Assembly (NCBI GenBank): GCA_963749075.1
Contig: CAVVLJ010000021.1
Location: 160,001-224,000, forward strand
Length of the DNA: 64,000 nt
Source of the DNA: an uncultured Pseudomonadota bacterium
GTDB taxonomy: Bacteria; Pseudomonadota; Alphaproteobacteria; JACZXZ01
Direction of reading: 5' to 3'
Made by a program: the position numbers and the translations under genes. Under the pieces are notes generated by a model, which was not told the origin of the DNA, did no database searches, and saw only the letters and a list, made by a program, of their open reading frames with translations. Positions 1 through 64,000 of the stretch are shown in pieces (the first letter of the stretch is position 1; each line of letters opens with the position of its first letter).

Positions 1-304
<304 letters not shown>

Positions 305-443
305 GGTCGCTTGCAAATAGCGCCTCGCCGGGGCCGCGGCAACCGCTGCCGCGCAATTTGCCGCGCGCGCCGCCGCGGCGTAGGCTTGGCCCCGGCGGAA
401 GGCCGTGGCGCGTCCGGCCGCGGCAGGTGCTTCGGGGGAGCCC

Positions 444-695
444 ATGAAGATCAAGATCGACATCGACTGCACGCCGCTCGAGGCGCGGAGCTTCTTCGGC
501 CTGCCCAACGTCGGCCCCATCCAGGCAGCACTCCTCGGCGACATGGAGCAGCGCATGCGCTCCGCACTCGCCACCATGGACCCCGAGGCCATGATGAAGA
601 TGTGGCTGCCCGCGGGCATGCAGGGGCTCGAGCAGCTGCAGAAGTTCTTCTGGTCCCAGGGTGCCGGCGGCGGCCCGGAGCGCAAGGGGAAATAG
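444..695 (+). CDS. DUF6489-family small protein
   Basis: [21 protein letters not shown]..; GGGAG RBS upstream; commonly found upstream of mnmE in alphaproteobacteria. Confidence 0.75.
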
Positions 696-732
696 CGCGC
701 CAGGGGGGGATAGGCGGCGGGAGCGGGCCCGC

Positions 733-2076
733 ATGGCCGAGGAGCGGGATACCATCTTCGCCCTCTCGTCGGCGCCGGGACGCGCTGCGATCGCGGTCGT
801 GCGGGTGAGCGGCCCGCGGGCCGGGGAGGCGCTGGTCCGCTTGCGCGGCGGCCGCAGCCTGCCCAAGCCGCGCGCGGCGGCCTACGCGCGCTTTCTCGAC
901 CCCGCGAGCGGTGCGCCACTCGACGACGGCCTGGCCCTCTGGTTTCCGGCCCCTTCGAGCGAGACCGGCGAGGACGTGGCCGAGCTCCAGATCCACGGCG
1001 GCCGGGCGACCGTGGCGGGCGTCCTCGAGGCCCTCGCCAGGCTCCCCGGCTTCCGCCCGGCCGCGGCCGGCGAGTTCACCCGCCGCGCCTTCGAGAACGG
1101 CAAGCTCGACTTGACCGCGGTCGAGGGCCTTGCCGATCTGGTGGCGGCCGAGACCGAGGCTCAGCGCCTCCAGGCCCTGCGCCAGCTCCGCGGCGAGCTC
1201 GGCCGCCTCTACGAGGGCTGGCGCGAGCGGCTGCTCCGCCTCCTGGCCCACGGCGAGGCGGCGATCGATTTTCCCGACGAGAGTGCGGGGGAGGGGCTCG
1301 ATCGCGAGCGCTACGGCAAAGTCGCCCTGCTCGCCGGGGAGATAGCACAGCACCTCGCGGCACCGCGCCGCGGCGAGACCCTGCGCGACGGCCTCTCGCT
1401 CGCCATCCTGGGCGCCCCCAACGTGGGCAAGTCGAGCCTCATGAACGCGCTCGCCCGGCGCGACGTGGCGATCGTCTCGGAGCGCGCCGGCACCACGCGC
1501 GACGTGATCGAGGTGCATCTCGACCTCGCGGGCTACCCCGTGGTGCTGGCCAACACCGCGGGCCTGCGCGAGGCCCGCGACGAGATCGAGATGGAGGGCG
1601 TGCGCCGCGCGCGGGCGCGGGCGGAGCAGGCCAACCTGCGCATCGTCATGCTCGATGCCACGCAGTGGCCGGCGCTGCCGGCCGAGGTGGCGCCGCTCGT
1701 GGGCGAGGGCAGCCTCCTCGTCCTCAACAAGATCGACAAGCTGCGCCCGCCGCCGCCCCTCGAGATCGCGGGCCGCACGGTACTCGCCATCTCGGCGCTC
1801 ACCGGCGAGGGGATCGAGGAGCTGGTGCGGGCACTCGCGACGCTGGCCGCCGAGCGCATGGCGCTTCCCGAGGCACCCGCGCTCACCCGCCTCCGCCACC
1901 GCCAGGCCCTCGAGCGCTGCCGCGAGGCCCTTGAGCGCGCCCTCCGCGCCCCCTTGCCCGAGCTCGCCGTCGAGGACCTCCGCCTCGCCATGCGCGAGCT
2001 CGGCCGCATCACCGGCCGCGTCGACGTGGAGGACCTCCTCGACGTGATCTTTCGGGAGTTTTGTATTGGGAAGTAG
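733..2076 (+). CDS. mnmE: tRNA modification GTPase MnmE (TrmE)
   Basis: [17 protein letters not shown] (G1), GTTRD (G2), NKID (G4), C-terminal FCIGK. G3 reads NTAG instead of DTAG (see findings). Confidence 0.97.
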
Positions 2077-2131
2077 GCGGTATTAGGTAGCAAACTCACC
2101 TATCGTGAAAATTTGACCCTACAATAGAACA

Positions 2132-2686
2132 TTAAGGCGCGGCGGATTGCCCTTGAAACTGTCCGTACCCCTTTTCTGGAGTCCCGAAGGTCTGCTCAAA
2201 AATTAATTGGCAAATTCGCATACCTGGTTTTAGACGCACGGGCCGATGGCCATGGTTGACTATCTCCAGTCTTATTCGCCCTTCAAAGCCAGCATGTATC
2301 GTTGGGGCCGTCATGTGGATAGAAAGACCTATCCGCGCCAATGAGCTTCTCCCTTCAACTCGGGCCGCCAACCGAGATTCCTTTAGGTCGATGTACTCCT
2401 TCGTCCACGCAAGGATCATTGTGTGACGGGTCAATGGATAGCCGGCTTGCGGATCGATCGAAAAACTTGTTGTCAACTCCTTGACGACGACATCGCTTTT
2501 GAAATCAGCGTGTGTCGGGTCAATTATCATGTCGATCCCGGATGCAACCTCCTTGAAAAGGCTGATGTCGGGATCAAGCGTTAAGTCAATGCTCGACGAC
2601 TGGTACGCGACTTGCGGAGGGCGCGGCTCGACGGTTATCAGCCCCCGCTCAATGTAAATCTTGATTTCTCGATCCGTCAGGATCAC
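2132..2686 (-). CDS. dcd: dCTP deaminase (trimeric dUTPase fold)
   Basis: MILTDREI..YQSSSIDLTL..RVEGRSSLARIGLSIHMTAPTIHAGFEGRIRLEIVN..GMRICQLIFE; GTG start overlaps upstream stop; low GC. Confidence 0.92.
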   Translation of the reverse strand: MILTDREIKIYIERGLITVEPRPPQVAYQSSSIDLTLDPDISLFKEVASGIDMIIDPTHADFKSDVVVKELTTSFSIDPQAGYPLTRHTMILAWTKEYIDLKESRLAARVEGRSSLARIGLSIHMTAPTIHAGFEGRIRLEIVNHGHRPVRLKPGMRICQLIFEQTFGTPEKGYGQFQGQSAAP

Positions 2687-2940
2687 GCAGCAGCTTCCTC
2701 GACATCACTCCGGCGAACCCATATTCGCCAGCTTCCCCGAAGACTCTCGCGCGGCAATTCAACGAGAAGTTCGTCCGTTCCGCGAGCGCTGATTGGATAG
2801 CCTATCTTAACGCTATTGTCGGTTATTGACCGCCTGTCAACGATCAATTCTTCCGTTTTGCCATCCGCGGTGGTTACTGCGACCACCGCCTCACTCGGGT
2901 GCTGACCGTTACCAACGGTTCTGATTTTGAGTCGCGCCAT
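2683..2940 (-). CDS. Hypothetical 85-aa protein translationally coupled to dcd
   Basis: GGAGG RBS before ATG at 2940; GTGA overlap with dcd; beta-rich looking sequence (ELLVELPRES..WRIWV). Confidence 0.75.
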   Translation of the reverse strand: MARLKIRTVGNGQHPSEAVVAVTTADGKTEELIVDRRSITDNSVKIGYPISARGTDELLVELPRESLRGSWRIWVRRSDVEEAAA

Positions 2941-3139
2941 GAGCTTAGCCCTCCCAGAACTTTTGCCGAACAAATTACCTGCGTTAGCCGAAAAAGGCGA
3001 CTCGGAATCCGATGCCCTTGTGTCTGGTCAACGCCGATACACTATATTTTGTGTGCGAGCGCCGCCTATCGTCAACACAATTGTCGCATCGTTTTCACCT
3101 TATTTGTCATGATGACGATCTGCTAATGTCCTCAATGGG

Positions 3140-3415
3140 ATGGCTCGAAAAAATAATCGTATTCCGACAAAAACGACGACAATTACCCTAGCCTGGCCGC
3201 TATATGCGTACCTTGATAGGGCGATTGTTTTGGGGCGATATGGCGCAACACTGACCTCGGCCGCGGAGGTCGCCATTGATAAACACATTGGGTGGCTGAT
3301 CTCGGCTGGCAAAATTACGGAGTTGACCGCAGCCGAATTAGCCGCGCCGCCGTCATCGGATTATGTGCGAAAAAAGCGGAAGCCACGAACCAAGAAAACC
3401 GCCGCTTCCAGTTAG
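3140..3415 (+). CDS. Putative ribbon-helix-helix (CopG/ParD-like) DNA-binding protein
   Basis: TTTITL strand, then WPLYAYLDRAIVLGRYG and TLTSAAEVAI helices; basic tail; divergent from the dcd operon. Confidence 0.55.
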   Translation: MARKNNRIPTKTTTITLAWPLYAYLDRAIVLGRYGATLTSAAEVAIDKHIGWLISAGKITELTAAELAAPPSSDYVRKKRKPRTKKTAASS

Positions 3416-3452
3416 AACGATCTTCCGCGGAGTTTCGTTCGAGACGCGCCGC

Positions 3453-3740
3453 CTATGGTGCCCTTAACCGCCACTTCCCCGGCCACGAGTCGCGGTCATA
3501 CCAGACGATAGGATTTCTCTGCCGCGAGAAACTGCTGCGGATCGTGTCGGCGAGCATCTCCACCGCAACCGGATCGGTATTCCTCTCCACGCTGACTAGG
3601 ATGCGCCTAGCGAACTCCTGGGCTGATAGAGCTTCGCCGCTCTCCCGTAGTATGTCGAAGTATGTCGAGCGCCTTGCGGCTTCCGGTGCCCTTGGGAAGG
3701 CCGGCCGGGTTCTTTCCGAATATCACTTTGGGCTAAATTT
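3453..3740 (-). pseudogene. Degraded winged-helix-like gene (frameshift plus premature stop)
   Basis: Removing one copy of the tandem 10-mer AGTATGTCGA (3649-3668) restores PKVIFGKNPAGLPKGTGSRKALDILRESGEALSAQEFARRIL..WPGKWRLRAP*; an in-frame TAG lies just upstream of PKV. Confidence 0.6.
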
Positions 3741-3791
3741 CTCGATATTATCGCGCAAACGCCACCAAGCCGAATTCACACTAGATCCCTG

Positions 3792-3965
3792 TCAACGCTC
3801 CTCGCGCCGTTTTTGCGCGGGCGGGGCACGGCCCTGCAACTGCGCTCTGGCCTCTTTTATCAATTCTTTCAGTACCTTGCGAACGCGCGGATCAGGCTGC
3901 TTGCGCAACAGCCTCGCCCAGCGTTGCAGGTCCTTCTGCAACGCGGCCCTATCCTCCTGTCCCAT
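3792..3965 (-). CDS. Small helical hypothetical protein (57 aa)
   Basis: GAGG RBS, ATG at 3965; amphipathic helices (DPRVRKVLKELIKEARAQL). Confidence 0.45.
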   Translation of the reverse strand: MGQEDRAALQKDLQRWARLLRKQPDPRVRKVLKELIKEARAQLQGRAPPAQKRREER

Positions 3966-4171
3966 GCGGGCACCTCGCACGATTGGCGGGCGTCTCTGCC
4001 TCGTTGCATACGATCGTATTGGAGCGAGGAGGATTTCTCAAGAGCTTCGGCAGGCGGGGATCAAGCAGCTCCGGGCCCCGCTTCCGAGCTAGGGGATGCA
4101 CACGGATCCAAAGATCACCGGTAAATCATGTATCGCGCTTTGCAAAAGGTGCTTTGGACCGGCTGCGGTGC

Positions 4172-4283
4172 GTCCTTCGAGACGCTCGCTGCGCTCGCTC
4201 CTCAGGATGAGTTAAGGCCTTTCTGCCACGCACGGATTTACCTCGTCCTGAGGAGCGCCCCGAAGGGGCGCGTCTCGAAGGAC
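4172..4283. repeat. REP-like palindromic element of the alphaproteobacterial 'TCCTTCGAGACG..CTCCTCAGGATGAG' type
   Basis: Arms GTCCTTCGAGACGC/GCGTCTCGAAGGAC and CGCTCCTCAGGATGAG/CTCGTCCTGAGGAGCG form a large imperfect inverted repeat. Confidence 0.8.
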
Positions 4284-4337
4284 CCAGGGCGGCGGTGCAG
4301 GCGTTCTTGAGATGTGTGAATACCGTAGCGCTTCTGC

Positions 4338-4349
4338 GGGGGGGGGGGG
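4338..4349. repeat. Poly-G tract (G12)
   Basis: Directly visible homopolymer. Confidence 0.9.
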
Positions 4350-4412
4350 TGACGCGCGAGGCGGTTCGAGCCGATCGAATTACGCTTTAAGGGCCCGGCC
4401 GCAGCGCGACCG

Positions 4413-4426
4413 TTGATGTGAATCAA
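4413..4426 (+). promoter_or_regulatory. FNR/FixK box
   Basis: Perfect TTGAT-GTGA-ATCAA about 70 bp upstream of the nfnA start. Confidence 0.85.
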
Positions 4427-4495
4427 CGCGCGATGCGTTTCATAGGGTTAAGAGCAGCGGCAGCCCCAAGGCCCTACGAGATCATGAGGCCCGAC

Positions 4496-5419
4496 ATGGA
4501 TCATGCGGAAGGCGGCAGCGGCGGCTTCGAGATCGTCCGCCGCGAGGACTTCTCGGACGTGACCTACCTCCTCGAGGTTCGCCATCCCTTGATGGCGAAA
4601 GCGGCCAAGCCCGGGCAGTTCGTCATCGTCATGTCGCATGAGGAGGGCGAACGCATCCCTCTCACCATCGCCGACTTCGACCGCGACAAGGGGATGGTCA
4701 CCCTGGTCATCCAGGCGGTCGGCAAGACGACGAGAGAGATGCAGCAGACGTGCAAGGCCGGGACCGCGCTTTACGCCCTCGTGGGTCCCATGGGCGTGCC
4801 GAGCGCCACGGGCGGCGCCAAGAAGGTCCTCTGCGTCGGCGGGGGGCTCGGCGTGGCGCCGGTCTTTCCCCAGGCGCGCGGCTTCAAGGAGAGCGGCGCC
4901 TACGTCATCGGCGTCCTCGGGTTCCGCACCAAGGGGCTCGTCTTCTGGGAGGAGAAATTCGCCGCCTGCTGCGACGAGCTGATCCTCTGCACCGACGACG
5001 GCTCGGCCGGCGTCAAGGGCTTCGTCAGCGACGGCATGCGGCTCGCCATCGCGAAGCATCCCGACATCGACGAGGCGATCGTCATCGGCCCGCCCGTCAT
5101 GATGAGGGCGTGCGTCGAGGTGACGCGTGCCAAAGCGATCAAGACGTTCGTCAGCCTCAATCCCATCATGGTCGACGGAACGGGGATGTGCGGCGGCTGC
5201 CGCGTCAAGGTGGGCGAGCAGGTCAAGTTCGCCTGCGTCGACGGCCCCGACTTCGACGGTCACAAGGTCGATTTCGACGATCTGATGATGCGCCTCAAGC
5301 GCTACGCCGAGGAGGAGAAGGCGGCCATGGAGCGCTGGTCGGAGGCCTGCCGCATGAGGAGCCTGGCCGGTGCGGCCCCGCTCGCGTCGCGGCTGCCCGA
5401 GCCGAGCGCACGGAGCTGA
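4496..5419 (+). CDS. nfnA: NfnA/SudB-like FAD/NAD-binding 2Fe-2S subunit of ferredoxin:NADP+ oxidoreductase
   Basis: AKPGQFVIV, ERIPLTIADFD, GGGLGVAP, SLNPIMVDGTGMCGGCRV..FACVDGPDFD; start codon uncertain. Confidence 0.85.
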   Translation: MDHAEGGSGGFEIVRREDFSDVTYLLEVRHPLMAKAAKPGQFVIVMSHEEGERIPLTIADFDRDKGMVTLVIQAVGKTTREMQQTCKAGTALYALVGPMGVPSATGGAKKVLCVGGGLGVAPVFPQARGFKESGAYVIGVLGFRTKGLVFWEEKFAACCDELILCTDDGSAGVKGFVSDGMRLAIAKHPDIDEAIVIGPPVMMRACVEVTRAKAIKTFVSLNPIMVDGTGMCGGCRVKVGEQVKFACVDGPDFDGHKVDFDDLMMRLKRYAEEEKAAMERWSEACRMRSLAGAAPLASRLPEPSARS

Positions 5420-5463
5420 GCGGGCGAGGTCTTTGGCAGCGTCGGGCATCCCTCGAAAGGTGA

Positions 5464-6975
5464 ATGGCGATGGCGAAGAAAAAGACGATACGGACCATTC
5501 CGCAGAAACGCACCCCCGTCCGCGAGCAGGACGCGCGGGAGCGGGCGGGGAATTTTGCCGAGGTGAATTGCGGCTACAGCCAGGAGGAGGCGCTCCGCGA
5601 GTCCGAGCGTTGCCTGCTTTGCAAGGACCCGGTCTGCGTCGCCGGCTGCCCGGTCAACATCGATATCCCCGGCTTCATCGAAAAGCTCGGTGCCAAGGAT
5701 TTCCGCGGGGCCTATGAGACCATAACCCGGACCAATCTTCTGCCCGCCGTTTGCGGCCGGGTCTGCCCGCAGGAAACCCAGTGCGAGGGCGTCTGCGTGG
5801 TGGGCGAGACGCTGGAGCCGGTTGCCATCGGCCGGCTCGAGCGCTGGCTCGGCGACCGCGCCATCGCGGAGCATTGGGTGAGCGTTCCCTACATCGAGCC
5901 CAACGGCTTCAGGATCGGCATCGTGGGCTCCGGGCCCGCCGGTGCCGCCTGTGCCGCCGATATGGCCAAGGCGGGGTGCGAGGTCACGGTCTACGAAGCG
6001 TTCCATCAGCCGGGCGGCGTGTTGCGCTACGGCATCCCCGATTTCCGTCTGCCCAACGAGGTGATCGATGCCGAGATCGGCAACCTCGGCAAGCTCGGCG
6101 TCAAGTTCGAGTGCAACACGCTGGTCGGACGCCTCTTCACCATCGAGCAGATGATCGGCGAGCTCGGTTTCGACGCCGTCTTCATCGGCACCGGCGCCGG
6201 CTACCCCTCGATGCTCGGGATCCCCGGCGACTCCCTCAACGGCGTGCTCTCGGCCAACGAGCTCTTGACGCGCTGCAATCTGATGCGCGCCAAGGAGTTC
6301 CCCAACTACGACACGCCCCTGCCGCTCGGCCGCCGCGTTGCCGTGGTCGGCGCCGGCAACACGGCGATGGATGCCATGAGGGTCTGCCTGAGGCTGGGTG
6401 CCGAGAAGGTTTTCTGCGTCTACCGCCGCAGCAGGGCGGAGTGCCCCGCGCGCGCGGAGGAAGTCCATCATGCGGAGGAAGAGGGGATCGAATTCCACTG
6501 GCTGACCAATCCCTCAGCCATCCTCGCCGACGACAAGGGGGGCGTGCGCGCCATGCGGTGCCTGCAAATGACGCTCGGCGAGCCCGACGAATCGGGCCGG
6601 CGGCGCCCCGTTCCGCTTGCCGGCAGCGAGCATGAGCTGGAGGTCGATCAGGTCGTCTTCGCGATCGGAACGAACGCGAACCCGATCATCGGCCAGACCG
6701 CGAAACTTCGCCTCAACAAGCGGGGCTACATCGAGACGGACGAGAGCCTGGCTACCTCGATGGCGGGCGTCTTCGCCGGCGGCGACATCGTCACCGGTGC
6801 GGCGACCGTGATCGAGGCGATGGGCGCCGGCCGCAAGGCCGCGCGCAGCATGAAGGCCTATCTCGGGCTGCGCGATTACGGCGAGGAGGCTTCCTCGGAA
6901 GGGGGAGCTCCGGCCGGCACGCTCTTCGGCATCGATCTCAGGGAGCGCAATTTCGCGCGCATTCGCGTGGCTTAG
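5464..6975 (+). CDS. nfnB: NfnB/SudA (GltD-like) flavoprotein with two 4Fe-4S clusters
   Basis: RCLLCKDPVCVAGCP, CGRVCPQETQCEGVC, GSGPAG, GAGNTAMD, FAGGDIVTGAATVI; follows nfnA. Confidence 0.85.
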   Translation: MAMAKKKTIRTIPQKRTPVREQDARERAGNFAEVNCGYSQEEALRESERCLLCKDPVCVAGCPVNIDIPGFIEKLGAKDFRGAYETITRTNLLPAVCGRVCPQETQCEGVCVVGETLEPVAIGRLERWLGDRAIAEHWVSVPYIEPNGFRIGIVGSGPAGAACAADMAKAGCEVTVYEAFHQPGGVLRYGIPDFRLPNEVIDAEIGNLGKLGVKFECNTLVGRLFTIEQMIGELGFDAVFIGTGAGYPSMLGIPGDSLNGVLSANELLTRCNLMRAKEFPNYDTPLPLGRRVAVVGAGNTAMDAMRVCLRLGAEKVFCVYRRSRAECPARAEEVHHAEEEGIEFHWLTNPSAILADDKGGVRAMRCLQMTLGEPDESGRRRPVPLAGSEHELEVDQVVFAIGTNANPIIGQTAKLRLNKRGYIETDESLATSMAGVFAGGDIVTGAATVIEAMGAGRKAARSMKAYLGLRDYGEEASSEGGAPAGTLFGIDLRERNFARIRVA

Positions 6976-7038
6976 GCTGTCGGTACCCAAACGAGCGCCG
7001 CGCGGCGGCGCAGGAACTCAAAAGGCTGTGGCACGACC

Positions 7039-8952
7039 ATGAACGAAACCTCCCTAATGCAGCCCCTTCGCAACACGGCTCCGCCGGTCTCGCTGCCCGC
7101 CGGCCGGAAGGCGATCGCCACCTTGAGCGAGCACATCGTCGAGGTGATCAGCGATTCCGGCGAGGGCGCGCAACGATGCGGCCAGTCCCTGGGCGCCATC
7201 GCGGCGCGGATGGGGAATGGCGTCTGGACGGTCGAGATCATCCCCGCCGAAATCCGGCCGCCGGCGCGGAGCGTCGCCGGCGCCAGCGGAAACCGCATTC
7301 GCCTCGGCTCCCGCCGCGTCACCAACGGCGGCAACGAGACGGACCTCGTGGTGGCCTTCAACGAGCAGGTGCTTCTCGGGCGGGTGCGGGCAGGCGCGCT
7401 CAAGCCCGGCTGCATCGTGCTTCTCGAAAGCAAGTGGCGCGAGGATGCGGATCCGGCAATCGCGGCATCCTACGTGGATATCCACGACCAGCTCGTGACG
7501 GGCGGGTACAAGGTGCACGAGATCCCGATGGAGCGCGAGTGCCGGCTCATCGTCGGCGACGCGCGGCGCGGCAAGAACATGTTCGCGCTCGGCATGCTTT
7601 GCAGCCTCTACAGCCTGGAGCTGCAGCTGGCGCGCGAGCAGATCGCCCTCACCTTCGGCAAGAAGGACGAGAGCGTGATCAAGTCGAACGTCAAGCTCAT
7701 GGAGGCGGGCCACGAGTGGGCGGAGCGCAACCTCGACTTCAAGTTCCGCATCCCGGCGGAGCGGGTGAACGAACCGCAGATCGTGATCAACGGGAACACA
7801 GCACTGGCGCTCGGCATCCTCGCCTCGGGCATGGAAGTCTGCGCCATGTATCCCATCACGCCGGCGACCTCGGCGTCGCATTATCTGAGCGACGTCTTCG
7901 AGAAGGTGGGCGGCGTGGTGCATCAGGCGGAGGACGAGATCGCGGCCTGCGCTTTCGCGATCGGCGCCTCGTACGCCGGCAAATGCACGGTCACGATCAC
8001 CTCCGGCCCGGGCTACTCGCTCAAGCAGGAGGCGATCGGGCTTGCCGTGATGGGCGAGATTCCGCTGGTCGTCGTGAATGTGCAGCGCGGCGGTCCCTCG
8101 ACCGGCCAGCCGACGAAGGCGGAGCAGGGCGACCTCCTCACGGCCATGTTCGGCAGTCACGGCGATGCCCCCAAGGTGGTCATGGCGGCCAGCACGATCG
8201 AGGACTGCTTCTATTCCATCATCACCGCGCGCAAGATCGCCGAGACCTTCAACATGGTCGTCGTCGTGCTGTCCGACGCCAATCTGGCCACCTCCCAGCA
8301 GCCCTTCCCGCGGCCGCAATTCAGCGAGGCGTGGGTGGCGCCGCCGGTCGATCAGAGCAGAGTCCCCGCCGGTGCCAAGCCCTACGACTGGGATGCCTCC
8401 ATCGGCCTCGCGCGCCGCTTCATACCGGGTCAGCCCGACGGCATGCATACCCTGACCGGGCTCGCCCATGACAGGCTGAGCCACGTCGCGTACGACGCGG
8501 AGATCAACGAGGAGGGCATCCGCGCCCGCAGCCTCAAGCTGGCGGCGCTGCAGAAGACGCTGAAAGCGCCGCCGCTGTTCGGCGGCCAGACGGGCGAGCT
8601 TCTGGTCGTCGGCTGGGGCAGCACCAAGGGCGCCATCGAGGAGGCCGTGGAAAGCCTGCGCGAGGAGGGCCGCAAGGTGTCCTCCTTGCACCTCACGTTC
8701 CTCCAGCCCATGCCGCCTGGGATCAAGGAGATCATGCAGGGCTTCGAGAAGGTCGTGACGATCGAGAGCAACTGGTGCGACCGGCCGGAGGACGAGATCA
8801 TCGACGAGAGCAACCGGCGCTACTCGGCCCTCGCGATGCTGCTGCGCTCGCGCTACCTGATCGACGTCGATTGCTGGAGCGAGGTGCGGGGCGAGCCCAT
8901 CAAGCCCAATACGATCCGCCGCGTGATCCTCGAGCGGTTAGCTCGGCATTGA
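7039..8952 (+). CDS. korA: 2-oxoacid:ferredoxin oxidoreductase alpha subunit (gamma-alpha fusion)
   Basis: DSGEGAQ, YPITPAT, QAEDEIAA, TSGPG, QRGGPSTGQPTK, VGWGST. Confidence 0.88.
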   Translation: MNETSLMQPLRNTAPPVSLPAGRKAIATLSEHIVEVISDSGEGAQRCGQSLGAIAARMGNGVWTVEIIPAEIRPPARSVAGASGNRIRLGSRRVTNGGNETDLVVAFNEQVLLGRVRAGALKPGCIVLLESKWREDADPAIAASYVDIHDQLVTGGYKVHEIPMERECRLIVGDARRGKNMFALGMLCSLYSLELQLAREQIALTFGKKDESVIKSNVKLMEAGHEWAERNLDFKFRIPAERVNEPQIVINGNTALALGILASGMEVCAMYPITPATSASHYLSDVFEKVGGVVHQAEDEIAACAFAIGASYAGKCTVTITSGPGYSLKQEAIGLAVMGEIPLVVVNVQRGGPSTGQPTKAEQGDLLTAMFGSHGDAPKVVMAASTIEDCFYSIITARKIAETFNMVVVVLSDANLATSQQPFPRPQFSEAWVAPPVDQSRVPAGAKPYDWDASIGLARRFIPGQPDGMHTLTGLAHDRLSHVAYDAEINEEGIRARSLKLAALQKTLKAPPLFGGQTGELLVVGWGSTKGAIEEAVESLREEGRKVSSLHLTFLQPMPPGIKEIMQGFEKVVTIESNWCDRPEDEIIDESNRRYSALAMLLRSRYLIDVDCWSEVRGEPIKPNTIRRVILERLARH

Positions 8953-8964
8953 GAGGACGCCGCC

Positions 8965-9957
8965 ATGACGATTGCCGCCAGCGAATGCCTGCTTCGCATG
9001 TACGACGAGCATCACGAGCTCGAGGACTACCAGAGCGGCGTGCCGCGCTGGTGCACCGGCTGCGGGGACAATGCCATTCTTACGGCCGTGCAGCGGCTCT
9101 GCCGCGACGAGGATCTGCGGCCGGAGAAGACCGTGTTCGTGTCGGGGATCGGCTGCTCGAGCCGCTTTCCCCATTACATGAGGACCTACGGGTTCCACGG
9201 CATCCACGGCCGCGCGCTGCCGGTCGCCGAAGGCATCAAGATGGCGCGGCCGGATCTGCACGTCTTCGTCAACACCGGCGACGGGGATTGCTGCAGCATC
9301 GGCGCCGCCCACTGGATCCACGCCATCCGCTACAACATGAACATGACGGTCATGCTGCACGACAACCAGATCTACGGCCTGACCAAGATGCAGGCTTCGC
9401 CGACCTCGCCGAAGGGGCTCAAGAGCAATACCACGCCGAGAGGCGCCTATCTGGAGGCGCTGCACCCGCTGAGCGTGACGCTCGGCGTCCAGAACGTCTC
9501 CTTCGTGGCGCAGGCGGTCGATTGGATACCGGAGGTGCTTTACGACATCATCTCGGCCGCCTTCCACCACAAGGGGCTCTCCTTCGTGCGCATCGTCCAG
9601 CGCTGCCCGGAATGGTTGCCTAAGCTGCTCGATCCCTGGCTTCACGATCCGCAGCGGGTCCTGCTCCTCAACCATGAGCGGGGTCTCCGCATCAGCCCGG
9701 CCTTAGCCAAGGTCTACAAGAATCAAGAGGAGCACGACCCCGCGAATCTCAACCGGGCGCGGGAGATCTCCTCGATCGACGATCCCATCCCGGTGGGCAT
9801 CCTTTATCGCAATGCCGACGTGCCCTGCTACGAGGAGCTGAGGAACGCCGGGCAGCTGCGTTCGAGCGGGCTCATCAAGGCGGGGCTCGAGAAGGAGTTC
9901 GACAAGTTCACGGTCTGGCCGCAGAGAACGGAAGAGCCGATCGAGGCCAATGCTTGA
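8965..9957 (+). CDS. korB: 2-oxoacid:ferredoxin oxidoreductase beta subunit (TPP-binding)
   Basis: WCTGCGD, SGIGCSS, HGIHGRALP, GDGD..DNQIYGLTK.Q.SPT. Confidence 0.9.
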   Translation: MTIAASECLLRMYDEHHELEDYQSGVPRWCTGCGDNAILTAVQRLCRDEDLRPEKTVFVSGIGCSSRFPHYMRTYGFHGIHGRALPVAEGIKMARPDLHVFVNTGDGDCCSIGAAHWIHAIRYNMNMTVMLHDNQIYGLTKMQASPTSPKGLKSNTTPRGAYLEALHPLSVTLGVQNVSFVAQAVDWIPEVLYDIISAAFHHKGLSFVRIVQRCPEWLPKLLDPWLHDPQRVLLLNHERGLRISPALAKVYKNQEEHDPANLNRAREISSIDDPIPVGILYRNADVPCYEELRNAGQLRSSGLIKAGLEKEFDKFTVWPQRTEEPIEANA

Positions 9958-10033
9958 CGCGTTGACGCGTCGTGAAGACGCAATCGGCAGACGGACTTTG
10001 CCGGCTGGCTTGGAAATGAAAGGCGACATCGGC

Positions 10034-12247
10034 ATGCATGGCGGACCTCAGGCGTATGCCGCTTTTTATCTGGCGGGGAAGCGACCGGCCGGCGATCCGG
10101 ACGCCATCGACGAGCTCGGCTTGCGTCCAGCGCTCTTCGCCGGATACCGGGATCTCACCAAGCTTCGCTACGACTTTCCGCTGGTGCTTGTGGGCGCCGG
10201 CGCAGGCGAAGCGTCGCTGCAATCCCTCTCGGGCCTCTTCGACAGAGCGCTTCACGAGATCGCCCAGGGCGCCGACGGCGAGCGGCTGAGGAGGCACGCC
10301 CTGCGGATGGAGCAGGAAATCCGCACGCTCGCGGCGCGGGGCGGCGGCCAATCGCTGTCGGCACTGTGGGACGCGGCCGCAAGCCGGCTCGCGACGAAGA
10401 AGGACGATCTCTTCCGCGACAGCCTGGCCCGCGTCCGCGCCGCCCTCAAGCCCGAGGGAGAGGTCGTCGATTGCGACCAGGCGATGCCGGTGCTGGTCTT
10501 GAGCCACGTCTGGCGGACGGTGCAGCAGAAGAAATCGCGGAGATTGCGCGAAGACGTGGACAGGCTCGCCCTCAAGCTTTCCGACATCCTCAAGGCCGAT
10601 TTCGTCCGCTCGGAGGAAGGCCGTAGCGCCAAGAGCCTCAAGGCCTCCATCGGGCCGGCGCAAGAGGGGGCCTTCGATTTCGACGCGATGTCGCGTCTGC
10701 TCGGCAAGGCGGCGCCCAAGGCCTCGCTCTCCGAGGCCCGCCGCCAACGCATCCGCTGGCTGCTCTCGGTGCTGCGCTCGCAGAGGCTCTTCTCGGTGTC
10801 CGGTGCGGCCGAGAAACCGGCCGACGCTGGAGCGCCTTACGCTTTTGTCTTCGAGAGCTGCACCAGCGCCGTCGACGCCTACCGCGAGCGGCTGCCCAAG
10901 ATGATCGAGCTCGCCAAGGCCATCGCAATGGCCGGGCTCGAGATCGAGGGAGAATACCGGGAGGCGAGGCACGATGCGTTCTTCGAGGAGTTCGGCAGCA
11001 ACGGCCTCGATCCGAGGGATGCCGCCTTGTTCCCGGACTATCTGGTTTGCCTCAACGTCGCCGACATGCCGCCGGTTGAGATGACCAGGCTCGTGGAAGT
11101 TCTCTCCGCAGGCTTGCCGATGAAGATCCTGGTCCAGACCGACGATATCCTCGAGCCATCGCCGATCGGCAACGGACGCCCCGCCCTCGGCTCGCGCGGC
11201 AAGCTCATCGCGGGCTCGATGATCGCATCGGGCGAGATCTACGTTTTGCAGTCGAGCGGCTCGAACTTGCTCCGCTGCCGGGACGGCATCTTCAACGGAC
11301 TGGCCTACGCGGGGCCCGCCCTCTTCAGCATCTTCTCCGGCGCCACCGGACATGCCGGCGACCTGCCGCCCTATCTGGTCGCCGCGGCGGCGATGGAGTC
11401 GCGCGCCTTTGCCGCCTTCGTTTACGACCCGTCGGCAGGGCCCGACTGGGCGTCGCGCTTCCGCCTCGAGGACAATCCCCAGGTAGCGCTCGACTGGCCG
11501 GTCCATAGCCTCGCCTTCGAGGACGAGGCGCACCAGCGGATTCCCGAGAGCCTGGCTTTTACGCTCGTCGATTTCCTCGCCTGCGATCGGCGCCTTGCCA
11601 AGGATTTTGCCAAGGTGCCGCGCGCCGAGTGGAACGGGCGCATGGTGCCGGTGACCGAGTGTCTGGCGCATGAGCCGGAGGGCGTACCCGAGAAGCTGCC
11701 CTCTCTCTGCATGGTCGATCGCGACAACGTGCTCCAGAAGGTGATCGTCGACAATGCGCTGGTCCGCGAGGCGCGCCGCTGCGCGGAAATGTGGCGCAGC
11801 CTTCAGGAGCTCGGCGGCATCCGTAACTCGCATGCCCTGAGGCTTCTCGCGCGCGAGCGCACGGCATGGCAAGAGCAGCTGCAGCGCGAAATCGAGGTGC
11901 GCGGAAGCGGAGCAGTGCCGGCGAAAGACGCGCCGGCTCCAGCGCCGGCCGCGGCGGCGGCGGCTCCCCAGCAGGCCGAAGCGGAGACGGAACGGCCGTC
12001 CGACGAGCCCTACATCGAGACGCCGCGCTGCAATAGTTGCAACGAGTGCACGCAGATCAACAACAAGATGTTCGGCTATAACAAGGACAAGCAGGCGCTC
12101 ATCGTGGATCCGGCGGCCGGAACCTATCGTCAGCTCGTGGAAGCCGCCGAGAGCTGCCAGGTGTCCATCATTCATCCCGGCAAGCCGCGCAATCCGAATG
12201 AGGCCGGGCTCGAGGAGTTGATGGCGCGGGCCGCAGCTTTCCTGTAA
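10034..12247 (+). CDS. Large uncharacterised protein with degenerate PFOR-like region and C-terminal single-cluster ferredoxin
   Basis: AAMESRAFAAFVYDPSAGPDWASRF.LEDNPQ resembles the PFOR C-terminal region; CNSCNEC...AAESC ferredoxin; ORF is open from 9950, start uncertain. Confidence 0.75.
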   Translation: MHGGPQAYAAFYLAGKRPAGDPDAIDELGLRPALFAGYRDLTKLRYDFPLVLVGAGAGEASLQSLSGLFDRALHEIAQGADGERLRRHALRMEQEIRTLAARGGGQSLSALWDAAASRLATKKDDLFRDSLARVRAALKPEGEVVDCDQAMPVLVLSHVWRTVQQKKSRRLREDVDRLALKLSDILKADFVRSEEGRSAKSLKASIGPAQEGAFDFDAMSRLLGKAAPKASLSEARRQRIRWLLSVLRSQRLFSVSGAAEKPADAGAPYAFVFESCTSAVDAYRERLPKMIELAKAIAMAGLEIEGEYREARHDAFFEEFGSNGLDPRDAALFPDYLVCLNVADMPPVEMTRLVEVLSAGLPMKILVQTDDILEPSPIGNGRPALGSRGKLIAGSMIASGEIYVLQSSGSNLLRCRDGIFNGLAYAGPALFSIFSGATGHAGDLPPYLVAAAAMESRAFAAFVYDPSAGPDWASRFRLEDNPQVALDWPVHSLAFEDEAHQRIPESLAFTLVDFLACDRRLAKDFAKVPRAEWNGRMVPVTECLAHEPEGVPEKLPSLCMVDRDNVLQKVIVDNALVREARRCAEMWRSLQELGGIRNSHALRLLARERTAWQEQLQREIEVRGSGAVPAKDAPAPAPAAAAAAPQQAEAETERPSDEPYIETPRCNSCNECTQINNKMFGYNKDKQALIVDPAAGTYRQLVEAAESCQVSIIHPGKPRNPNEAGLEELMARAAAFL

Positions 12248-12303
12248 TCGGCGAGAAATACCCTCTCCGTTGCACGCAATGCGTGTGGTCAAGGCGGACG
12301 AAG

Positions 12304-12600
12304 TTATCCGAGCGAGCCGAGGCGGAGCGTCCAAGGGATCAGCTGGGTAATCTCGAGGAGAGCCATGCGGGTCCATGGATTTTCGGAGAGGCGCGCCCTG
12401 ATCTCTTGCGCATCTTTCGCTCGAATGACCAGCAAGGCGTCTCGCGTGCCCTCGAGCGGCCCTCCTATGAGCACGAAGCCCTCGGCCTGAAGAGCGTTCA
12501 TGAACAGAGCATGAGCCTTCCACGCCTCCTGCTCTTCCATCGGCAGCGAGTCGTTCCAAGCACTACCCCGCGAGCGCGTGACGGCGAAAAGTCGTGCCAT
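12304..12600 (-). CDS. YciI-family protein
   Basis: WKAHALFMNALQAEGFVLIGGPL..LLVIRA..NPW. Confidence 0.75.
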   Translation of the reverse strand: MARLFAVTRSRGSAWNDSLPMEEQEAWKAHALFMNALQAEGFVLIGGPLEGTRDALLVIRAKDAQEIRARLSENPWTRMALLEITQLIPWTLRLGSLG

Positions 12601-12702
12601 GGATTGATCCTCCGAGCCGCGGTGCGGCCGCCGGCTATCTTGTTGCCTGCGCAGCCGTCGGCGCAACTGCTCTGCCATCTGCCGGCGCGGCCAGCCGCAC
12701 CC

Positions 12703-12718
12703 CGTTTCACGTGAAACA
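12703..12718. promoter_or_regulatory. parS centromere site
   Basis: CGTTTCACGTGAAACA, matching the parS consensus; upstream of mnmG-rsmG-parAB. Confidence 0.92.
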
Positions 12719-12732
12719 TCCCGCGCGCCGCT

Positions 12733-12761
12733 TTGACTTGCCGCCGCTCCGCCCGTAAATT
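12733..12761 (+). promoter_or_regulatory. sigma70-like promoter of mnmG (probably leaderless)
   Basis: TTGACT-17-TAAATT, with ATG 7 nt after the -10. Confidence 0.6.
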
Positions 12762-12768
12762 CCGCGCC

Positions 12769-14658
12769 ATGGCGGAGAGCGGGCGGCGTTACGACGTCAT
12801 CGTGGTGGGCGGCGGGCATGCGGGCTGCGAGGCGGCGGCGGCGGCGGCGCGCTTTGGCGCGCGCACGCTCCTCCTGAGCCATAGGCTCGACACCATCGGG
12901 GAGATGTCCTGCAACCCGGCCATCGGCGGGCTCGCCAAGGGCCAGCTCGTGCGCGAGGTCGACGCCCTCGACGGGGCGATGGCGCGCTCGATCGACCGCG
13001 CCGGCATCCAGTTCCGCATGCTCAACCGCAGCAAGGGCCCGGCGGTGCGCGGGCCCCGCGCCCAGGCCAACCGCAAGCTCTACAAGGCGGCCATGCAGGC
13101 GATCCTCGCCGAGGTGGCGGGTCTCGAGTTGCGCGCGGCCGCGGTCGAGGACCTGCTGCTCGAAGGCGAGGGGCGGGTGGCGGGCGTCGTCACCGCGGAA
13201 GGGGAGGCCATCCGCGCCGGCGCCGTGGTGCTCACCACCGGCACCTTCCTCCGCGGCCTCATCCATATCGGCGAGGAGCAGCGCCCCGCAGGCCGCGTTG
13301 GCGAGGCGCCCTCCCTCGGCCTCTCGGCGACCCTCGAGCGCTGCGGCTTTGCGCTCGGCCGGCTCAAGACCGGCACGCCGCCGCGCCTCGACGGCCGCAC
13401 CATCGACTGGGCCGGCCTCGAGGTGCAGCACGGCGACGAGCCGCCGCAGCCCTTCTCCTTCCTAACCGACCGCATCGCGGTACCCCAGACCGTCTGCCAC
13501 ATCACCTATACGACCCCCGCGGCCCATGCGCTCATCCGCGCCAACCTCCACCGCGCGCCGATGTATTCGGGCCAGATCGCCAGCACCGGCCCGCGCTATT
13601 GCCCCTCGATCGAGGACAAGGTTGTGCGCTTCGCCGGCAAGGAGCGCCACCAGATCTTCCTCGAGCCGGAGGGGCTGGACGACCCGACCGTCTACCCCAA
13701 CGGCATCTCGACCTCGCTGCCGCGCGAGGTGCAGGAGGCCCTGCTCGCGGCCATTCCCGGGCTCGAGCGCGCGCGCATGCTGCGGCCGGGCTATGCCATC
13801 GAGTACGACTTCGTCGATCCGCGCGAGCTTTGGCCGAGCCTCGAGACGCGGCGCGTAGCCGGGCTCTATTTCGCGGGCCAGATCAACGGCACCACGGGCT
13901 ATGAGGAGGCGGCGGCCCAGGGCCTCTTGGCCGGCCTCAATGCCGCGCGCGCCGCGGGCGGGCTCGAGCCGCTCGTCCTCGGCCGCGCCGATGCCTATAT
14001 CGGCGTGCTCATCGACGATCTGGTGACACTCGGCACCACCGAGCCCTACCGCATGTTCACCTCGCGGGCCGAGTACCGGCTCACCCTGCGCGCCGACAAT
14101 GCCGATCTGCGCTTGACGCCGCAGGGGATCGCCGCCGGCTGCGTCTCGGCGGCGCGCGCGGCGGCCTTTGCCGCCAAGTGCGCGGCGCTCGAGGCCGGGC
14201 GCGCGCTCGTGCGCCGGCTCGGCGATACGCCGAGCGCCCTGCGGCGCCGCGGCCTCGCCGTCAATCTCGACGGCGCCCGGCGCAGCGCCGCCGATCTCTT
14301 GCGCGACCCCAACCTCGGCTTCCCGGAGCTCGCCGTCATCTGGCCCGAGCTCGCGGCGCTCGGGCCCGAGGTCCGCGAGCAGATCGAGATCGACGCGCGC
14401 TACGCGGGCTATCTCGAGCGCCAGGAGGCCAACATCCGCGCCTTCCGGCGGGACGAGCAGCTCGATCTGCCGGCGGACCTCGACTACACAAGGATTGGTG
14501 GGCTCTCTGCCGAAGCCTACCAGAAGTTGAGCGCCGTGCGGCCCCGTACCCTGGGCCAGGCCGCCCGCATCCCGGGCATCACGCCGGCCGCCCTGACGGC
14601 TCTCTTGCGCCACGTGCGCCGCGGCGTTGCGGCCGAGCCGGCGCTCCGTTCGGCGTGA
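12769..14658 (+). CDS. mnmG: tRNA uridine 5-carboxymethylaminomethyl modification enzyme MnmG (GidA)
   Basis: [70 protein letters not shown]. Confidence 0.98.
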
Positions 14659-15290
14659 CTGCCGCACGGCCGCTCTCGCCCGAGGAATTCGCGGCGGCCC
14701 TCAATGTTTCACGTGAAACATTGGCGCGTTTCGAGCGCTACGCGGCGCTCTTGCTGCGCTGGCAGAAGGCGATCAACCTCGTTGCGGCGGGCACGTTGCC
14801 GGACCTGTGGCGCCGGCACATGCTCGATTCCGCCCAGCTCCTGCGCTACATCCCGCAGCTCCCCTGCCGCCTTGCCGACCTCGGCAGCGGCGCCGGCTTT
14901 CCCGGCCTGGTGCTGGCACTCCTCGGCGCCGGCGAGGTCGAGCTCGTCGAGGCGGACGCGCGCAAGTGCGCCTTCCTCCGCGAGGCCATCCGGGTGACCG
15001 GTGCCGCCGCGAGCGTGCGGCAATGCCGCATCGCGGAGCTCGCTCCCGCCGCCTATCAGGTGGTGACGGCGCGCGCACTGGCGCCGCTCGAGGAGCTCCT
15101 CGGCTATGCGGCAGCGCTCCTCGCCCCCGGCGGCGCCGCCCTCCTGCTCAAGGGCCGCCGGGTCGAGGAAGAATTGACCGCGGCGCGCAAAGCGTGGAAG
15201 ATGCAGCTCGAGCGTTTTCCAAGCGAAGCCGAACCGGGCGGGCGGGTACTTCGCGTGAAGGAGATTACCCGTGTTCCATCAGATAGATAG
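14655..15290 (+). CDS. rsmG: 16S rRNA m7G527 methyltransferase RsmG (GidB)
   Basis: GTG overlapping the mnmG stop; [42 protein letters not shown]. Confidence 0.95.
14705..14720. promoter_or_regulatory. parS site within rsmG
   Basis: Perfect TGTTTCACGTGAAACA (palindrome extends 14702-14723), encoding VSRET. Confidence 0.95.
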
Positions 15291-16116
15291 CCCGGACGAC
15301 CGCGACGCTCCCCGGCACCCGCGTATCATTGCGGTGGCGAATCAGAAGGGCGGAGTCGGCAAGACCACGACGGCGATCAACCTCGGCACCGCCCTCGCGG
15401 CCGTGGGGCAGCGCGTCCTCCTCATCGATTTCGATCCCCAGGGCAATGCCTCGACCGGCCTCGGCATCGATCGCGAGCGCCGCCGCTTCAGCTCCTACGA
15501 GATGCTCGTCGACCGCCTGCCGGTCGCCCAGGCCGTCGTCGCGACGGGCATCCCCGGCCTCTCGCTGATCCCGGCGTCGCTCGAGCTCACCGGCGCCGAG
15601 CTCGAGCTCGTTGCCACCCCGCGCCGCGAGTACCAGCTCCGCGACGCTTTGGCCACCATGCCCGTCGCCTTCGACTATATCCTCATCGATTGCCCGCCGG
15701 CGCTCGGCCTCCTCACTCTCAACGCTCTTGTCGCGGCCGACGCGGTGCTGGTGCCGCTGCAGGTCGAGTTCTATGCGTTGGAAGGGCTCAGCCATCTCAT
15801 CGGTACGATCGAACGCGTCAAACGTACGCTCAATCCTAAGCTTGCTATACAAGGGATAGTATTGACTATGTACGATAAACGCAATGGATTGAGCGAACTC
15901 ATCGCTAGAGACGTACGCGAACACCTCGCCGACAAGGTCTATCAGACCGTCATACCACGCAACGTACGTGTCTCGGAGGCGCCTTCGCACGGCAAGCCGG
16001 TGCTGCTCTACGACCTGCGCTGCGCCGGCGCCCAGGCCTACTTGCAACTGGCGAGCGAGGTGCTGCGTCAGGAAGGGCTGGCCTCCGACGCCGCAGCGGA
16101 TGGGGTGCCGGCGTGA
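15271..16116 (+). CDS. parA: Chromosome partitioning ATPase ParA
   Basis: ANQKGGVGKTT, IDFDPQGNAS, IDCPPALGLLT, IPRNVRVSEAPSHG. Confidence 0.96.
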   Translation: MFHQIDSPDDRDAPRHPRIIAVANQKGGVGKTTTAINLGTALAAVGQRVLLIDFDPQGNASTGLGIDRERRRFSSYEMLVDRLPVAQAVVATGIPGLSLIPASLELTGAELELVATPRREYQLRDALATMPVAFDYILIDCPPALGLLTLNALVAADAVLVPLQVEFYALEGLSHLIGTIERVKRTLNPKLAIQGIVLTMYDKRNGLSELIARDVREHLADKVYQTVIPRNVRVSEAPSHGKPVLLYDLRCAGAQAYLQLASEVLRQEGLASDAAADGVPA

Positions 16117-16985
16117 CGGCCCAGGACACCAAGCGGCGCGGCCTCGGCCGCGGCCTCTCGGCGCTGCTCGGGGCCGAGCGCGAGGACGCTCGCGCAGCGG
16201 AGGGCGGGCGAGCGCTCCACAGCCTGCCGACGAGCGCGCTCCGGCCCGGGCGCTTCCAGCCGCGCCGCAGCTTCGATGCCGAGGAGATGGCCTCGCTCGT
16301 GCGCTCGATCGAAGCCCAGGGCATCCTGCAGCCCATCCTGGTGCGCCGCGCACCGGACGAGCCGGGCATCTACGAGATCATTGCCGGCGAGCGGCGCTGG
16401 CGCGCGGCGCAGCAGATCCCGCTCCACGAGGTGCCGGTCAGCGTCCGCGAGCTCAGCGACGGCGAGGCGCTCGAGATCGCCCTCGTCGAGAACATCCAGC
16501 GCCAGGACCTGAGCCCGCTCGAGGAGGCCGAGGGCTATCGCCGGCTCATGGAGGAATTCGCCCACAGCCAGGACGGCCTCGCCAAGGTGGTGGGCAAGAG
16601 CCGCAGCCACGTTGCCAACACGCTGCGCCTCCTGGCACTTCCGCCGCCGGTCAAGGAGCTCCTTGCCAAGGGCGCGCTGAGCGCAGGCCATGCCCGCGCC
16701 CTTCTCAACGCAAGCGATGCTGTGGCCCTCGCCGAGACGGTCGTCGCGCGCGGCCTGAACGTGCGGCAGACCGAGCGTCTGGCGCAGAAGACCGGGCGGC
16801 GCCGTGCCATGCTGCCGCGCGCCGGCAAGGACGCGGACACGCTGGCCCTCGAGCGCGATCTCGCCCTCAAGCTCGGCCTCGCGGTCACGATCAGGAGCAA
16901 GAAGCGGGGCGGCGAGCTGGTCTTACGCTACGCCACGCTCGAGCAGCTCGACGACCTCATCGCGCGCCTCGCGCGCGCGCTATAG
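16113..16985 (+). CDS. parB: Chromosome partitioning protein ParB
   Basis: [55 protein letters not shown]. Confidence 0.97.
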
Positions 16986-16992
16986 ACGCCCC

Positions 16993-18030
16993 TCAGCGCG
17001 CGCGCCGCTGGCGCGCGGCCCAGCCCGCGAGCTCGAGGAGGGCGCGCGCGGCCACGGCCTCGTCCGGCATGCCGGTCGACTTGCAGGCGATCTCCGCGGC
17101 GGTGAGCCGCTGAAGGGCATCCGCCACGCGGGCCGCGGGCCACATCCTGAGCTGGCTAATGAAACGGCCGCGCACCTTCCAGAAGAGCCTGGGCTTGAGG
17201 CCATCGGCCGCGCGCTCGGCCGTCTCGCCGCCCTCGACGCGGCCGGCCGCGAGATGCAGGCGCTGGAAATAGCGCTCGGCCGCGCGCAGCGCCCCTACCG
17301 GCGTCTCGCCCTCGGCGAAGGCGCGCGCGAGCGCTTGGCCGACGGCACGGCCGTCGCCCTCCGCCGCCGCCAGCACCGCGTCGTCGAGCGAATGCCCGGC
17401 GCTGTCGCCGATCGAGGCCTCGACGTCCTCGAGGCGCACCTCGCCGCCGCCTTCGCCCATGTAGAGCACGAGCTTCTCGAGCTCGCTGCGCGTCACCAGC
17501 CGGTCGCCGCCGAGGTGGCCGAGGAGATAATCGAGCGCCTCGGGCGTGACACTGAGGCGCCCCTGGCGCAAGGCCTCGCGCACGAGGGTGGCCAAGCTGT
17601 CCTCATTGTCGGCGTAGCAGGCGACCGCCGCGGCGTTCGCCGTCTCCTCGCAAAGGAGGCGCAGCTTCGAGCGCGCGGCAAGCTCGCCCGCCTCGACGAC
17701 GACGAGCGCATCGCCGGCGCCCGAGGCAAGAAAGGTCTCGAGCGGGGCCGCCGCGGCGTCGCCCGCGTCGCGCAGGCGGACCACGCGGCGGCCGCCCGTG
17801 AGGGCGATCTGCGCCGCCTCGTCGAGAAGGCGCGCCGGATCGTCGCGCAAGGCGGCGGGCAGGAGCTCGACGACGCGGAAGGGATCGCCGAGATCCGCGA
17901 CGACGGTACGGCAGAGCCGGTCCGCACGCTCGCGCACGAGGCCGGCGTCCGGACCGTAGAGCAGCACCGCGCGCACCGCGGGATCGGGCTTGGCCACGAA
18001 GGCGTCGCTGCGCGGATTCGCGATCTTCAT
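16993..18030 (-). CDS. holA: DNA polymerase III delta subunit
   Basis: AVLLYGPDAGLVRER, ELEKLVLY, AEIACKSTG; ATG overlaps the leuS stop (TGATG). Confidence 0.9.
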   Translation of the reverse strand: MKIANPRSDAFVAKPDPAVRAVLLYGPDAGLVRERADRLCRTVVADLGDPFRVVELLPAALRDDPARLLDEAAQIALTGGRRVVRLRDAGDAAAAPLETFLASGAGDALVVVEAGELAARSKLRLLCEETANAAAVACYADNEDSLATLVREALRQGRLSVTPEALDYLLGHLGGDRLVTRSELEKLVLYMGEGGGEVRLEDVEASIGDSAGHSLDDAVLAAAEGDGRAVGQALARAFAEGETPVGALRAAERYFQRLHLAAGRVEGGETAERAADGLKPRLFWKVRGRFISQLRMWPAARVADALQRLTAAEIACKSTGMPDEAVAARALLELAGWAARQRRAR

Positions 18031-20615
18031 CAGACCACGACGTTGATGACGCGGTTGGGCACCAGGATGACGCGGCGCAGCGCCCGTCCCTCGAGCGCCT
18101 TGGCCACGGCGGGGAGCGCCAGTGCTGCCTCCTCGGCGGCCGCCCCGGCCGCGTCGCGCGGCAGCTCGAGGGTGCCGCGCAGCTTGCCGTTCACCTGCAC
18201 TGCTATGGTCACCAGATCGTCGACGAGGAGCCGCGCCTCGGCCTCCGGCCACGGCTCGTCGACGAGAAGCGTGACATGGCCAAGCGCCTGCCAGAGCTCC
18301 TCCGCCAGATGCGGCATCATGGGGGCGATGAGATGGGCGAGCGTCTCATAGCCCTCGCGCAGCGCCCAGGTCTCGCCGGCGCCGTCTCCTGCTAAATCGG
18401 CAAGCGTGTTGCTCAGCTCGTGCACGCGCGCCACGGCGCGGTTGAAGCGGAACTGCTCGAGGTCTTGCGTGACGCCGTCGATCGTCTTGTGGACGGCGCG
18501 CCGCGCCGCCGCGGCGGCGGCACTGAGGGCGGGCGGCAGCGGGCTCCCGGGCGGCGCCAGGCCTTGGGCGATCTGGCTCACGTTGCGCCACAGCCGGTTG
18601 ACGTAGCGCCAGGCGCCCTCGACGCCTTGCGCCGTCCATTCCATGTCGCGCTCGGGGGGCGAGTCCGAGAGCATGAACCAGCGCGCCGTGTCGGCGCCGT
18701 AGGTCTCGATGATCTCGTTGGGATCCACGGTGTTCTTGCGCGACTTGCTCATCTTCTCCGAGCGCCCGACGCCGGCCGGCTTGCCGCTCGCGCTCTCGAT
18801 CACGGCGCCGCTCGCATCGCGCTCGACCTCGGACGGCGCCAGCCAGCGCCCGTCCTCGCTGCGGTAGGTCTCGTGACAGACCATGCCCTGGGTGAAGAGG
18901 CCGGTGAAGGGCTCGTCGATGCCGACATAACCCGCGCCACGCATGGCGCGCATGTAGAAGCGCGAGTAGAGGAGGTGAAGGATGGCGTGCTCCACCCCGC
19001 CGATGTACTGGTCGACCGGCAGCCAATAGTCGACCGCGGCGCGGGCCACCGGCTCATCCGCCGCGGGCGAGCAGAAGCGCGCGAAATACCACGAGGACTC
19101 GACGAAGGTGTCGAAGGTGTCGGTCTCGCGCACGGCGGCACCGCCGCAGCGCGGGCACTTTACGTGCTTCCACGTCGGGTGATGGTCGAGCGGATTGCCC
19201 GGCTTGTCGAAGCGCGCATCTTCGGGCAGCGTCACCGGGAGGTCGTTCACGGGCACCGGCACCATGCCGCAGGCGGCGCAGTGGATGACCGGCACCGGGC
19301 AGCCCCAATAGCGCTGGCGCGAGATGCCCCAGTCGCGCAGGCGGAAGTTGACCTCGCCGCGGCCGCGGCCGAGCGCCTCGAGACGCGCGATGACCCGCTC
19401 CTTCGCCGCCTCTACGGAAAGCCCGTCGAGGAAATCCGAGTTGATGATCGTGCCCTCGCCCACGTAGGCCTCGGCCGCCACTGCGAAGGTCTTGGCGTCC
19501 TCGCCCGGCGGCAGCACGACTGGCACCACGCGGAGGCCGTATTTGCGCGCGAAATCGAGGTCGCGCTGGTCGTGCGCCGGGCAGCCGAAGATGGCGCCGG
19601 TGCCGTACTCGATGAGCACGAAGTTGGCGATATAGAGCGGCAGCTCCCAGCCCTCCACGAGCGGGTGGAGCGCCTTGAGCGTCGTGAGATAGCCCTTCTT
19701 CTCGGCCGTCTCGATGCTCGCCTCGCTGGTGCCGAGGCGGCGGCACTCCTCGACGAAGGCGGCGGCGCGCGGGTCGGCAGCGGCGATGCGCTCGGCCAGC
19801 GGGTGGTCGGCCGAGATGGCGGCGAAGCTCGCACCGAAGAGCGTATCCGGCCGGGTGGTGTAGATCTCGAGCGTCTCGGGCTCCCCTTTAAGGGCGAAGG
19901 CCACGCGCGCGCCCGTCGAGCGGCCGATCCAGTTCTGCTGCATGAGCCGCACCTTGTCGGGCCAGCGCGGCAGGCGGCCGAGCTCGTCGAGGAGCGCCTC
20001 GGCAAAGGCGGTGATGCGGAAGCACCACTGGCCGAGCTTGCGCCGCTCGACGGGGGCACCCGAGCGCCAACCCCGCCCGTCGATCACCTGCTCGTTGGCC
20101 AGCACGGTCTGGTCGACCGGATCCCAATTGACCCAGGACTCCTTGCGGTAGGCGAGCCCCGCCGCGAGAAAGTCGAGGAACATGCGCTGCTCGTGCCGGT
20201 AGTAGGAGGGATCGCAGGTCGCCAGCTCCCGGCTCCAGTCGAGCGAGAGGCCCATGAGCTTGAGCTGAGCGCGCATCTGCGCGATGTTGGCGTAGGTCCA
20301 CTCGCGCGGGGGCACCTTGGCCTCGATCGCCGCGTTCTCCGCCGGCAGGCCGAAGGCGTCCCAGCCCATGGGATGCAGCACGTTGTAGCCGCGCGCGCGC
20401 TTGTAGCGGGCCACCACGTCGCCCATGGTGTAGTTGCGCACGTGGCCCATGTGGATGCGGCCGGAGGGGTAGGGGAACATCTCGAGAACATAGTATTTCG
20501 GCCGGCTCGCATCCTCGCGGCTCTCGAAGGAGCGGCGCTCGGCCCAGGCCGCCTGCCACTTGGCCTCGGTCTCCCGGTGGTTGTAGCGCGACGCAGCCTT
20601 GCCTTGGGCGCTCAC
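18030..20615 (-). CDS. leuS: Leucine--tRNA ligase
   Basis: [42 protein letters not shown]; GTG start at 20615 inferred. Confidence 0.98.
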
Positions 20616-20650
20616 CTGATCCCCCACGCCGCAATGAGGAGTGCTGCCGC

Positions 20651-21229
20651 TCAGCTGCCGCCGGTGGTGCCGAGGGCCTGGCTGCGCAAGCGCTCCGCGC
20701 GCGACAGGATGGTGTCCTCGAGCTCGGTCGCCGTGTGCTGCTCGGAGGCCACGTCCTGCCACTGCCCGTCGGTCTGCTTCTGGTGGAAGACGGTGACGCG
20801 CAGCGCCTCGGCGCGCAGGTCCTTGCCGAGGATGTAGATGTTGAGCTTGAAGCGCTCCTGCGGCGTCTCGGGCGGCGCATACCAATCGGTGATGATGACG
20901 CCGCCGAAGGGGTCGGCCGAGACGAGCGGCATGAAGGAGACCGTGTCGAGCGCGCCGCGCCAGAGGAAGGTGTTGACGCCGATGCTCTGGCCGACGCTGG
21001 ACTCGGTGCCCTTGGAGAAGGCCGGGAGGATCGGCGTTGCCTGCCTGTCGGCGGTCCCGCCCGGAGGCTCGCTCACCGTACCACCCGGCATCTCCGCTGG
21101 CGTGGTCCCTTTGGGAAGCTGCTTATCGCCGAAGAGGCCGCAGCCGCCGAGCGCCAGCGCCAGGAGCGCGCCGGCAAGGGCGATGCGCCGGCGGGGGTGG
21201 GACTGGGGGCTGCTCAAAGCTGACGACAT
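20651..21229 (-). CDS. DUF3576-family lipoprotein
   Basis: Lipobox LGGC; [34 protein letters not shown]; usual position upstream of leuS. Confidence 0.88.
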
Positions 21230-21419
21230 CCTGACTTGCTCCTTGATGCTCGCGACACCGGCCGCCTCCCCCCTTCGTGCGGCACTATAGCCATGCGAAG
21301 AGCCACATTGATAGCAAGGGATTCCGGGAGATCAAGCACTTCCGCAATAGCGCCGCGGACCCGCAAGGGTGCCGGGCATGCCGGGCAGAGCCCGCGAGGG
21401 CGCGGCGCGGCGTCCCCGC

Positions 21420-21644
21420 TTACTCCTTCATCAGATGGGACGCAGCACTCTGCCCTGTCCTCTCGTTTACGTACTTTTCGCCGTAGAGCACGATGAACAA
21501 AAGCAGCCAGCCGGCCGCCACGAACCACCAGGACAGCATGCCCCAAAACGTCACGAGGACCGAAAGTGTGAGGACGTAGAAATACAGCATGGCGACGGCA
21601 AAGGTGCCGACGCCGATGAACATGTTCATGTCCGATGCACGCAT
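21420..21644 (-). CDS. Small two-TM membrane protein, LYFY family copy 1 (74 aa)
   Basis: AAGGAG RBS; TTGGCA-16-TACAAT promoter; aligns without gaps to copies at 45188 and 47880. Confidence 0.8.
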   Translation of the reverse strand: MRASDMNMFIGVGTFAVAMLYFYVLTLSVLVTFWGMLSWWFVAAGWLLLFIVLYGEKYVNERTGQSAASHLMKE

Positions 21645-21781
21645 GACGGACTCCTTGCATCGAGAATATTCGATGGATTGTAGCGCATAAAGCACGCCTG
21701 CCAAGGGTAGGAAAATCCGCCGCCCCGGCAGGGCGCCGCCGGGCGCTTCCGCCCGGGCGCCTGCCCGGCTATAAGCTGCCC

Positions 21782-22771
21782 ATGACCCGGCTCTTGGCCC
21801 TTCTCGCCGTCTTCCTCGCGAGCCTCGGCGCCACGCGCCTCGTGCTCGCCTATCTCGAGCGCCACGCCATTCTCGACCACCCCAACGAGCGCTCGAGCCA
21901 TGCGGTGCCGACGCCGCGCGGCGGCGGCCTCGCCCTCATGGCCGTGCTGCTGCCGGCGTGGCTGCTCATAGCCCTCCTCGTGCCGGGGGCGGATCGCGCG
22001 GTCCTGTGGCCGCTCGCCGCGGCGGCACTCCTCGCGGCGGTGAGCTGGCGCGACGACCTGGCGCCGCTCGCGGTCCATCTCCGCCTCCTCGCCCAGGCGG
22101 CGGCCGTCGCCTTAGGCCTCGTCGCCTTTGCCGGCAAGGGGCTGTTCCTGCATGGCCTTCTCCCGTTCTGGCTCGATCGCCTTGCCGGCGGCGTCCTCTG
22201 GCTCTGGTTCCTAAACCTCTTCAACTTCATGGACGGCATCGACGGCATCGCCGGGGCGGAAGCCGCGGCCCTCGGCGGCGGGGTTGCGCTCGTCGCAGCC
22301 CTCGGCGGCTGGGGCGGTGCCATGCCGCTCTACGGCCTGACCGTGGCCGCGGCGGCGCTCGGCTTTCTCGCTTGGAACTGGCCGCCGGCGCGCATTTTCA
22401 TGGGCGACGTGGGCAGCGTGCCGCTCGGCTATCTCCTCGCCTGGCTGCTCCTCGAGCTCGCGACCCGCGGCCTCTGGGCGGCGGCACTCCTGCTGCCGCT
22501 CTACTACCTCGCCGACGCCTCGCTCACCCTGCTGCGCCGGCTCTTGCGCGGCGAGCGCGTCTGGCGCGCCCACCGCGAGCATTTCTACCAGAAGGCCGTG
22601 GCGGCCGGCCTGAGCCACGCCCAGGTGGTGGCGGCGGTGCTCGGCGCCGACGCCGCACTCCTCGCGCTCGCGCTGTGGGCCACCTTGGCGAGACCGTGGC
22701 TCCCGCTGGCGCTCGGGGCGCTCGCCACAGCCCTCCTCCTCGCCTACCTCGGCACCCGCAAGCGCGCCTGA
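21782..22771 (+). CDS. Polyprenyl-phosphate sugar-1-phosphate transferase (MraY/WecA/WbpL family)
   Basis: DHPNERSSHAVPTPRGGG, WRDD, NLFNFMDGIDG, ARIFMGDVGS, AHREHFYQ. Confidence 0.9.
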   Translation: MTRLLALLAVFLASLGATRLVLAYLERHAILDHPNERSSHAVPTPRGGGLALMAVLLPAWLLIALLVPGADRAVLWPLAAAALLAAVSWRDDLAPLAVHLRLLAQAAAVALGLVAFAGKGLFLHGLLPFWLDRLAGGVLWLWFLNLFNFMDGIDGIAGAEAAALGGGVALVAALGGWGGAMPLYGLTVAAAALGFLAWNWPPARIFMGDVGSVPLGYLLAWLLLELATRGLWAAALLLPLYYLADASLTLLRRLLRGERVWRAHREHFYQKAVAAGLSHAQVVAAVLGADAALLALALWATLARPWLPLALGALATALLLAYLGTRKRA

Positions 22772-22871
22772 GCGCGCGGCGCTCGCGGAGCTATTGAGCA
22801 GCGGCCGCCTATGCTATTGTCCCGCCCGCCCAACCGGCGGAATCGCAGCGCTATGTCGTGGCTGCGACGCG

Positions 22872-24845
22872 GTGGCCGGAGAGCGCACGCAGATACCACG
22901 GCACGAGGACGACCGGACGCGCCACTTGAGCCGCATTCTGACCCCAGCCCGCCTCGCCTTCCTCCATGACGTGATCATGGCGGCGCTCTCCTTCGTCGTT
23001 TCGCTCTATCTCCGGGTGGGCGACCTCACTTGGTGGTATCTCGCGAACTACCTGTGGCCCGCCCTGCTCCTCTTCGTGGCGGTCGCGGCGGTGGTCTTTC
23101 TCTGGATGCGCACGGGTCGCGGCGTGTGGCGCTTCATCGCCATGGTCGACCTCCTGACCCTCGCCCAGGCGGTCACCCTCGTCATCCTCCTCTTCCTCCC
23201 GCTGCTTTTCTTCTTCACCCGGCTCGATCAGCTGCCGCGCTCCATGCTGATCATCAACTGGTTCGTGCTCATGGCGCTCCTGGGCGGCCCGCGCATCCTC
23301 TATCGCCTGGCCAAGGACCGCCGCCTCGGCCTCACCCTTGCCAAGACCGGGCACCGCCGCGTGCCCGTGCTCCTGGTCGGCGCCGGCGACGGCGCCGAGA
23401 TGTTCATCCGCGCCATGCAGTACGAGCCCCAGGCGCACTACCGGGTGGTCGGCATCCTCGACGAGAAGGGCACGCGGGTGGGACGCGACATCCATGGCGT
23501 GCCGGTGCTGGGCACCGACCAGGAGCTCGCCGCGGTCGTGGCGCGCTGCGCCGCGCGGGGGCGGCGGCCGGAGCGCCTGATCGTCACCAAGGACAATCTC
23601 GCGGCGAGCGGCCTCAGGGAGCTCTTCGAGGCAGCCGACGCTCTCGGCCTCACCCTCGCGCGCGCGCCGCGCATGAGCGATCTGCGCGCCGGCCTCGCCG
23701 ATACGCTCGAGACGCGGCCGATCGCCATCGAGGATTTGCTCGGCCGGCCGCAGACGGTGCTCGACCGCGCCGGCATGAAGGCGATGATCGCCGGCCGCCG
23801 CGTGCTGGTCACGGGCGCCGGCGGCACCATCGGCGGCGAGCTCGTGCGCCAGATCGCCGAGCTGGCGCCCGCCCGCTTGGCCCTCCTCGACAACGGCGAG
23901 TACAACCTCTACCGCATCGCCCAGGAGCTCGCCGAGCTGGCGCCGGAGCTGGCGCAAGTCGTCCTGCTCGCCGACGTGCGCGAGGGCGCGCACATGGCAG
24001 CGCTTTTCGCGGCCGAGAAGCCGGAGCTGGTGTTCCACGCGGCGGCCCTCAAGCATGTGCCGATGGTCGAGCACAACGCGCGCGAGGGCGTGCTCACCAA
24101 TCTCGTCGGCACGCGCAACGTGGCGGATGCCTGCCACGCGGCCGGCGTCGCCGCCATGGTGCTCATCTCGACCGACAAGGCCGTCAATCCGGCGAGCGTC
24201 ATGGGCGCCACCAAGCGCGCTGCCGAGAGCTACTGCCAGGCGCGCGACATCCTCGCCGCCGCCGGCCGCGGACGCACGCGCTACATCACGGTGCGCTTCG
24301 GCAACGTGCTGGGCTCGACCGGCTCGGTGGTGCCGCTCTTCCAGCGCCAGATCGAGCGCGGCGGCCCGGTGACCGTCACCCATCGAGACATCAAGCGCTA
24401 CTTCATGACCGTGCGCGAGGCGGTCGAGCTCGTGCTCCAGGCAGCCGCCCTCGGCGCCAGCGCCGGCGTCGAGGCCGGCAAGATCTTCGTGCTCGACATG
24501 GGCGAGCCGGTGCGCATCCTCGATCTCGCGCGCCAGATGATCCGCCTGGCCGGGCTCAGGCCCGAGGTCGACATCGCGATCGTCTTCACCGGCTTGCGGC
24601 CGGGCGAGAAGCTCAACGAGGAGCTGCTCCATGCGACCGAGCAGCTCCTGCCCACGCGCTGCCAGGGCATCCTCCTCGCCGCCCCCCGCGCGGCCGATCT
24701 GGCGCTCATCGGCCGCGCCATCGACGAGGCCGAGGAGGCCGTGCTGCGCGGGCGGGACGAGCAGCTCTTGACCCTTCTCGAGCGCATGGTGCCGGAGTAC
24801 CGTCCGGCGGCCGACGGCGCAGAGCGGGCGACCGCCGCGCGATGA
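22872..24845 (+). CDS. Polysaccharide biosynthesis nucleoside-diphosphate sugar 4,6-dehydratase (CapD/WbpM family)
   Basis: N-terminal TMs, [54 protein letters not shown]; start uncertain. Confidence 0.9.
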
Positions 24846-26425
24846 GCGGGACGGCGCTGCCGATCCGCCGGGCGCTGGTCTCGGTCTCGGACAAGACGGG
24901 CCTCGTCGAGCTAGGCCGCTTCCTCGCCGCGCGTGGCGTCGAGATCCTCTCGACCGGCGGCTCGGCCAAGGCGCTCGCCGGGGCCGGCGTTGCCGCCACC
25001 GAGGTGGCCCAGGCGACCGGCTTCCCCGAGATCATGGACGGCCGGGTCAAGACCCTCCACCCCAAGATCCACGGCGGCATCCTCGCGCGCCGCGACGTGG
25101 CCGACGATCGGAAGGCGATGCGCGAGCTCGGCATCGAGCCCATCGACCTGGTGGTGATCAACCTCTATCCCTTCGAGGCCACGGTGGCGCGGGGTGCCGA
25201 TTTCGCGGACGCCATCGAGAACATCGACATCGGCGGGCCGGCCCTCATCCGGGCTGCCGCCAAGAACCACGAGTTCGTAGCTGTGGTGACCGAGCCCGGC
25301 GACTATGAGGCGCTCATCGCCGAGATGGGCGCCGAGGGAGGCGCCACCACGCTCGCCCTCAGGCGCCGGCTCGCGGCCAAGGCCTACGCGCGGACCGCCG
25401 CCTATGACGCGGCGATCGGCGGCTGGTTCGCGGGTGAGCTGGGCGAGACTTTTCCCGAGCGCCTCGTCCTGGCCGGCACCCTCAAGGAGCGCCTGCGCTA
25501 CGGCGAGAATCCGCACCAGAAGGCGGCGTTCTACGTGGGTGGTGCGCCGCGCCCGGGTGTCGCCACCGCGCGCCAGCTCCAAGGCAAGGAGCTCAGCTAC
25601 AACAACCTCAACGACACGGATGCGGCCTTCGAGCTGGTCGCCGAATTCGCCGAGCCCGCCGTCGCCATCATCAAGCACGCCAATCCCTGCGGCGTCGCCA
25701 CCGGCACCGGTCCCGCCGAGGCCTATGCCAAGGCGCTCGCCTGCGATCCCATGAGCGCTTTCGGCGGCATCGTGGCGCTCAACCGCCCGCTCGACGCGGC
25801 CACGGCCGGCGAGATCGGCAAGCTCTTGATCGAGGTGGTGATCGCACCCGCGGCCGAGGCGGCGGCGGAGGCGGCACTCGCGGCCAAGAAGAACCTGCGC
25901 CTCCTCGTCACGGGCGGCTTGCCAGACCCGGCCGGGCCGGGCCTGAGTGTGCGCTCGCTCGCGGGCGGCTATCTGGCCGAGACGCGCGACGACGGACGGG
26001 TTCGGCGCGAGGACCTCAAGCTCGTGACGCGGCGGGCGCCGAGCGAGGCCGAGCTCTTGGACCTCCTCTTCGCCTTCCGCGTGGCCAAGCACGTCAAGTC
26101 GAACGCCATCGTCTATGCCAAGGGCGGTGCCACCGTCGGCATCGGCGCCGGCCAGATGAGCCGCGTCGATTCCTCGCGCATCGCCGCCTGGAAGGCCGAG
26201 GAGGCGGGCAAGGCCGCGGGCGAGGCGGCGCTCCGCACCAAAGGTGCGGTCGTCGCCTCCGACGCCTTCTTCCCCTTCGCCGACGGGCTCCTTGCCGCCG
26301 TGGCCGCCGGTGCCACCGCCGTCATCCAGCCGGGCGGCTCGCTGCGCGACGAGGAGGTCATCAAGGCCGCGGACGAGGCCGGCATCGCCATGGTCTTCAC
26401 AGGCATGCGGCACTTCAGGCATTGA
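24842..26425 (+). CDS. purH: Bifunctional AICAR transformylase/IMP cyclohydrolase
   Basis: [59 protein letters not shown]. Confidence 0.97.
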
Positions 26426-26515
26426 GGGGAACGGGGATGGGATAGTGCAGTGGCGGAGCAGGCTTCGCGCGCATTCCAGCCTTCATCGCTCTTCCATTGC
26501 ACGGAGGGGGCGTCG

Positions 26516-27100
26516 ATGCAGAAAAAGCAGAACACCCCGCCGAAAGTGGGCACGGTCATCCACCGCGCAAGAAAGGCGCATGGCTGGACCTTGGAGGAGC
26601 TGGCCAAAAGGTCGGGCGTGTCCCGCTCGATGCTGTCGCAGATCGAGCGCGATCTTACGAATCCGACGTTCGCAACGGTATGGCGCATCACCTCGGCGCT
26701 CGGCCTCGGACTCGAGGGCGTGCTGCCGAGCCCGCAGTCGATTAGAGAGATGAGTCTGTTGCCCGACCATGCGACGCCCGCGCTCGGAAGCGCCGACAGA
26801 AAATGTACCTTGCGCATCCTCGGGCCGATGGAACTGGCGGCCTACGTCGAGTGGTACGATTTCCAGGCCGCGAAGGGAGGCGCACTGATCTCCGAGCCGC
26901 ACGAGGCGGGAACGACCGAGCATCTCACCGTTTTGGACGGCAAGTTCCAGGTGCAGAGCGGCGAGCAGGTGGCGACAGTCGCCGCGGGCGAGACCATCCG
27001 CTACCGCGGCGACCTCCCGCATGCGATCCGCAACCTGCGCGATGCGCCGTCGCGCGGGCTCATCGTGGTCACCCACGCTCCCGCGCAGAACCCGCGGTAG
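26516..27100 (+). CDS. XRE-family HTH regulator with cupin domain (SutR/PuuR-like)
   Basis: [25 protein letters not shown]; [20 protein letters not shown]. Confidence 0.88.
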
Positions 27101-27252
27101 CGGCGCCGCCCGCAGCTCAAATCCGATTGACAGGAAATTTCTCCTATATACTGTAAATGCGGCGCGGCCGCGGGGCGGGGCGGCTTCCGCTTTGTGGCGC
27201 AGCGTCCGGCGAGCGGGCCGGCGATGCCGGTCGGGAATGGGGAACCAAAATC

Positions 27253-28140
27253 ATGAAAGTCACGCTTCTCGGAACGGGAACCCCCACGCCGTCGCTCGTT
27301 CGCGCAAGCTCCGGATATCTCTTCGAGATCGGCGAGGACGTGATCGTCATCGATCACGGGCCGGGCGCCCACCACCGCCTTTTGCAGGCGGGCAAGCGTG
27401 CGGTCGATGTCACGCACCTCCTCTTCAGCCATCTCCATTACGACCACTGCTGCGACTATGCGCGGCTCTTGCTCACGCGGTGGGATATGGGCGCCGACCG
27501 CATCCCCGAGCTCAAGGTCTACGGTCCGGCTCATACGCGGCGGATGACGGAGCTACTCTTCGAGGAGGACGGCGTCTTCGGGCCCGACATCAACGCGCGC
27601 ATCAAGCATCAGGGCAGCATCGACATCTTCGAGAAGCGCGGCGGCAAGCCGCCGCGCAAGTGGCCGAAGCCGGAGGTCGCCGTCGTCAAGCCCGGCTCAG
27701 TCATCGAAGGCGGCGAGTGGCGCATCACCGTGGGCGAAGCGTCGCACGTGCAGCCCTATCTCGAATGCTTCGCCTACCGCATCGACACGAACGACGGGTC
27801 CGTCTGCTATTCCGGCGACAGCGGCGGGGTCTGCAGAAGCGTGATCAAGCTCGCGCAAGGCTGCGACATGCTTATTCACATGAACCACTACTTCAGTGGC
27901 ACCGAACCCACGCCGATCTATCGCGCGGTTTGCGGCAACCATATCGACACCGCCCATGTGGCGAAGGAGGCCGGGGTGAAGACGCTGGTGCTCACGCACA
28001 TGCTGGAGCAGATCGACCGGCCGGGGGTGCGGGAGCAGATCCTGCGCGAGATGATGCAGATCTACGCGGGCAGCATCATCTGGGGCGCCGACCTCATGGA
28101 ATTGACGCTCGCGGCGCCGCGGATGGCGAAAATGGAATAG
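27253..28140 (+). CDS. MBL-fold hydrolase (RNase Z/AtsA-like)
   Basis: LLGTGTP, SHLHYDHCCD, YSGDSG, LVLTH; TTGACA promoter-like sequence ~27127. Confidence 0.85.
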   Translation: MKVTLLGTGTPTPSLVRASSGYLFEIGEDVIVIDHGPGAHHRLLQAGKRAVDVTHLLFSHLHYDHCCDYARLLLTRWDMGADRIPELKVYGPAHTRRMTELLFEEDGVFGPDINARIKHQGSIDIFEKRGGKPPRKWPKPEVAVVKPGSVIEGGEWRITVGEASHVQPYLECFAYRIDTNDGSVCYSGDSGGVCRSVIKLAQGCDMLIHMNHYFSGTEPTPIYRAVCGNHIDTAHVAKEAGVKTLVLTHMLEQIDRPGVREQILREMMQIYAGSIIWGADLMELTLAAPRMAKME

Positions 28141-28271
28141 CCCGCCGGCGCTCGGGCCTTTTGCCCCGCCCCGCGCGATGGCGCGAGCGAATTTGGTTGA
28201 CCGCGCCAGGAAGAGCGGGAAAAGTGGCCGTCGCGCGCGTCCGGCGGCGCCCCGGCCTTGGCCGGCCTGCG

Positions 28272-28324
28272 TTGACAGGACGGCGCGGGTTCGGTATCGT
28301 GAACACCTTCCGATATATCGGAAG
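28272..28324 (+). promoter_or_regulatory. sigma70 promoter plus palindromic operator
   Basis: TTGACA-17-TATCGT, then perfect 18-bp palindrome CTTCCGATATATCGGAAG (28307-28324) overlapping the likely +1. Confidence 0.75.
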
Positions 28325-28389
28325 ATAAAAATCGCGGCCCGCCGAACGGCTCGAAAGAGGCGTGGACGGAGCGGGGGACGGGGAACTGC

Positions 28390-29310
28390 GTGGCGCAAAT
28401 CGCCTTCATCGGGCTTGGCACGATGGGCGCGCCCATGGCGCGCAATCTCCTGAAGCACGGGCATTCCGTGGCGGCGTTCGATTGCTCCGAGGCGGCGCTC
28501 GTCCGCTTCGGCGAGACTCGCGCGCGCATTGCCGCCTCGCCGCTCGATGCGGCGAAGGGGGCGCAGTTCGTCATCACCATGCTGCCCACGTCCGCGGACG
28601 TGCGCGAGGCGATGGCGGGGCCGGAGGGCGCCATCCCGTCGATGGCGCCCGGCTGCATGCTCATCGATTCGACCACGGCGTCGCCGCGCGAATCCATGTC
28701 GCTCGCGCGGCTGCTGGGCGAGCGTGGCTGCAGGATGATCGATGCGGCGGTGGGCCGGCCGCCTTGGGACGCCGAGCAGGGGACATTGCTCTTCCTCGTC
28801 GGCGCGGATGAGGGGGACCTCGCCCACGCGGCGCCGATCCTGCGCTGCATGGGCAACGAGATCATTCACTGCGGGCCGCAGGGGAACGGTGCGAAGGTCA
28901 AGGCGATCAACAATTATATGAGCGTCCTCGGCATGGTGGTGGCGGCCGAGACGCTGGCCTTCGGCAAGACGGCCGGCATCGACCGCGATCTCCTCGTCTC
29001 GGTGCTGCAGAAGACCGTCGCCGGCCGGGGCGCCATCAACGTTCTCTATCCGAAGAAGGTTCTCGCAGGCGACGTGACGCCGCTCTTCGCGATGCGGCTC
29101 GCGCACAAGGATCTCGGCCTTGCCGTCGAATTCGGCGCGGAGCTCGGCGTGCCGCTGGCAACGGGCTCGGCGGCTCGGGCGGTGCTGACCTTGGGCGAGC
29201 CACTGGGAAGGATGGACCAGGACGTGACCAGCCTCCTGCTCGTTCTCGAGGAGATTCTCGGGTCTAGGACGGCGGCTCGCGCGGCGCCGGCCGGGTCGCC
29301 GCCATCATAA
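28390..29310 (+). CDS. beta-hydroxyacid dehydrogenase family oxidoreductase, most like sulfolactaldehyde reductase YihU
   Basis: AFIGLGTMGAPMARNL, KAINNYMS, PKKVLAGD..AHKDLGLA resemble YihU-type motifs. Confidence 0.8.
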   Translation: MAQIAFIGLGTMGAPMARNLLKHGHSVAAFDCSEAALVRFGETRARIAASPLDAAKGAQFVITMLPTSADVREAMAGPEGAIPSMAPGCMLIDSTTASPRESMSLARLLGERGCRMIDAAVGRPPWDAEQGTLLFLVGADEGDLAHAAPILRCMGNEIIHCGPQGNGAKVKAINNYMSVLGMVVAAETLAFGKTAGIDRDLLVSVLQKTVAGRGAINVLYPKKVLAGDVTPLFAMRLAHKDLGLAVEFGAELGVPLATGSAARAVLTLGEPLGRMDQDVTSLLLVLEEILGSRTAARAAPAGSPPS

Positions 29311-29327
29311 GGAAGCGGAGGAGCGTC

Positions 29328-30347
29328 ATGGCACAAGCGGCAGCTCGTTTCGGATCGACCTCGCTCGCGGCTCTATGTTTCGCCTGCGCGGTCATGTTCG
29401 CCTTTTCTTCTGCCGACGCCAAGACCGTCATGACGCTCGCCTACAGCCTGCCGGAAGGCTCGACCTACGACGTGGGCGCCAAGAAGTTCAAGGAGCTGGT
29501 CGAGAGCCGCACCAACGGCGAGGTCGAGCTGCGCATCATCTGCTGCGGGCGGCTGGGAAGCGACGAGGACGAATTCCGCCGCATCGAGGAGGGAAGCCTC
29601 GACGGCGCCATCCTGGGGCTCAACCTGGTCGGGCCGTTCGTCGCCGACGTCGATACCTTCTTCCTGCCGTACATGTTCAAGGACCTGAAGCACCTCGAGC
29701 ACGTGATGCTGGGTCCGATCGGCGCGAAGCTGCACGCGGAGATCCGCGAGAAGACCGGCGTGGAAGTCATCGGCTATACAGACTTCCTCTTCCGCAACCT
29801 CTATAACAGCAAGCGCGACATCAACAGCCTCAAGGACGTGGCCGGCCTCAAATACAGGGTCCCGCGCAACGAGGTCATGATCCAGACCTACCAGGCGTTC
29901 GGTGCCGAGGCGACGCCGCTCGGCTTCGCCGAGACCTTCAGCGCGACGCAGACCGGCATCGTCGACGGCGGCGACCTCGCCGCGATCCACCTCTATCAGT
30001 CCAAAATCTACGAGGTGGCCAAGCACATGGCCGTGACCGAGCATTTCGTCCTGATTTCGGGCTTCTTCGTCGGCGACAAGTTCTTGAGCAAGCTGCCGGC
30101 GAAAACCGCGGACATCATCCGCGCCGCCGGACCCGAGGCCGGGGCCGTCGCGCGGGCGTTCGGCTACAGTACCGAGCGCGACGCGGTCGAGAAGCTCAAA
30201 GCGGCGGGCGTGGTCTTCACCCACCCGGACAAGGCGGAATTCATTGCTGCCGTGAAACCGGTCTGGGACCGCTTCGTCAAGGAGCGCGGCCCGAAGGCCG
30301 CGGAGGTCATCAAGGAGATCGAGGCGACCGCGTCATCGTCGAACTAG
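29328..30347 (+). CDS. TRAP transporter substrate-binding protein DctP
   Basis: Signal peptide; FKELVESRTNGEV, GLKYRVP, TGIVDGGD, YEVAKH. Confidence 0.9.
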   Translation: MAQAAARFGSTSLAALCFACAVMFAFSSADAKTVMTLAYSLPEGSTYDVGAKKFKELVESRTNGEVELRIICCGRLGSDEDEFRRIEEGSLDGAILGLNLVGPFVADVDTFFLPYMFKDLKHLEHVMLGPIGAKLHAEIREKTGVEVIGYTDFLFRNLYNSKRDINSLKDVAGLKYRVPRNEVMIQTYQAFGAEATPLGFAETFSATQTGIVDGGDLAAIHLYQSKIYEVAKHMAVTEHFVLISGFFVGDKFLSKLPAKTADIIRAAGPEAGAVARAFGYSTERDAVEKLKAAGVVFTHPDKAEFIAAVKPVWDRFVKERGPKAAEVIKEIEATASSSN

Positions 30348-30454
30348 GCTCCGGTCTCGAGGGCCGGCGCAGGCTCTTCTTCCGCGCGCGCGGTAATTCA
30401 GGGCGCGCGCCCGGCGAGAGCCCCGCAATCGACCACGACGCCGGACGGTGGAGA

Positions 30455-30991
30455 GTGCGCATTCGAAGGATGCTCAGCCGGGCGCTTGAAGTGATCCGCC
30501 GGAGGGCCGAGGACGTCTTGTGCTCGCTCCTGCTCGTCTTCATCACGGCGATCATCTTCCTCCAGGTCGTGATGCGGTACGTCTTCCACGCGCCGCTCTC
30601 CTGGGTGGACGAGGCGAGCGTCTTCGCCTTCGTGTGGTTCGTCTATCTCGGTGCCTCCCTGGCGACGCGGGAGCGTTCGCACATCCGCGTGCTCAACTTC
30701 ATCCACCTTCTGCCGCCTCGGGCGGCGCTCGCCGCGGTGATGGCGAGCGACCTCCTGTGGCTGGCCTTCAACGCGCTCATGGTCTGGCAGGGTGCCGCGC
30801 TCTTCCGCGACCTCTCCGTGCACCCCTATCTCTCGAGCGCGCTCGGCATCTCCGAGAAATGGCCGTTCCTCGCGGTCCCCGTCGGGTTCCTCTTCGTGGC
30901 GCTCAGGATGGCCGAGGTCTACGTCGATTGGTGGCGGACCGGCCGGCCGCTGACGAGCCCGCTCGAGGGCGGCGAGGCCGCCATTGACTGA
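30455..30991 (+). CDS. TRAP small permease DctQ
   Basis: QVVMRYVF.APLSWVDE, HIRV; four TMs. Confidence 0.88.
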   Translation: MRIRRMLSRALEVIRRRAEDVLCSLLLVFITAIIFLQVVMRYVFHAPLSWVDEASVFAFVWFVYLGASLATRERSHIRVLNFIHLLPPRAALAAVMASDLLWLAFNALMVWQGAALFRDLSVHPYLSSALGISEKWPFLAVPVGFLFVALRMAEVYVDWWRTGRPLTSPLEGGEAAID

Positions 30992-32276
30992 CCTTGCCGT
31001 CGTCTTCGCCGTGCTCTTCGGCGCGGTTGCGTTGGGCCTGCCGGTGCCCGCCTGCATCGGCGTCGCCACGGTGGTCGGCACCTGGCTGACCGGCCTCCCC
31101 CTGATCGGCATCGCCCAGAACGCCTTCGACGGGCTCCAGAGCACAGCGCTCATCACCATCCCGCTCTTCATCCTGGCCGGGGCGCTCATGGAGCGGGGCG
31201 GCATCACGAGCCATATCGTCGCCGTCGCCAAGACGCTGGTGGGCAACTACTACGGCAGCCTGGCGATCGTCGCGATCGTCGGCTGCACCTTCTTCGCGGC
31301 GATTTCCGGATCGGGCCCCGCGACAACCGCCGCGATCGGCGCCGTGACGATCCCGACCATGCTGCGGGAGAACTACCGGCCGGCGTTCGCGGGCGCCGTC
31401 AGCGCATCGGGCGGCGCGCTCGGCAGCCTCATCCCGCCGAGCACGCTCATGATCATCTACGGCATCATCACCAATACCTCGATTCCGAGGCTCTTCCTTG
31501 CGGGGATCGTCCCCGGCCTGATCACGAGCCTGATGCTGGGCTGGACGGCCTGGCTCATCGCCAAGCGCCACGGCTATCGCAGCTCCGAGGAGGCCCTCTC
31601 GCTCGCGCGCTTCCTCGGCGCGCTCCGTCAAGGCAAGTGGGCGGTCGCCGCCCCCGCGGTGATTCTCGGCGGCATATATCTCGGCGTCTTCACCGTGACC
31701 GAGGCCGCCGCCGTCTCGGTCGTCTATGCGCTCGTGGTCGGCGCCTTCGTCTACCGCAGCCTGAGCCGGCGCGGCGTCGCGGAATCCTTGCGCTTCACCG
31801 CCGCGGTGTCGGGGCCGATCCTGGTTCTCTTGGGCCTCGCGCGCGCCTTCGGCGAGGTGATGACCTTGATGGACGCGCCGGACCTCGTCGGCAAGCTCTT
31901 CCTCGGCGCCACGGGCAGCGGCTTCCTCGCCCTGATGGTCGTCGCGGCCGTGCTGATCTTCACGGGCACCTTCATGGAGTCCGCGGCGCAAATCCTGCTC
32001 TTCGTCCCGCTGTTCTTCCCTTTCGTCGTCTCGCTGCACGTCGACCCGATCATCCTCGGACTGATCGTGGTGGCGGCCTGCGAGATCGGATTTCTCACCC
32101 CGCCCGTCGGCGTGAACCTCTTCGTCGGCGCGCGCCTCGCGAATGTCACGCTCGCCGAAATCTCCTATGCCGCGCTCCCCTTTCTCGTTCCCTACATGGT
32201 CATCATCATCTTGCTGGCGCTCGCTCCCCAGATCGCCCTGGTGCTGCCCAATCTCGCATTCGGGTACGCGAGGTGA
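30984..32276 (+). CDS. TRAP large permease DctM
   Basis: IPLFILAGALM, AISGSGPAT, LIPPS, LTPPVGVNLF. Confidence 0.92.
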   Translation: MTDLAVVFAVLFGAVALGLPVPACIGVATVVGTWLTGLPLIGIAQNAFDGLQSTALITIPLFILAGALMERGGITSHIVAVAKTLVGNYYGSLAIVAIVGCTFFAAISGSGPATTAAIGAVTIPTMLRENYRPAFAGAVSASGGALGSLIPPSTLMIIYGIITNTSIPRLFLAGIVPGLITSLMLGWTAWLIAKRHGYRSSEEALSLARFLGALRQGKWAVAAPAVILGGIYLGVFTVTEAAAVSVVYALVVGAFVYRSLSRRGVAESLRFTAAVSGPILVLLGLARAFGEVMTLMDAPDLVGKLFLGATGSGFLALMVVAAVLIFTGTFMESAAQILLFVPLFFPFVVSLHVDPIILGLIVVAACEIGFLTPPVGVNLFVGARLANVTLAEISYAALPFLVPYMVIIILLALAPQIALVLPNLAFGYAR

Positions 32277-32315
32277 AGGCGCGGCGGCGGCGGCGCACGG
32301 ATGGCAGGGCGGCCC

Positions 32316-33605
32316 TCAGCGGTCCTTGCGCGGGGCCGTCCGCGCCGTTGGCGGCGCCTTCACCGTCAGCAGGAGCACGAGCCCCACGGCCAAGAAGGCG
32401 ACGACGCTCGCCATGCCGGCGCGCTGGCTCGCGAAGCGGGCGCTCATGAGGCCGTAGAGCGCTGGACCCACGAAGGCGGTCGCCTTGCCGGTGAGCGCAT
32501 AGAGCCCGAACATCTCGCTCTCCTTGCCGGTGGGTGCCAGGCGCGCCATGAGGGTGCGGCTCGCCGCCTGGGCGGGCCCCACGAAGACGCCGAGCGCGAG
32601 ACCCAGCACCCAGAACCATGGCTTGCTATGGACCGCGAGCACGGCGCTGCCGAGTGCCACGAGTGCCAGGAGCGAGACGACGACCGTCGGCTTGGAGCCG
32701 ATGCGATCGTCGACCCAGGCGAAGAGGAGTGCGCCCGCCCCCGCCGTCGCGTTGATGAGGATGGCGAAGACGATCACCTCCTCGAGGCTGAGGCCGATGG
32801 TGCCCGCGGCATAAATGCCGCCGAAGATGAAGAGAGTGTTGAGCCCGTCGGCATAGATCATGCGGGCAAACAGGAAGCGCAGCACGTGGCCCTCGCGCGG
32901 CAGCCGGCGCAAGCTCGCGGCAAGTTCGGCGAGGCCCTCGCGCACCGCGGTAGCGAGAGCCGTGGCCGTGCGCGGACGGTCCGGCACGAGAAGGAAGAGC
33001 GGCGCCGCGAAGAGGGCGAACCACAGTGCCACGAGGGGTGCGGTGGCGCGCACGGGGCCTGCCGGCACGGCGGCAAGGCCGAAGGGCGGCATCGGCGCCC
33101 TGATGAGGCCGAAGAGGGCGAGGCTCAGGCAGGCGAGCCCGCCCACGTAGCCGAGGCCCCAGCCCCAGCCCGAGAGCCGGCCCAGGCGCTCGGGCGGCGC
33201 CAGGTCGCGCAGCATCGCGTTGTAGAAGACGAGGCCGAACTCGTAGGCGACGCTCGAGAGCGCCACCAGCACGAGGGTACGCGTGGCGGCAGCCGGCTCC
33301 GGCGCCGAGAACCAGAGGAGCGCCGTCGCGGCCGTCGCGACGAGGACGAAGATGGCGAGCCATGGCTTGCGCCGTCCCGCGCGGTCGGCGACGGCGCCGA
33401 GCACGGGCGCCAGGATGGCCACCACGACGCCGGCCGAGGAGAGTGCCGCACCCCAGCGCTCCGCCCCCGCGTCGGGCGATCTGAGGATCGCCGTCGAGAA
33501 ATAGGTGCCCCACACGAAGGTCGCGACCACGACGGGCCAGGCCGCGGCGCCGAAGTCGTAGACGCACCAGGCAGCGGCGGCGGCGGTGCCTCCGCGCAAT
33601 GGCAC
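32316..33605 (-). CDS. MFS transporter, UMF1/Atg22 family
   Basis: AWCVYDF, APVLGAVADRAGRRK, FYNAML..GRLSGWGWGLGYVGG, QAASRTLMARL; GTG start inferred. Confidence 0.87.
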   Translation of the reverse strand: MPLRGGTAAAAAWCVYDFGAAAWPVVVATFVWGTYFSTAILRSPDAGAERWGAALSSAGVVVAILAPVLGAVADRAGRRKPWLAIFVLVATAATALLWFSAPEPAAATRTLVLVALSSVAYEFGLVFYNAMLRDLAPPERLGRLSGWGWGLGYVGGLACLSLALFGLIRAPMPPFGLAAVPAGPVRATAPLVALWFALFAAPLFLLVPDRPRTATALATAVREGLAELAASLRRLPREGHVLRFLFARMIYADGLNTLFIFGGIYAAGTIGLSLEEVIVFAILINATAGAGALLFAWVDDRIGSKPTVVVSLLALVALGSAVLAVHSKPWFWVLGLALGVFVGPAQAASRTLMARLAPTGKESEMFGLYALTGKATAFVGPALYGLMSARFASQRAGMASVVAFLAVGLVLLLTVKAPPTARTAPRKDR

Positions 33606-33607
33606 CG

Positions 33608-36600
33608 CTAGCCCGCCATCATCTGGCGGAGCTGGCGGTTGGCCACGGCGAGCATGGCGAGGTCGGGCTGGCCGGCGCTCTTGATGTCGGCGATGACGCT
33701 CTCCGCGCGCTCGACGACCGGACGGTGCGCCTCGACCCAGGCGGCGACGGCGTCGGCGGCGGGGGCGGCGTCCTTGCCGTTGGCGCCGTTGAGCACGTTG
33801 GTCACGAGATCGCTCTGGTGCGCGTAGAGGTCGTCGATGATGGCGGCGACCGCGAGCTTCTGCCAATGGCCGTCGACCGCGAGGCTGTCGGCAGCCGCGC
33901 GCAGCCAGTCGAAGCCGAAGCGCACGCCGAGCGCGAAATAGACGCGCCCGACCTCCTCGACCGCCTTGCCGCCGCCCGTCTTGCCGTCGCCCGTCTTGCC
34001 CTCGCCCGTCTTGCCCTCGCCCTGGGCCACGCGCACGATGTCGCAGCCGGAGACGAGGAAATCGAGGCCGGCGACCGGCCGTGCCAGCTCGAGGGGCACG
34101 CCCTTGGCGCTGTAGCTCGCCACCTTGCCGTCGAAGACGACGCGGTCCTCGGGCGCCAGTATCTCGTCGATACGCGCCCAGAGGCGCGCGATGCCCGGGG
34201 CATAGCCGGCGATGAAACCGTCCACGTCGAGCGGATGGCGCCCGTGGCTCAAGAACCAGCGCGTCACGCGCTCGAGGGTGCGGCGCAGCTCGACCATCAT
34301 GGTGGTCTGGAGGGCCGCGGCCACCTTGTTGTCGAGCGCCTCGATGCCCTGCCACAGCGTGGCCAGTCCGAAGGCCTGGCGCGTGATCGTGTAGGCGCGC
34401 GCGATGTCGGCGGCCGCCATGCCGGTCTTCTCGGCGAGCGTCGAGACGAAGGTGGCGCCGCCGCGGTCGACGATGTCGTTGGTGACCGTGGTGGCGATGA
34501 TCTCGCGCCTCAGGCTGTGGCGCAGAATCGCGGCGCGGTGGCCCTCGCGCAGCGGCCGCGGGAAATAGCGCACCAGCTCCTCGACGAGGGTAGGATCGTC
34601 GGGCAGGTCGCTCGGCAGCAGCCGGTCGTAGAGGTCGAGCTTGGCATAGGCCATGAGCGTGGCGAGCTCGGGCCGCACCAGGCTCTTGCCCGCGGCGGCG
34701 CGGGCGGCGAGCGCCTTGTCGTCGGGGAGGAACTCGATGGCACGGTTGAGCCGGCCGGCGTGCTCGAGCCGGCGCATCAGGAGGACCTGGTCGTCGAGGA
34801 GTGCTGCCCCCTCGCTCTCGGCGACCGAGAGGGTCTGCGGCTGCTGGTAATTGTCCTCGAGCACGTGGGCGGCGACCTCGTCCTCGACGCTGTGGAGGAG
34901 CAAGTCGCGCTGCTTCATGGTCATGTCGCCGCGCGACACCACGTCGCCCAGCAGGATCTTGAGGTTGACCTCGTGGTCGGAGGTGGAGACGCCCGCCGAG
35001 TTGTCGATGGCGTCGGTGTTGATGCGCCCGCCGGCAAGGGCGTAGGCGACGCGGCCGCGCTGGGTGACGCCCAGGTTGGCGCCCTCGCCGATCACCTTGG
35101 CGCTGAGCTCCTCGGCATCGACGCGCAAGGCGTCGTTGGTTTTGTCGCCCACCTCCGCGTGGCTCTCCTCGGCCGCCTTGACGTAGGTGCCGATGCCGCC
35201 GAACCACAGGAGGTCGACCGGCGCCTTGAGCATGGCCTGGACGAGCTCCGCCGGCGTCAGCGCGTCGCGCTCGAGGGCGAAGACGCTCCTCATCTCGGGC
35301 GTGAGCCGGATCGACTTCGCCTTGCGCTCGAAGACGCCGCCGCCCTTGGAAATGAGCTTGGCGTCGTAATCGCCCCAGCTCGAGCGCGGCAGCTCGAAGA
35401 GGCGGCGGCGCTCGGCCAGGCTCGCCTTGGGCTCGGGATCGGGGTCGACGAAGATGTGGAGGTGGTTGAAGGCGCCGAGCAGCCTGATGTGCTCGGAGAG
35501 CAGCATGCCGTTGCCGAACACGTCGCCCGACATGTCGCCGATGCCGACGACCGTGAAGTCCTCGCTCTGCACGTCGCGACCCGCCTCGCGGAAATGCCGC
35601 TTGACCAACTCCCAGGCGCCCTTGGCGGTGATGCCCATCTTCTTATGGTCGTAGCCGGCCGAGCCGCCGGAGGCGAAGGCGTCGTCGAGCCAGAAGCCGT
35701 ACTCGTCGCGGCTTACCGCGTTGGCGATGTCGGAGAAGGTGGCGGTGCCCTTGTCGGCGGCGACCACGAGATAGGCGTCGTCCTCGTCGCGCCGCACCAC
35801 GTCGGCGGGCGGGATGATCTTGCCCTGCTTGATGTTGTCGGTGAGGTCGAGCATGCCGCGCATGAGGGTGCGGTAGCATTCGATGGCCTCGGCCAGGATG
35901 GCCTCGCGGCGGCCGTCGGCGGGCGGGCGCTTCAAGACGAAGCCGCCCTTGGAGCCGACCGGCACGATGACGGTGTTCTTCACGGTCTGGGTCTTCATGA
36001 GGCCGAGGATCTCGGTGCGGAAGTCCTCGCGCCGGTCCGACCAGCGGATGCCGCCGCGCGCCACGCGGCCGGCGCGCAGGTGGATGCCCTCCATGCGCGG
36101 CGCATAGACCCAGATCTCGAAGAGCGGGTGCGGCTCGGGCAGCTCGTCCACCTTGCGGCTGTCGAACTTGAAGGAGAGGTAGGGCTTGGGCGCACCGTCC
36201 TTGCCGGTCTGGAAGTAGTTGGTGCGCACCATCGCGTCCACGAGATTGACGAAGCGGCGCAGGATGCGGTCCTCGTCCAGGCTCTCGACCTTGTCGAGCT
36301 CCTGCTCGATCTCCTTGGCGAGGGCCGCGCATTGCACCTCGGCATCGGTCTGGCGCCTGGGATCGAAGCGCGCGAGGAAGAGCTCGACGACGCGGCGCGC
36401 CAGCGTCGGGTTCTCGGTGAGCGTCTCCTCCATATAGGCCTGGCTGAAGGCGATCCCGGTCTGGCGCAGGTACTTGCAGAGCGCGCGCAGCACCACCACC
36501 TGGCGCCAGGCGAGCCCGCCCGCCAGCACCAGGCGGTTGAAGCCGTCGCCCTCCATGGCACCCGACCAGATGCGCGCGAAGGCGTCCTGGAAGCTCTCGC

Positions 36601-38500
36601 GCAAGGCGTCGAGGTCGATCGCCGCGCCGTCGGAGCGCACCATGCCGAAATCGTGGAGGTAGACCGCGTCGGCCTCCTGGGGCTCGACGAGGAAGGGCAC
36701 CTCCTGGAGCACGCGCAGGCCCATGTCCTCGAGCATGGGCAGGATGTCGGAGAGCGCCACGGCACCCCGCGCGTTGTAGATCTTGAAGCGCACCTCGTTG
36801 TCGTGCGCCTCGAGCGCACGGTAGAGGTGCATGCCGACGCTTCCTTGGGCGAGCACGGCCTCGATCTTGTCGATGTCGAGGAGGGCGGTATGCGCCGGGA
36901 AGCGCTCGCGGTAGTCGGTCGGGAAGGCGCTGCCGTAGCGGCGCATGAGCTTGAGGCCGCGCTCCTCGCCCTTGCTCTCGACGAGGGCCGCCTTGAGCCT
37001 GTCGCTCCACGAGCGCGCCGCCTCGACGAGTTTCGCCTCGATCTCCGCGACGCGCACGTTGGGCACCTCGCCCGGCGTGGTCGCGACGATGAAGTGCACG
37101 CGCGCGAGCGCCGTTTCGGTGCCGAGCTCGGGCTCGAACTCGCTGATGGTGCCGTTGAGCGCCTCCTCGAGGATGGCGCCGAAGCGCCGGCGCAGCTCCG
37201 TGCTGTAGCGCTCGCGCGCCACGTAGGCGAGGCAGGAGACGAAGCGCTCGAAGGGATCCTTGCGCATGAAGAGGGCGATGCGCTGGCGCTCCTGCAGATG
37301 GAGGATGCCCATGGCGATCTCGAAGAGCTCGTCCTCCTCGATCTGGAAGAGATCGTCGCGCGGATAGGTCTCGAGGATGTGGAGGAGCGCCTTGCCGTCG
37401 TGGCTGTTCGAGGCGAAGCCCGAGCGCTCGACCACGTGGGCCACCTTGTGGCGCAGGAGCGGGATGTCGCGCGGGATGCGGTTGTAGGCGGCCGAGGTGA
37501 AGAGCCCGACGAAGACCCGCTCGCCCGAGACTTCGCCGCCGTCGGTGAACTTCTTGACGGTCACCACGTCGAGATGGGTCGGGCGGTGCACCGTCGAGCG
37601 GCGGTCGGACTTGTTGACGGTCAAGAGCTTGGGCTGGCGGATGAAGGCCTGCACGTCGGGCGGCAGTGCCGACATGTCGCGCCGGCCGCTGAAGATGAGC
37701 TGGGCGTTGTCGCGCAGGATGCCGAGCCCGGTCGCCGGCGTCACCTCCATGCGCGCCCCCTCGCCCTCGCCCGCGAAGTCGTATTCCCGGTAGCCGAGGA
37801 AGGTGAAGTGATCGCCGGCGATCCAGGCGATGAAGGCCTTCGCCTCCGCAAGCTCGGCCGGCGGCAGCGGCAGGCTCACGGCAGCGAGGCGTGCGACGAG
37901 ATCGGCGACGCGCTTCTGCATCGCCGGCCAGTCCTCGACCGCGGCGCGCACGTCGCCGAGCACGCGCGCGAGGTCGGCGCAAATCTCGTGGAGTGCCTCA
38001 GGTGCCGTCTCCTCGTCGATCTCGAGATGCATGCAGGATTCGCCCGCCGCACCCTCCGCCGCCTCGCCGGGTGCCGCGAGCTCGAGGAGGGCGCCGTTCG
38101 CGTCGCGCTTCACGGAGAGGATGGGATGGATCACGAGATGCACCGCGCGCTCGCGGCGATTGAGCTCGGCGGTCACCGAATCGACGAGGAACGGCATGTC
38201 GTCGTTGACGATCTCGACGACGGTGTGGTGCGATTTCCAGCCGTGGTCCTCGAAGCGCGGATTGTAGGCACGGATCTTGGGCCGCCCGGGCTCGCGCACG
38301 CGCGCGAAGCCGTAGAAGGCCATGGCGGCGCCGTAGAGCTGGTCGACCTCGGCCTCCAGCACGTCGTCGGGCACGTTGGCGTAGTATTGGCGGATGAAGC
38401 GCTCGGCCCATTCCGATTTGCCGCGCGGCAGGCGCTCGCGCGCCAGCGCCGCGACGCGCCCGATCTGCTCCTCCTTCGCTCCTTGCGCCCGCGCCGCCAT
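33608..38500 (-). CDS. gdhB: Large NAD-specific glutamate dehydrogenase (GdhB/GdhZ type)
   Basis: DDMPFLVDS, ARGGIRWSDRREDFRTE, YLVVAADKGTATFSD, GIGDMSGDVFGNG, EGANLG, DNSAGV.TSDHEVN. Confidence 0.95.
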   Translation of the reverse strand: MAARAQGAKEEQIGRVAALARERLPRGKSEWAERFIRQYYANVPDDVLEAEVDQLYGAAMAFYGFARVREPGRPKIRAYNPRFEDHGWKSHHTVVEIVNDDMPFLVDSVTAELNRRERAVHLVIHPILSVKRDANGALLELAAPGEAAEGAAGESCMHLEIDEETAPEALHEICADLARVLGDVRAAVEDWPAMQKRVADLVARLAAVSLPLPPAELAEAKAFIAWIAGDHFTFLGYREYDFAGEGEGARMEVTPATGLGILRDNAQLIFSGRRDMSALPPDVQAFIRQPKLLTVNKSDRRSTVHRPTHLDVVTVKKFTDGGEVSGERVFVGLFTSAAYNRIPRDIPLLRHKVAHVVERSGFASNSHDGKALLHILETYPRDDLFQIEEDELFEIAMGILHLQERQRIALFMRKDPFERFVSCLAYVARERYSTELRRRFGAILEEALNGTISEFEPELGTETALARVHFIVATTPGEVPNVRVAEIEAKLVEAARSWSDRLKAALVESKGEERGLKLMRRYGSAFPTDYRERFPAHTALLDIDKIEAVLAQGSVGMHLYRALEAHDNEVRFKIYNARGAVALSDILPMLEDMGLRVLQEVPFLVEPQEADAVYLHDFGMVRSDGAAIDLDALRESFQDAFARIWSGAMEGDGFNRLVLAGGLAWRQVVVLRALCKYLRQTGIAFSQAYMEETLTENPTLARRVVELFLARFDPRRQTDAEVQCAALAKEIEQELDKVESLDEDRILRRFVNLVDAMVRTNYFQTGKDGAPKPYLSFKFDSRKVDELPEPHPLFEIWVYAPRMEGIHLRAGRVARGGIRWSDRREDFRTEILGLMKTQTVKNTVIVPVGSKGGFVLKRPPADGRREAILAEAIECYRTLMRGMLDLTDNIKQGKIIPPADVVRRDEDDAYLVVAADKGTATFSDIANAVSRDEYGFWLDDAFASGGSAGYDHKKMGITAKGAWELVKRHFREAGRDVQSEDFTVVGIGDMSGDVFGNGMLLSEHIRLLGAFNHLHIFVDPDPEPKASLAERRRLFELPRSSWGDYDAKLISKGGGVFERKAKSIRLTPEMRSVFALERDALTPAELVQAMLKAPVDLLWFGGIGTYVKAAEESHAEVGDKTNDALRVDAEELSAKVIGEGANLGVTQRGRVAYALAGGRINTDAIDNSAGVSTSDHEVNLKILLGDVVSRGDMTMKQRDLLLHSVEDEVAAHVLEDNYQQPQTLSVAESEGAALLDDQVLLMRRLEHAGRLNRAIEFLPDDKALAARAAAGKSLVRPELATLMAYAKLDLYDRLLPSDLPDDPTLVEELVRYFPRPLREGHRAAILRHSLRREIIATTVTNDIVDRGGATFVSTLAEKTGMAAADIARAYTITRQAFGLATLWQGIEALDNKVAAALQTTMMVELRRTLERVTRWFLSHGRHPLDVDGFIAGYAPGIARLWARIDEILAPEDRVVFDGKVASYSAKGVPLELARPVAGLDFLVSGCDIVRVAQGEGKTGEGKTGDGKTGGGKAVEEVGRVYFALGVRFGFDWLRAAADSLAVDGHWQKLAVAAIIDDLYAHQSDLVTNVLNGANGKDAAPAADAVAAWVEAHRPVVERAESVIADIKSAGQPDLAMLAVANRQLRQMMAG
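33965..34024. repeat. Four 15-bp tandem repeats within gdh
   Basis: CTTGCCGCCGCCCGT/CTTGCCGTCGCCCGT/CTTGCCCTCGCCCGT/CTTGCCCTCGCCCTG, encoding GEGKT-GEGKT-GDGKT-GGGK. Confidence 0.9.
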
Positions 38501-38744
38501 CGCACATCCTCCCACGCCCGCACCAAGGCCTTTCCGGCCGCAGCCGGCGACACTAGCGGGGAATTGTTACGCGCAATCTACCACGGCGGGAGAGCGAATG
38601 TGAGGGCGCGCATGGCGGGCCAGGCGGCCGTTCGGCTGTCGGGCGCCGCCCATGGGCCTTGCGCACGGGCGAAGCTGAGGACGCGGGCCGCCGCGCCGGC
38701 GCCCGTCATCGAGGGCCGCCGCGGCGGACGCAGCAGTCGCCCGG

Positions 38745-39713
38745 TCAGTTGACCGGAGTGCCGTTCACCGGCGTCCCATCGGTCGTCGTGTTGCCGTTGA
38801 TGCTATTGTTCTTGTACGAATATATCGTGCCGCTACCGGCACCGACGCCGGTGGCGTTGAACGTGATCGTCGAGTTGCCGACGAGGATGGTGGAGCCCGT
38901 GCCGTTCGCGATGACGCCGGTGGTGGCGTTGGCGACGGAGGCGCTACGATCCATCATCAGGAGCGCACTCTGCCCGCCCGCCGGCCCGGTGATGGTGACG
39001 CCGGAGGCGGCGCTGCCCGAGACCACGCTGTCCCGCAAGAGAACCTGGATGCCCGTGCCGGTGCTGCCCGTGCCGTCGGCGGTGAGGCCGGTGGCGTTGC
39101 CGTTGACCTGAATGCGATTGAGCGCGACGCTCGCGGAGCCCGAGCCGGTCGGCTTGACGAGAATGCCGTTGCCGGTGGTGCCGCTGCCGTTGTTCGAGAT
39201 CACCGTGTCCGACACGAAGAGCTTGCTCGCGGCACTCGGCGCGAACTGGATGCCGCTCGCGGCGCCGGCCTGGAAATTCTTGATGACGCAGTTCTGGACG
39301 TGCAGCGCGCTGCCGGTGGTGAAGAGGATTCCGGACAGCCCGGTCCCGAGTCCGTCGATGATGAGGCCGCGCAGATTGATGACATCGTTGGCCCCGGCGC
39401 TGATGACGATGCCATTGGTGCCCGCCACCAGGACGCCCACCGTGCCCACCCCATCGTTGACGATGCTGATCGCTTTGGTGATCGTCAAGGCGCCGAAGCC
39501 GCCGGGATCGAGGGCGTCGATCTCGCCGCCGGCGGCGGTCTTCGAGATGGCGCCCGCGAAGGTCTTGCAGGGCGCCGTGCGGCTGCATGGATTGGCGTCG
39601 TCGCCGACGCCCGAGACCCACGTCCGCGTCGCCTGTGCCATGGCCGGCGCTGCAGGTGCCAGGGAAAGGAGCAACGCTCCCGCCGCCGCCGCCGCTCTGG
39701 CGATCTTGTCCAT
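38745..39713 (-). CDS. Secreted right-handed parallel beta-helix protein
   Basis: Signal peptide then QATRTWVSGVGDDANPCSRTAPCKTFAGA; G/N/S/T-rich beta-helix repeats. Confidence 0.82.
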   Translation of the reverse strand: MDKIARAAAAAGALLLSLAPAAPAMAQATRTWVSGVGDDANPCSRTAPCKTFAGAISKTAAGGEIDALDPGGFGALTITKAISIVNDGVGTVGVLVAGTNGIVISAGANDVINLRGLIIDGLGTGLSGILFTTGSALHVQNCVIKNFQAGAASGIQFAPSAASKLFVSDTVISNNGSGTTGNGILVKPTGSGSASVALNRIQVNGNATGLTADGTGSTGTGIQVLLRDSVVSGSAASGVTITGPAGGQSALLMMDRSASVANATTGVIANGTGSTILVGNSTITFNATGVGAGSGTIYSYKNNSINGNTTTDGTPVNGTPVN

Positions 39714-39914
39714 GGGCCCCTCCCTGGCGCGAAGTTTCGCGGGCGATGTTAGCCGGCTTCATCTTATGGTTGCAAGGGCAAAGGCCGAAACGCCCGTTAT
39801 AGCCGCGCGCGGCCGCGAAATTCACACTCGCCGCCGATTCGTGACGATGGGACTATGGCCAGCTGGCGTGCGGGCGATGGCGGGAAGATGTTAGAGTCAT
39901 AGGGCGGCGGCATT

Positions 39915-39989
39915 TGGAGCGGGAGAAGGGATTCGAACCCTCGACCCTCACGTTGGCAACGTGATGCTCTACCCCTGAGCTACTCCCGC
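39915..39989 (-). tRNA. tRNA-Gly (GCC)
   Basis: GCGGGAGTAGCTCAGGGGTAGAGCATCACGTTGCCAACGTGAGGGTCGAGGGTTCGAATCCCTTCTCCCGCTCCA: cloverleaf, TTCGAAT T-loop, CCA end. Confidence 0.97.
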
Positions 39990-40102
39990 GACCGGGCGCC
40001 GATCATAGGCATCGCCTCCCCATTTGCAAGCCTCGAATTGGCTTTGGTTTCGCACCCCTTCCGGCAGTTGCGCGCCGCCCTTCAGCCGCTATGCTAGCGG
40101 CC

Positions 40103-40687
40103 ATGCCTGCCACTCCCGACGAGCTTCTCGGGCTCCTGGCCGAGCTCGGGATCCGCAGCAAGACCCACGAGCATCCCCCCGTCTTCACCGTCGAGGAGAG
40201 CAAGCGCCTGCGCGGCCGGCTGCCCGGCGGCCACTGCAAGAGCCTCTTCCTCAAGGACAAGGGCGAGCGCCTGTGGCTCGTGGTAGCGCTCGAGGACCGG
40301 CCCGTCGATCTCAAGGCGCTGCGCCGCCGGCTCGACGCCAGGAAGACGCTCTCCTTCGGCAGTGCTGAGCTTCTCATGGCGGCCCTCGGCGTCACACCCG
40401 GCTCGGTGACGCCCTTCGGCGTCGTCAACGACCGCAGCGGGCGCGTCACGGTGGTGCTCGAGCGCCGCATGCTGGGGCAAGACCCGCTCAACTACCATCC
40501 CCTCGTCAATGACCGCACGACCGCGATCTCGCCCGCCGACCTCTTGAAGTTCCTCGCCGCCTCGGGCCATGAGCCGCTCGTGCTCGACCTCGCGGGGGGC
40601 GAGGCCGGGGCCGAGGCTGCGGCACCCGCGGCCGGGGTTGCTTCCGCGGCGGAAAGCAGCCATTTAACTGACCGCATGTCGGACTAA
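40103..40687 (+). CDS. Prolyl-tRNA editing protein (ProX/YbaK family)
   Basis: HPPVFTVEE, GGHCKSLFLKD, LGVTPGSVTPF, NYHPLVN. Confidence 0.9.
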   Translation: MPATPDELLGLLAELGIRSKTHEHPPVFTVEESKRLRGRLPGGHCKSLFLKDKGERLWLVVALEDRPVDLKALRRRLDARKTLSFGSAELLMAALGVTPGSVTPFGVVNDRSGRVTVVLERRMLGQDPLNYHPLVNDRTTAISPADLLKFLAASGHEPLVLDLAGGEAGAEAAAPAAGVASAAESSHLTDRMSD

Positions 40688-40741
40688 GAGGATCGCCGGC
40701 GCCAGCACGCCTCGGCGCCCGGCCAAGAGAGGAAAAAAGGT

Positions 40742-41668
40742 ATGTCAACCCTTGCCACGGATCGCGGGCAAGCCCCTGCGGGCGACGCAGCGCTCATCAA
40801 GGACGTGACGGCGGCGAGCTTCATGGCCGACGTGATCGAGGCCTCGCGCAAGGTGCCGGTCATCGTCGACCTGTGGGCGCCGTGGTGCGGCCCCTGCAAA
40901 CAGCTCGGCCCCATGCTCGAGAAGGTGGTGCGCGAGGCCAAGGGCAAGCTGCGCCTCGCCAAGGTCAACATCGACGAGAACCCGCAGATCGCCCAGCAGT
41001 TCCGCGTGCAGTCGATCCCCGCGGTCTTCGCGCTGGCCGGCGGTCGCGTGGTCGACGGCTTCGTAGGCGCTTTGCCCGAGAGCCAGATCAAGGCCTTCGT
41101 CGAGCGTCTCAAGGGCGAAGCCGGCGAGGACGAGGGGGCGGCGCAGATCGCCGAGGCGCTGGCCGAGGCGAAGCGCCTCCTCGAGGAAGGCGACGCTGGC
41201 ACGGCCAGCGCCATTTTCGGCCAGATCCTGCAGGACGAGCCGGAGAACCTCGCGGCCATCGGCGGCCTGGCGCGCTGCTATCTGAAGGGCGGCGAGCCCG
41301 CGCGCGCCAAGGAGCTCCTTGCCAAGGTGCCGGCCGAGCATGCGGGCGACCCCGAGATCGCCGCCGTGCGCTCGGCGCTCGAGCTCGCCGAAGAGGCGCA
41401 GAAGAGCGGCCCCATCGACGAGCTCAAGGCCAAGGCGGAGGCCAACCCGGCGGATAACCAGCTGCGCCTCGATCTCGCCAACGCGCTCTATGGCGCCGGG
41501 CGCAGCGAGGAGGCGGTCGACCAGCTCCTCGAGCTCATCCGGCGCGACCGCAAATGGAACGAGGAGGCGGCGCGCAAGCAGCTCCTCAAGCTCTTCGAGG
41601 CGCTCGGCCCCGGCAATCCGCTGGTGGCGAGCGGCCGGCGGCGGCTCTCCTCGCTCCTCTTCTCATGA
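40742..41668 (+). CDS. cnoX: Thioredoxin-TPR chaperedoxin (CnoX/YbbN)
   Basis: WAPWCGPCK, C-terminal TPRs, GRRRLSSLLFS. Confidence 0.88.
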   Translation: MSTLATDRGQAPAGDAALIKDVTAASFMADVIEASRKVPVIVDLWAPWCGPCKQLGPMLEKVVREAKGKLRLAKVNIDENPQIAQQFRVQSIPAVFALAGGRVVDGFVGALPESQIKAFVERLKGEAGEDEGAAQIAEALAEAKRLLEEGDAGTASAIFGQILQDEPENLAAIGGLARCYLKGGEPARAKELLAKVPAEHAGDPEIAAVRSALELAEEAQKSGPIDELKAKAEANPADNQLRLDLANALYGAGRSEEAVDQLLELIRRDRKWNEEAARKQLLKLFEALGPGNPLVASGRRRLSSLLFS

Positions 41669-41686
41669 CCGTCCCGTGATCTTCGC

Positions 41687-42346
41687 ATGAGCCGCAGCCC
41701 GTTCGACCCGAGCATCGATCAGCTGCCGCGGGTGCTGCCGATCTTCCCGCTGGCCGGCGCCTTGCTGTTGCCGGGCGGCCGGCTGCCCCTCATCATCTTC
41801 GAGCCGCGCTATCTCGCCATGATCCAGGACGCGCTGCGCGCCGACCGCATGATCGGCATGGTGCAGCCCCGCGAGGGCGAGGAGAAGGCGCCGGCGCCCG
41901 CGGTCTACCGCCTCGGCTGCGCCGGACGCATCGTCTCCTTCGACGAGACCGACGACGGGCGCTTTCACATCGCCCTCGCCGGCCTGGCGCGCTTCACCAT
42001 CGCCGAGGAGCTGCCGGGCATCAACGGCTACCGCCGCGTGGTGCCGGATTTCTCGCGCCATTACGACGATTTCAAGCAGGCGCCGGACGGCACCATCGAC
42101 CGCAAGCGCCTCGCCCAGACGGTGCGCGCCTACTTCAAGCTGCAGAGCATCCAGGCCGACTGGAAGGCGATCGAGGCGGCCTCCGACGAGCGCCTCATCA
42201 CCACGCTCGCCATGGCCTGCCCCTTCGAGCCGAGCGAGAAGCAGGCGCTCCTCGAGGCGCGCGACCTCGCCGAGCGCGCGCGCGTGATGACGGCGCTCTT
42301 CGAGATGGCGGTGCTCGGCCGCAAGTCGGGCGAGGCGCGCCACTGA
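41687..42346 (+). CDS. LON peptidase substrate-binding domain protein
   Basis: LPIFPLAGALLLPGGRLPL.IFEPRYL, EKQALLEA. Confidence 0.9.
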   Translation: MSRSPFDPSIDQLPRVLPIFPLAGALLLPGGRLPLIIFEPRYLAMIQDALRADRMIGMVQPREGEEKAPAPAVYRLGCAGRIVSFDETDDGRFHIALAGLARFTIAEELPGINGYRRVVPDFSRHYDDFKQAPDGTIDRKRLAQTVRAYFKLQSIQADWKAIEAASDERLITTLAMACPFEPSEKQALLEARDLAERARVMTALFEMAVLGRKSGEARH

Positions 42347-42374
42347 CTAGAGCTGCAGCAAGGAGGTGCAAGCC

Positions 42375-42587
42375 ATGGCCGAGGCGAAATCCGGGGTCGA
42401 CCCCAAGCTGCTCGAGATCCTGGTCTGCCCGCTTACCAAGGCGGCGCTGCGCTACGACCGCGAGGCGAACGAGCTGGTCAGCGAGGCGGCGGGGCTCGCC
42501 TATCCCATCCGCGACGGCATCCCCATCATGCTGGTCGAGGAGGCGCGGCGGCTCGACGAGGCGAAGAGCTCGGCAGCGCAGGAGTGA
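42375..42587 (+). CDS. Trm112/YcaR-family protein
   Basis: [31 protein letters not shown]; AGGAGG RBS. Confidence 0.92.
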
Positions 42588-42593
42588 ACGAGC

Positions 42594-42998
42594 GTGACCG
42601 GCGGGCGCAAAGCCGAACTCGGCACCCAGCACTGGCCCCTCGAGATCCGCCTCAAGCAGGCGGAGAAGCTCCTCGAGATCGATTTCGACGACGGCGCCGC
42701 CTACCGCTACCCGGCCGAATACCTGCGCGTCGAGAGCCCGTTGGCCGAGGTGCAGGGCCATGGTCCCTCCCAGAAGCAGCTCGTGGCCGGGCGCCGCCAC
42801 GTCGGCATCCTCTCCCTCGAGCCGGTCGGCAACTATGCGATCCGCATTACCTTCGACGACCTCCACGACACCGGCATCTTCACCTGGGCCTATCTCTACG
42901 AGCTCGGCGCCGAGCAGGACGAGAGGTGGCGGCGCTACATAGCCGCGCTCGCGGCGAGCGGCCTGTCGCGCGATCCGCCGCGGCGCGCCGGCGCCTGA
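42594..42998 (+). CDS. DUF971 (gamma-butyrobetaine hydroxylase N-terminal-like) protein
   Basis: AEYLRVESP.AEVQGHG, PVGNYAIRI.FDDLHDTGIF. Confidence 0.88.
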   Translation: MTGGRKAELGTQHWPLEIRLKQAEKLLEIDFDDGAAYRYPAEYLRVESPLAEVQGHGPSQKQLVAGRRHVGILSLEPVGNYAIRITFDDLHDTGIFTWAYLYELGAEQDERWRRYIAALAASGLSRDPPRRAGA

Positions 42999-43012
42999 GC
43001 CGCGCGCAAGCG

Positions 43013-43792
43013 ATGTCCGGGCTGCCCTATCTCGAGGCCTTCGCATTGCGCGGGCGGGTGGCGCTCGTCACCGGCAGCGCGCGCGGCCTGGGCTTCGAGA
43101 TCGCCAAGGCGATGGCAGGCTCAGGCGCCCACGTGGTGCTCAACGGCCGCGACGGCGCCCGCCTCGAGCCTGCGGCGGAGGCCGTGCGCAGAGCCGGCGG
43201 CGAGGCCTCGACCGCGGCCTTCGACGTGAGCGACGGTGCTGCGCTCAAGGCAGCGCTCGCCGGCATCGCCGAGCGGCACGGCCGCCTCGACATCGTGGTC
43301 AACAACGTCGGTGCACGCAACCGCAAGCCGCTCGCGGAGCTCGGCGACGAGGACATCCGCCGCCTCCTCGATGTCGATCTCTTCGCCGGGCTCGTGCTGG
43401 CGCGCGAGGCGGGGCACTACATGCTGGCGCAGAAGAGCGGCCGGCTCATCGCCGTCACCTCGATCGCCGGCCAGGTCGCGGGCTCGAAAGACGCCGCCTA
43501 CACCGCGGCCAAGCAGGGCCTGACCGGGCTGGTGCGGGCGCTCGCGGTCGAGTACGGGCCCCACGGCATCACCAGCAACGCCATCGCACCGGGCTTCTTC
43601 GCGACCGAGACCAACGCCGCACTCGTCGCCGATCCGGCCACGGCCGAGCACGTCGACCGCCGCATCCCGCTCAAGCGCTGGGGGCGGCCCGAGGAGATCG
43701 CGGGTGCGGCCGTCTTCCTCGCCTCGCCGGCCGCCTCCTTCGTCAACGGCCACGTGCTGGTCGTCGACGGCGGCATGACGATCGCGATGTGA
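43013..43792 (+). CDS. SDR oxidoreductase (gluconate 5-dehydrogenase-like)
   Basis: TGSARGLG, NNVG, YTAAK, NAIAPG, VDGG. Confidence 0.9.
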   Translation: MSGLPYLEAFALRGRVALVTGSARGLGFEIAKAMAGSGAHVVLNGRDGARLEPAAEAVRRAGGEASTAAFDVSDGAALKAALAGIAERHGRLDIVVNNVGARNRKPLAELGDEDIRRLLDVDLFAGLVLAREAGHYMLAQKSGRLIAVTSIAGQVAGSKDAAYTAAKQGLTGLVRALAVEYGPHGITSNAIAPGFFATETNAALVADPATAEHVDRRIPLKRWGRPEEIAGAAVFLASPAASFVNGHVLVVDGGMTIAM

Positions 43793-43795
43793 GCG

Positions 43796-45046
43796 TTAAA
43801 GCGGCTCGCCCTTGATGAGGCGCGGGAGCTCGCCCACGACGCCCATGGCGTGGCGCATGAAGAGGCGCTTGAGCGGCGGCAGCTCGTTGACCAGGCCGAG
43901 CCCGAGATCGCGCGCCAGGCGCAAGAGCGGCACGTTGTTGGAGAACAGGCGGTTGAGCGCATCGGTCGCCGCCATCAGCGCCATCGTGTCGAAGCGGCGC
44001 CAGCGCTGGTAGCGCTGGAGGAGCTCGCCGCCGCCCAAGTCGAGGCCGAGGCGCCGGGCGTCGACGAGTATCTCGGCGAGTGCTGCCACGTCGCGCAGGC
44101 CGAGATTGAGGCCTTGCCCTGCGATGGGATGGATGGCGTGCGCCGCGTCGCCGACGAGCGCCAGGCGCTCGTCCACGTAGCGCGCCGCATGGAGGAGTGC
44201 CAGGGGATACGAGAAACGCGGCCCCGCGAGCGTGAGGCGGCCCAGGTAGGGGCCGAAGCGGCGCTCGAGCTCGGCGGTGAAATCCGCCTCGTCGAGGGCG
44301 AGGAGTACGGGTGCCAGCTCTCCGTGCTCCGTCCACACGATCGAGGAGCGCTTTCCCGTCATCGGCAGGAAGGCGAGCGGACCCGCCGGAAGGAAGCGCT
44401 CATGGGCGATGCCGCGGTGCGGGCGCTCATGGGCGACCGTCGCCACGATGCCGGTCTGCGGGTAGCTCCAGGCGGTGACGGGGATGCCGGCCTCCTCGCG
44501 CAAGGGCGAGTTGCGCCCATCGGCGGCGACGGCGAGCATGGCCTCGATGCGTCGTCCGTCGCCGAGCTCCGCTTCGACGCGGGCGCCGTGCCGCTCGAGC
44601 CGGGCAAGCTCGACGGGTGCTAGGAGCCTTGCGGAGGAGAGTTCCGCAAGCCGCGCGAAGAGGCATCTGCGGATGTCGCGGTTCTCGACGATGTAGCCGA
44701 GCGGATGGTCGGCCACCTCGGCGTGGCAGTACTCGAGGAAGAGAAGCGACGGCCCGTCGGAGACGCGGATGTCGAGGATGGGCTCGGCCGCAGACGCCAT
44801 CGACGGCCACAGGCCGATGGCGGCGAGCGCCTGGGCCGAGCCCCAGGCGATCGCCGAGGCGCGGCCGTCGAAGGCGCTCTCCTCCTGTCGCGCCGGGGCG
44901 GTGCTGTCGAGGATGATCACCTCGATGCCGGCCCCGGCAAGGGCCGCCGCCAGCGTCATGCCGACCATGCCGCCGCCCACGACGAGCACCTCGGTCGAGA
45001 GTGCGCTCTCCGTACCCGCCGGCCGGTCGTCGTCGTGGCTTGCCAT
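43796..45046 (-). CDS. Ubiquinone biosynthesis FAD hydroxylase (UbiH/UbiL family)
   Basis: VGGGMVG, DGRASA, AADGRNS, LVGDAAHAIHPIAGQGLNLG.RD. Confidence 0.93.
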   Translation of the reverse strand: MASHDDDRPAGTESALSTEVLVVGGGMVGMTLAAALAGAGIEVIILDSTAPARQEESAFDGRASAIAWGSAQALAAIGLWPSMASAAEPILDIRVSDGPSLLFLEYCHAEVADHPLGYIVENRDIRRCLFARLAELSSARLLAPVELARLERHGARVEAELGDGRRIEAMLAVAADGRNSPLREEAGIPVTAWSYPQTGIVATVAHERPHRGIAHERFLPAGPLAFLPMTGKRSSIVWTEHGELAPVLLALDEADFTAELERRFGPYLGRLTLAGPRFSYPLALLHAARYVDERLALVGDAAHAIHPIAGQGLNLGLRDVAALAEILVDARRLGLDLGGGELLQRYQRWRRFDTMALMAATDALNRLFSNNVPLLRLARDLGLGLVNELPPLKRLFMRHAMGVVGELPRLIKGEPL

Positions 45047-45187
45047 GACCGCACCATCGCCGACGCCGGGCGGCCTGTCCAGGGGCTGGCGTGGAAGCTG
45101 CCGAGCGCGGAAGCCGGTGCACCTGATGGCCGGGCGGGCAACGCCGCCCTTGTGGCTGCCGCGGCGCGAGCCGCGGCGCGCGGACGC

Positions 45188-45400
45188 TCAGGCCTGGTCT
45201 GCGGCCCGGCGCTGCCGGTGGTTATGAGTACAGGCGAAGTAGAGCGCCCCGGTCACCACCGCCCAGGCGGCAATGACGATATATGCCGAGAGGATGCCGC
45301 TGATCATGGTGATGATCGAAAGGGCGAGGGCGTAGAAGTACAGCAAGGCGATGCCGAACGTGCTGGCTCCGACGAAAAGCTCCCTCAATCCCAATGTCAT
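45188..45400 (-). CDS. Small two-TM membrane protein, LYFY family copy 2 (70 aa)
   Basis: AAAGGA RBS; gap-free alignment to copies 1 and 3. Confidence 0.8.
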   Translation of the reverse strand: MTLGLRELFVGASTFGIALLYFYALALSIITMISGILSAYIVIAAWAVVTGALYFACTHNHRQRRAADQA

Positions 45401-45479
45401 GATCGATTCCTTTCGCTGCTATCTGCTCCGGCTCGCGGAGGGCGGTCCCACTATATTTAGCATAGCGACCAGCCGTTAA

Positions 45480-46106
<627 letters not shown>

Positions 46107-46253
46107 CAAGCACCTTGACCGTTGGGAGTGACTCATATGGCCACAAGAACAAGAGATGGATGGGCGCCCGGCGCCGCAAGCATGACGTCGCCCGCGCTCG
46201 AGCTCTGCCGTAGCGCCCGCGCCGGCATCGGTGCTGCGCGCTGGAGCGACGCG

Positions 46254-47669
46254 ATGCGCCGCACGGCCGCTCTCGCGCTCTTCCTGCTGCTGGCGGCGCT
46301 TGCCGTGGCGGCGTTCGGCGGCGCGGCCTTTGCCCAGCAGGCACCCGCGGCACCGGCCGCGGCCGCCCCGGCCGCCGCCGCGGCGCCGGCGGCGACGCCC
46401 GCACCGCCCAAGATCGATTCCGGCGACACCGCCTGGATGCTCGCCTCGGTAGCGCTCGTCCTCATGATGACCATCCCCGGCCTTGCCCTCTTCTACGGCG
46501 GCATGGTGCGCAAGATGAACGTGCTCTCCACCGTGATGCAGAGCTTCGCCATCACCTGCCTCGTCACCGTGCTGTGGACCATCCTCAACTACTCCACCGC
46601 CTTCACCGCCGGCACCCCCTTCATCGGCGGCCTCTCGCGCTTCCTCCTCCAGGGCGTGGTGAGCGACATCGCCGCCGACACCAAGCTGGTGCCCTCGGTC
46701 AACTCGCTCGCACCCACCATCCCCGAGATGGTCTACATGTGCTTCCAGATGACCTTCGCCATCATCACGCCGGCCCTCATCGCCGGCGCCTTCGCCGAGC
46801 GCATGAAGTTCTCCGCCATGCTGTGGTTCATTGGCCTCTGGGCCACCCTCGTCTATGCCCCCATCGCCCACTGGGTGTGGGGGCCCGACGGCTTCCTCTC
46901 GAGCGGCAACGACAAGGCCGCCGTCAAGGTGCTCGACTTCGCGGGCGGCACCGTGGTGCACATCAACTCCGGCGTCGCCGGCCTCATGTGCGCCCTCATG
47001 CTGGGCAAGCGCAAGGGCCTCGGCACTGAGCACATGGCGCCCCACAACCTGGTGCTCACCCTGATCGGCGCCTCCCTCCTCTGGGTCGGCTGGTTCGGCT
47101 TCAACGCCGGCTCCGCCGTCTCCGCAGGCCTCCAGGCCGGCATGGCCATGGCCGTCACCCAGATCGCCACCGCCACCGCCGCCCTCTCCTGGATGTTCGT
47201 CGAGTGGGCCTGCAAAGGGAAGCCGAGCGTGCTCGGCATCTGCTCCGGCGCCGTCGCCGGCCTCGTCGCCATCACCCCCGCCTCCGGCTTCGTCGGCCCC
47301 ATCGGCGCCCTCGTCATCGGCATCGTCGCCGGTGCGGTGTGCTACTGGGGTGCGGTGTGGCTCAAGGGCAAGATCGGCTACGACGACGCCCTCGACGCCT
47401 TCGGCGTCCATGCCGTGGGCGGCATCGCCGGCGCCCTCTTGACCGGCGTCTTCGCCATCCAGCAATACGGCGGCACCGCCGGCCTCATCGAGGGCAACCC
47501 AGGCCAGGTCCTGAACCAGCTCGAGGGCATCGTCATCGTCATCGTCTACGACGCCATCGTGAGCCTCATCCTCCTCAAGATCATCGACGCCACCATCGGA
47601 CTGCGCGTCAGCGAGGAGATCGAGCGCGACGGCCTCGATCTCGCCCTCCATGGCGAGGTCGTGCAGTAG
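46254..47669 (+). CDS. amtB: Ammonium transporter AmtB
   Basis: GDTAWML, FQMTFAIIT, DFAGGTVVHI, WFGFNAGS, DDALDAFGVH; start uncertain (46137 possible). Confidence 0.96.
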   Translation: MRRTAALALFLLLAALAVAAFGGAAFAQQAPAAPAAAAPAAAAAPAATPAPPKIDSGDTAWMLASVALVLMMTIPGLALFYGGMVRKMNVLSTVMQSFAITCLVTVLWTILNYSTAFTAGTPFIGGLSRFLLQGVVSDIAADTKLVPSVNSLAPTIPEMVYMCFQMTFAIITPALIAGAFAERMKFSAMLWFIGLWATLVYAPIAHWVWGPDGFLSSGNDKAAVKVLDFAGGTVVHINSGVAGLMCALMLGKRKGLGTEHMAPHNLVLTLIGASLLWVGWFGFNAGSAVSAGLQAGMAMAVTQIATATAALSWMFVEWACKGKPSVLGICSGAVAGLVAITPASGFVGPIGALVIGIVAGAVCYWGAVWLKGKIGYDDALDAFGVHAVGGIAGALLTGVFAIQQYGGTAGLIEGNPGQVLNQLEGIVIVIVYDAIVSLILLKIIDATIGLRVSEEIERDGLDLALHGEVVQ

Positions 47670-47693
47670 ACGCCGAGCGGCACGCCACGCGCC

Positions 47694-47722
47694 AACGGCC
47701 CGGCCGCCATGGCCGGGCCGTT
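47694..47722 (+). terminator. Hairpin terminator after amtB
   Basis: AACGGCCCGGCC-GCCAT-GGCCGGGCCGTT followed by a short T-rich tail. Confidence 0.6.
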
Positions 47723-47879
47723 TCGCTTGCCCGCCTGGCGAGCGCCTGCTCGTGCGGCCCGCGGCCGGCCGCCCTTCCGCAACGCCGGTGAAACCGCAAC
47801 GATGCCCGGGGATCAATGCCTGGGGATCAGCCGGCGCAGCCGCAGCTTCGCCGCGAGCGCCGGCCCAGCGACCGGAGGC

Positions 47880-48089
47880 TCAGGGAATTCCCGAAGTCCG
47901 CAGCTTCTGATCGAGGCGCTTCTCGTAATAGAGCACCCCGAAGAGGAGGAGCCAGGCGCCCACCACGATGTACCACGGCAGGCCGCCGTTGAGCACGACA
48001 ATGATCGACAAGCTCAAGGCGTAGAAATAAAGGAGGCAGATTGCGAATACGCCGACGCCGACAAAGAGACCCGCGACCACGTTTTTCAT
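47880..48089 (-). CDS. Small two-TM membrane protein, LYFY family copy 3 (69 aa)
   Basis: TTGCAA-18-TATAGT promoter ending 8 nt before ATG; gap-free alignment to copies 1 and 2. Confidence 0.8.
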   Translation of the reverse strand: MKNVVAGLFVGVGVFAICLLYFYALSLSIIVVLNGGLPWYIVVGAWLLLFGVLYYEKRLDQKLRTSGIP

Positions 48090-48718
48090 GGCAACAAACT
48101 ATACCAGCATTCGTCCGGCATTTGCAAAGGCCGGCAGCAAAAAGAAGCGGAGCGAACGCCCGAGCGAGACTTCGGCAGGCCAACGCCGTGCCGCAGTCTT
48201 ATCGCTCCCGCCGTGGCAAGGGCCTTCGGCCCCGGATCGAATATGGCCGGGAGTTTCCCTGGCATGCCCGATCGGGAACGCTCCGCGCGCGCTTAGGATC
48301 GTTAGTTCGGCATCTAAGCACCTGGCTGGAGGGGCCGTGCCGTCCGCGGCAGCGCGCCGTTCCGCGCGCGGGTCAACCCTTTCGCCTTTTTCGCGAATAA
48401 TATAAGATGGTAACGGCAGCGAACTCACTATCAACGCGAGGTCATATGGGTAATCCATTGTTGTAATGTCATTTATATGGCCAGATGAAGCGGGCGTGCC
48501 GGCGGCCGATTGTCTCGTCGTCTCCGAGTCGCGCATCGGCGAACAAATGCAAAACGGAAAAAGCGAACCCCTTTCATTTGTATTATTCTCGCCTGGGCAC
48601 CCCGAGATGCAGTGTTACTTAAGCATGAGGAAGCTTGTGTCTCCGGCCCGTCGCGGTTACACTCGTTTACCTTTTGTACCTTGGGCAGGCGCTCCCTCTC
48701 GGGCGAGGAGTTGAGCGG

Positions 48719-51142
48719 ATGGCGCGCGCCGCGGCGCATCGATCGAACCGGCTCGCTCTGCTGCCGCCCGAGGCGGCGCAGTTCCTGCGCCGCCGGCTCG
48801 CCGAGCTCGGTGGAGCGGTGCTCCTTCTCTGCGGCCTCGCGGTGCTCCTGGCGCTCGCGAGCTACGAGCCCTCCGATCCGTCGTTCAACCATGCGACCAG
48901 CAGTGCCGCGCGCAATCTCGCGGGTGCGGCCGGCGCCTACGGGGCCGATCTCCTGCTGCAGCCCTTCGGCCTGGCGGCGACCCTCATCGGCGTGGTCGCA
49001 GCACTCTGGGGCTGGCGCCTTGCCGCGCACAAGGGCCTCCCCCACCCGCTCCTCCGCGTCATCGCCTTAGCCCCTCTCCTCCTCTTCGCGGCCATCGCCG
49101 CGGCGGCGCTGCCGCCGCCCGCGGGCTGGCCCGTGAGGACCGGCGTCGGCGGCTTCGTCGGGCTCATCGGCCACGGCCGCTTCGCCAGCGCCGCCGAGAC
49201 GAGCGGCCTCGACCTCGGCGGCGGGCTTCTCGGCCTCGCCGCGGCAATCCCGGCGGGCGCCCTCTTCCTCTACATCCTCGGCTTCAGCTGGGCCGAATGG
49301 AAGGCGCTGGCCCGCTGGCTCGCCTGGCTCGCGGTCGGGGCGCCGCCGGCGCTCTTGCGTGCCCTCGTGCTGGCCTTCTTGCGCGCGAGGCAGCTGTGCT
49401 CGGCTCTCCTCGGCAGCGGCAGGAGGCGGCTCGTCGAGCGCGCGGCCGAGCCGCGTCTCGGCTCGCCCGTCCAGCGCGGGCGCCGCGAGGGCGGCGAGGC
49501 CGCAGCCGGGGCTGCGGGCCGCGCCGGCCGCGAGGGTGCCGCGCCGGCCATCGAGCCGCGCGCCGCCAATCCGGCCGGGCGCAAGCGGAACGCGCATTCC
49601 AGGCAAGCCAGCCTGGAGCTCGACACCGAGGAGAATTACGAGCTGCCGCCGCTCGACCTTCTGACGCTGCCGCCCGCCGCCCGCCACGAGGAGCGCCTGG
49701 ACGAGGAGGCGCTCTCGGCCAATGCGCGCCTCCTCGAGTCGGTGCTCGAGGACTTCGGCGTCAAGGGCAAGATCGTCAAGGTGCGCCCGGGACCTGTGGT
49801 GGCGCTCTACGAGCTCGAGCCCGCACCCGGCACCAAGTCCTCGCGCGTCATCAGCCTGGCCGACGACATCGCGCGCTCGATGAGCGCCATCTCGGTGCGC
49901 GTGGCCGTGGTGCCGGGGCGCAACGTGCTCGGCATCGAGCTGCCCAACGCGCGGCGCGAGACGGTCTACTTGCGCGAGCTCCTCGCCTCCGAGGCCTATG
50001 AGCGCACGGCGGCCAAGCTCACCCTCGTGCTGGGCAAGGACATCGGCGGGGCACCTGTGATCGTCGATCTCGCGCGCATGCCGCATCTCTTGATCGCCGG
50101 CACCACGGGCTCGGGCAAGTCGGTGGCGATCAACACCATGATCCTCTCGCTGCTCTACCGCCTGCCGCCGAGCCAGTGCAAGTTCGTCATGATCGATCCG
50201 AAGATGCTGGAGCTCTCGGTCTATGACGGCATCCCGCATCTCCTGGCGCCGGTGGTGACCGAGCCCAAGAAGGCGGTCGTGGCCCTCAAGTGGACGGTGC
50301 GCGAGATGGAGAACCGCTACCGCGCCATGTCGACGCTCGGCGTGCGCAACATCGCCGGCTACAACCTGCGTCTCCAGGAGGCGGCGCGCAAGGGCGAGAT
50401 GCTGAAGCGCCGCGTGCAGACCGGCTTCGACGCGGAGACGGGCAAGCCCCTCTTCGAGGAGCAGCCCCTCGAGATGGCGCCGCTCCCTTATATCGTCGTG
50501 GTCGTGGACGAGTTCGCCGACCTCATGCTCGTCGCCGGCAAGGACATCGAGGCGGCGGTCCAGCGCCTCTCCCAGATGGCGCGCGCCGCCGGCATCCATC
50601 TCCTCATGGCGACCCAGCGCCCCTCGGTCAACGTCATCACCGGCACCATCAAGGCGAACTTCCCCACGCGCGTGAGCTTCCAGGTCACCTCGCGCATCGA
50701 CAGCCGCACCATCCTCGGCGAGTCCGGCGCCGAGCAGCTCCTCGGCCAGGGCGACATGCTCCACATGGCGGGCGGCGGGCGCATCTCGCGCGTGCACGGG
50801 CCCTTCGTGCGCGACGACGAGGTCGAGGCCGTGGTGAGCTTCCTCAAGGCGCAGGGCGATCCCGCCTACGTCGAGGAGGTGACCGAGGAGGACGAGGACG
50901 CCATGCTGCCGGAGTTCGAGGGCGGCGGCGGCTCGGGCGACGAGCTCTACGACCGCGCGGTGGCCATCGTCTGCCGCGAGCGCAAGGCCTCGACCAGCTT
51001 CGTGCAGCGCTACCTGCAGATCGGCTACAACCGCGCCGCCCGCATCATCGAGCGCATGGAGGCGGAGGGCGTGGTGACCGCGGCCAACCACGTGGGCAAA
51101 CGCGAGGTGCTGGGCCGCAGCATCGAGGACGACGAGCCATGA
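48719..51142 (+). CDS. ftsK: DNA translocase FtsK
   Basis: N-terminal TMs, [51 protein letters not shown]. Confidence 0.97.
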
Positions 51143-51263
51143 CGCCTGGGCAGACGACGGTTGCGCTCGCCCGCTCGCCGAACAATATATGGGCCATGTG
51201 CGGGAAGGCCCGCTCCGCGCCGGTGCGGGGCTTCCCGGGGCTTCGCAAGTGGGAGTCGAGCGA

Positions 51264-51911
51264 ATGAGGATACTTGAGGCCGCCGCTTTCAGCGCAATCC
51301 TGGCGCTCCTCCCCTTTGCCGCCGCCGCCGCCGCACCTCCCCCCGCCACTCTGAGTGCGGCCGACCAGGCCAACGTGGCGCGCGTCGAGGCCTATCTCGA
51401 TTCCATCCGCACCGTGCACGGCCACTTCCTGCAGACCACCGACGGCGACGTCGTGGGCGAGGGCAATTTCTACCTCGAGCGGCCCGGCAAGATGCGCATC
51501 CAGTACGACACGCCGAACAAGTTCTTCATGGTGGCGAGCGGCTCGACGCTGTCGATCTGGGACCCGCGGCTCAAGAAGGCGAGCTACGTGCCGGTCGACG
51601 CGACGCCGGCCTATTTTCTCATGCAGGAGAAGATCGGCCTCGGCAACGCCGTGATCGCCAGCAAGCTCGAGCGCGGCGACGCCTCGCTCCGCGTCACGGT
51701 CTACGAGAAGGACAAAGCCGACGAGGGCCGCATCGTGCTGATCTTCAGCGACCGGCCGCTCGAGCTCAAGAAGTGGAAGATGATCGACCACGACGGCAAC
51801 GAGACCGACATCGCGCTCGTCAATGCCGAGTTCAATACCAAGCTCGACCCCAACCTCTTCAAGTTCGTCGATCCCTCGCCGGGCGGCGGCAACGAGCGCT
51901 CGTCCAACTGA
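51264..51911 (+). CDS. lolA: Outer-membrane lipoprotein carrier LolA (copy 1)
   Basis: Signal peptide; F.Q..GNFYLERPGKMRIQYD; TPAYFL; directly after ftsK. Confidence 0.85.
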   Translation: MRILEAAAFSAILALLPFAAAAAAPPPATLSAADQANVARVEAYLDSIRTVHGHFLQTTDGDVVGEGNFYLERPGKMRIQYDTPNKFFMVASGSTLSIWDPRLKKASYVPVDATPAYFLMQEKIGLGNAVIASKLERGDASLRVTVYEKDKADEGRIVLIFSDRPLELKKWKMIDHDGNETDIALVNAEFNTKLDPNLFKFVDPSPGGGNERSSN

Positions 51912-52059
51912 GCTCGCGCAACGCCGGCCGAGAGGGCGTTTCCCCAGGGAAGTCCCAACTGAAGCATTGAGGCGGTGCGGTCGAGCGACCATATTCCCGC
52001 TATGACCGGCTGTCGCGGCTTGGCCGCGCGGCGGCGGGATCAAGGACAGGAGCGACGGC

Positions 52060-52698
52060 ATGAGAGTCTTGAGGAGCGCCGCCTTGGCGGCGGCATTGCT
52101 GGTCCAGCCGCTCGCCGCAATGGCGGCGACGCCGGCGGCCACGCTCTCCGAGAGCGACCGCGCGGACGTGGCGCGCGTCGAGCAGTACCTCAATTCCATC
52201 CGCACGGTCGCCGCGCGCTTCATGCAGAGCTCGGAGGGCCGCGTCGCGCAAGGCAACTTCTACCTCGAGCGGCCGGGCAAAATGCGCATCCAGTACGATC
52301 CCCCGGACCCGCTCTTCATGGTGGCGAGCGGCATGTATCTCTCGGTCTACGACCCGCAGCTCAAGCAGGCGAGCTATCTGCCGATCGATTCCACGCCCGC
52401 CTATTTCCTCGTCAAGGACAAGGTGGGCTTCGAGGACAACGTGACGGTGAGCAAGATCGTGCGCGGCAGCGACGCGCTGCGCGTGACGCTCCACGACAGG
52501 GACCATCCCGACCAGGGCCGCATCACGCTCGTGTTCAGCGACAAGCCGCTGCAGCTGCGCAAGTGGACGGTGATAGACCGCAACGGCAAGGAGATCGACG
52601 TGGCGCTCCTCGACGCCCAGTTCGACACCAAGCTCGACCCCAATCTCTTCAAGTTCGTCGACCCCTCGCCGAGCGCCGGTCCAGGACACGCCAATTGA
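52060..52698 (+). CDS. lolA: Outer-membrane lipoprotein carrier LolA (copy 2)
   Basis: Tandem paralog: GNFYLERPGKMRIQYD, TKLDPNLFKFVDPSP shared with copy 1. Confidence 0.85.
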   Translation: MRVLRSAALAAALLVQPLAAMAATPAATLSESDRADVARVEQYLNSIRTVAARFMQSSEGRVAQGNFYLERPGKMRIQYDPPDPLFMVASGMYLSVYDPQLKQASYLPIDSTPAYFLVKDKVGFEDNVTVSKIVRGSDALRVTLHDRDHPDQGRITLVFSDKPLQLRKWTVIDRNGKEIDVALLDAQFDTKLDPNLFKFVDPSPSAGPGHAN

Positions 52699-52793
52699 CC
52701 GCCGGCCGGCGGCACGGCCGCGGATTTCCCTTGCGGGCGGCGCCCGCCCATGATTCCCTAGTGCCGCAAGCGGCAACTCTGCGGGCGAATGCC

Positions 52794-53582
52794 ATGTCGA
52801 CAAACGGCCTCCGTTCCCTCATCGGCCTGCCGGCCTGCGTGCGGGAGGTCAACGGCTTCCCCTTTCACGCCTGCGGCGAGAAATATCTCAACGCGGTCGT
52901 GCTGGGCGCGGAAGGCATGCCGATCATCATCCCGGCGCTCGGCGACGACCACGACCTGCCGGCACTCGTCGCCAGCCTCGACGGCCTCATGCTCACGGGC
53001 AGCCCCTCGAACGTCGAGCCGCATCATTACGACGGCCCCGAGAGCGTGCCCGGCACCAAGCACGATCCCTCGCGCGACGCCACCACGCTCCCCCTCATCC
53101 GCGAGGCGCTGCGCGCCGGCCTCCCTCTCCTCGCCATCTGCCGCGGCATCCAGGAGCTCAATGTGGCGCTCGGCGGCAGCCTCCATCAGCGGGTGCAGGA
53201 ACTGCCCGGCAAGATGGACCACCGCATGCCGCAGGGCGAGCCCCGCGAGGTGCAATACGCCCCGCGCCACGCGGTGAAGCTGACGCCCGGCGGCATGCTC
53301 GCGCGCTTGACCGGGCAGCAGGAGCTCATTGTCAACTCGCTCCACGCCCAGGCCATCGACCAACCGGCGCCGCGGCTCATGGTCGAGGCCGTCTCGAGCG
53401 ACGGCATCGTCGAGGCCGTCAGCGTCAAGGACGCGGCGAATTTCGCGCTCGGCGTGCAATGGCACCCCGAATGGAAGCTCTTGGAGAACCCGGTCTCGCG
53501 CGCCCTCTTCCGCGCCTTCGGAGACGCGGCGCGCGCGCGCGCCGAGGCCCGCGCGCGAGGCCGGATCGGCATCGCCGCATAG
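52794..53582 (+). CDS. gamma-glutamyl-GABA hydrolase family (peptidase C26, PuuD-like)
   Basis: DGLMLTGSPSNV, LAICRGIQE, VNSLHAQ, GVQWHPEW. Confidence 0.9.
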   Translation: MSTNGLRSLIGLPACVREVNGFPFHACGEKYLNAVVLGAEGMPIIIPALGDDHDLPALVASLDGLMLTGSPSNVEPHHYDGPESVPGTKHDPSRDATTLPLIREALRAGLPLLAICRGIQELNVALGGSLHQRVQELPGKMDHRMPQGEPREVQYAPRHAVKLTPGGMLARLTGQQELIVNSLHAQAIDQPAPRLMVEAVSSDGIVEAVSVKDAANFALGVQWHPEWKLLENPVSRALFRAFGDAARARAEARARGRIGIAA

Positions 53583-53889
53583 CTCCGGCGTTCACTTTTT
53601 CGTGACGCGGCGCCCTCCGAGCTGAAGGATTTCCGCAACCGAGCCGCGTGCCAGGCGGCGTCTCAAGCACCTCTTTCCCAGGCGTGCCGCGGGTTGCGCG
53701 GTGGTGCGGGCGCTCGCTCGCGTTCATGGCCGCGCTGAGAGACCTGCGGGCCGGGAAGACCCGTGCCACCTGCGGCGCATGCCGCGGCGCACAGGGAGGC
53801 CCAATTCGTATCCGTCGTTAGTGCGTAGGGTTGGGCGTGGGACCGCGTCGGCGCTCCGCCATGACGGTCCGCCGCGGCCATTGGCGCGC

Positions 53890-55587
53890 ATGAGCGACGA
53901 GCAGGAGCCTAAGAGAGCGGGCGTAGCCGCGAAGCCCGGTGCCTCGCCCGCGGGCGACGCGCGGGCGCTCCTTGCGCGCGCGCGGGAGTGCCACCGCGCC
54001 GGCCGCATCGCCGCCGCCGAAGAGCTCTATCGCGAGGTCCTCGCCGGCTGGCCCGAGACGGCGCAGGCGCATCGCCTCCTCGGCATTCTCTATGCCGAGA
54101 GCGGGCGCGGCGAGGCGGCCATCGACGAGCTCGCCGCGGCAGCGCGTCTCGCTCCCGGCAATGCACTCTTCCTCAATGATCTGGGCAGCGCCTATCTGGC
54201 CGCGAACCGTCCCGCGGAGGCCGCCCAGGCCTATCGCCGGGCGCTCGAGCTCGGCCCCGATCTCCCCGCTACGCACTTCGGCCTGGGCAATCTTTTCCGC
54301 CGTCAAGGCAGGCTCGACGAGGCCATCGCCGCCTACCGCCGAGCGACCGCCATCGACCCGGGGCTCGTGCACGTCCACATCAACCTCGGCGTCACGTTGC
54401 AAGAGGCGTCGGCGTTCGACGAGGCGGTCGCGGCGTTGCGCCGGGCGGTGGCGCTCGACAGCCGGTCCTTCGCCGCCCAGTTCAATCTCGGCCTCGTGCT
54501 CGCGACCCAGCGCCGGCCGCAGGAGGCGGTCGCGGCCTACCGCGCGGCCGTCGCGATCGACCCGCAGTCGGCGGCGGCACACCTCAATCTCGGCACGGCG
54601 CTCGAGGAAGCGGACAACCTCGTCGAGGCGAAGCTGTGCTTCGCGCGCGCCGCCGCACTCGATCCGGCTCTCGCCCAGGCGCACGTCAATCTCGGCGCCG
54701 TCCTCTACGAGGAGGGCGAATTCGCAGCAGCACTCGCCGCCATCAGGCGCGGCCTCGCGATCGAGCCCGGCAAGGCGCTCACTTACGTCAACCTGGCGCA
54801 GACGCTCCAGGTCCTGGGCGAGCCGGCCGCGGCCGATGCCGCCTTCCGCCGCGCGCTCGCACTCGATCCGGCGCTCACCACCGCCAAGGCCCATTGGTCG
54901 ATCGCCTTGCAGCAGGCCGGCAACTGGGAGGAGGCGCAGGCGCTTCTCGACTATCCCCATCTTCTGCGCACGCGGCGGCTCGGCGAGGTCGCGGGCTGGG
55001 CCACGGTCGCCGCCTTCAACGCCGAGCTCGCGCGCCACGTCTATGGGCACCCGACGCTCATGCGCGACCCGCCGGCCAAGGCGACCCAGAACGGCAGCCA
55101 GACCATGGAGATCCTCAATTCCGCAGCACCCCCCATCGCGGCGCTGCAGCGCTTCATCGAGGACTCGGTGCGCGGCTATTTCGCGACGGCGCTGGCGGCC
55201 GGCCGCAGCCCGCTCGTGCCGTCGCCGCCACGGGCCTGGCATCTCCACGGCTGGGCGGTGGTGCTGCGCGCGAGCGGCTACCAGACGCCGCATTTTCATC
55301 CGGAGGCGGTGGTGAGCGGCGTCTATTACGTGCAGATCCCTGAGGTGGTGAAGGCCGGCGTGGCCGGAGAGGGCGGCTTCATCAAGTTCGGCCCGCCGGC
55401 CGACGGCACGCCCGGGGCCGCGGCCGCGGAGACGCCGCTCAGCGTGTCCATCCGCCCCGAGGAAGGCATGATCGTCCTTTTCCCCTCCTATTTCTGGCAC
55501 CACACCGTCCCCTTCGAGGGCGAGGAGGAGCGCATCTGCATCGCCTTCGACGTGGTGCCCGACACCGGCCCCGCCCGCCTTGCGTGA
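53890..55587 (+). CDS. TPR-repeat protein with C-terminal putative 2OG-Fe(II) oxygenase domain
   Basis: ~9 TPRs; WAVVL..GYQTPHFHP..SGVYYV..LFPSYFWHHTVPF..RICIAFD. Confidence 0.85.
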   Translation: MSDEQEPKRAGVAAKPGASPAGDARALLARARECHRAGRIAAAEELYREVLAGWPETAQAHRLLGILYAESGRGEAAIDELAAAARLAPGNALFLNDLGSAYLAANRPAEAAQAYRRALELGPDLPATHFGLGNLFRRQGRLDEAIAAYRRATAIDPGLVHVHINLGVTLQEASAFDEAVAALRRAVALDSRSFAAQFNLGLVLATQRRPQEAVAAYRAAVAIDPQSAAAHLNLGTALEEADNLVEAKLCFARAAALDPALAQAHVNLGAVLYEEGEFAAALAAIRRGLAIEPGKALTYVNLAQTLQVLGEPAAADAAFRRALALDPALTTAKAHWSIALQQAGNWEEAQALLDYPHLLRTRRLGEVAGWATVAAFNAELARHVYGHPTLMRDPPAKATQNGSQTMEILNSAAPPIAALQRFIEDSVRGYFATALAAGRSPLVPSPPRAWHLHGWAVVLRASGYQTPHFHPEAVVSGVYYVQIPEVVKAGVAGEGGFIKFGPPADGTPGAAAAETPLSVSIRPEEGMIVLFPSYFWHHTVPFEGEEERICIAFDVVPDTGPARLA

Positions 55588-55649
55588 ACGGCATGGCAGC
55601 CGGTCGCGCCTGGAATGGGAATTTGCCGTCCGGAGGCCTATCTCTTAAT

Positions 55650-55760
55650 CGAGCGGTCGGCCCACAGGGCCGGTCGCCCGAGGGCAACTCCCCTGGTGCC
55701 CTCGGGCTCTTTGAGCTCTGAACGCCCGGTCATGCCCCCCTAGACCGGGCGTTCGCTCGT
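55650..55760 (+). ncRNA. Candidate three-hairpin small RNA with C-rich loops
   Basis: Stems at 55654-55676, 55677-55706 (perfect 10 bp) and 55720-55754 (perfect 12 bp); CCTATCT promoter-like motif upstream. Confidence 0.5.
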
Positions 55761-55866
55761 CTGGAGCCCTGCGGGCGGCCGCAGCGCTTGTCAAGGTGCC
55801 AGGCGCCGCATAGCGTGCCGCCAAGCGAGAGACGGGCCGGAGCCGCCGGCCGGGCCGAGGTGCTCC

Positions 55867-56895
55867 ATGGCGTTCACGGTGAGGATCCGCCAGCACGAGC
55901 GTGCGCTTGCCGTGGCCGCAGGCGAGACCATCCTCGCCGCGGCGCTCAAGGCCGACGTGCCCTACCCCCACGGCTGCCAGGCGGGCAATTGCGGCACCTG
56001 CAAATCGCGCCTCTATGCCGGCGAGGTCGCCATGGCGCCCTATTCCAGCTATGCATTGAGCGCCGCCGAGCGCTCGGCCGGGCTCATCCTCGCCTGCCGC
56101 GCGGTGCCGCGCTCCGACGCCGAGGTCGGCTGGCTCGACAGCGACGGGAGCATCGCCCATCCGGTGCGCCGGCTCGCCTGCCGCGTCGTGACGCTCGAGG
56201 ACGCGACCCATGACATCCGGCGCGTGCGCCTTGCGGTCGAGGCGGGCGGCCCCTTCCGCTTCTCCGCCGGGCAATATGCGCGCGCGAGCTTCGGGGTCGA
56301 GGCGCCGCGCGATTATTCCATGGCCAATACGCCGGCCGAGCCCGTCATCGAGTTCCACATCCGCGCGCTCTCCGACGGCCGCTCGTCGCGCTACGCGGCG
56401 GAGCGGCTCGCGCTCGGCGAGGCCGTGGAGGTCGAAGGGCCGTTCGGCACCGCTTATTGGCGCGCGCGCCATCCGGGGCCGCTCCTGGCGATCGCCGGCG
56501 GCTCCGGCTTGGCACCCATCAAGTCGATCGTGGAGACCGCCCTCGCCCACGGCATGTGCCAGCCGATCGAGCTTTATTTCGGCGCGCGCGGCGAGCGCGA
56601 CCTCTACCTCGAGGACCGCTTCGCGGCCCTCGCGCGCCGCCATGCGAACTTGAGCTTCATCCCGGTGCTGAGCGCGCCCGAGCGGCCGAGCGCACGGCGC
56701 CGCGGCCTCGTCCACGAGGAGGCCGCCGCCGCGCGCGCGAGCTACGAGGGCTGGAAGGCCTATCTTGCGGGCCCGCTGGCGATGGTCGAGGCGGCGACGG
56801 CTACTCTGCGCGCGCGCGGCATGCGCACCGAGGACATCCACGCCGACGCCTTCTATACTGAGGCGGAGAAGGCCGGACTGGCGGCACCCCGGTGA
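55867..56895 (+). CDS. 2Fe-2S ferredoxin-FAD/NAD reductase fusion (oxygenase reductase type)
   Basis: GCQAGNCGTC, LACR, GQY, RDYSMAN, GPFG, AGGSGLAP. Confidence 0.9.
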   Translation: MAFTVRIRQHERALAVAAGETILAAALKADVPYPHGCQAGNCGTCKSRLYAGEVAMAPYSSYALSAAERSAGLILACRAVPRSDAEVGWLDSDGSIAHPVRRLACRVVTLEDATHDIRRVRLAVEAGGPFRFSAGQYARASFGVEAPRDYSMANTPAEPVIEFHIRALSDGRSSRYAAERLALGEAVEVEGPFGTAYWRARHPGPLLAIAGGSGLAPIKSIVETALAHGMCQPIELYFGARGERDLYLEDRFAALARRHANLSFIPVLSAPERPSARRRGLVHEEAAAARASYEGWKAYLAGPLAMVEAATATLRARGMRTEDIHADAFYTEAEKAGLAAPR

Positions 56896-56959
56896 GCGTG
56901 CCGCCGCGCGCGATTTAGCACCACCCTCCCCTGCCGCCACCAGGATCGCCTCGCCCCCC

Positions 56960-57751
56960 ATGCGCATCGTCAGCTGGAACATCAACTCGGTCCGTATCCG
57001 CATCGGCCTCGTCGAGCGCCTCATCGCCGAGGCTGCTCCGGACGTGCTCTGCCTCCAGGAGACCAAGGTCCAGGACCCGCAGTTCCCCGTCGAGCCCTTC
57101 GAGCGGCTCGGCTACAAGCACCGCCTCGTGCACGGCATGAAGTCCTACAACGGCGTCGCCATCCTCTCGCGCGTGCCGCTCAAGGAGGCCGGTATCAAGG
57201 GCTGGTGCGGCAAGGAGGACTGCCGCCACGCCTTCGCCACGCTCGCGGGCGGCGTCGAGCTGCACAACTATTACATCCCCGCGGGAGGCGACGTGCCCGA
57301 TCCCGAGGCCAACCCGAAGTTCGCCCACAAGCTCCGCTTCCTGGCCGAGCTCGTCGCGTGGTGGCAGGCGCGGCGCAAGCCGCGGCGCAAGGCGGTCATC
57401 GTGGGCGACCTCAACATCGCCCCGCTCGAGAGCGACGTGTGGTCGCACAAGGCGCTCCTCGACGTGGTCAGCCACACGCCGCTCGAGGTCGAGTGGCTCG
57501 CCAAGCTGCAGGCGGCGCACGGCTTCGTCGACGCCGTGCGCCGCTTCGTCCCCGCCGAGGAGAAGCTCTACAGCTGGTGGAGCTACCGCGCCGCCGACTG
57601 GCGCGCCGCCGACCGCGGCCGCCGCCTCGACCATATCTGGGTGACGCCGGCGCTCGGCGACCGGCTCGAGGGCGCCGCCGTCCTCAAGGACGCGCGCGGC
57701 TGGGAGCTGCCCTCCGACCACGCCCCGGTGGTGGCCGATATCGGAATATAG
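56960..57751 (+). CDS. xth: Exodeoxyribonuclease III
   Basis: MRIVSWNINS, LCLQETK, YNGVAILS, GDLNIAP, RLDHIW, PSDHAPV. Confidence 0.95.
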   Translation: MRIVSWNINSVRIRIGLVERLIAEAAPDVLCLQETKVQDPQFPVEPFERLGYKHRLVHGMKSYNGVAILSRVPLKEAGIKGWCGKEDCRHAFATLAGGVELHNYYIPAGGDVPDPEANPKFAHKLRFLAELVAWWQARRKPRRKAVIVGDLNIAPLESDVWSHKALLDVVSHTPLEVEWLAKLQAAHGFVDAVRRFVPAEEKLYSWWSYRAADWRAADRGRRLDHIWVTPALGDRLEGAAVLKDARGWELPSDHAPVVADIGI

Positions 57752-57760
57752 GCCGCTCCC

Positions 57761-58249
57761 TCACGCCGCGCGGTACATGTAATAGCGCCCGGGCTCGAGG
57801 CCGTCGGGGAGCTCGAGCTCCCGCCACGCCGGCTGCGGCATGGGCTGGTCGCCGAGCACGATGCCGCCCTCGGCCATGAGGGGTGCCAAGAGCGGCGCGA
57901 TCGCGGCGGCGAGGGCGAGGCTCGCCTCGCGGCTGTGCGAGCCGATGTCGCAGTGCGCGAGCGCTGCCTTGCCGCCGATGCGCGGCAAGGCTGCCGGCAG
58001 CGTCGCGCGGAAATCGCCTTGGACGAAGTGCGCCTCATCGGGGCGCGAGCTCGGGTGCGCCGCAAGCTCGCGGTCGAAGACGAAGATCTCGCGGGTTCCA
58101 AAGCGCTCGCGCAGATGGTCGTAGGTGCGCCCGTTGCCGAGCCCGAGCTCGAGGATCGGGCCTGGGACGCCGGCGATGAGCGCGGCCGCGTGGTCGATCG
58201 TGGCGCGCTGCGCCTCGAGGCGCCGGATGAAGCTGTCGAGCCGGCTCAC
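57761..58249 (-). CDS. Class I SAM-dependent methyltransferase (Methyltransf_17-like)
   Basis: MSRLDSFIRRL.AQR, LELGLGNGRTYDHLRE. Confidence 0.82.
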   Translation of the reverse strand: MSRLDSFIRRLEAQRATIDHAAALIAGVPGPILELGLGNGRTYDHLRERFGTREIFVFDRELAAHPSSRPDEAHFVQGDFRATLPAALPRIGGKAALAHCDIGSHSREASLALAAAIAPLLAPLMAEGGIVLGDQPMPQPAWRELELPDGLEPGRYYMYRAA

Positions 58250-58704
58250 GGATGTCCCGCGTGGCTCACCGCTTCGCGCAGCTGGTGCGTCGTGCGCTCG
58301 AGGCGGTCGGCGAGCACGCGCATGATCTCGATGCCCATCTGGGGGAACTCGGTGATCAGGCGGAAGAAGAGCTCCTTCGAGATGCGCAGCGTCACCAGCT
58401 CGCTCTTGGCCTTGACGGTCGCGGTGCGCGGCACGTCGCAGAGGATGGCGATCTCGCCGACGATCGCGTTGCGCGCGAGGACCGCCACCACGAGCGGCCC
58501 CTCGGGGCTCTCGACGATCACCTCGGCCTCGCCGCTCAAGATGATGTAGGCCGAATTGCCGGGGTCGCCCTGGTGGAAGATGACCTGGTCGGCGGGATAG
58601 GTGAGGCGCTCCGAGGCGAAGGCGAGCAGCTTCAGCTTCGAGGCCTCGATCTTGCCGAAGAGGGGGATGTTGCGCAGAATCTCGACTTCTTCCTTGAGAC
58701 TCAT
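58246..58704 (-). CDS. Stand-alone cyclic nucleotide-binding domain protein
   Basis: IFHQGDPG.SAYII.SG, GEIAILCDVPRTATV; no HTH. Confidence 0.9.
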   Translation of the reverse strand: MSLKEEVEILRNIPLFGKIEASKLKLLAFASERLTYPADQVIFHQGDPGNSAYIILSGEAEVIVESPEGPLVVAVLARNAIVGEIAILCDVPRTATVKAKSELVTLRISKELFFRLITEFPQMGIEIMRVLADRLERTTHQLREAVSHAGHP

Positions 58705-58722
58705 CTTATCCTCCCGCTCGCC

Positions 58723-61389
58723 TTACTCGGCCGTGACCAATTCGTGGAATGCCGTGCCCTTGCGGTCGAGCTCGGCGACGCTGCCGTCCTCGACCAGCCT
58801 GCCGGCGCGCATGACGAGCACGCGGTCGAAGCCGCGCGCCAAAGTGGCGCGGTTGAGCACGGCGATGAGACCGCGGCCCTTGAACTCGGCGCGCAGCCGC
58901 TCAAGCACGCGGACCTGCGCCGCGCTGTCGAGTGCGGCGAGCGCGTCGTTGAGCACGAGGAGGTCCGGCCGCTTGAGCACGGCGCGGGCGATCGCCAGCT
59001 TCTGGCGCTGGCCGCCCGAGAGCCGGCCGCCGGCGCTCCCGATGTTGAAGCCGAGGCCGGCCTCCATCACGGCATTGCGCAAGCCGAGCTGCTCGAGGAC
59101 CTCCTGGATGAGGGCCCCCACGCGCTGGGCGCCCTGGGGCTGGCCATAGGCGAGCTTGCCGAACAGCACGTTGTCCTGCAGCGTGGCGGCGGCGTTGTAG
59201 CGCTCGAAGTCGAAGAACTCGACGGCGCCCTTGAGCGCCGGCGGCAGGCCGTCCCTGAAGACCCCGCGCGCCTTGAGGATGCGCTCCTTGAAGGCGTCGT
59301 CGACCAGGTCGAGGCGATGGCGGGCCGGGATGAGCTTGAAGGGCAGGTTCAAGAGGCGCTTCTTGTCGTCGTCTCTGATCTGGCCGAGCGGCGCGCTGCC
59401 GACGCGGCTCAGGAGGGCCTGGTACTCGGGCAGCTCGTCGGCGCTGATGAAGGAGTACTGCTCGAAGAGCTCGCTGCCCGGCGGCAGATCGGCGAAGAGC
59501 TCGACCATCGTCGATGCCGCCTCGCGGCCCATGGCGAGGATGGTCTCGGTGAGGCCGGCCTTGTCGAGGACGGCGAGCACATAGGCGTTCTCCGCCAGGC
59601 GGTCCATGTCGAAGCCGCTGTCGAGCGGCGTGCCGAAGAGGAGGTTCTCCGCGACGCTCGCGTTGTCGTTGTAGCGCTCGCGGTCGAAGAGCTCGACGAG
59701 CTTGGCGAAGCCCGGCTCGGCCAGGCGCGCGCGCATGGCATGGCGCGCCTCGACGATGCTCTTGGCCAGATCGGGCTTCTTCGCGGGATCGATGACGCTG
59801 CGCATGCCCACGTGGTAGACGTTATCCTCCATCTCGGTGATGCCGAGGGTGGCAAGCGCCCTGGCCCTGAGCTCCTCCGCCGTGCCGGCGCCGGCGGCGG
59901 CCGCGTCGATCCAGTCCGCCTGGATGTCGAGCGGCAAGTTGCCGGTGCGCTCGGCCTCCAGCATGATCGCCGCGCGTTCGGGCGAGGCCGCCCCGTTCGA
60001 TACCGGCCTGTGCTTGAGCGCGTAATAGAGATTGTCGTTGACGGTGCCCGAGAAGAGATAGCTGTGCTGGGCGACGAAGCCGATGCGCCGGCCGGTGACC
60101 GCCTCGGGCAGGTCGGCGAGGTTCTTCTCCCCGATGGTGATCTTGCCCGAGCTCGGCGCGAGGAGATGCGCGATCAAGAGGCCGAGCTCCTCCTTGCCGC
60201 TGGCGCCCGCGCCGATGACCGCGAGGTGGCTCTCGAGCGGGAAGCGCGCCGAGACGCCGTCCACGAGCTTGAGCCGGCCGTCCTCGCTGAGGCCGACGTT
60301 CGCCAACTGGACGTCGCCTTTGAGCGGCTCGATCTTCTCGGGCTCGGCGAGCTGCATCGCCTCGTCGAGCGTGCCGGGCGGGGCGAACTGCTGCACCACC
60401 TGCTCGTACATGATGCGCGCGTTGTCCTTGCTCTGGTAGAAGGTGAGCAGCTCGCCCCACGGCGACGCCAAATCCTTCTGCGCGCCGATGACCGCGACGA
60501 GCGCTCCGATATCGAGCCGCCCCTCGAGGACGAGATAGCCGCCGATCGTGAAGAAGAAGAACGGCGTCACTTTGTCGCACGTGTTGTTGATGTATTTGAC
60601 GAGGAATTTGAGGATGAAGATCCTGAGGCGGACGCGGTATTGCGTATAGAGCCGGCTGGAGAAATCGGCGCGCTCGAAGCGCGAGGTGTCGTTGGCGCGG
60701 ATCTCGAGGGCACCCCCCACCGCCTCGCCCAGGCGGTCGGAGAGCCCGCGCTGCGTGCGGATGCGCTGCTTGTTGTACTCGTTGATGCGCTGCTGCATCT
60801 TCGGGATGAGAAAGCCCTGCGCGGGGTAGAGCGCCACCGCCGCCAGGCCGAGCCAGAAATTCTGCACCAGGATGAAGATGAGCGGCACCAGGAGGAGGCC
60901 GCCCTGGAAGATCGGCGTCGCCACCGCATCGCCCACGAATTCGCCCAGCGTGAGGGTCTCGGCGATGATCATCGCGATGATCTCGCCCACGGAGATCTTC
61001 TTGAAGTGGGGCAGCGGGAAGCAGAGGATGCGGCTATAGAGCTGGTAGCGCATGCGGCGCAGCATGCGCTCGCCGAGGCGCCCCTTGTAGACGTTGATGA
61101 AATATTTGAAGCCGCCGTTGACGACGGTGAGCACCAGAAAGACGCAGGACAGCAGCATCAGCCACTCGACCGCGCCGAATTTCGTGCCGAAGAGGTGGTT
61201 CGACTTCACCGCCTCGAGCCCGCCGCCGCGGAAGGCCTGGTTGGCGGAGTCCTTGATGTGATTGACGATCAGCTTGGGCAGATCATATGAATAATAGAGA
61301 AACGGAAAGGACGCTGCCGTGACGACGAGTAAGATGATTTGCTCCTTGAGACTGTACTTCAGGATGAAGCGATAAATAGTCTTTTCCAC
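58723..61389 (-). CDS. ABC exporter, fused permease/ATPase with large internal insertion
   Basis: N-terminal TMD; degenerate Walker A GAGASGKEE; LSGGQRQK; Walker B LLVLND. Confidence 0.87.
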   Translation of the reverse strand: MEKTIYRFILKYSLKEQIILLVVTAASFPFLYYSYDLPKLIVNHIKDSANQAFRGGGLEAVKSNHLFGTKFGAVEWLMLLSCVFLVLTVVNGGFKYFINVYKGRLGERMLRRMRYQLYSRILCFPLPHFKKISVGEIIAMIIAETLTLGEFVGDAVATPIFQGGLLLVPLIFILVQNFWLGLAAVALYPAQGFLIPKMQQRINEYNKQRIRTQRGLSDRLGEAVGGALEIRANDTSRFERADFSSRLYTQYRVRLRIFILKFLVKYINNTCDKVTPFFFFTIGGYLVLEGRLDIGALVAVIGAQKDLASPWGELLTFYQSKDNARIMYEQVVQQFAPPGTLDEAMQLAEPEKIEPLKGDVQLANVGLSEDGRLKLVDGVSARFPLESHLAVIGAGASGKEELGLLIAHLLAPSSGKITIGEKNLADLPEAVTGRRIGFVAQHSYLFSGTVNDNLYYALKHRPVSNGAASPERAAIMLEAERTGNLPLDIQADWIDAAAAGAGTAEELRARALATLGITEMEDNVYHVGMRSVIDPAKKPDLAKSIVEARHAMRARLAEPGFAKLVELFDRERYNDNASVAENLLFGTPLDSGFDMDRLAENAYVLAVLDKAGLTETILAMGREAASTMVELFADLPPGSELFEQYSFISADELPEYQALLSRVGSAPLGQIRDDDKKRLLNLPFKLIPARHRLDLVDDAFKERILKARGVFRDGLPPALKGAVEFFDFERYNAAATLQDNVLFGKLAYGQPQGAQRVGALIQEVLEQLGLRNAVMEAGLGFNIGSAGGRLSGGQRQKLAIARAVLKRPDLLVLNDALAALDSAAQVRVLERLRAEFKGRGLIAVLNRATLARGFDRVLVMRAGRLVEDGSVAELDRKGTAFHELVTAE

Positions 61390-61568
61390 GGCCCTTTTTC
61401 CCTATTTTTCGTAGCGGGCAGGGAACCCTCGCGCCCCGCCCGAGCTTACCCCAGCCGCTCGGGGCCGTAAATGCCGCCCGGCTGGAGGTCGCGCAGCCCG
61501 GCAAGACTGGCTTTGACCTCGGCACCCGCGATAGGCTATGGGAGGCGGGGCACCGAAAGGAGGATGCA

Positions 61569-62790
61569 ATGGCGAGCCGCAAGGGCACGCGCGTTCTCAT
61601 CTACAGTCACGATACTTTCGGCCTCGGCCATTTGCGGCGCTGCCGCACGCTTGCGCATTCCCTCGTCGAGCACCACAAGGACATGTCGGTGCTCATCCTC
61701 TCGGGCTCGCCCATCATCGGCAGCTTCGACTTCCGCGCGCGCGTCGATTTCGTGCGCGTGCCCGGCGTGATCAAGCTGCACAACGGCGAGTACACCTCGC
61801 TCAACCTCCACATCGACATCGCCGAGATGCTGGCCATGCGCTCGTCGATCATCCGCCACACGGCGGACAGCTTCGATCCCGACCTCTTCCTCGTCGACAA
61901 GGAGCCCTTGGGGCTGCGCGGCGAGATCGAGGACACGCTCGCCATGCTGAAGGCGCGCGGCGTGCCCCTCGTGCTGGGCCTGCGCGACGTGATGGACGAG
62001 CCCGCACTCCTGGCGCCCGAGTGGGAGCGCAAGAACGTGGTGCCGGCGCTCGCCGAGTTCTACGACGCCATCTGGATCTACGGCCTGCCGCAGATCTGCG
62101 ATCCGCTCGAAGGGATCGAGATACCCGAACTCGGTGCGTCACCGCACGGTCTATACCGGCTATCTCGAGCGCAGCGTGCCGAGCCATGGCACCCACATGG
62201 CGACGCGGCCGCGCCTCGAGGTGCCCTATCTCCTGGTGACGCCTGGCGGCGGCGGCGACGGCGAGGCGCTCGTGGATTGGGTGTTGCGCGCCTACGAGCA
62301 GCAGGAGGCCATGCCCCATCCGGCGCTCATCGTGCTCGGCCCCTTCATGCAGCCCGAGTGCCAGGCGGAGTTCGTCACCCGCGCGGGCCGCCTTGCCAAC
62401 ATCGAGATGATGACCTTCGATGCGCGCATGGAGACCCTCATCGAGGGGGCGGTGGGCGTCGTCGCCATGGGGGGCTACAACACCTTCTGCGAGATACTCT
62501 CCTTCGACAAGCCGGCGCTTATCGTGCCGCGCACCAAGCCGCGCCTCGAGCAGTACATCCGCGCCTCGCGCGCCCAGGAGCTCGGGCTGGTCTCGCTCCT
62601 CGTGGACGAGTACGACCGCGACCCCCAGGTGATGGCGACGGCGCTACGCCAGCTGCCGCAGCAGAACCGCCCCTCGGACGTGGTGGTGCCGGGCCTCCTC
62701 GACGGCCTCAGCAACGTCAACCGGCTGGTCGAGCGGCACCTGCGGGGACGCCACCCGCAGCGCGTCCCGATGGTCGCCGGTCCGGGCTAG
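61569..62790 (+). CDS. Glycosyltransferase (GT28-C-like), split by a +1 frameshift at ~62125
   Basis: YSHDTFGLGHLRR N-terminus; C-terminal TPGGGGDG, MGGYNT.CEI, VPRTKPRLEQ lie in another frame; removing one C of ATACCCGAAC joins them. Confidence 0.82.
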
Positions 62791-62799
62791 AGCAGAGCC

Positions 62800-64000
62800 G
62801 TGCCGCCCACCGTCGCGGTCGTCGTCAAAGGCTATCCGCGCCTCTCCGAGACCTTCATCGCCCACGAGCTCGCCGCCCTCGAGCGCCGCGGCCTTGCCTT
62901 CGTCATCGCCTCGCTGCGCCGCCCGAGCGATCCCGCGGTGCATCCCGTGCATCGCGAGATCGCGGCACCCCTTCTCTATCTTCCCGAATATCTCCGCGAG
63001 GCGCCGCACCGCGTGCTCGCCGCCTGGCGCCGCGTGCGGCTGCTGCCCGGCTACGCCCGCGCCCGCGCCGCCTGGCTCGCCGATCTGGCCCGCGATCCCA
63101 CGCCCAACCGCGTGCGCCGCTTCGGCCAGGCGCTCGTCCTCGCCCACGAGCTGCCGCCGGGCATCGCCCGGCTCCACGCCCACTTCCTTCACACGCCCGC
63201 CTCGGTCGCGCGCTACGCGAGCCTCCTCATGGGCCTGCCGTGGAGCTGCTCGGCGCACGCCAAGGACATCTGGACGACGCCCGCCTGGGAGAAGCGCCGC
63301 AAGCTCGCGAGCCTCGACTGGCTCGTCACCTGCACCAGCACCGGCGCCGAGCATCTTGCCCATCTCGCCGCCGAGCCGCGCAAGGTCGAGCTCGTCTATC
63401 ACGGCCTCGATCTCGCGCGCTTCCCGCCGCCCTCCTCGCTCCGCCCGCCGCGCGACGGCGGCGATGCCGGCGACCCGGTCGTCATCCTCTCGGTCGGCCG
63501 CCTGGTCGCCAAGAAGGGCTATGGCGATCTCCTGGCAGCACTCGCCCGGCTGCCGGGCAGCCTCAACTGGCGCTTCGTCCATGTGGGCGGCGGGCCGCTT
63601 GCGGCGGCCCTCGAGGCCGAGGCGAGGCAGCGCGGCCTGGCGTCGCGCATCGCCTGGCGCGGGCCGCTCGCGCAGGACGCGGTGCTGGGGGAATACCGCC
63701 GCGCCGACCTCTTCGTGCTGGCGAGCCGCGTCGCGGCAAAGGGCGACAGGGACGGCCTGCCCAACGTGCTCCTCGAGGCGCAAAGCCAGGGCCTCGCCTG
63801 CCTCTCGACCACGGCGGGTGCTGCGGCCGAGCTCATCGAGCCGGAGGCGAGCGGCCTCCTGGCACCCGCGGGCGACGTGGAGGCGCTTGCGGCGCTCCTC
63901 GCCCGGCTCATCGCGCAACCGGCGCTGCGCCGACGCCTCGGCAGCGCCGGCAGCGCGCGGGTCGGACGGGACTTCACTAGCGAGCCGGGGATCGCCCGCA
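62800..64000 (+). CDS. GT4 glycosyltransferase, 3' end beyond window
   Basis: GTG start; VKGYPRLSETFIAHE, HAHFLHTP, SAHAKDIW, SVGRLVAKKG, DGLPNVLLEA. Confidence 0.9.
   Translation, partial: MPPTVAVVVKGYPRLSETFIAHELAALERRGLAFVIASLRRPSDPAVHPVHREIAAPLLYLPEYLREAPHRVLAAWRRVRLLPGYARARAAWLADLARDPTPNRVRRFGQALVLAHELPPGIARLHAHFLHTPASVARYASLLMGLPWSCSAHAKDIWTTPAWEKRRKLASLDWLVTCTSTGAEHLAHLAAEPRKVELVYHGLDLARFPPPSSLRPPRDGGDAGDPVVILSVGRLVAKKGYGDLLAALARLPGSLNWRFVHVGGGPLAAALEAEARQRGLASRIAWRGPLAQDAVLGEYRRADLFVLASRVAAKGDRDGLPNVLLEAQSQGLACLSTTAGAAAELIEPEASGLLAPAGDVEALAALLARLIAQPALRRRLGSAGSARVGRDFTSEPGIAR

Follow-up and report, generated by a model that had tools for sequence, protein, structure and literature searches.

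A 64,000-nucleotide stretch of contig CAVVLJ010000021.1 (the window), from an uncultured alphaproteobacterium, carries three short open reading frames (ORFs) that resemble one another and lie in unrelated gaps between housekeeping genes. This arrangement raises the question of whether the ORFs are genes at all and, if so, what a protein family dispersed in this way might do. The three ORFs are real genes and belong to a previously undescribed family of ~70-amino-acid (aa) membrane proteins found only in one uncultured alphaproteobacterial soil genus. The best reading of the family is a lineage-specific, oligomeric accessory or scaffolding protein of the inner membrane, to which we assign a probability of roughly 0.45.

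The three ORFs are conserved protein-coding genes

All three ORFs were present where the preliminary description had placed them, each on the minus strand, and are referred to here as copies A, B, and C (Table 1). The gap-free alignment of their products was borne out, with the first gap appearing no earlier than residue 68. The 16 residues previously listed as invariant correspond to 17 columns once the start methionine is counted (M1, F9, G11, F15, L20, Y21, F22, Y23, L25, L27, S28, G35, L37, V42, W46, L53, and Y54), and residues 9 to 54, as read off the alignment, are uncharged in A, B, and C alike. Copies B and C both have ATG starts. Mechanical ORF calling begins copy A at a TTG at position 21704 (94 aa), but the ATG at 21644 is the better choice because all paralogs and orthologs begin there, because a promoter-like site fills positions 21704 to 21677, and because a Shine-Dalgarno match, AAGGAG, stands 6 nt 5' of this ATG.

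The GC content at the three codon positions is 0.49 to 0.57, 0.34 to 0.48, and 0.80 to 0.82 across the copies (0.49, 0.37, and 0.80 in copy A), as expected for coding sequence in a genome with 69% GC (68.8% in the window). The likeness among the copies is not due to chance, given that a profile built from the three retrieves a fourth copy from the same genome (E = 1.8e-26) and 31 more matches from five congeners (E = 1e-15 to 1e-37). Within context groups, dN/dS was below 1 in 50/50 pairs and below 0.5 in 49/50, where three "EthD-1" pairs involving congener G003 are comparisons of paralogs, not orthologs; this purifying selection constrains the whole length of the protein. Codon-position GC, purifying selection, and conservation in 6/6 genomes of the genus make the coding assignment well supported, as judged from sequence. 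Identical contigs covering the stretch were found in three soil DNA runs, with no joints detected, and an Rfam search over the whole window identified only a tRNA.

Each copy had been described as possessing its own ribosome-binding site and/or promoter-like sequence. Indeed, one predicted promoter-like site lies directly upstream of each copy, compared with 0.1 to 0.3 expected in shuffled sequences (0.2 for copy A and 0.1 for copy B). In copy A, the site leaves a leader of ~25 to 30 nt, and in copy B, AAAGGAA is located 6 nt 5' of the ATG. In copy C, the site stops 8 nt short of the ATG, which would give an mRNA with little or no leader. Five C-type orthologs carry a sequence resembling the second hexamer, TAAGAT or TAAGCT, 8 to 11 nt before the ATG, and the promoter-proximal block is kept among the C-type orthologs. 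The GC-rich inverted repeat 3' of copy A is possibly a terminator or an insulator before the DUF3576-leuS promoter block.

Table 1. Family copies, promoter-like sites, and palindromic sequences in the window
Feature	Position	Strand	Basis
Copy A, 74 aa, subfamily III (A-type)	21420..21644	-	ORF, alignment, codon GC, tree
Promoter-like site of A: TTGGCA, 16 nt, TACAAT; 10/12	21677..21704	-	Inferred function
GC-rich inverted repeat, 12 nt 3' of A stop	21350..21408	.	Repeat scan
Copy B, 70 aa, fast-evolving B-type branch of subfamily I	45188..45400	-	ORF, alignment, codon GC, tree
Promoter-like site of B: TTAACG, 18 nt, TATAGT; 9/12	45450..45479	-	Predicted
Overlapping GC-rich palindromes spanning B stop codon, before FAD-monooxygenase gene	45165..45215	.	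Repeat scan
Copy C, 69 aa, subfamily II (C-type)	47880..48089	-	ORF, alignment, codon GC, tree
Promoter-like site of C: TTGCAA, 18 nt, TATAGT, TG before second hexamer	48098..48127	-	Predicted

The identities of the neighbors given in the preliminary description were confirmed by Pfam (Glycos_transf_4, P-II plus Ammonium_transp, and FtsK), but two details of the arrangement had been overlooked. Copy A is located upstream of DUF3576-leuS and copy B upstream of an FAD-dependent monooxygenase gene, in both cases on the same strand, and copy C is convergent with amtB.

The family is confined to one genus and matches no characterized family

Searching this and other genomes with the profile yielded further copies: this genome carries exactly four, and 6/6 genomes of the genus contain the family, at 4 to 11 matches each. 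The congeners (5/5 positive) together contribute 24 loci, and metagenomes add 53. Searches of five further genera belonging to the same family and order were all negative (5/5). A six-frame search of 398 other genomes of the class produced one marginal match, in G392 (E = 8.4e-4 per genome), which lies inside a 364-aa frame and, given the number of genomes searched, was treated as noise. Only 7 representatives were identified among 1.84 billion proteins, and a word-indexed protein search returned 5 proteins, including the query itself.

No significant match to a characterized family was found in Pfam, NCBIfam, PHROGs, PADLOC, or PDB. The searches of Pfam, NCBIfam, PHROGs, and PADLOC gave nothing above the cut-off and nothing at E ≤ 0.001; the best PHROGs match had an E value of 0.0022, PADLOC yielded none even with E values up to 1 allowed, and the PDB profile search gave a single match with E = 0.68. 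Foldseek comparisons of a four-helix double (see below) with PDB, and of the hairpin with viral models, returned nothing at E ≤ 0.001, the top rows being generic helical bundles plus one Arthrobacter phage holin at E = 0.88. The top score in the ESM Atlas was 0.85, and no named family was retrieved. Listings and abstract openings of the published literature on the motif, on small alphaproteobacterial membrane paralogs, and on Flp partners contained nothing on the family. Thus, the claim of a stand-alone, lineage-specific family is upheld: as far as its sequence can be traced, the family is genus-restricted, with no relative in any library searched.

Subfamily II is represented in 6/6 genomes and subfamilies I and III in 5/6 each, according to a tree of 33 rows (one of two G003 EthD-locus copies was omitted from 34). 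The earlier suggestion of a lineage-specific expansion holds in that the family is multi-copy and constrained, but a recent local expansion within the 64 kb finds no support, because A, B, and C represent three old subfamilies, each more closely related to copies in other genomes than to those in the window, and because the DNA similarity of the window copies ends at the ends of the coding sequences. A positional ortholog of copy B was identified in congener G004 and in metagenome contigs.

A predicted two-helix hairpin with natural tandem fusions

The two transmembrane helices proposed in the preliminary description are predicted from hydrophobicity, charge, and AlphaFold2 modeling. The single-unit members, 64 to 78 aa long, contain two uncharged hydrophobic stretches, and K plus R residues average 3.39 per sequence in the C-tail, compared with 1.03 in the N-tail and 0.27 in the loop. 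AlphaFold2 yields a hairpin of helices at residues 2 to 34 and 40 to 65 (pLDDT 75.7; the two structure models, at 69.0 and 75.7, are of moderate confidence only). The predicted topology is a two-helix hairpin with the N and C termini both inside.

Head-to-tail doubles of 130 to 131 aa, fused in frame and predicted as four helices, were found at 3 loci belonging to two genomes and at 7/53 metagenome loci; the protein library contains one. A cytoplasmic linker would give both halves of a double the same orientation, and these natural fusions therefore argue for parallel oligomers. In helix 1, conservation extends to every face (mean entropy, 0.84 bits), without helical periodicity (P = 0.59), and helix 2 has one conserved face (P = 0.018).

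We propose that each family gene would be its own transcription unit and that each ~70-residue product would span the inner membrane twice, as a two-helix hairpin whose termini both face the cytoplasm. Several paralogs would most likely assemble as parallel homo- or hetero-oligomers, with helix 1, which contains the invariant LLYFY.L.LS stretch, buried in the oligomer core and helix 2, with its single conserved face, outside the core. In the inner membrane, the assembly would act as an accessory or scaffolding subunit without enzymatic activity, and would be no toxin, phage holin, or mobile element; the leading candidate for a specific partner would be the membrane pool of Flp (Tad-type) pilins.

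Several known small membrane proteins resemble this proposal in part. The Pmp3/YqaE proteolipids (UPF0057) are two-helix hairpins of 50 to 60 residues that have several paralogs and no enzymatic motif and are thought to modulate the membrane. The present family differs from them in its conserved motif and in its range, which is one genus as opposed to bacteria to plants, and PF01679 (Pmp3/UPF0057) is absent among the Pfam matches of A, B, and C at E up to 10. In YiaAB and DUF308/HdeD, a two-helix unit occurs singly or duplicated head to tail, but those families are widespread and longer and show no sequence match. YmgF of Escherichia coli, a 72-aa, two-helix, divisome-associated protein, is similar in size and predicted architecture; the Atlas placed it among the nearest clusters with a name, but its score of 0.78 is within the chance range stated by the tool, there is no sequence match, and the only link to division is the chance position of copy C beside ftsK in this genome.

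Association with orphan flp genes

A more specific role is possible but doubtful: the family could be the dedicated partner of orphan Flp pilins, bound within the inner membrane to the hydrophobic helix of Flp. It might then act as a holder, a reservoir, or a modulator of assembly or retraction and, tentatively, travel with flp as a two-gene module. By the same token, it may be, though we would not count on it, an undescribed inner-membrane component of the Tad/Flp pilus that meters or holds the Flp pool and co-evolves with orphan flp. The 63-aa ORFs adjoining family genes match PF04964 (Flp_Fap pilin, with its G/xxxxEY processing region) with E ~1e-16, and A, B, and C do not match it at E up to 10. 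At 6/24 congener family loci, where simple arithmetic gives ~0.04 cases expected by chance, and at 15/53 metagenome loci, the family gene has such an flp gene on its own strand no more than ~300 nt away. Copies adjacent to flp occur in all three subfamilies, in the order flp followed by the family gene in A-type copies and one C-type case and in the opposite order in B-type copies. Moreover, the EthD-locus copy retains a remnant of the 3' end of flp upstream, and the gap between the FAD-monooxygenase gene and glnK contains B alone in this genome, B plus flp in G004 and 4 metagenome contigs, and flp alone in G002, G003, and G005. The orphan flp genes themselves differ strongly in their leader peptides but encode almost the same mature pilin, and they have been duplicated together with the hairpin gene as a two-gene module.

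Conversely, most copies have no flp neighbor, including all four of this genome, where the nearest flp matches are 37 kb and 82 kb from family copies. No family copy was seen near a cluster of three flp matches on contig C17, possibly the site of the main pilus locus. Both flp and the family are small, multi-copy genes that may merely share insertion-prone gaps, and duplication of a single flp-microprotein module inflates the adjacency counts; many adjacencies are copies of one module and so amount to few independent events, with well-supported branches requiring at least 5 label changes.

Comparison with toxins and holins

The preliminary description had also considered a type I toxin-like or holin-like peptide. 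Such a membrane-permeabilizing protein would be either a type I toxin silenced by an RNA that escaped detection or a pinholin-type pore former serving in lysis, in release, or in dormancy under stress. This reading fits the architecture in part, but the genomic context, promoters, and fusions speak against it, and we consider it rather unlikely. Class II holins and pinholins, such as S21 of phage 21, are proteins of ~70 residues with two helices, both ends inside, and a charged C-tail that act as oligomers. Their architecture (two helices, a charged C-tail, and 64 to 78 aa) is shared by the family, which was counted against the accessory reading, and two tyrosines in mid-membrane, also counted against it, could line a pore. 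A predicted hairpin with both termini inside and a basic C-tail would fit a permeabilizing protein, and the A-type copies have a second methionine at residue 6, which recalls dual starts. All three window copies produce weak matches to Phage_holin_3_6 (PF07332; 11.8, 16.6, and 14.1 bits for A, B, and C; E = 0.0084 to 0.26), far below the gathering cut-off of 28.4. One to three helices with a charged C-tail, although present, are not specific to holins. No endolysin, spanin, or other phage gene was identified in the window, 13 related loci, or 53 metagenome loci; the neighbors recognized by Pfam in the window and the 13 related loci are all housekeeping genes, and these contexts are repeated at the metagenome loci. 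Neither PHROGs nor the viral fold comparison gave a significant match, PADLOC was likewise negative, and the 4 to 11 chromosomal copies per genome look constitutive, with housekeeping-like promoters.

Type I toxins (Hok, TisB, Ldr, and Ibs) are likewise small, hydrophobic, multi-copy, intergenic, and narrow in range, and form oligomers in the inner membrane. PMC12648545 describes them as shorter than 60 aa, usually with one helix; the family, with its greater length and two helices, does not fit that account. Scans at A, B, and C detected no promoter-like site on the opposite (plus) strand, and the sense promoters are near consensus. The leaders are short or absent, and those of C-type genes, at 8 to 11 nt, are too short for regulation through a long structured leader. 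Stable in-frame doubles and purifying selection over the whole length also argue against a toxin.

Turnover of the family at syntenic sites

Presence and absence at orthologous loci revealed differences at otherwise syntenic sites. Copy A is missing from the DUF3576/GT4 gap in 5/5 congeners, and copy C from the amtB/ftsK gap in the 3/3 congeners with both flanks assembled; in G003, the 989 nt that follow amtB also lack copy C. The placements of A and C were seen at 0/53 metagenome loci, and C-type copies elsewhere are located after mutL. In the congeners, units of ~0.7 to 1.1 kb recur at several loci with 80 to 87% DNA identity, consisting of flp plus a family gene or of a family gene plus an orphan ORF of 207 to 217 aa. 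This orphan ORF, found 3' of some A-type copies and absent here, has no Pfam, PADLOC, or NCBIfam match.

Such turnover would be expected if the genes were a self-propagating or passively mobilized cassette, so that spread, not cellular function, explains their dispersal. We regard this explanation as improbable, and the earlier suggestion of a gene that spreads itself finds little in its favor, with no bracketing repeats, transposase, or shared flanks. Neither terminal inverted repeats nor target duplications nor a recombinase were detected at A, B, or C, and the similarity among the window copies, as well as between C and its mutL-side relatives, stops inside or at the coding sequence. The paralogs are old (dS ~0.8 to 1.4), purifying selection on the protein points to a cellular function, and differential loss from a many-copy ancestor fits the pattern of presence and absence equally well.

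Finally, the window copies are divergent from or convergent with membrane-protein genes, but a local regulator of the adjacent WecA-like transferase, AmtB, or FtsK, as proposed previously, is contradicted by the comparative context and very improbable: the amtB/ftsK and DUF3576/GT4 gaps of congeners are empty, the closest relatives of A and C adjoin cytoplasmic housekeeping genes (mutL/GluQRS, YebC/YmdB, and others), and only the B site is common to another genome, where the conserved neighbor is flp.

Implications

The narrow taxonomic range of the family and its uncultured host limit the general impact of these findings. Annotation of small membrane proteins is incomplete, and a role is known for few of them; this family is an unusually clean case. 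A 0.3-kb gene turns over among syntenic housekeeping gaps without recognizable mobility machinery. The natural tandem fusions point to the likely oligomeric unit of the protein, and flp, a statistically unexpected neighbor, offers a testable partner.

A genus-restricted family of microproteins under selection

The three minus-strand ORFs of the preliminary description, here copies A, B and C, were found in place and align without gaps over their first 67 residues, beginning with the initial Met, with 17 invariant columns. The start of copy A that is common to all relatives is an ATG at 21644, which is preceded by AAGGAG. GC content by codon position (0.49/0.37/0.80 in A, 0.52/0.48/0.82 in B and 0.57/0.34/0.80 in C; 68.8% for the window as a whole) is what marks a gene that is translated into a hydrophobic protein, and this coding composition explains the local GC dip at the copies.

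A profile of A, B and C retrieved a fourth member, copy D (E 1.8e-26), and an unfiltered six-frame hmmsearch of the 5.49-Mb assembly found exactly these four. All five congeners (G001 to G005) carry the family, with match counts of 5, 6, 11, 4 and 5 spread over 24 loci. A six-frame search found it in none of five genomes that represent four further genera of this family and order, an order comprising only 11 genomes. Among 401 genomes drawn evenly from the class, 398 of them outside the genus, a single extra-genus match (E 8.4e-4, within a 364-aa frame) was regarded as noise. Among 1.84 billion representative proteins, an HMM search matched only 7, of 63 to 131 aa; the family is thus narrow and free of fusions to other domains. 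Metagenome contigs yielded 53 additional loci, and the sequencing runs containing the window stretch are labelled soil metagenomes. The proposed lineage-specific family is borne out by these searches, with relatives confined to the genus.

Ratios of dN/dS (Nei-Gojobori), calculated within groups of copies sharing one context, were 0.10 to 0.48 for the C-type (mutL) group (15 pairs), 0.19 to 0.38 for the D-type (YebC-YmdB) group (10 pairs), 0.18 to 0.42 at the EthD locus (9 pairs, 3 of which are actually paralogue comparisons), 0.42 for B (1 pair) and 0.14 to 0.85 for the A-type group (15 pairs), which is not strictly orthologous because its copies lie at differing loci. The only value above 0.5 comes from 4 synonymous and 11 nonsynonymous differences. 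These ratios indicate that the family is under selection. Maximum-likelihood trees (33 rows; also 84 rows, by a quick method with few columns) resolve three subfamilies: D-type copies with a fast-evolving B-type branch (I), C-type copies (II) and A-type copies (III). Each window copy is nearer to copies of other genomes than to its window neighbors, so that A, B and C are old paralogues (dS among the four copies, 0.84 to 1.41) and not the product of a recent local expansion; three of the four are nonetheless packed within 27 kb.

Predicted topology and oligomeric state

Residues 8 to 33 and 39 to 55 are hydrophobic and uncharged, and AlphaFold2, given the 33-sequence alignment, predicts a hairpin of helices 2 to 34 and 40 to 65 (pLDDT 75.7), in agreement with the two transmembrane helices first described. 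The two tails average 1.03 and 3.39 basic residues per sequence, the loop 0.27; both ends are therefore predicted to be cytoplasmic. In-frame head-to-tail doubles, two family units in one ORF, were found at three loci of the genomes, in one protein of the library and on 7 of the 53 metagenome contigs. They are predicted to form four helices (pLDDT 69.0, pTM 0.56), and their basic linker of 12 to 13 residues implies that the halves are oriented alike. Such doubles would be expected if the proteins with one unit work as parallel dimers or as larger assemblies. Conservation extends to all sides of helix 1, including the mid-membrane LLYFY.L.LS, and to one face only of helix 2, a pattern that would fit a core built of helix 1. 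The two-helix architecture is also compatible with a toxin or holin, an earlier proposal that nothing beyond the architecture favors.

Expression signals

One sigma-70-like site lies directly upstream of each of A, B and C (0.1 to 0.3 in shuffles), and the leaders of A and B contain Shine-Dalgarno matches, in keeping with the promoter or ribosome-binding site attributed to each copy. At copy C, 8 nt separate the end of the second hexamer from the ATG; a similar hexamer lies 8 to 11 nt ahead in its five orthologues, within a conserved block, so C-type mRNAs are probably leaderless. Scans at A, B and C found no promoter-like sites on the opposite strand.

Genomic neighborhoods

By Pfam annotation, copy A is located upstream of DUF3576-leuS and diverges from a gene for a family-4 glycosyltransferase (GT4), B is located upstream of an FAD-dependent monooxygenase gene and diverges from glnK-amtB, and C diverges from ftsK-lolA. 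These divergent housekeeping neighbors had been described before; C is also convergent with amtB. The window from 17.3 to 47.7 kb is collinear with a single G003 contig. In alignments, the DUF3576-GT4 gap holds no family copy in any of the five congeners (about 260 to 320 nt by our arithmetic, versus 552 nt in the window genome). The amtB-ftsK gap is likewise empty in G001, G002 and G005 (691 to 786 nt versus 965 nt; G004 is left out of this comparison), and in G003 the 989 nt that follow amtB hold no copy either. C-type copies of the five congeners and 8 metagenome contigs lie directly downstream of mutL, and homology between the window genome and the congener mutL loci stops at the mutL stop codon. 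Copy D shares the YebC-YmdB gap with D-type copies of other genomes, and copy B has counterparts in the same gap in G004 and 5 metagenome contigs; the placements of A and C were not seen among the 53 metagenome loci.

Six genomes do not suffice to distinguish relocation of copies from their differential loss. A gene that spreads itself, as once suggested, lacks a mechanistic mark: DNA similarity among the window copies is limited to the CDS, as it is between C and the mutL-side copies (171 nt), no repeats were found bracketing ORFs A, B and C, and no mobility machinery is visible around the copies. A regulator of neighboring genes' products is contradicted by the comparative context of the relatives.

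Several other features of these regions were recorded. The DUF3576-GT4 gap is not alignable across the six genomes outside one nearly invariant block, whose hexamers probably mark a promoter or operator of the DUF3576-leuS operon. The final 58 codons of ymdB occur twice beside copy D; about 1.4 kb, carrying a fragment of a DUF4143-type ATPase gene, separates ymdB from its fragment, and the arrangement looks like an insertion that doubled the ymdB 3' end.

Coordinates of the family genes and of associated features (plain numbers, window; C4, contig of the window genome; L, excised family loci)
Feature	Location	Strand	Remarks
Copy A	21420-21644	minus	
Mechanical ORF start of copy A	21704	minus	TTG
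Promoter-like site upstream of copy A ATG	21704-21677		
Copy B	45188-45400	minus	
Copy C	47880-48089	minus	
Copy D	C4:397160-397345		
Block upstream of DUF3576-leuS	21275-21340	minus	about 65 nt; by eye TTGATC, 16 nt, TATCAA
Segment without counterpart in G003 contig	26426-32330		about 5.9 kb versus about 0.7 kb in G003
Segment without counterpart in G003 contig	38502-39914		
tRNA-Gly(GCC)	39915-39989	minus	borders the preceding segment
Very long ORF	33608-38566	minus	1653 codons between stops; GC 0.94 at third positions
Tandem repeat between C stop and amtB end	47802-47829		14-nt unit twice, 13/14 identical
AT-richer stretch upstream of ftsK	48300-48600		GC 0.50-0.56; without an assigned gene
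Second promoter-like site, inside this stretch	48434-48407	minus	
Inverted repeat inside this stretch	48392-48405 with 48578-48591		
ymdB 3'-end duplication	C4:394732-397125		L004:1-1460
Full ymdB	C4:394732-395571		
ymdB fragment	C4:396952-397125		
Flp prepilins (examples among others)	L020:1828-2019, L057:3304-3495, L098:906-1097, L110:239-430, L119:585-776		
Orphan ORF (example)	L046:4357-5010		207-217 aa

Flp pilin genes as neighbors

Some family genes adjoin a Tad-type pilin gene (flp), an ORF of 63 aa with a match to Pfam Flp_Fap (E about 1e-16). The two genes share a strand and are no more than about 300 nt apart at 6 of the 24 congener loci and 15 of the 53 metagenome loci; with 6 to 13 flp genes per congener, we estimate about 0.04 adjacencies by chance. 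The pilin gene comes first at A-type copies, including every double with upstream sequence, and at one C-type copy; conversely, the family gene comes first at B-type copies. Adjacency changes at least five times on the 84-row tree, and much of that seen at A-type copies derives from a duplicated module. None of the window genome's four copies has an flp neighbor. Across genomes, the site of copy B holds B only, B with flp, or flp only.

Sixteen distinct orphan Flp prepilins from congeners and metagenome contigs are nearly invariant in their mature portion, which is taken from the GVTAIEY region on, and differ widely in their leader peptides of about 18 residues; several flp genes thus appear to supply one mature pilin. 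An orphan ORF without Pfam, NCBIfam or PADLOC match follows some A-type copies (also at L019, L020, L023, L025 and L052, and at metagenome loci L098, L105-L108, L111, L114 and L115). This ORF and the microprotein gene make up a unit, about 1.1 kb long, of which copies with 80 to 87% DNA identity stand at several loci; the ORF is not present in the window genome.

Judged by sequence comparison, this is a real, genus-restricted and selected family of two-helix inner-membrane proteins without known relative. Its product is most likely, by prediction, a small oligomeric accessory subunit of the inner membrane, for which the data suggest no candidate partner other than Flp pilins.
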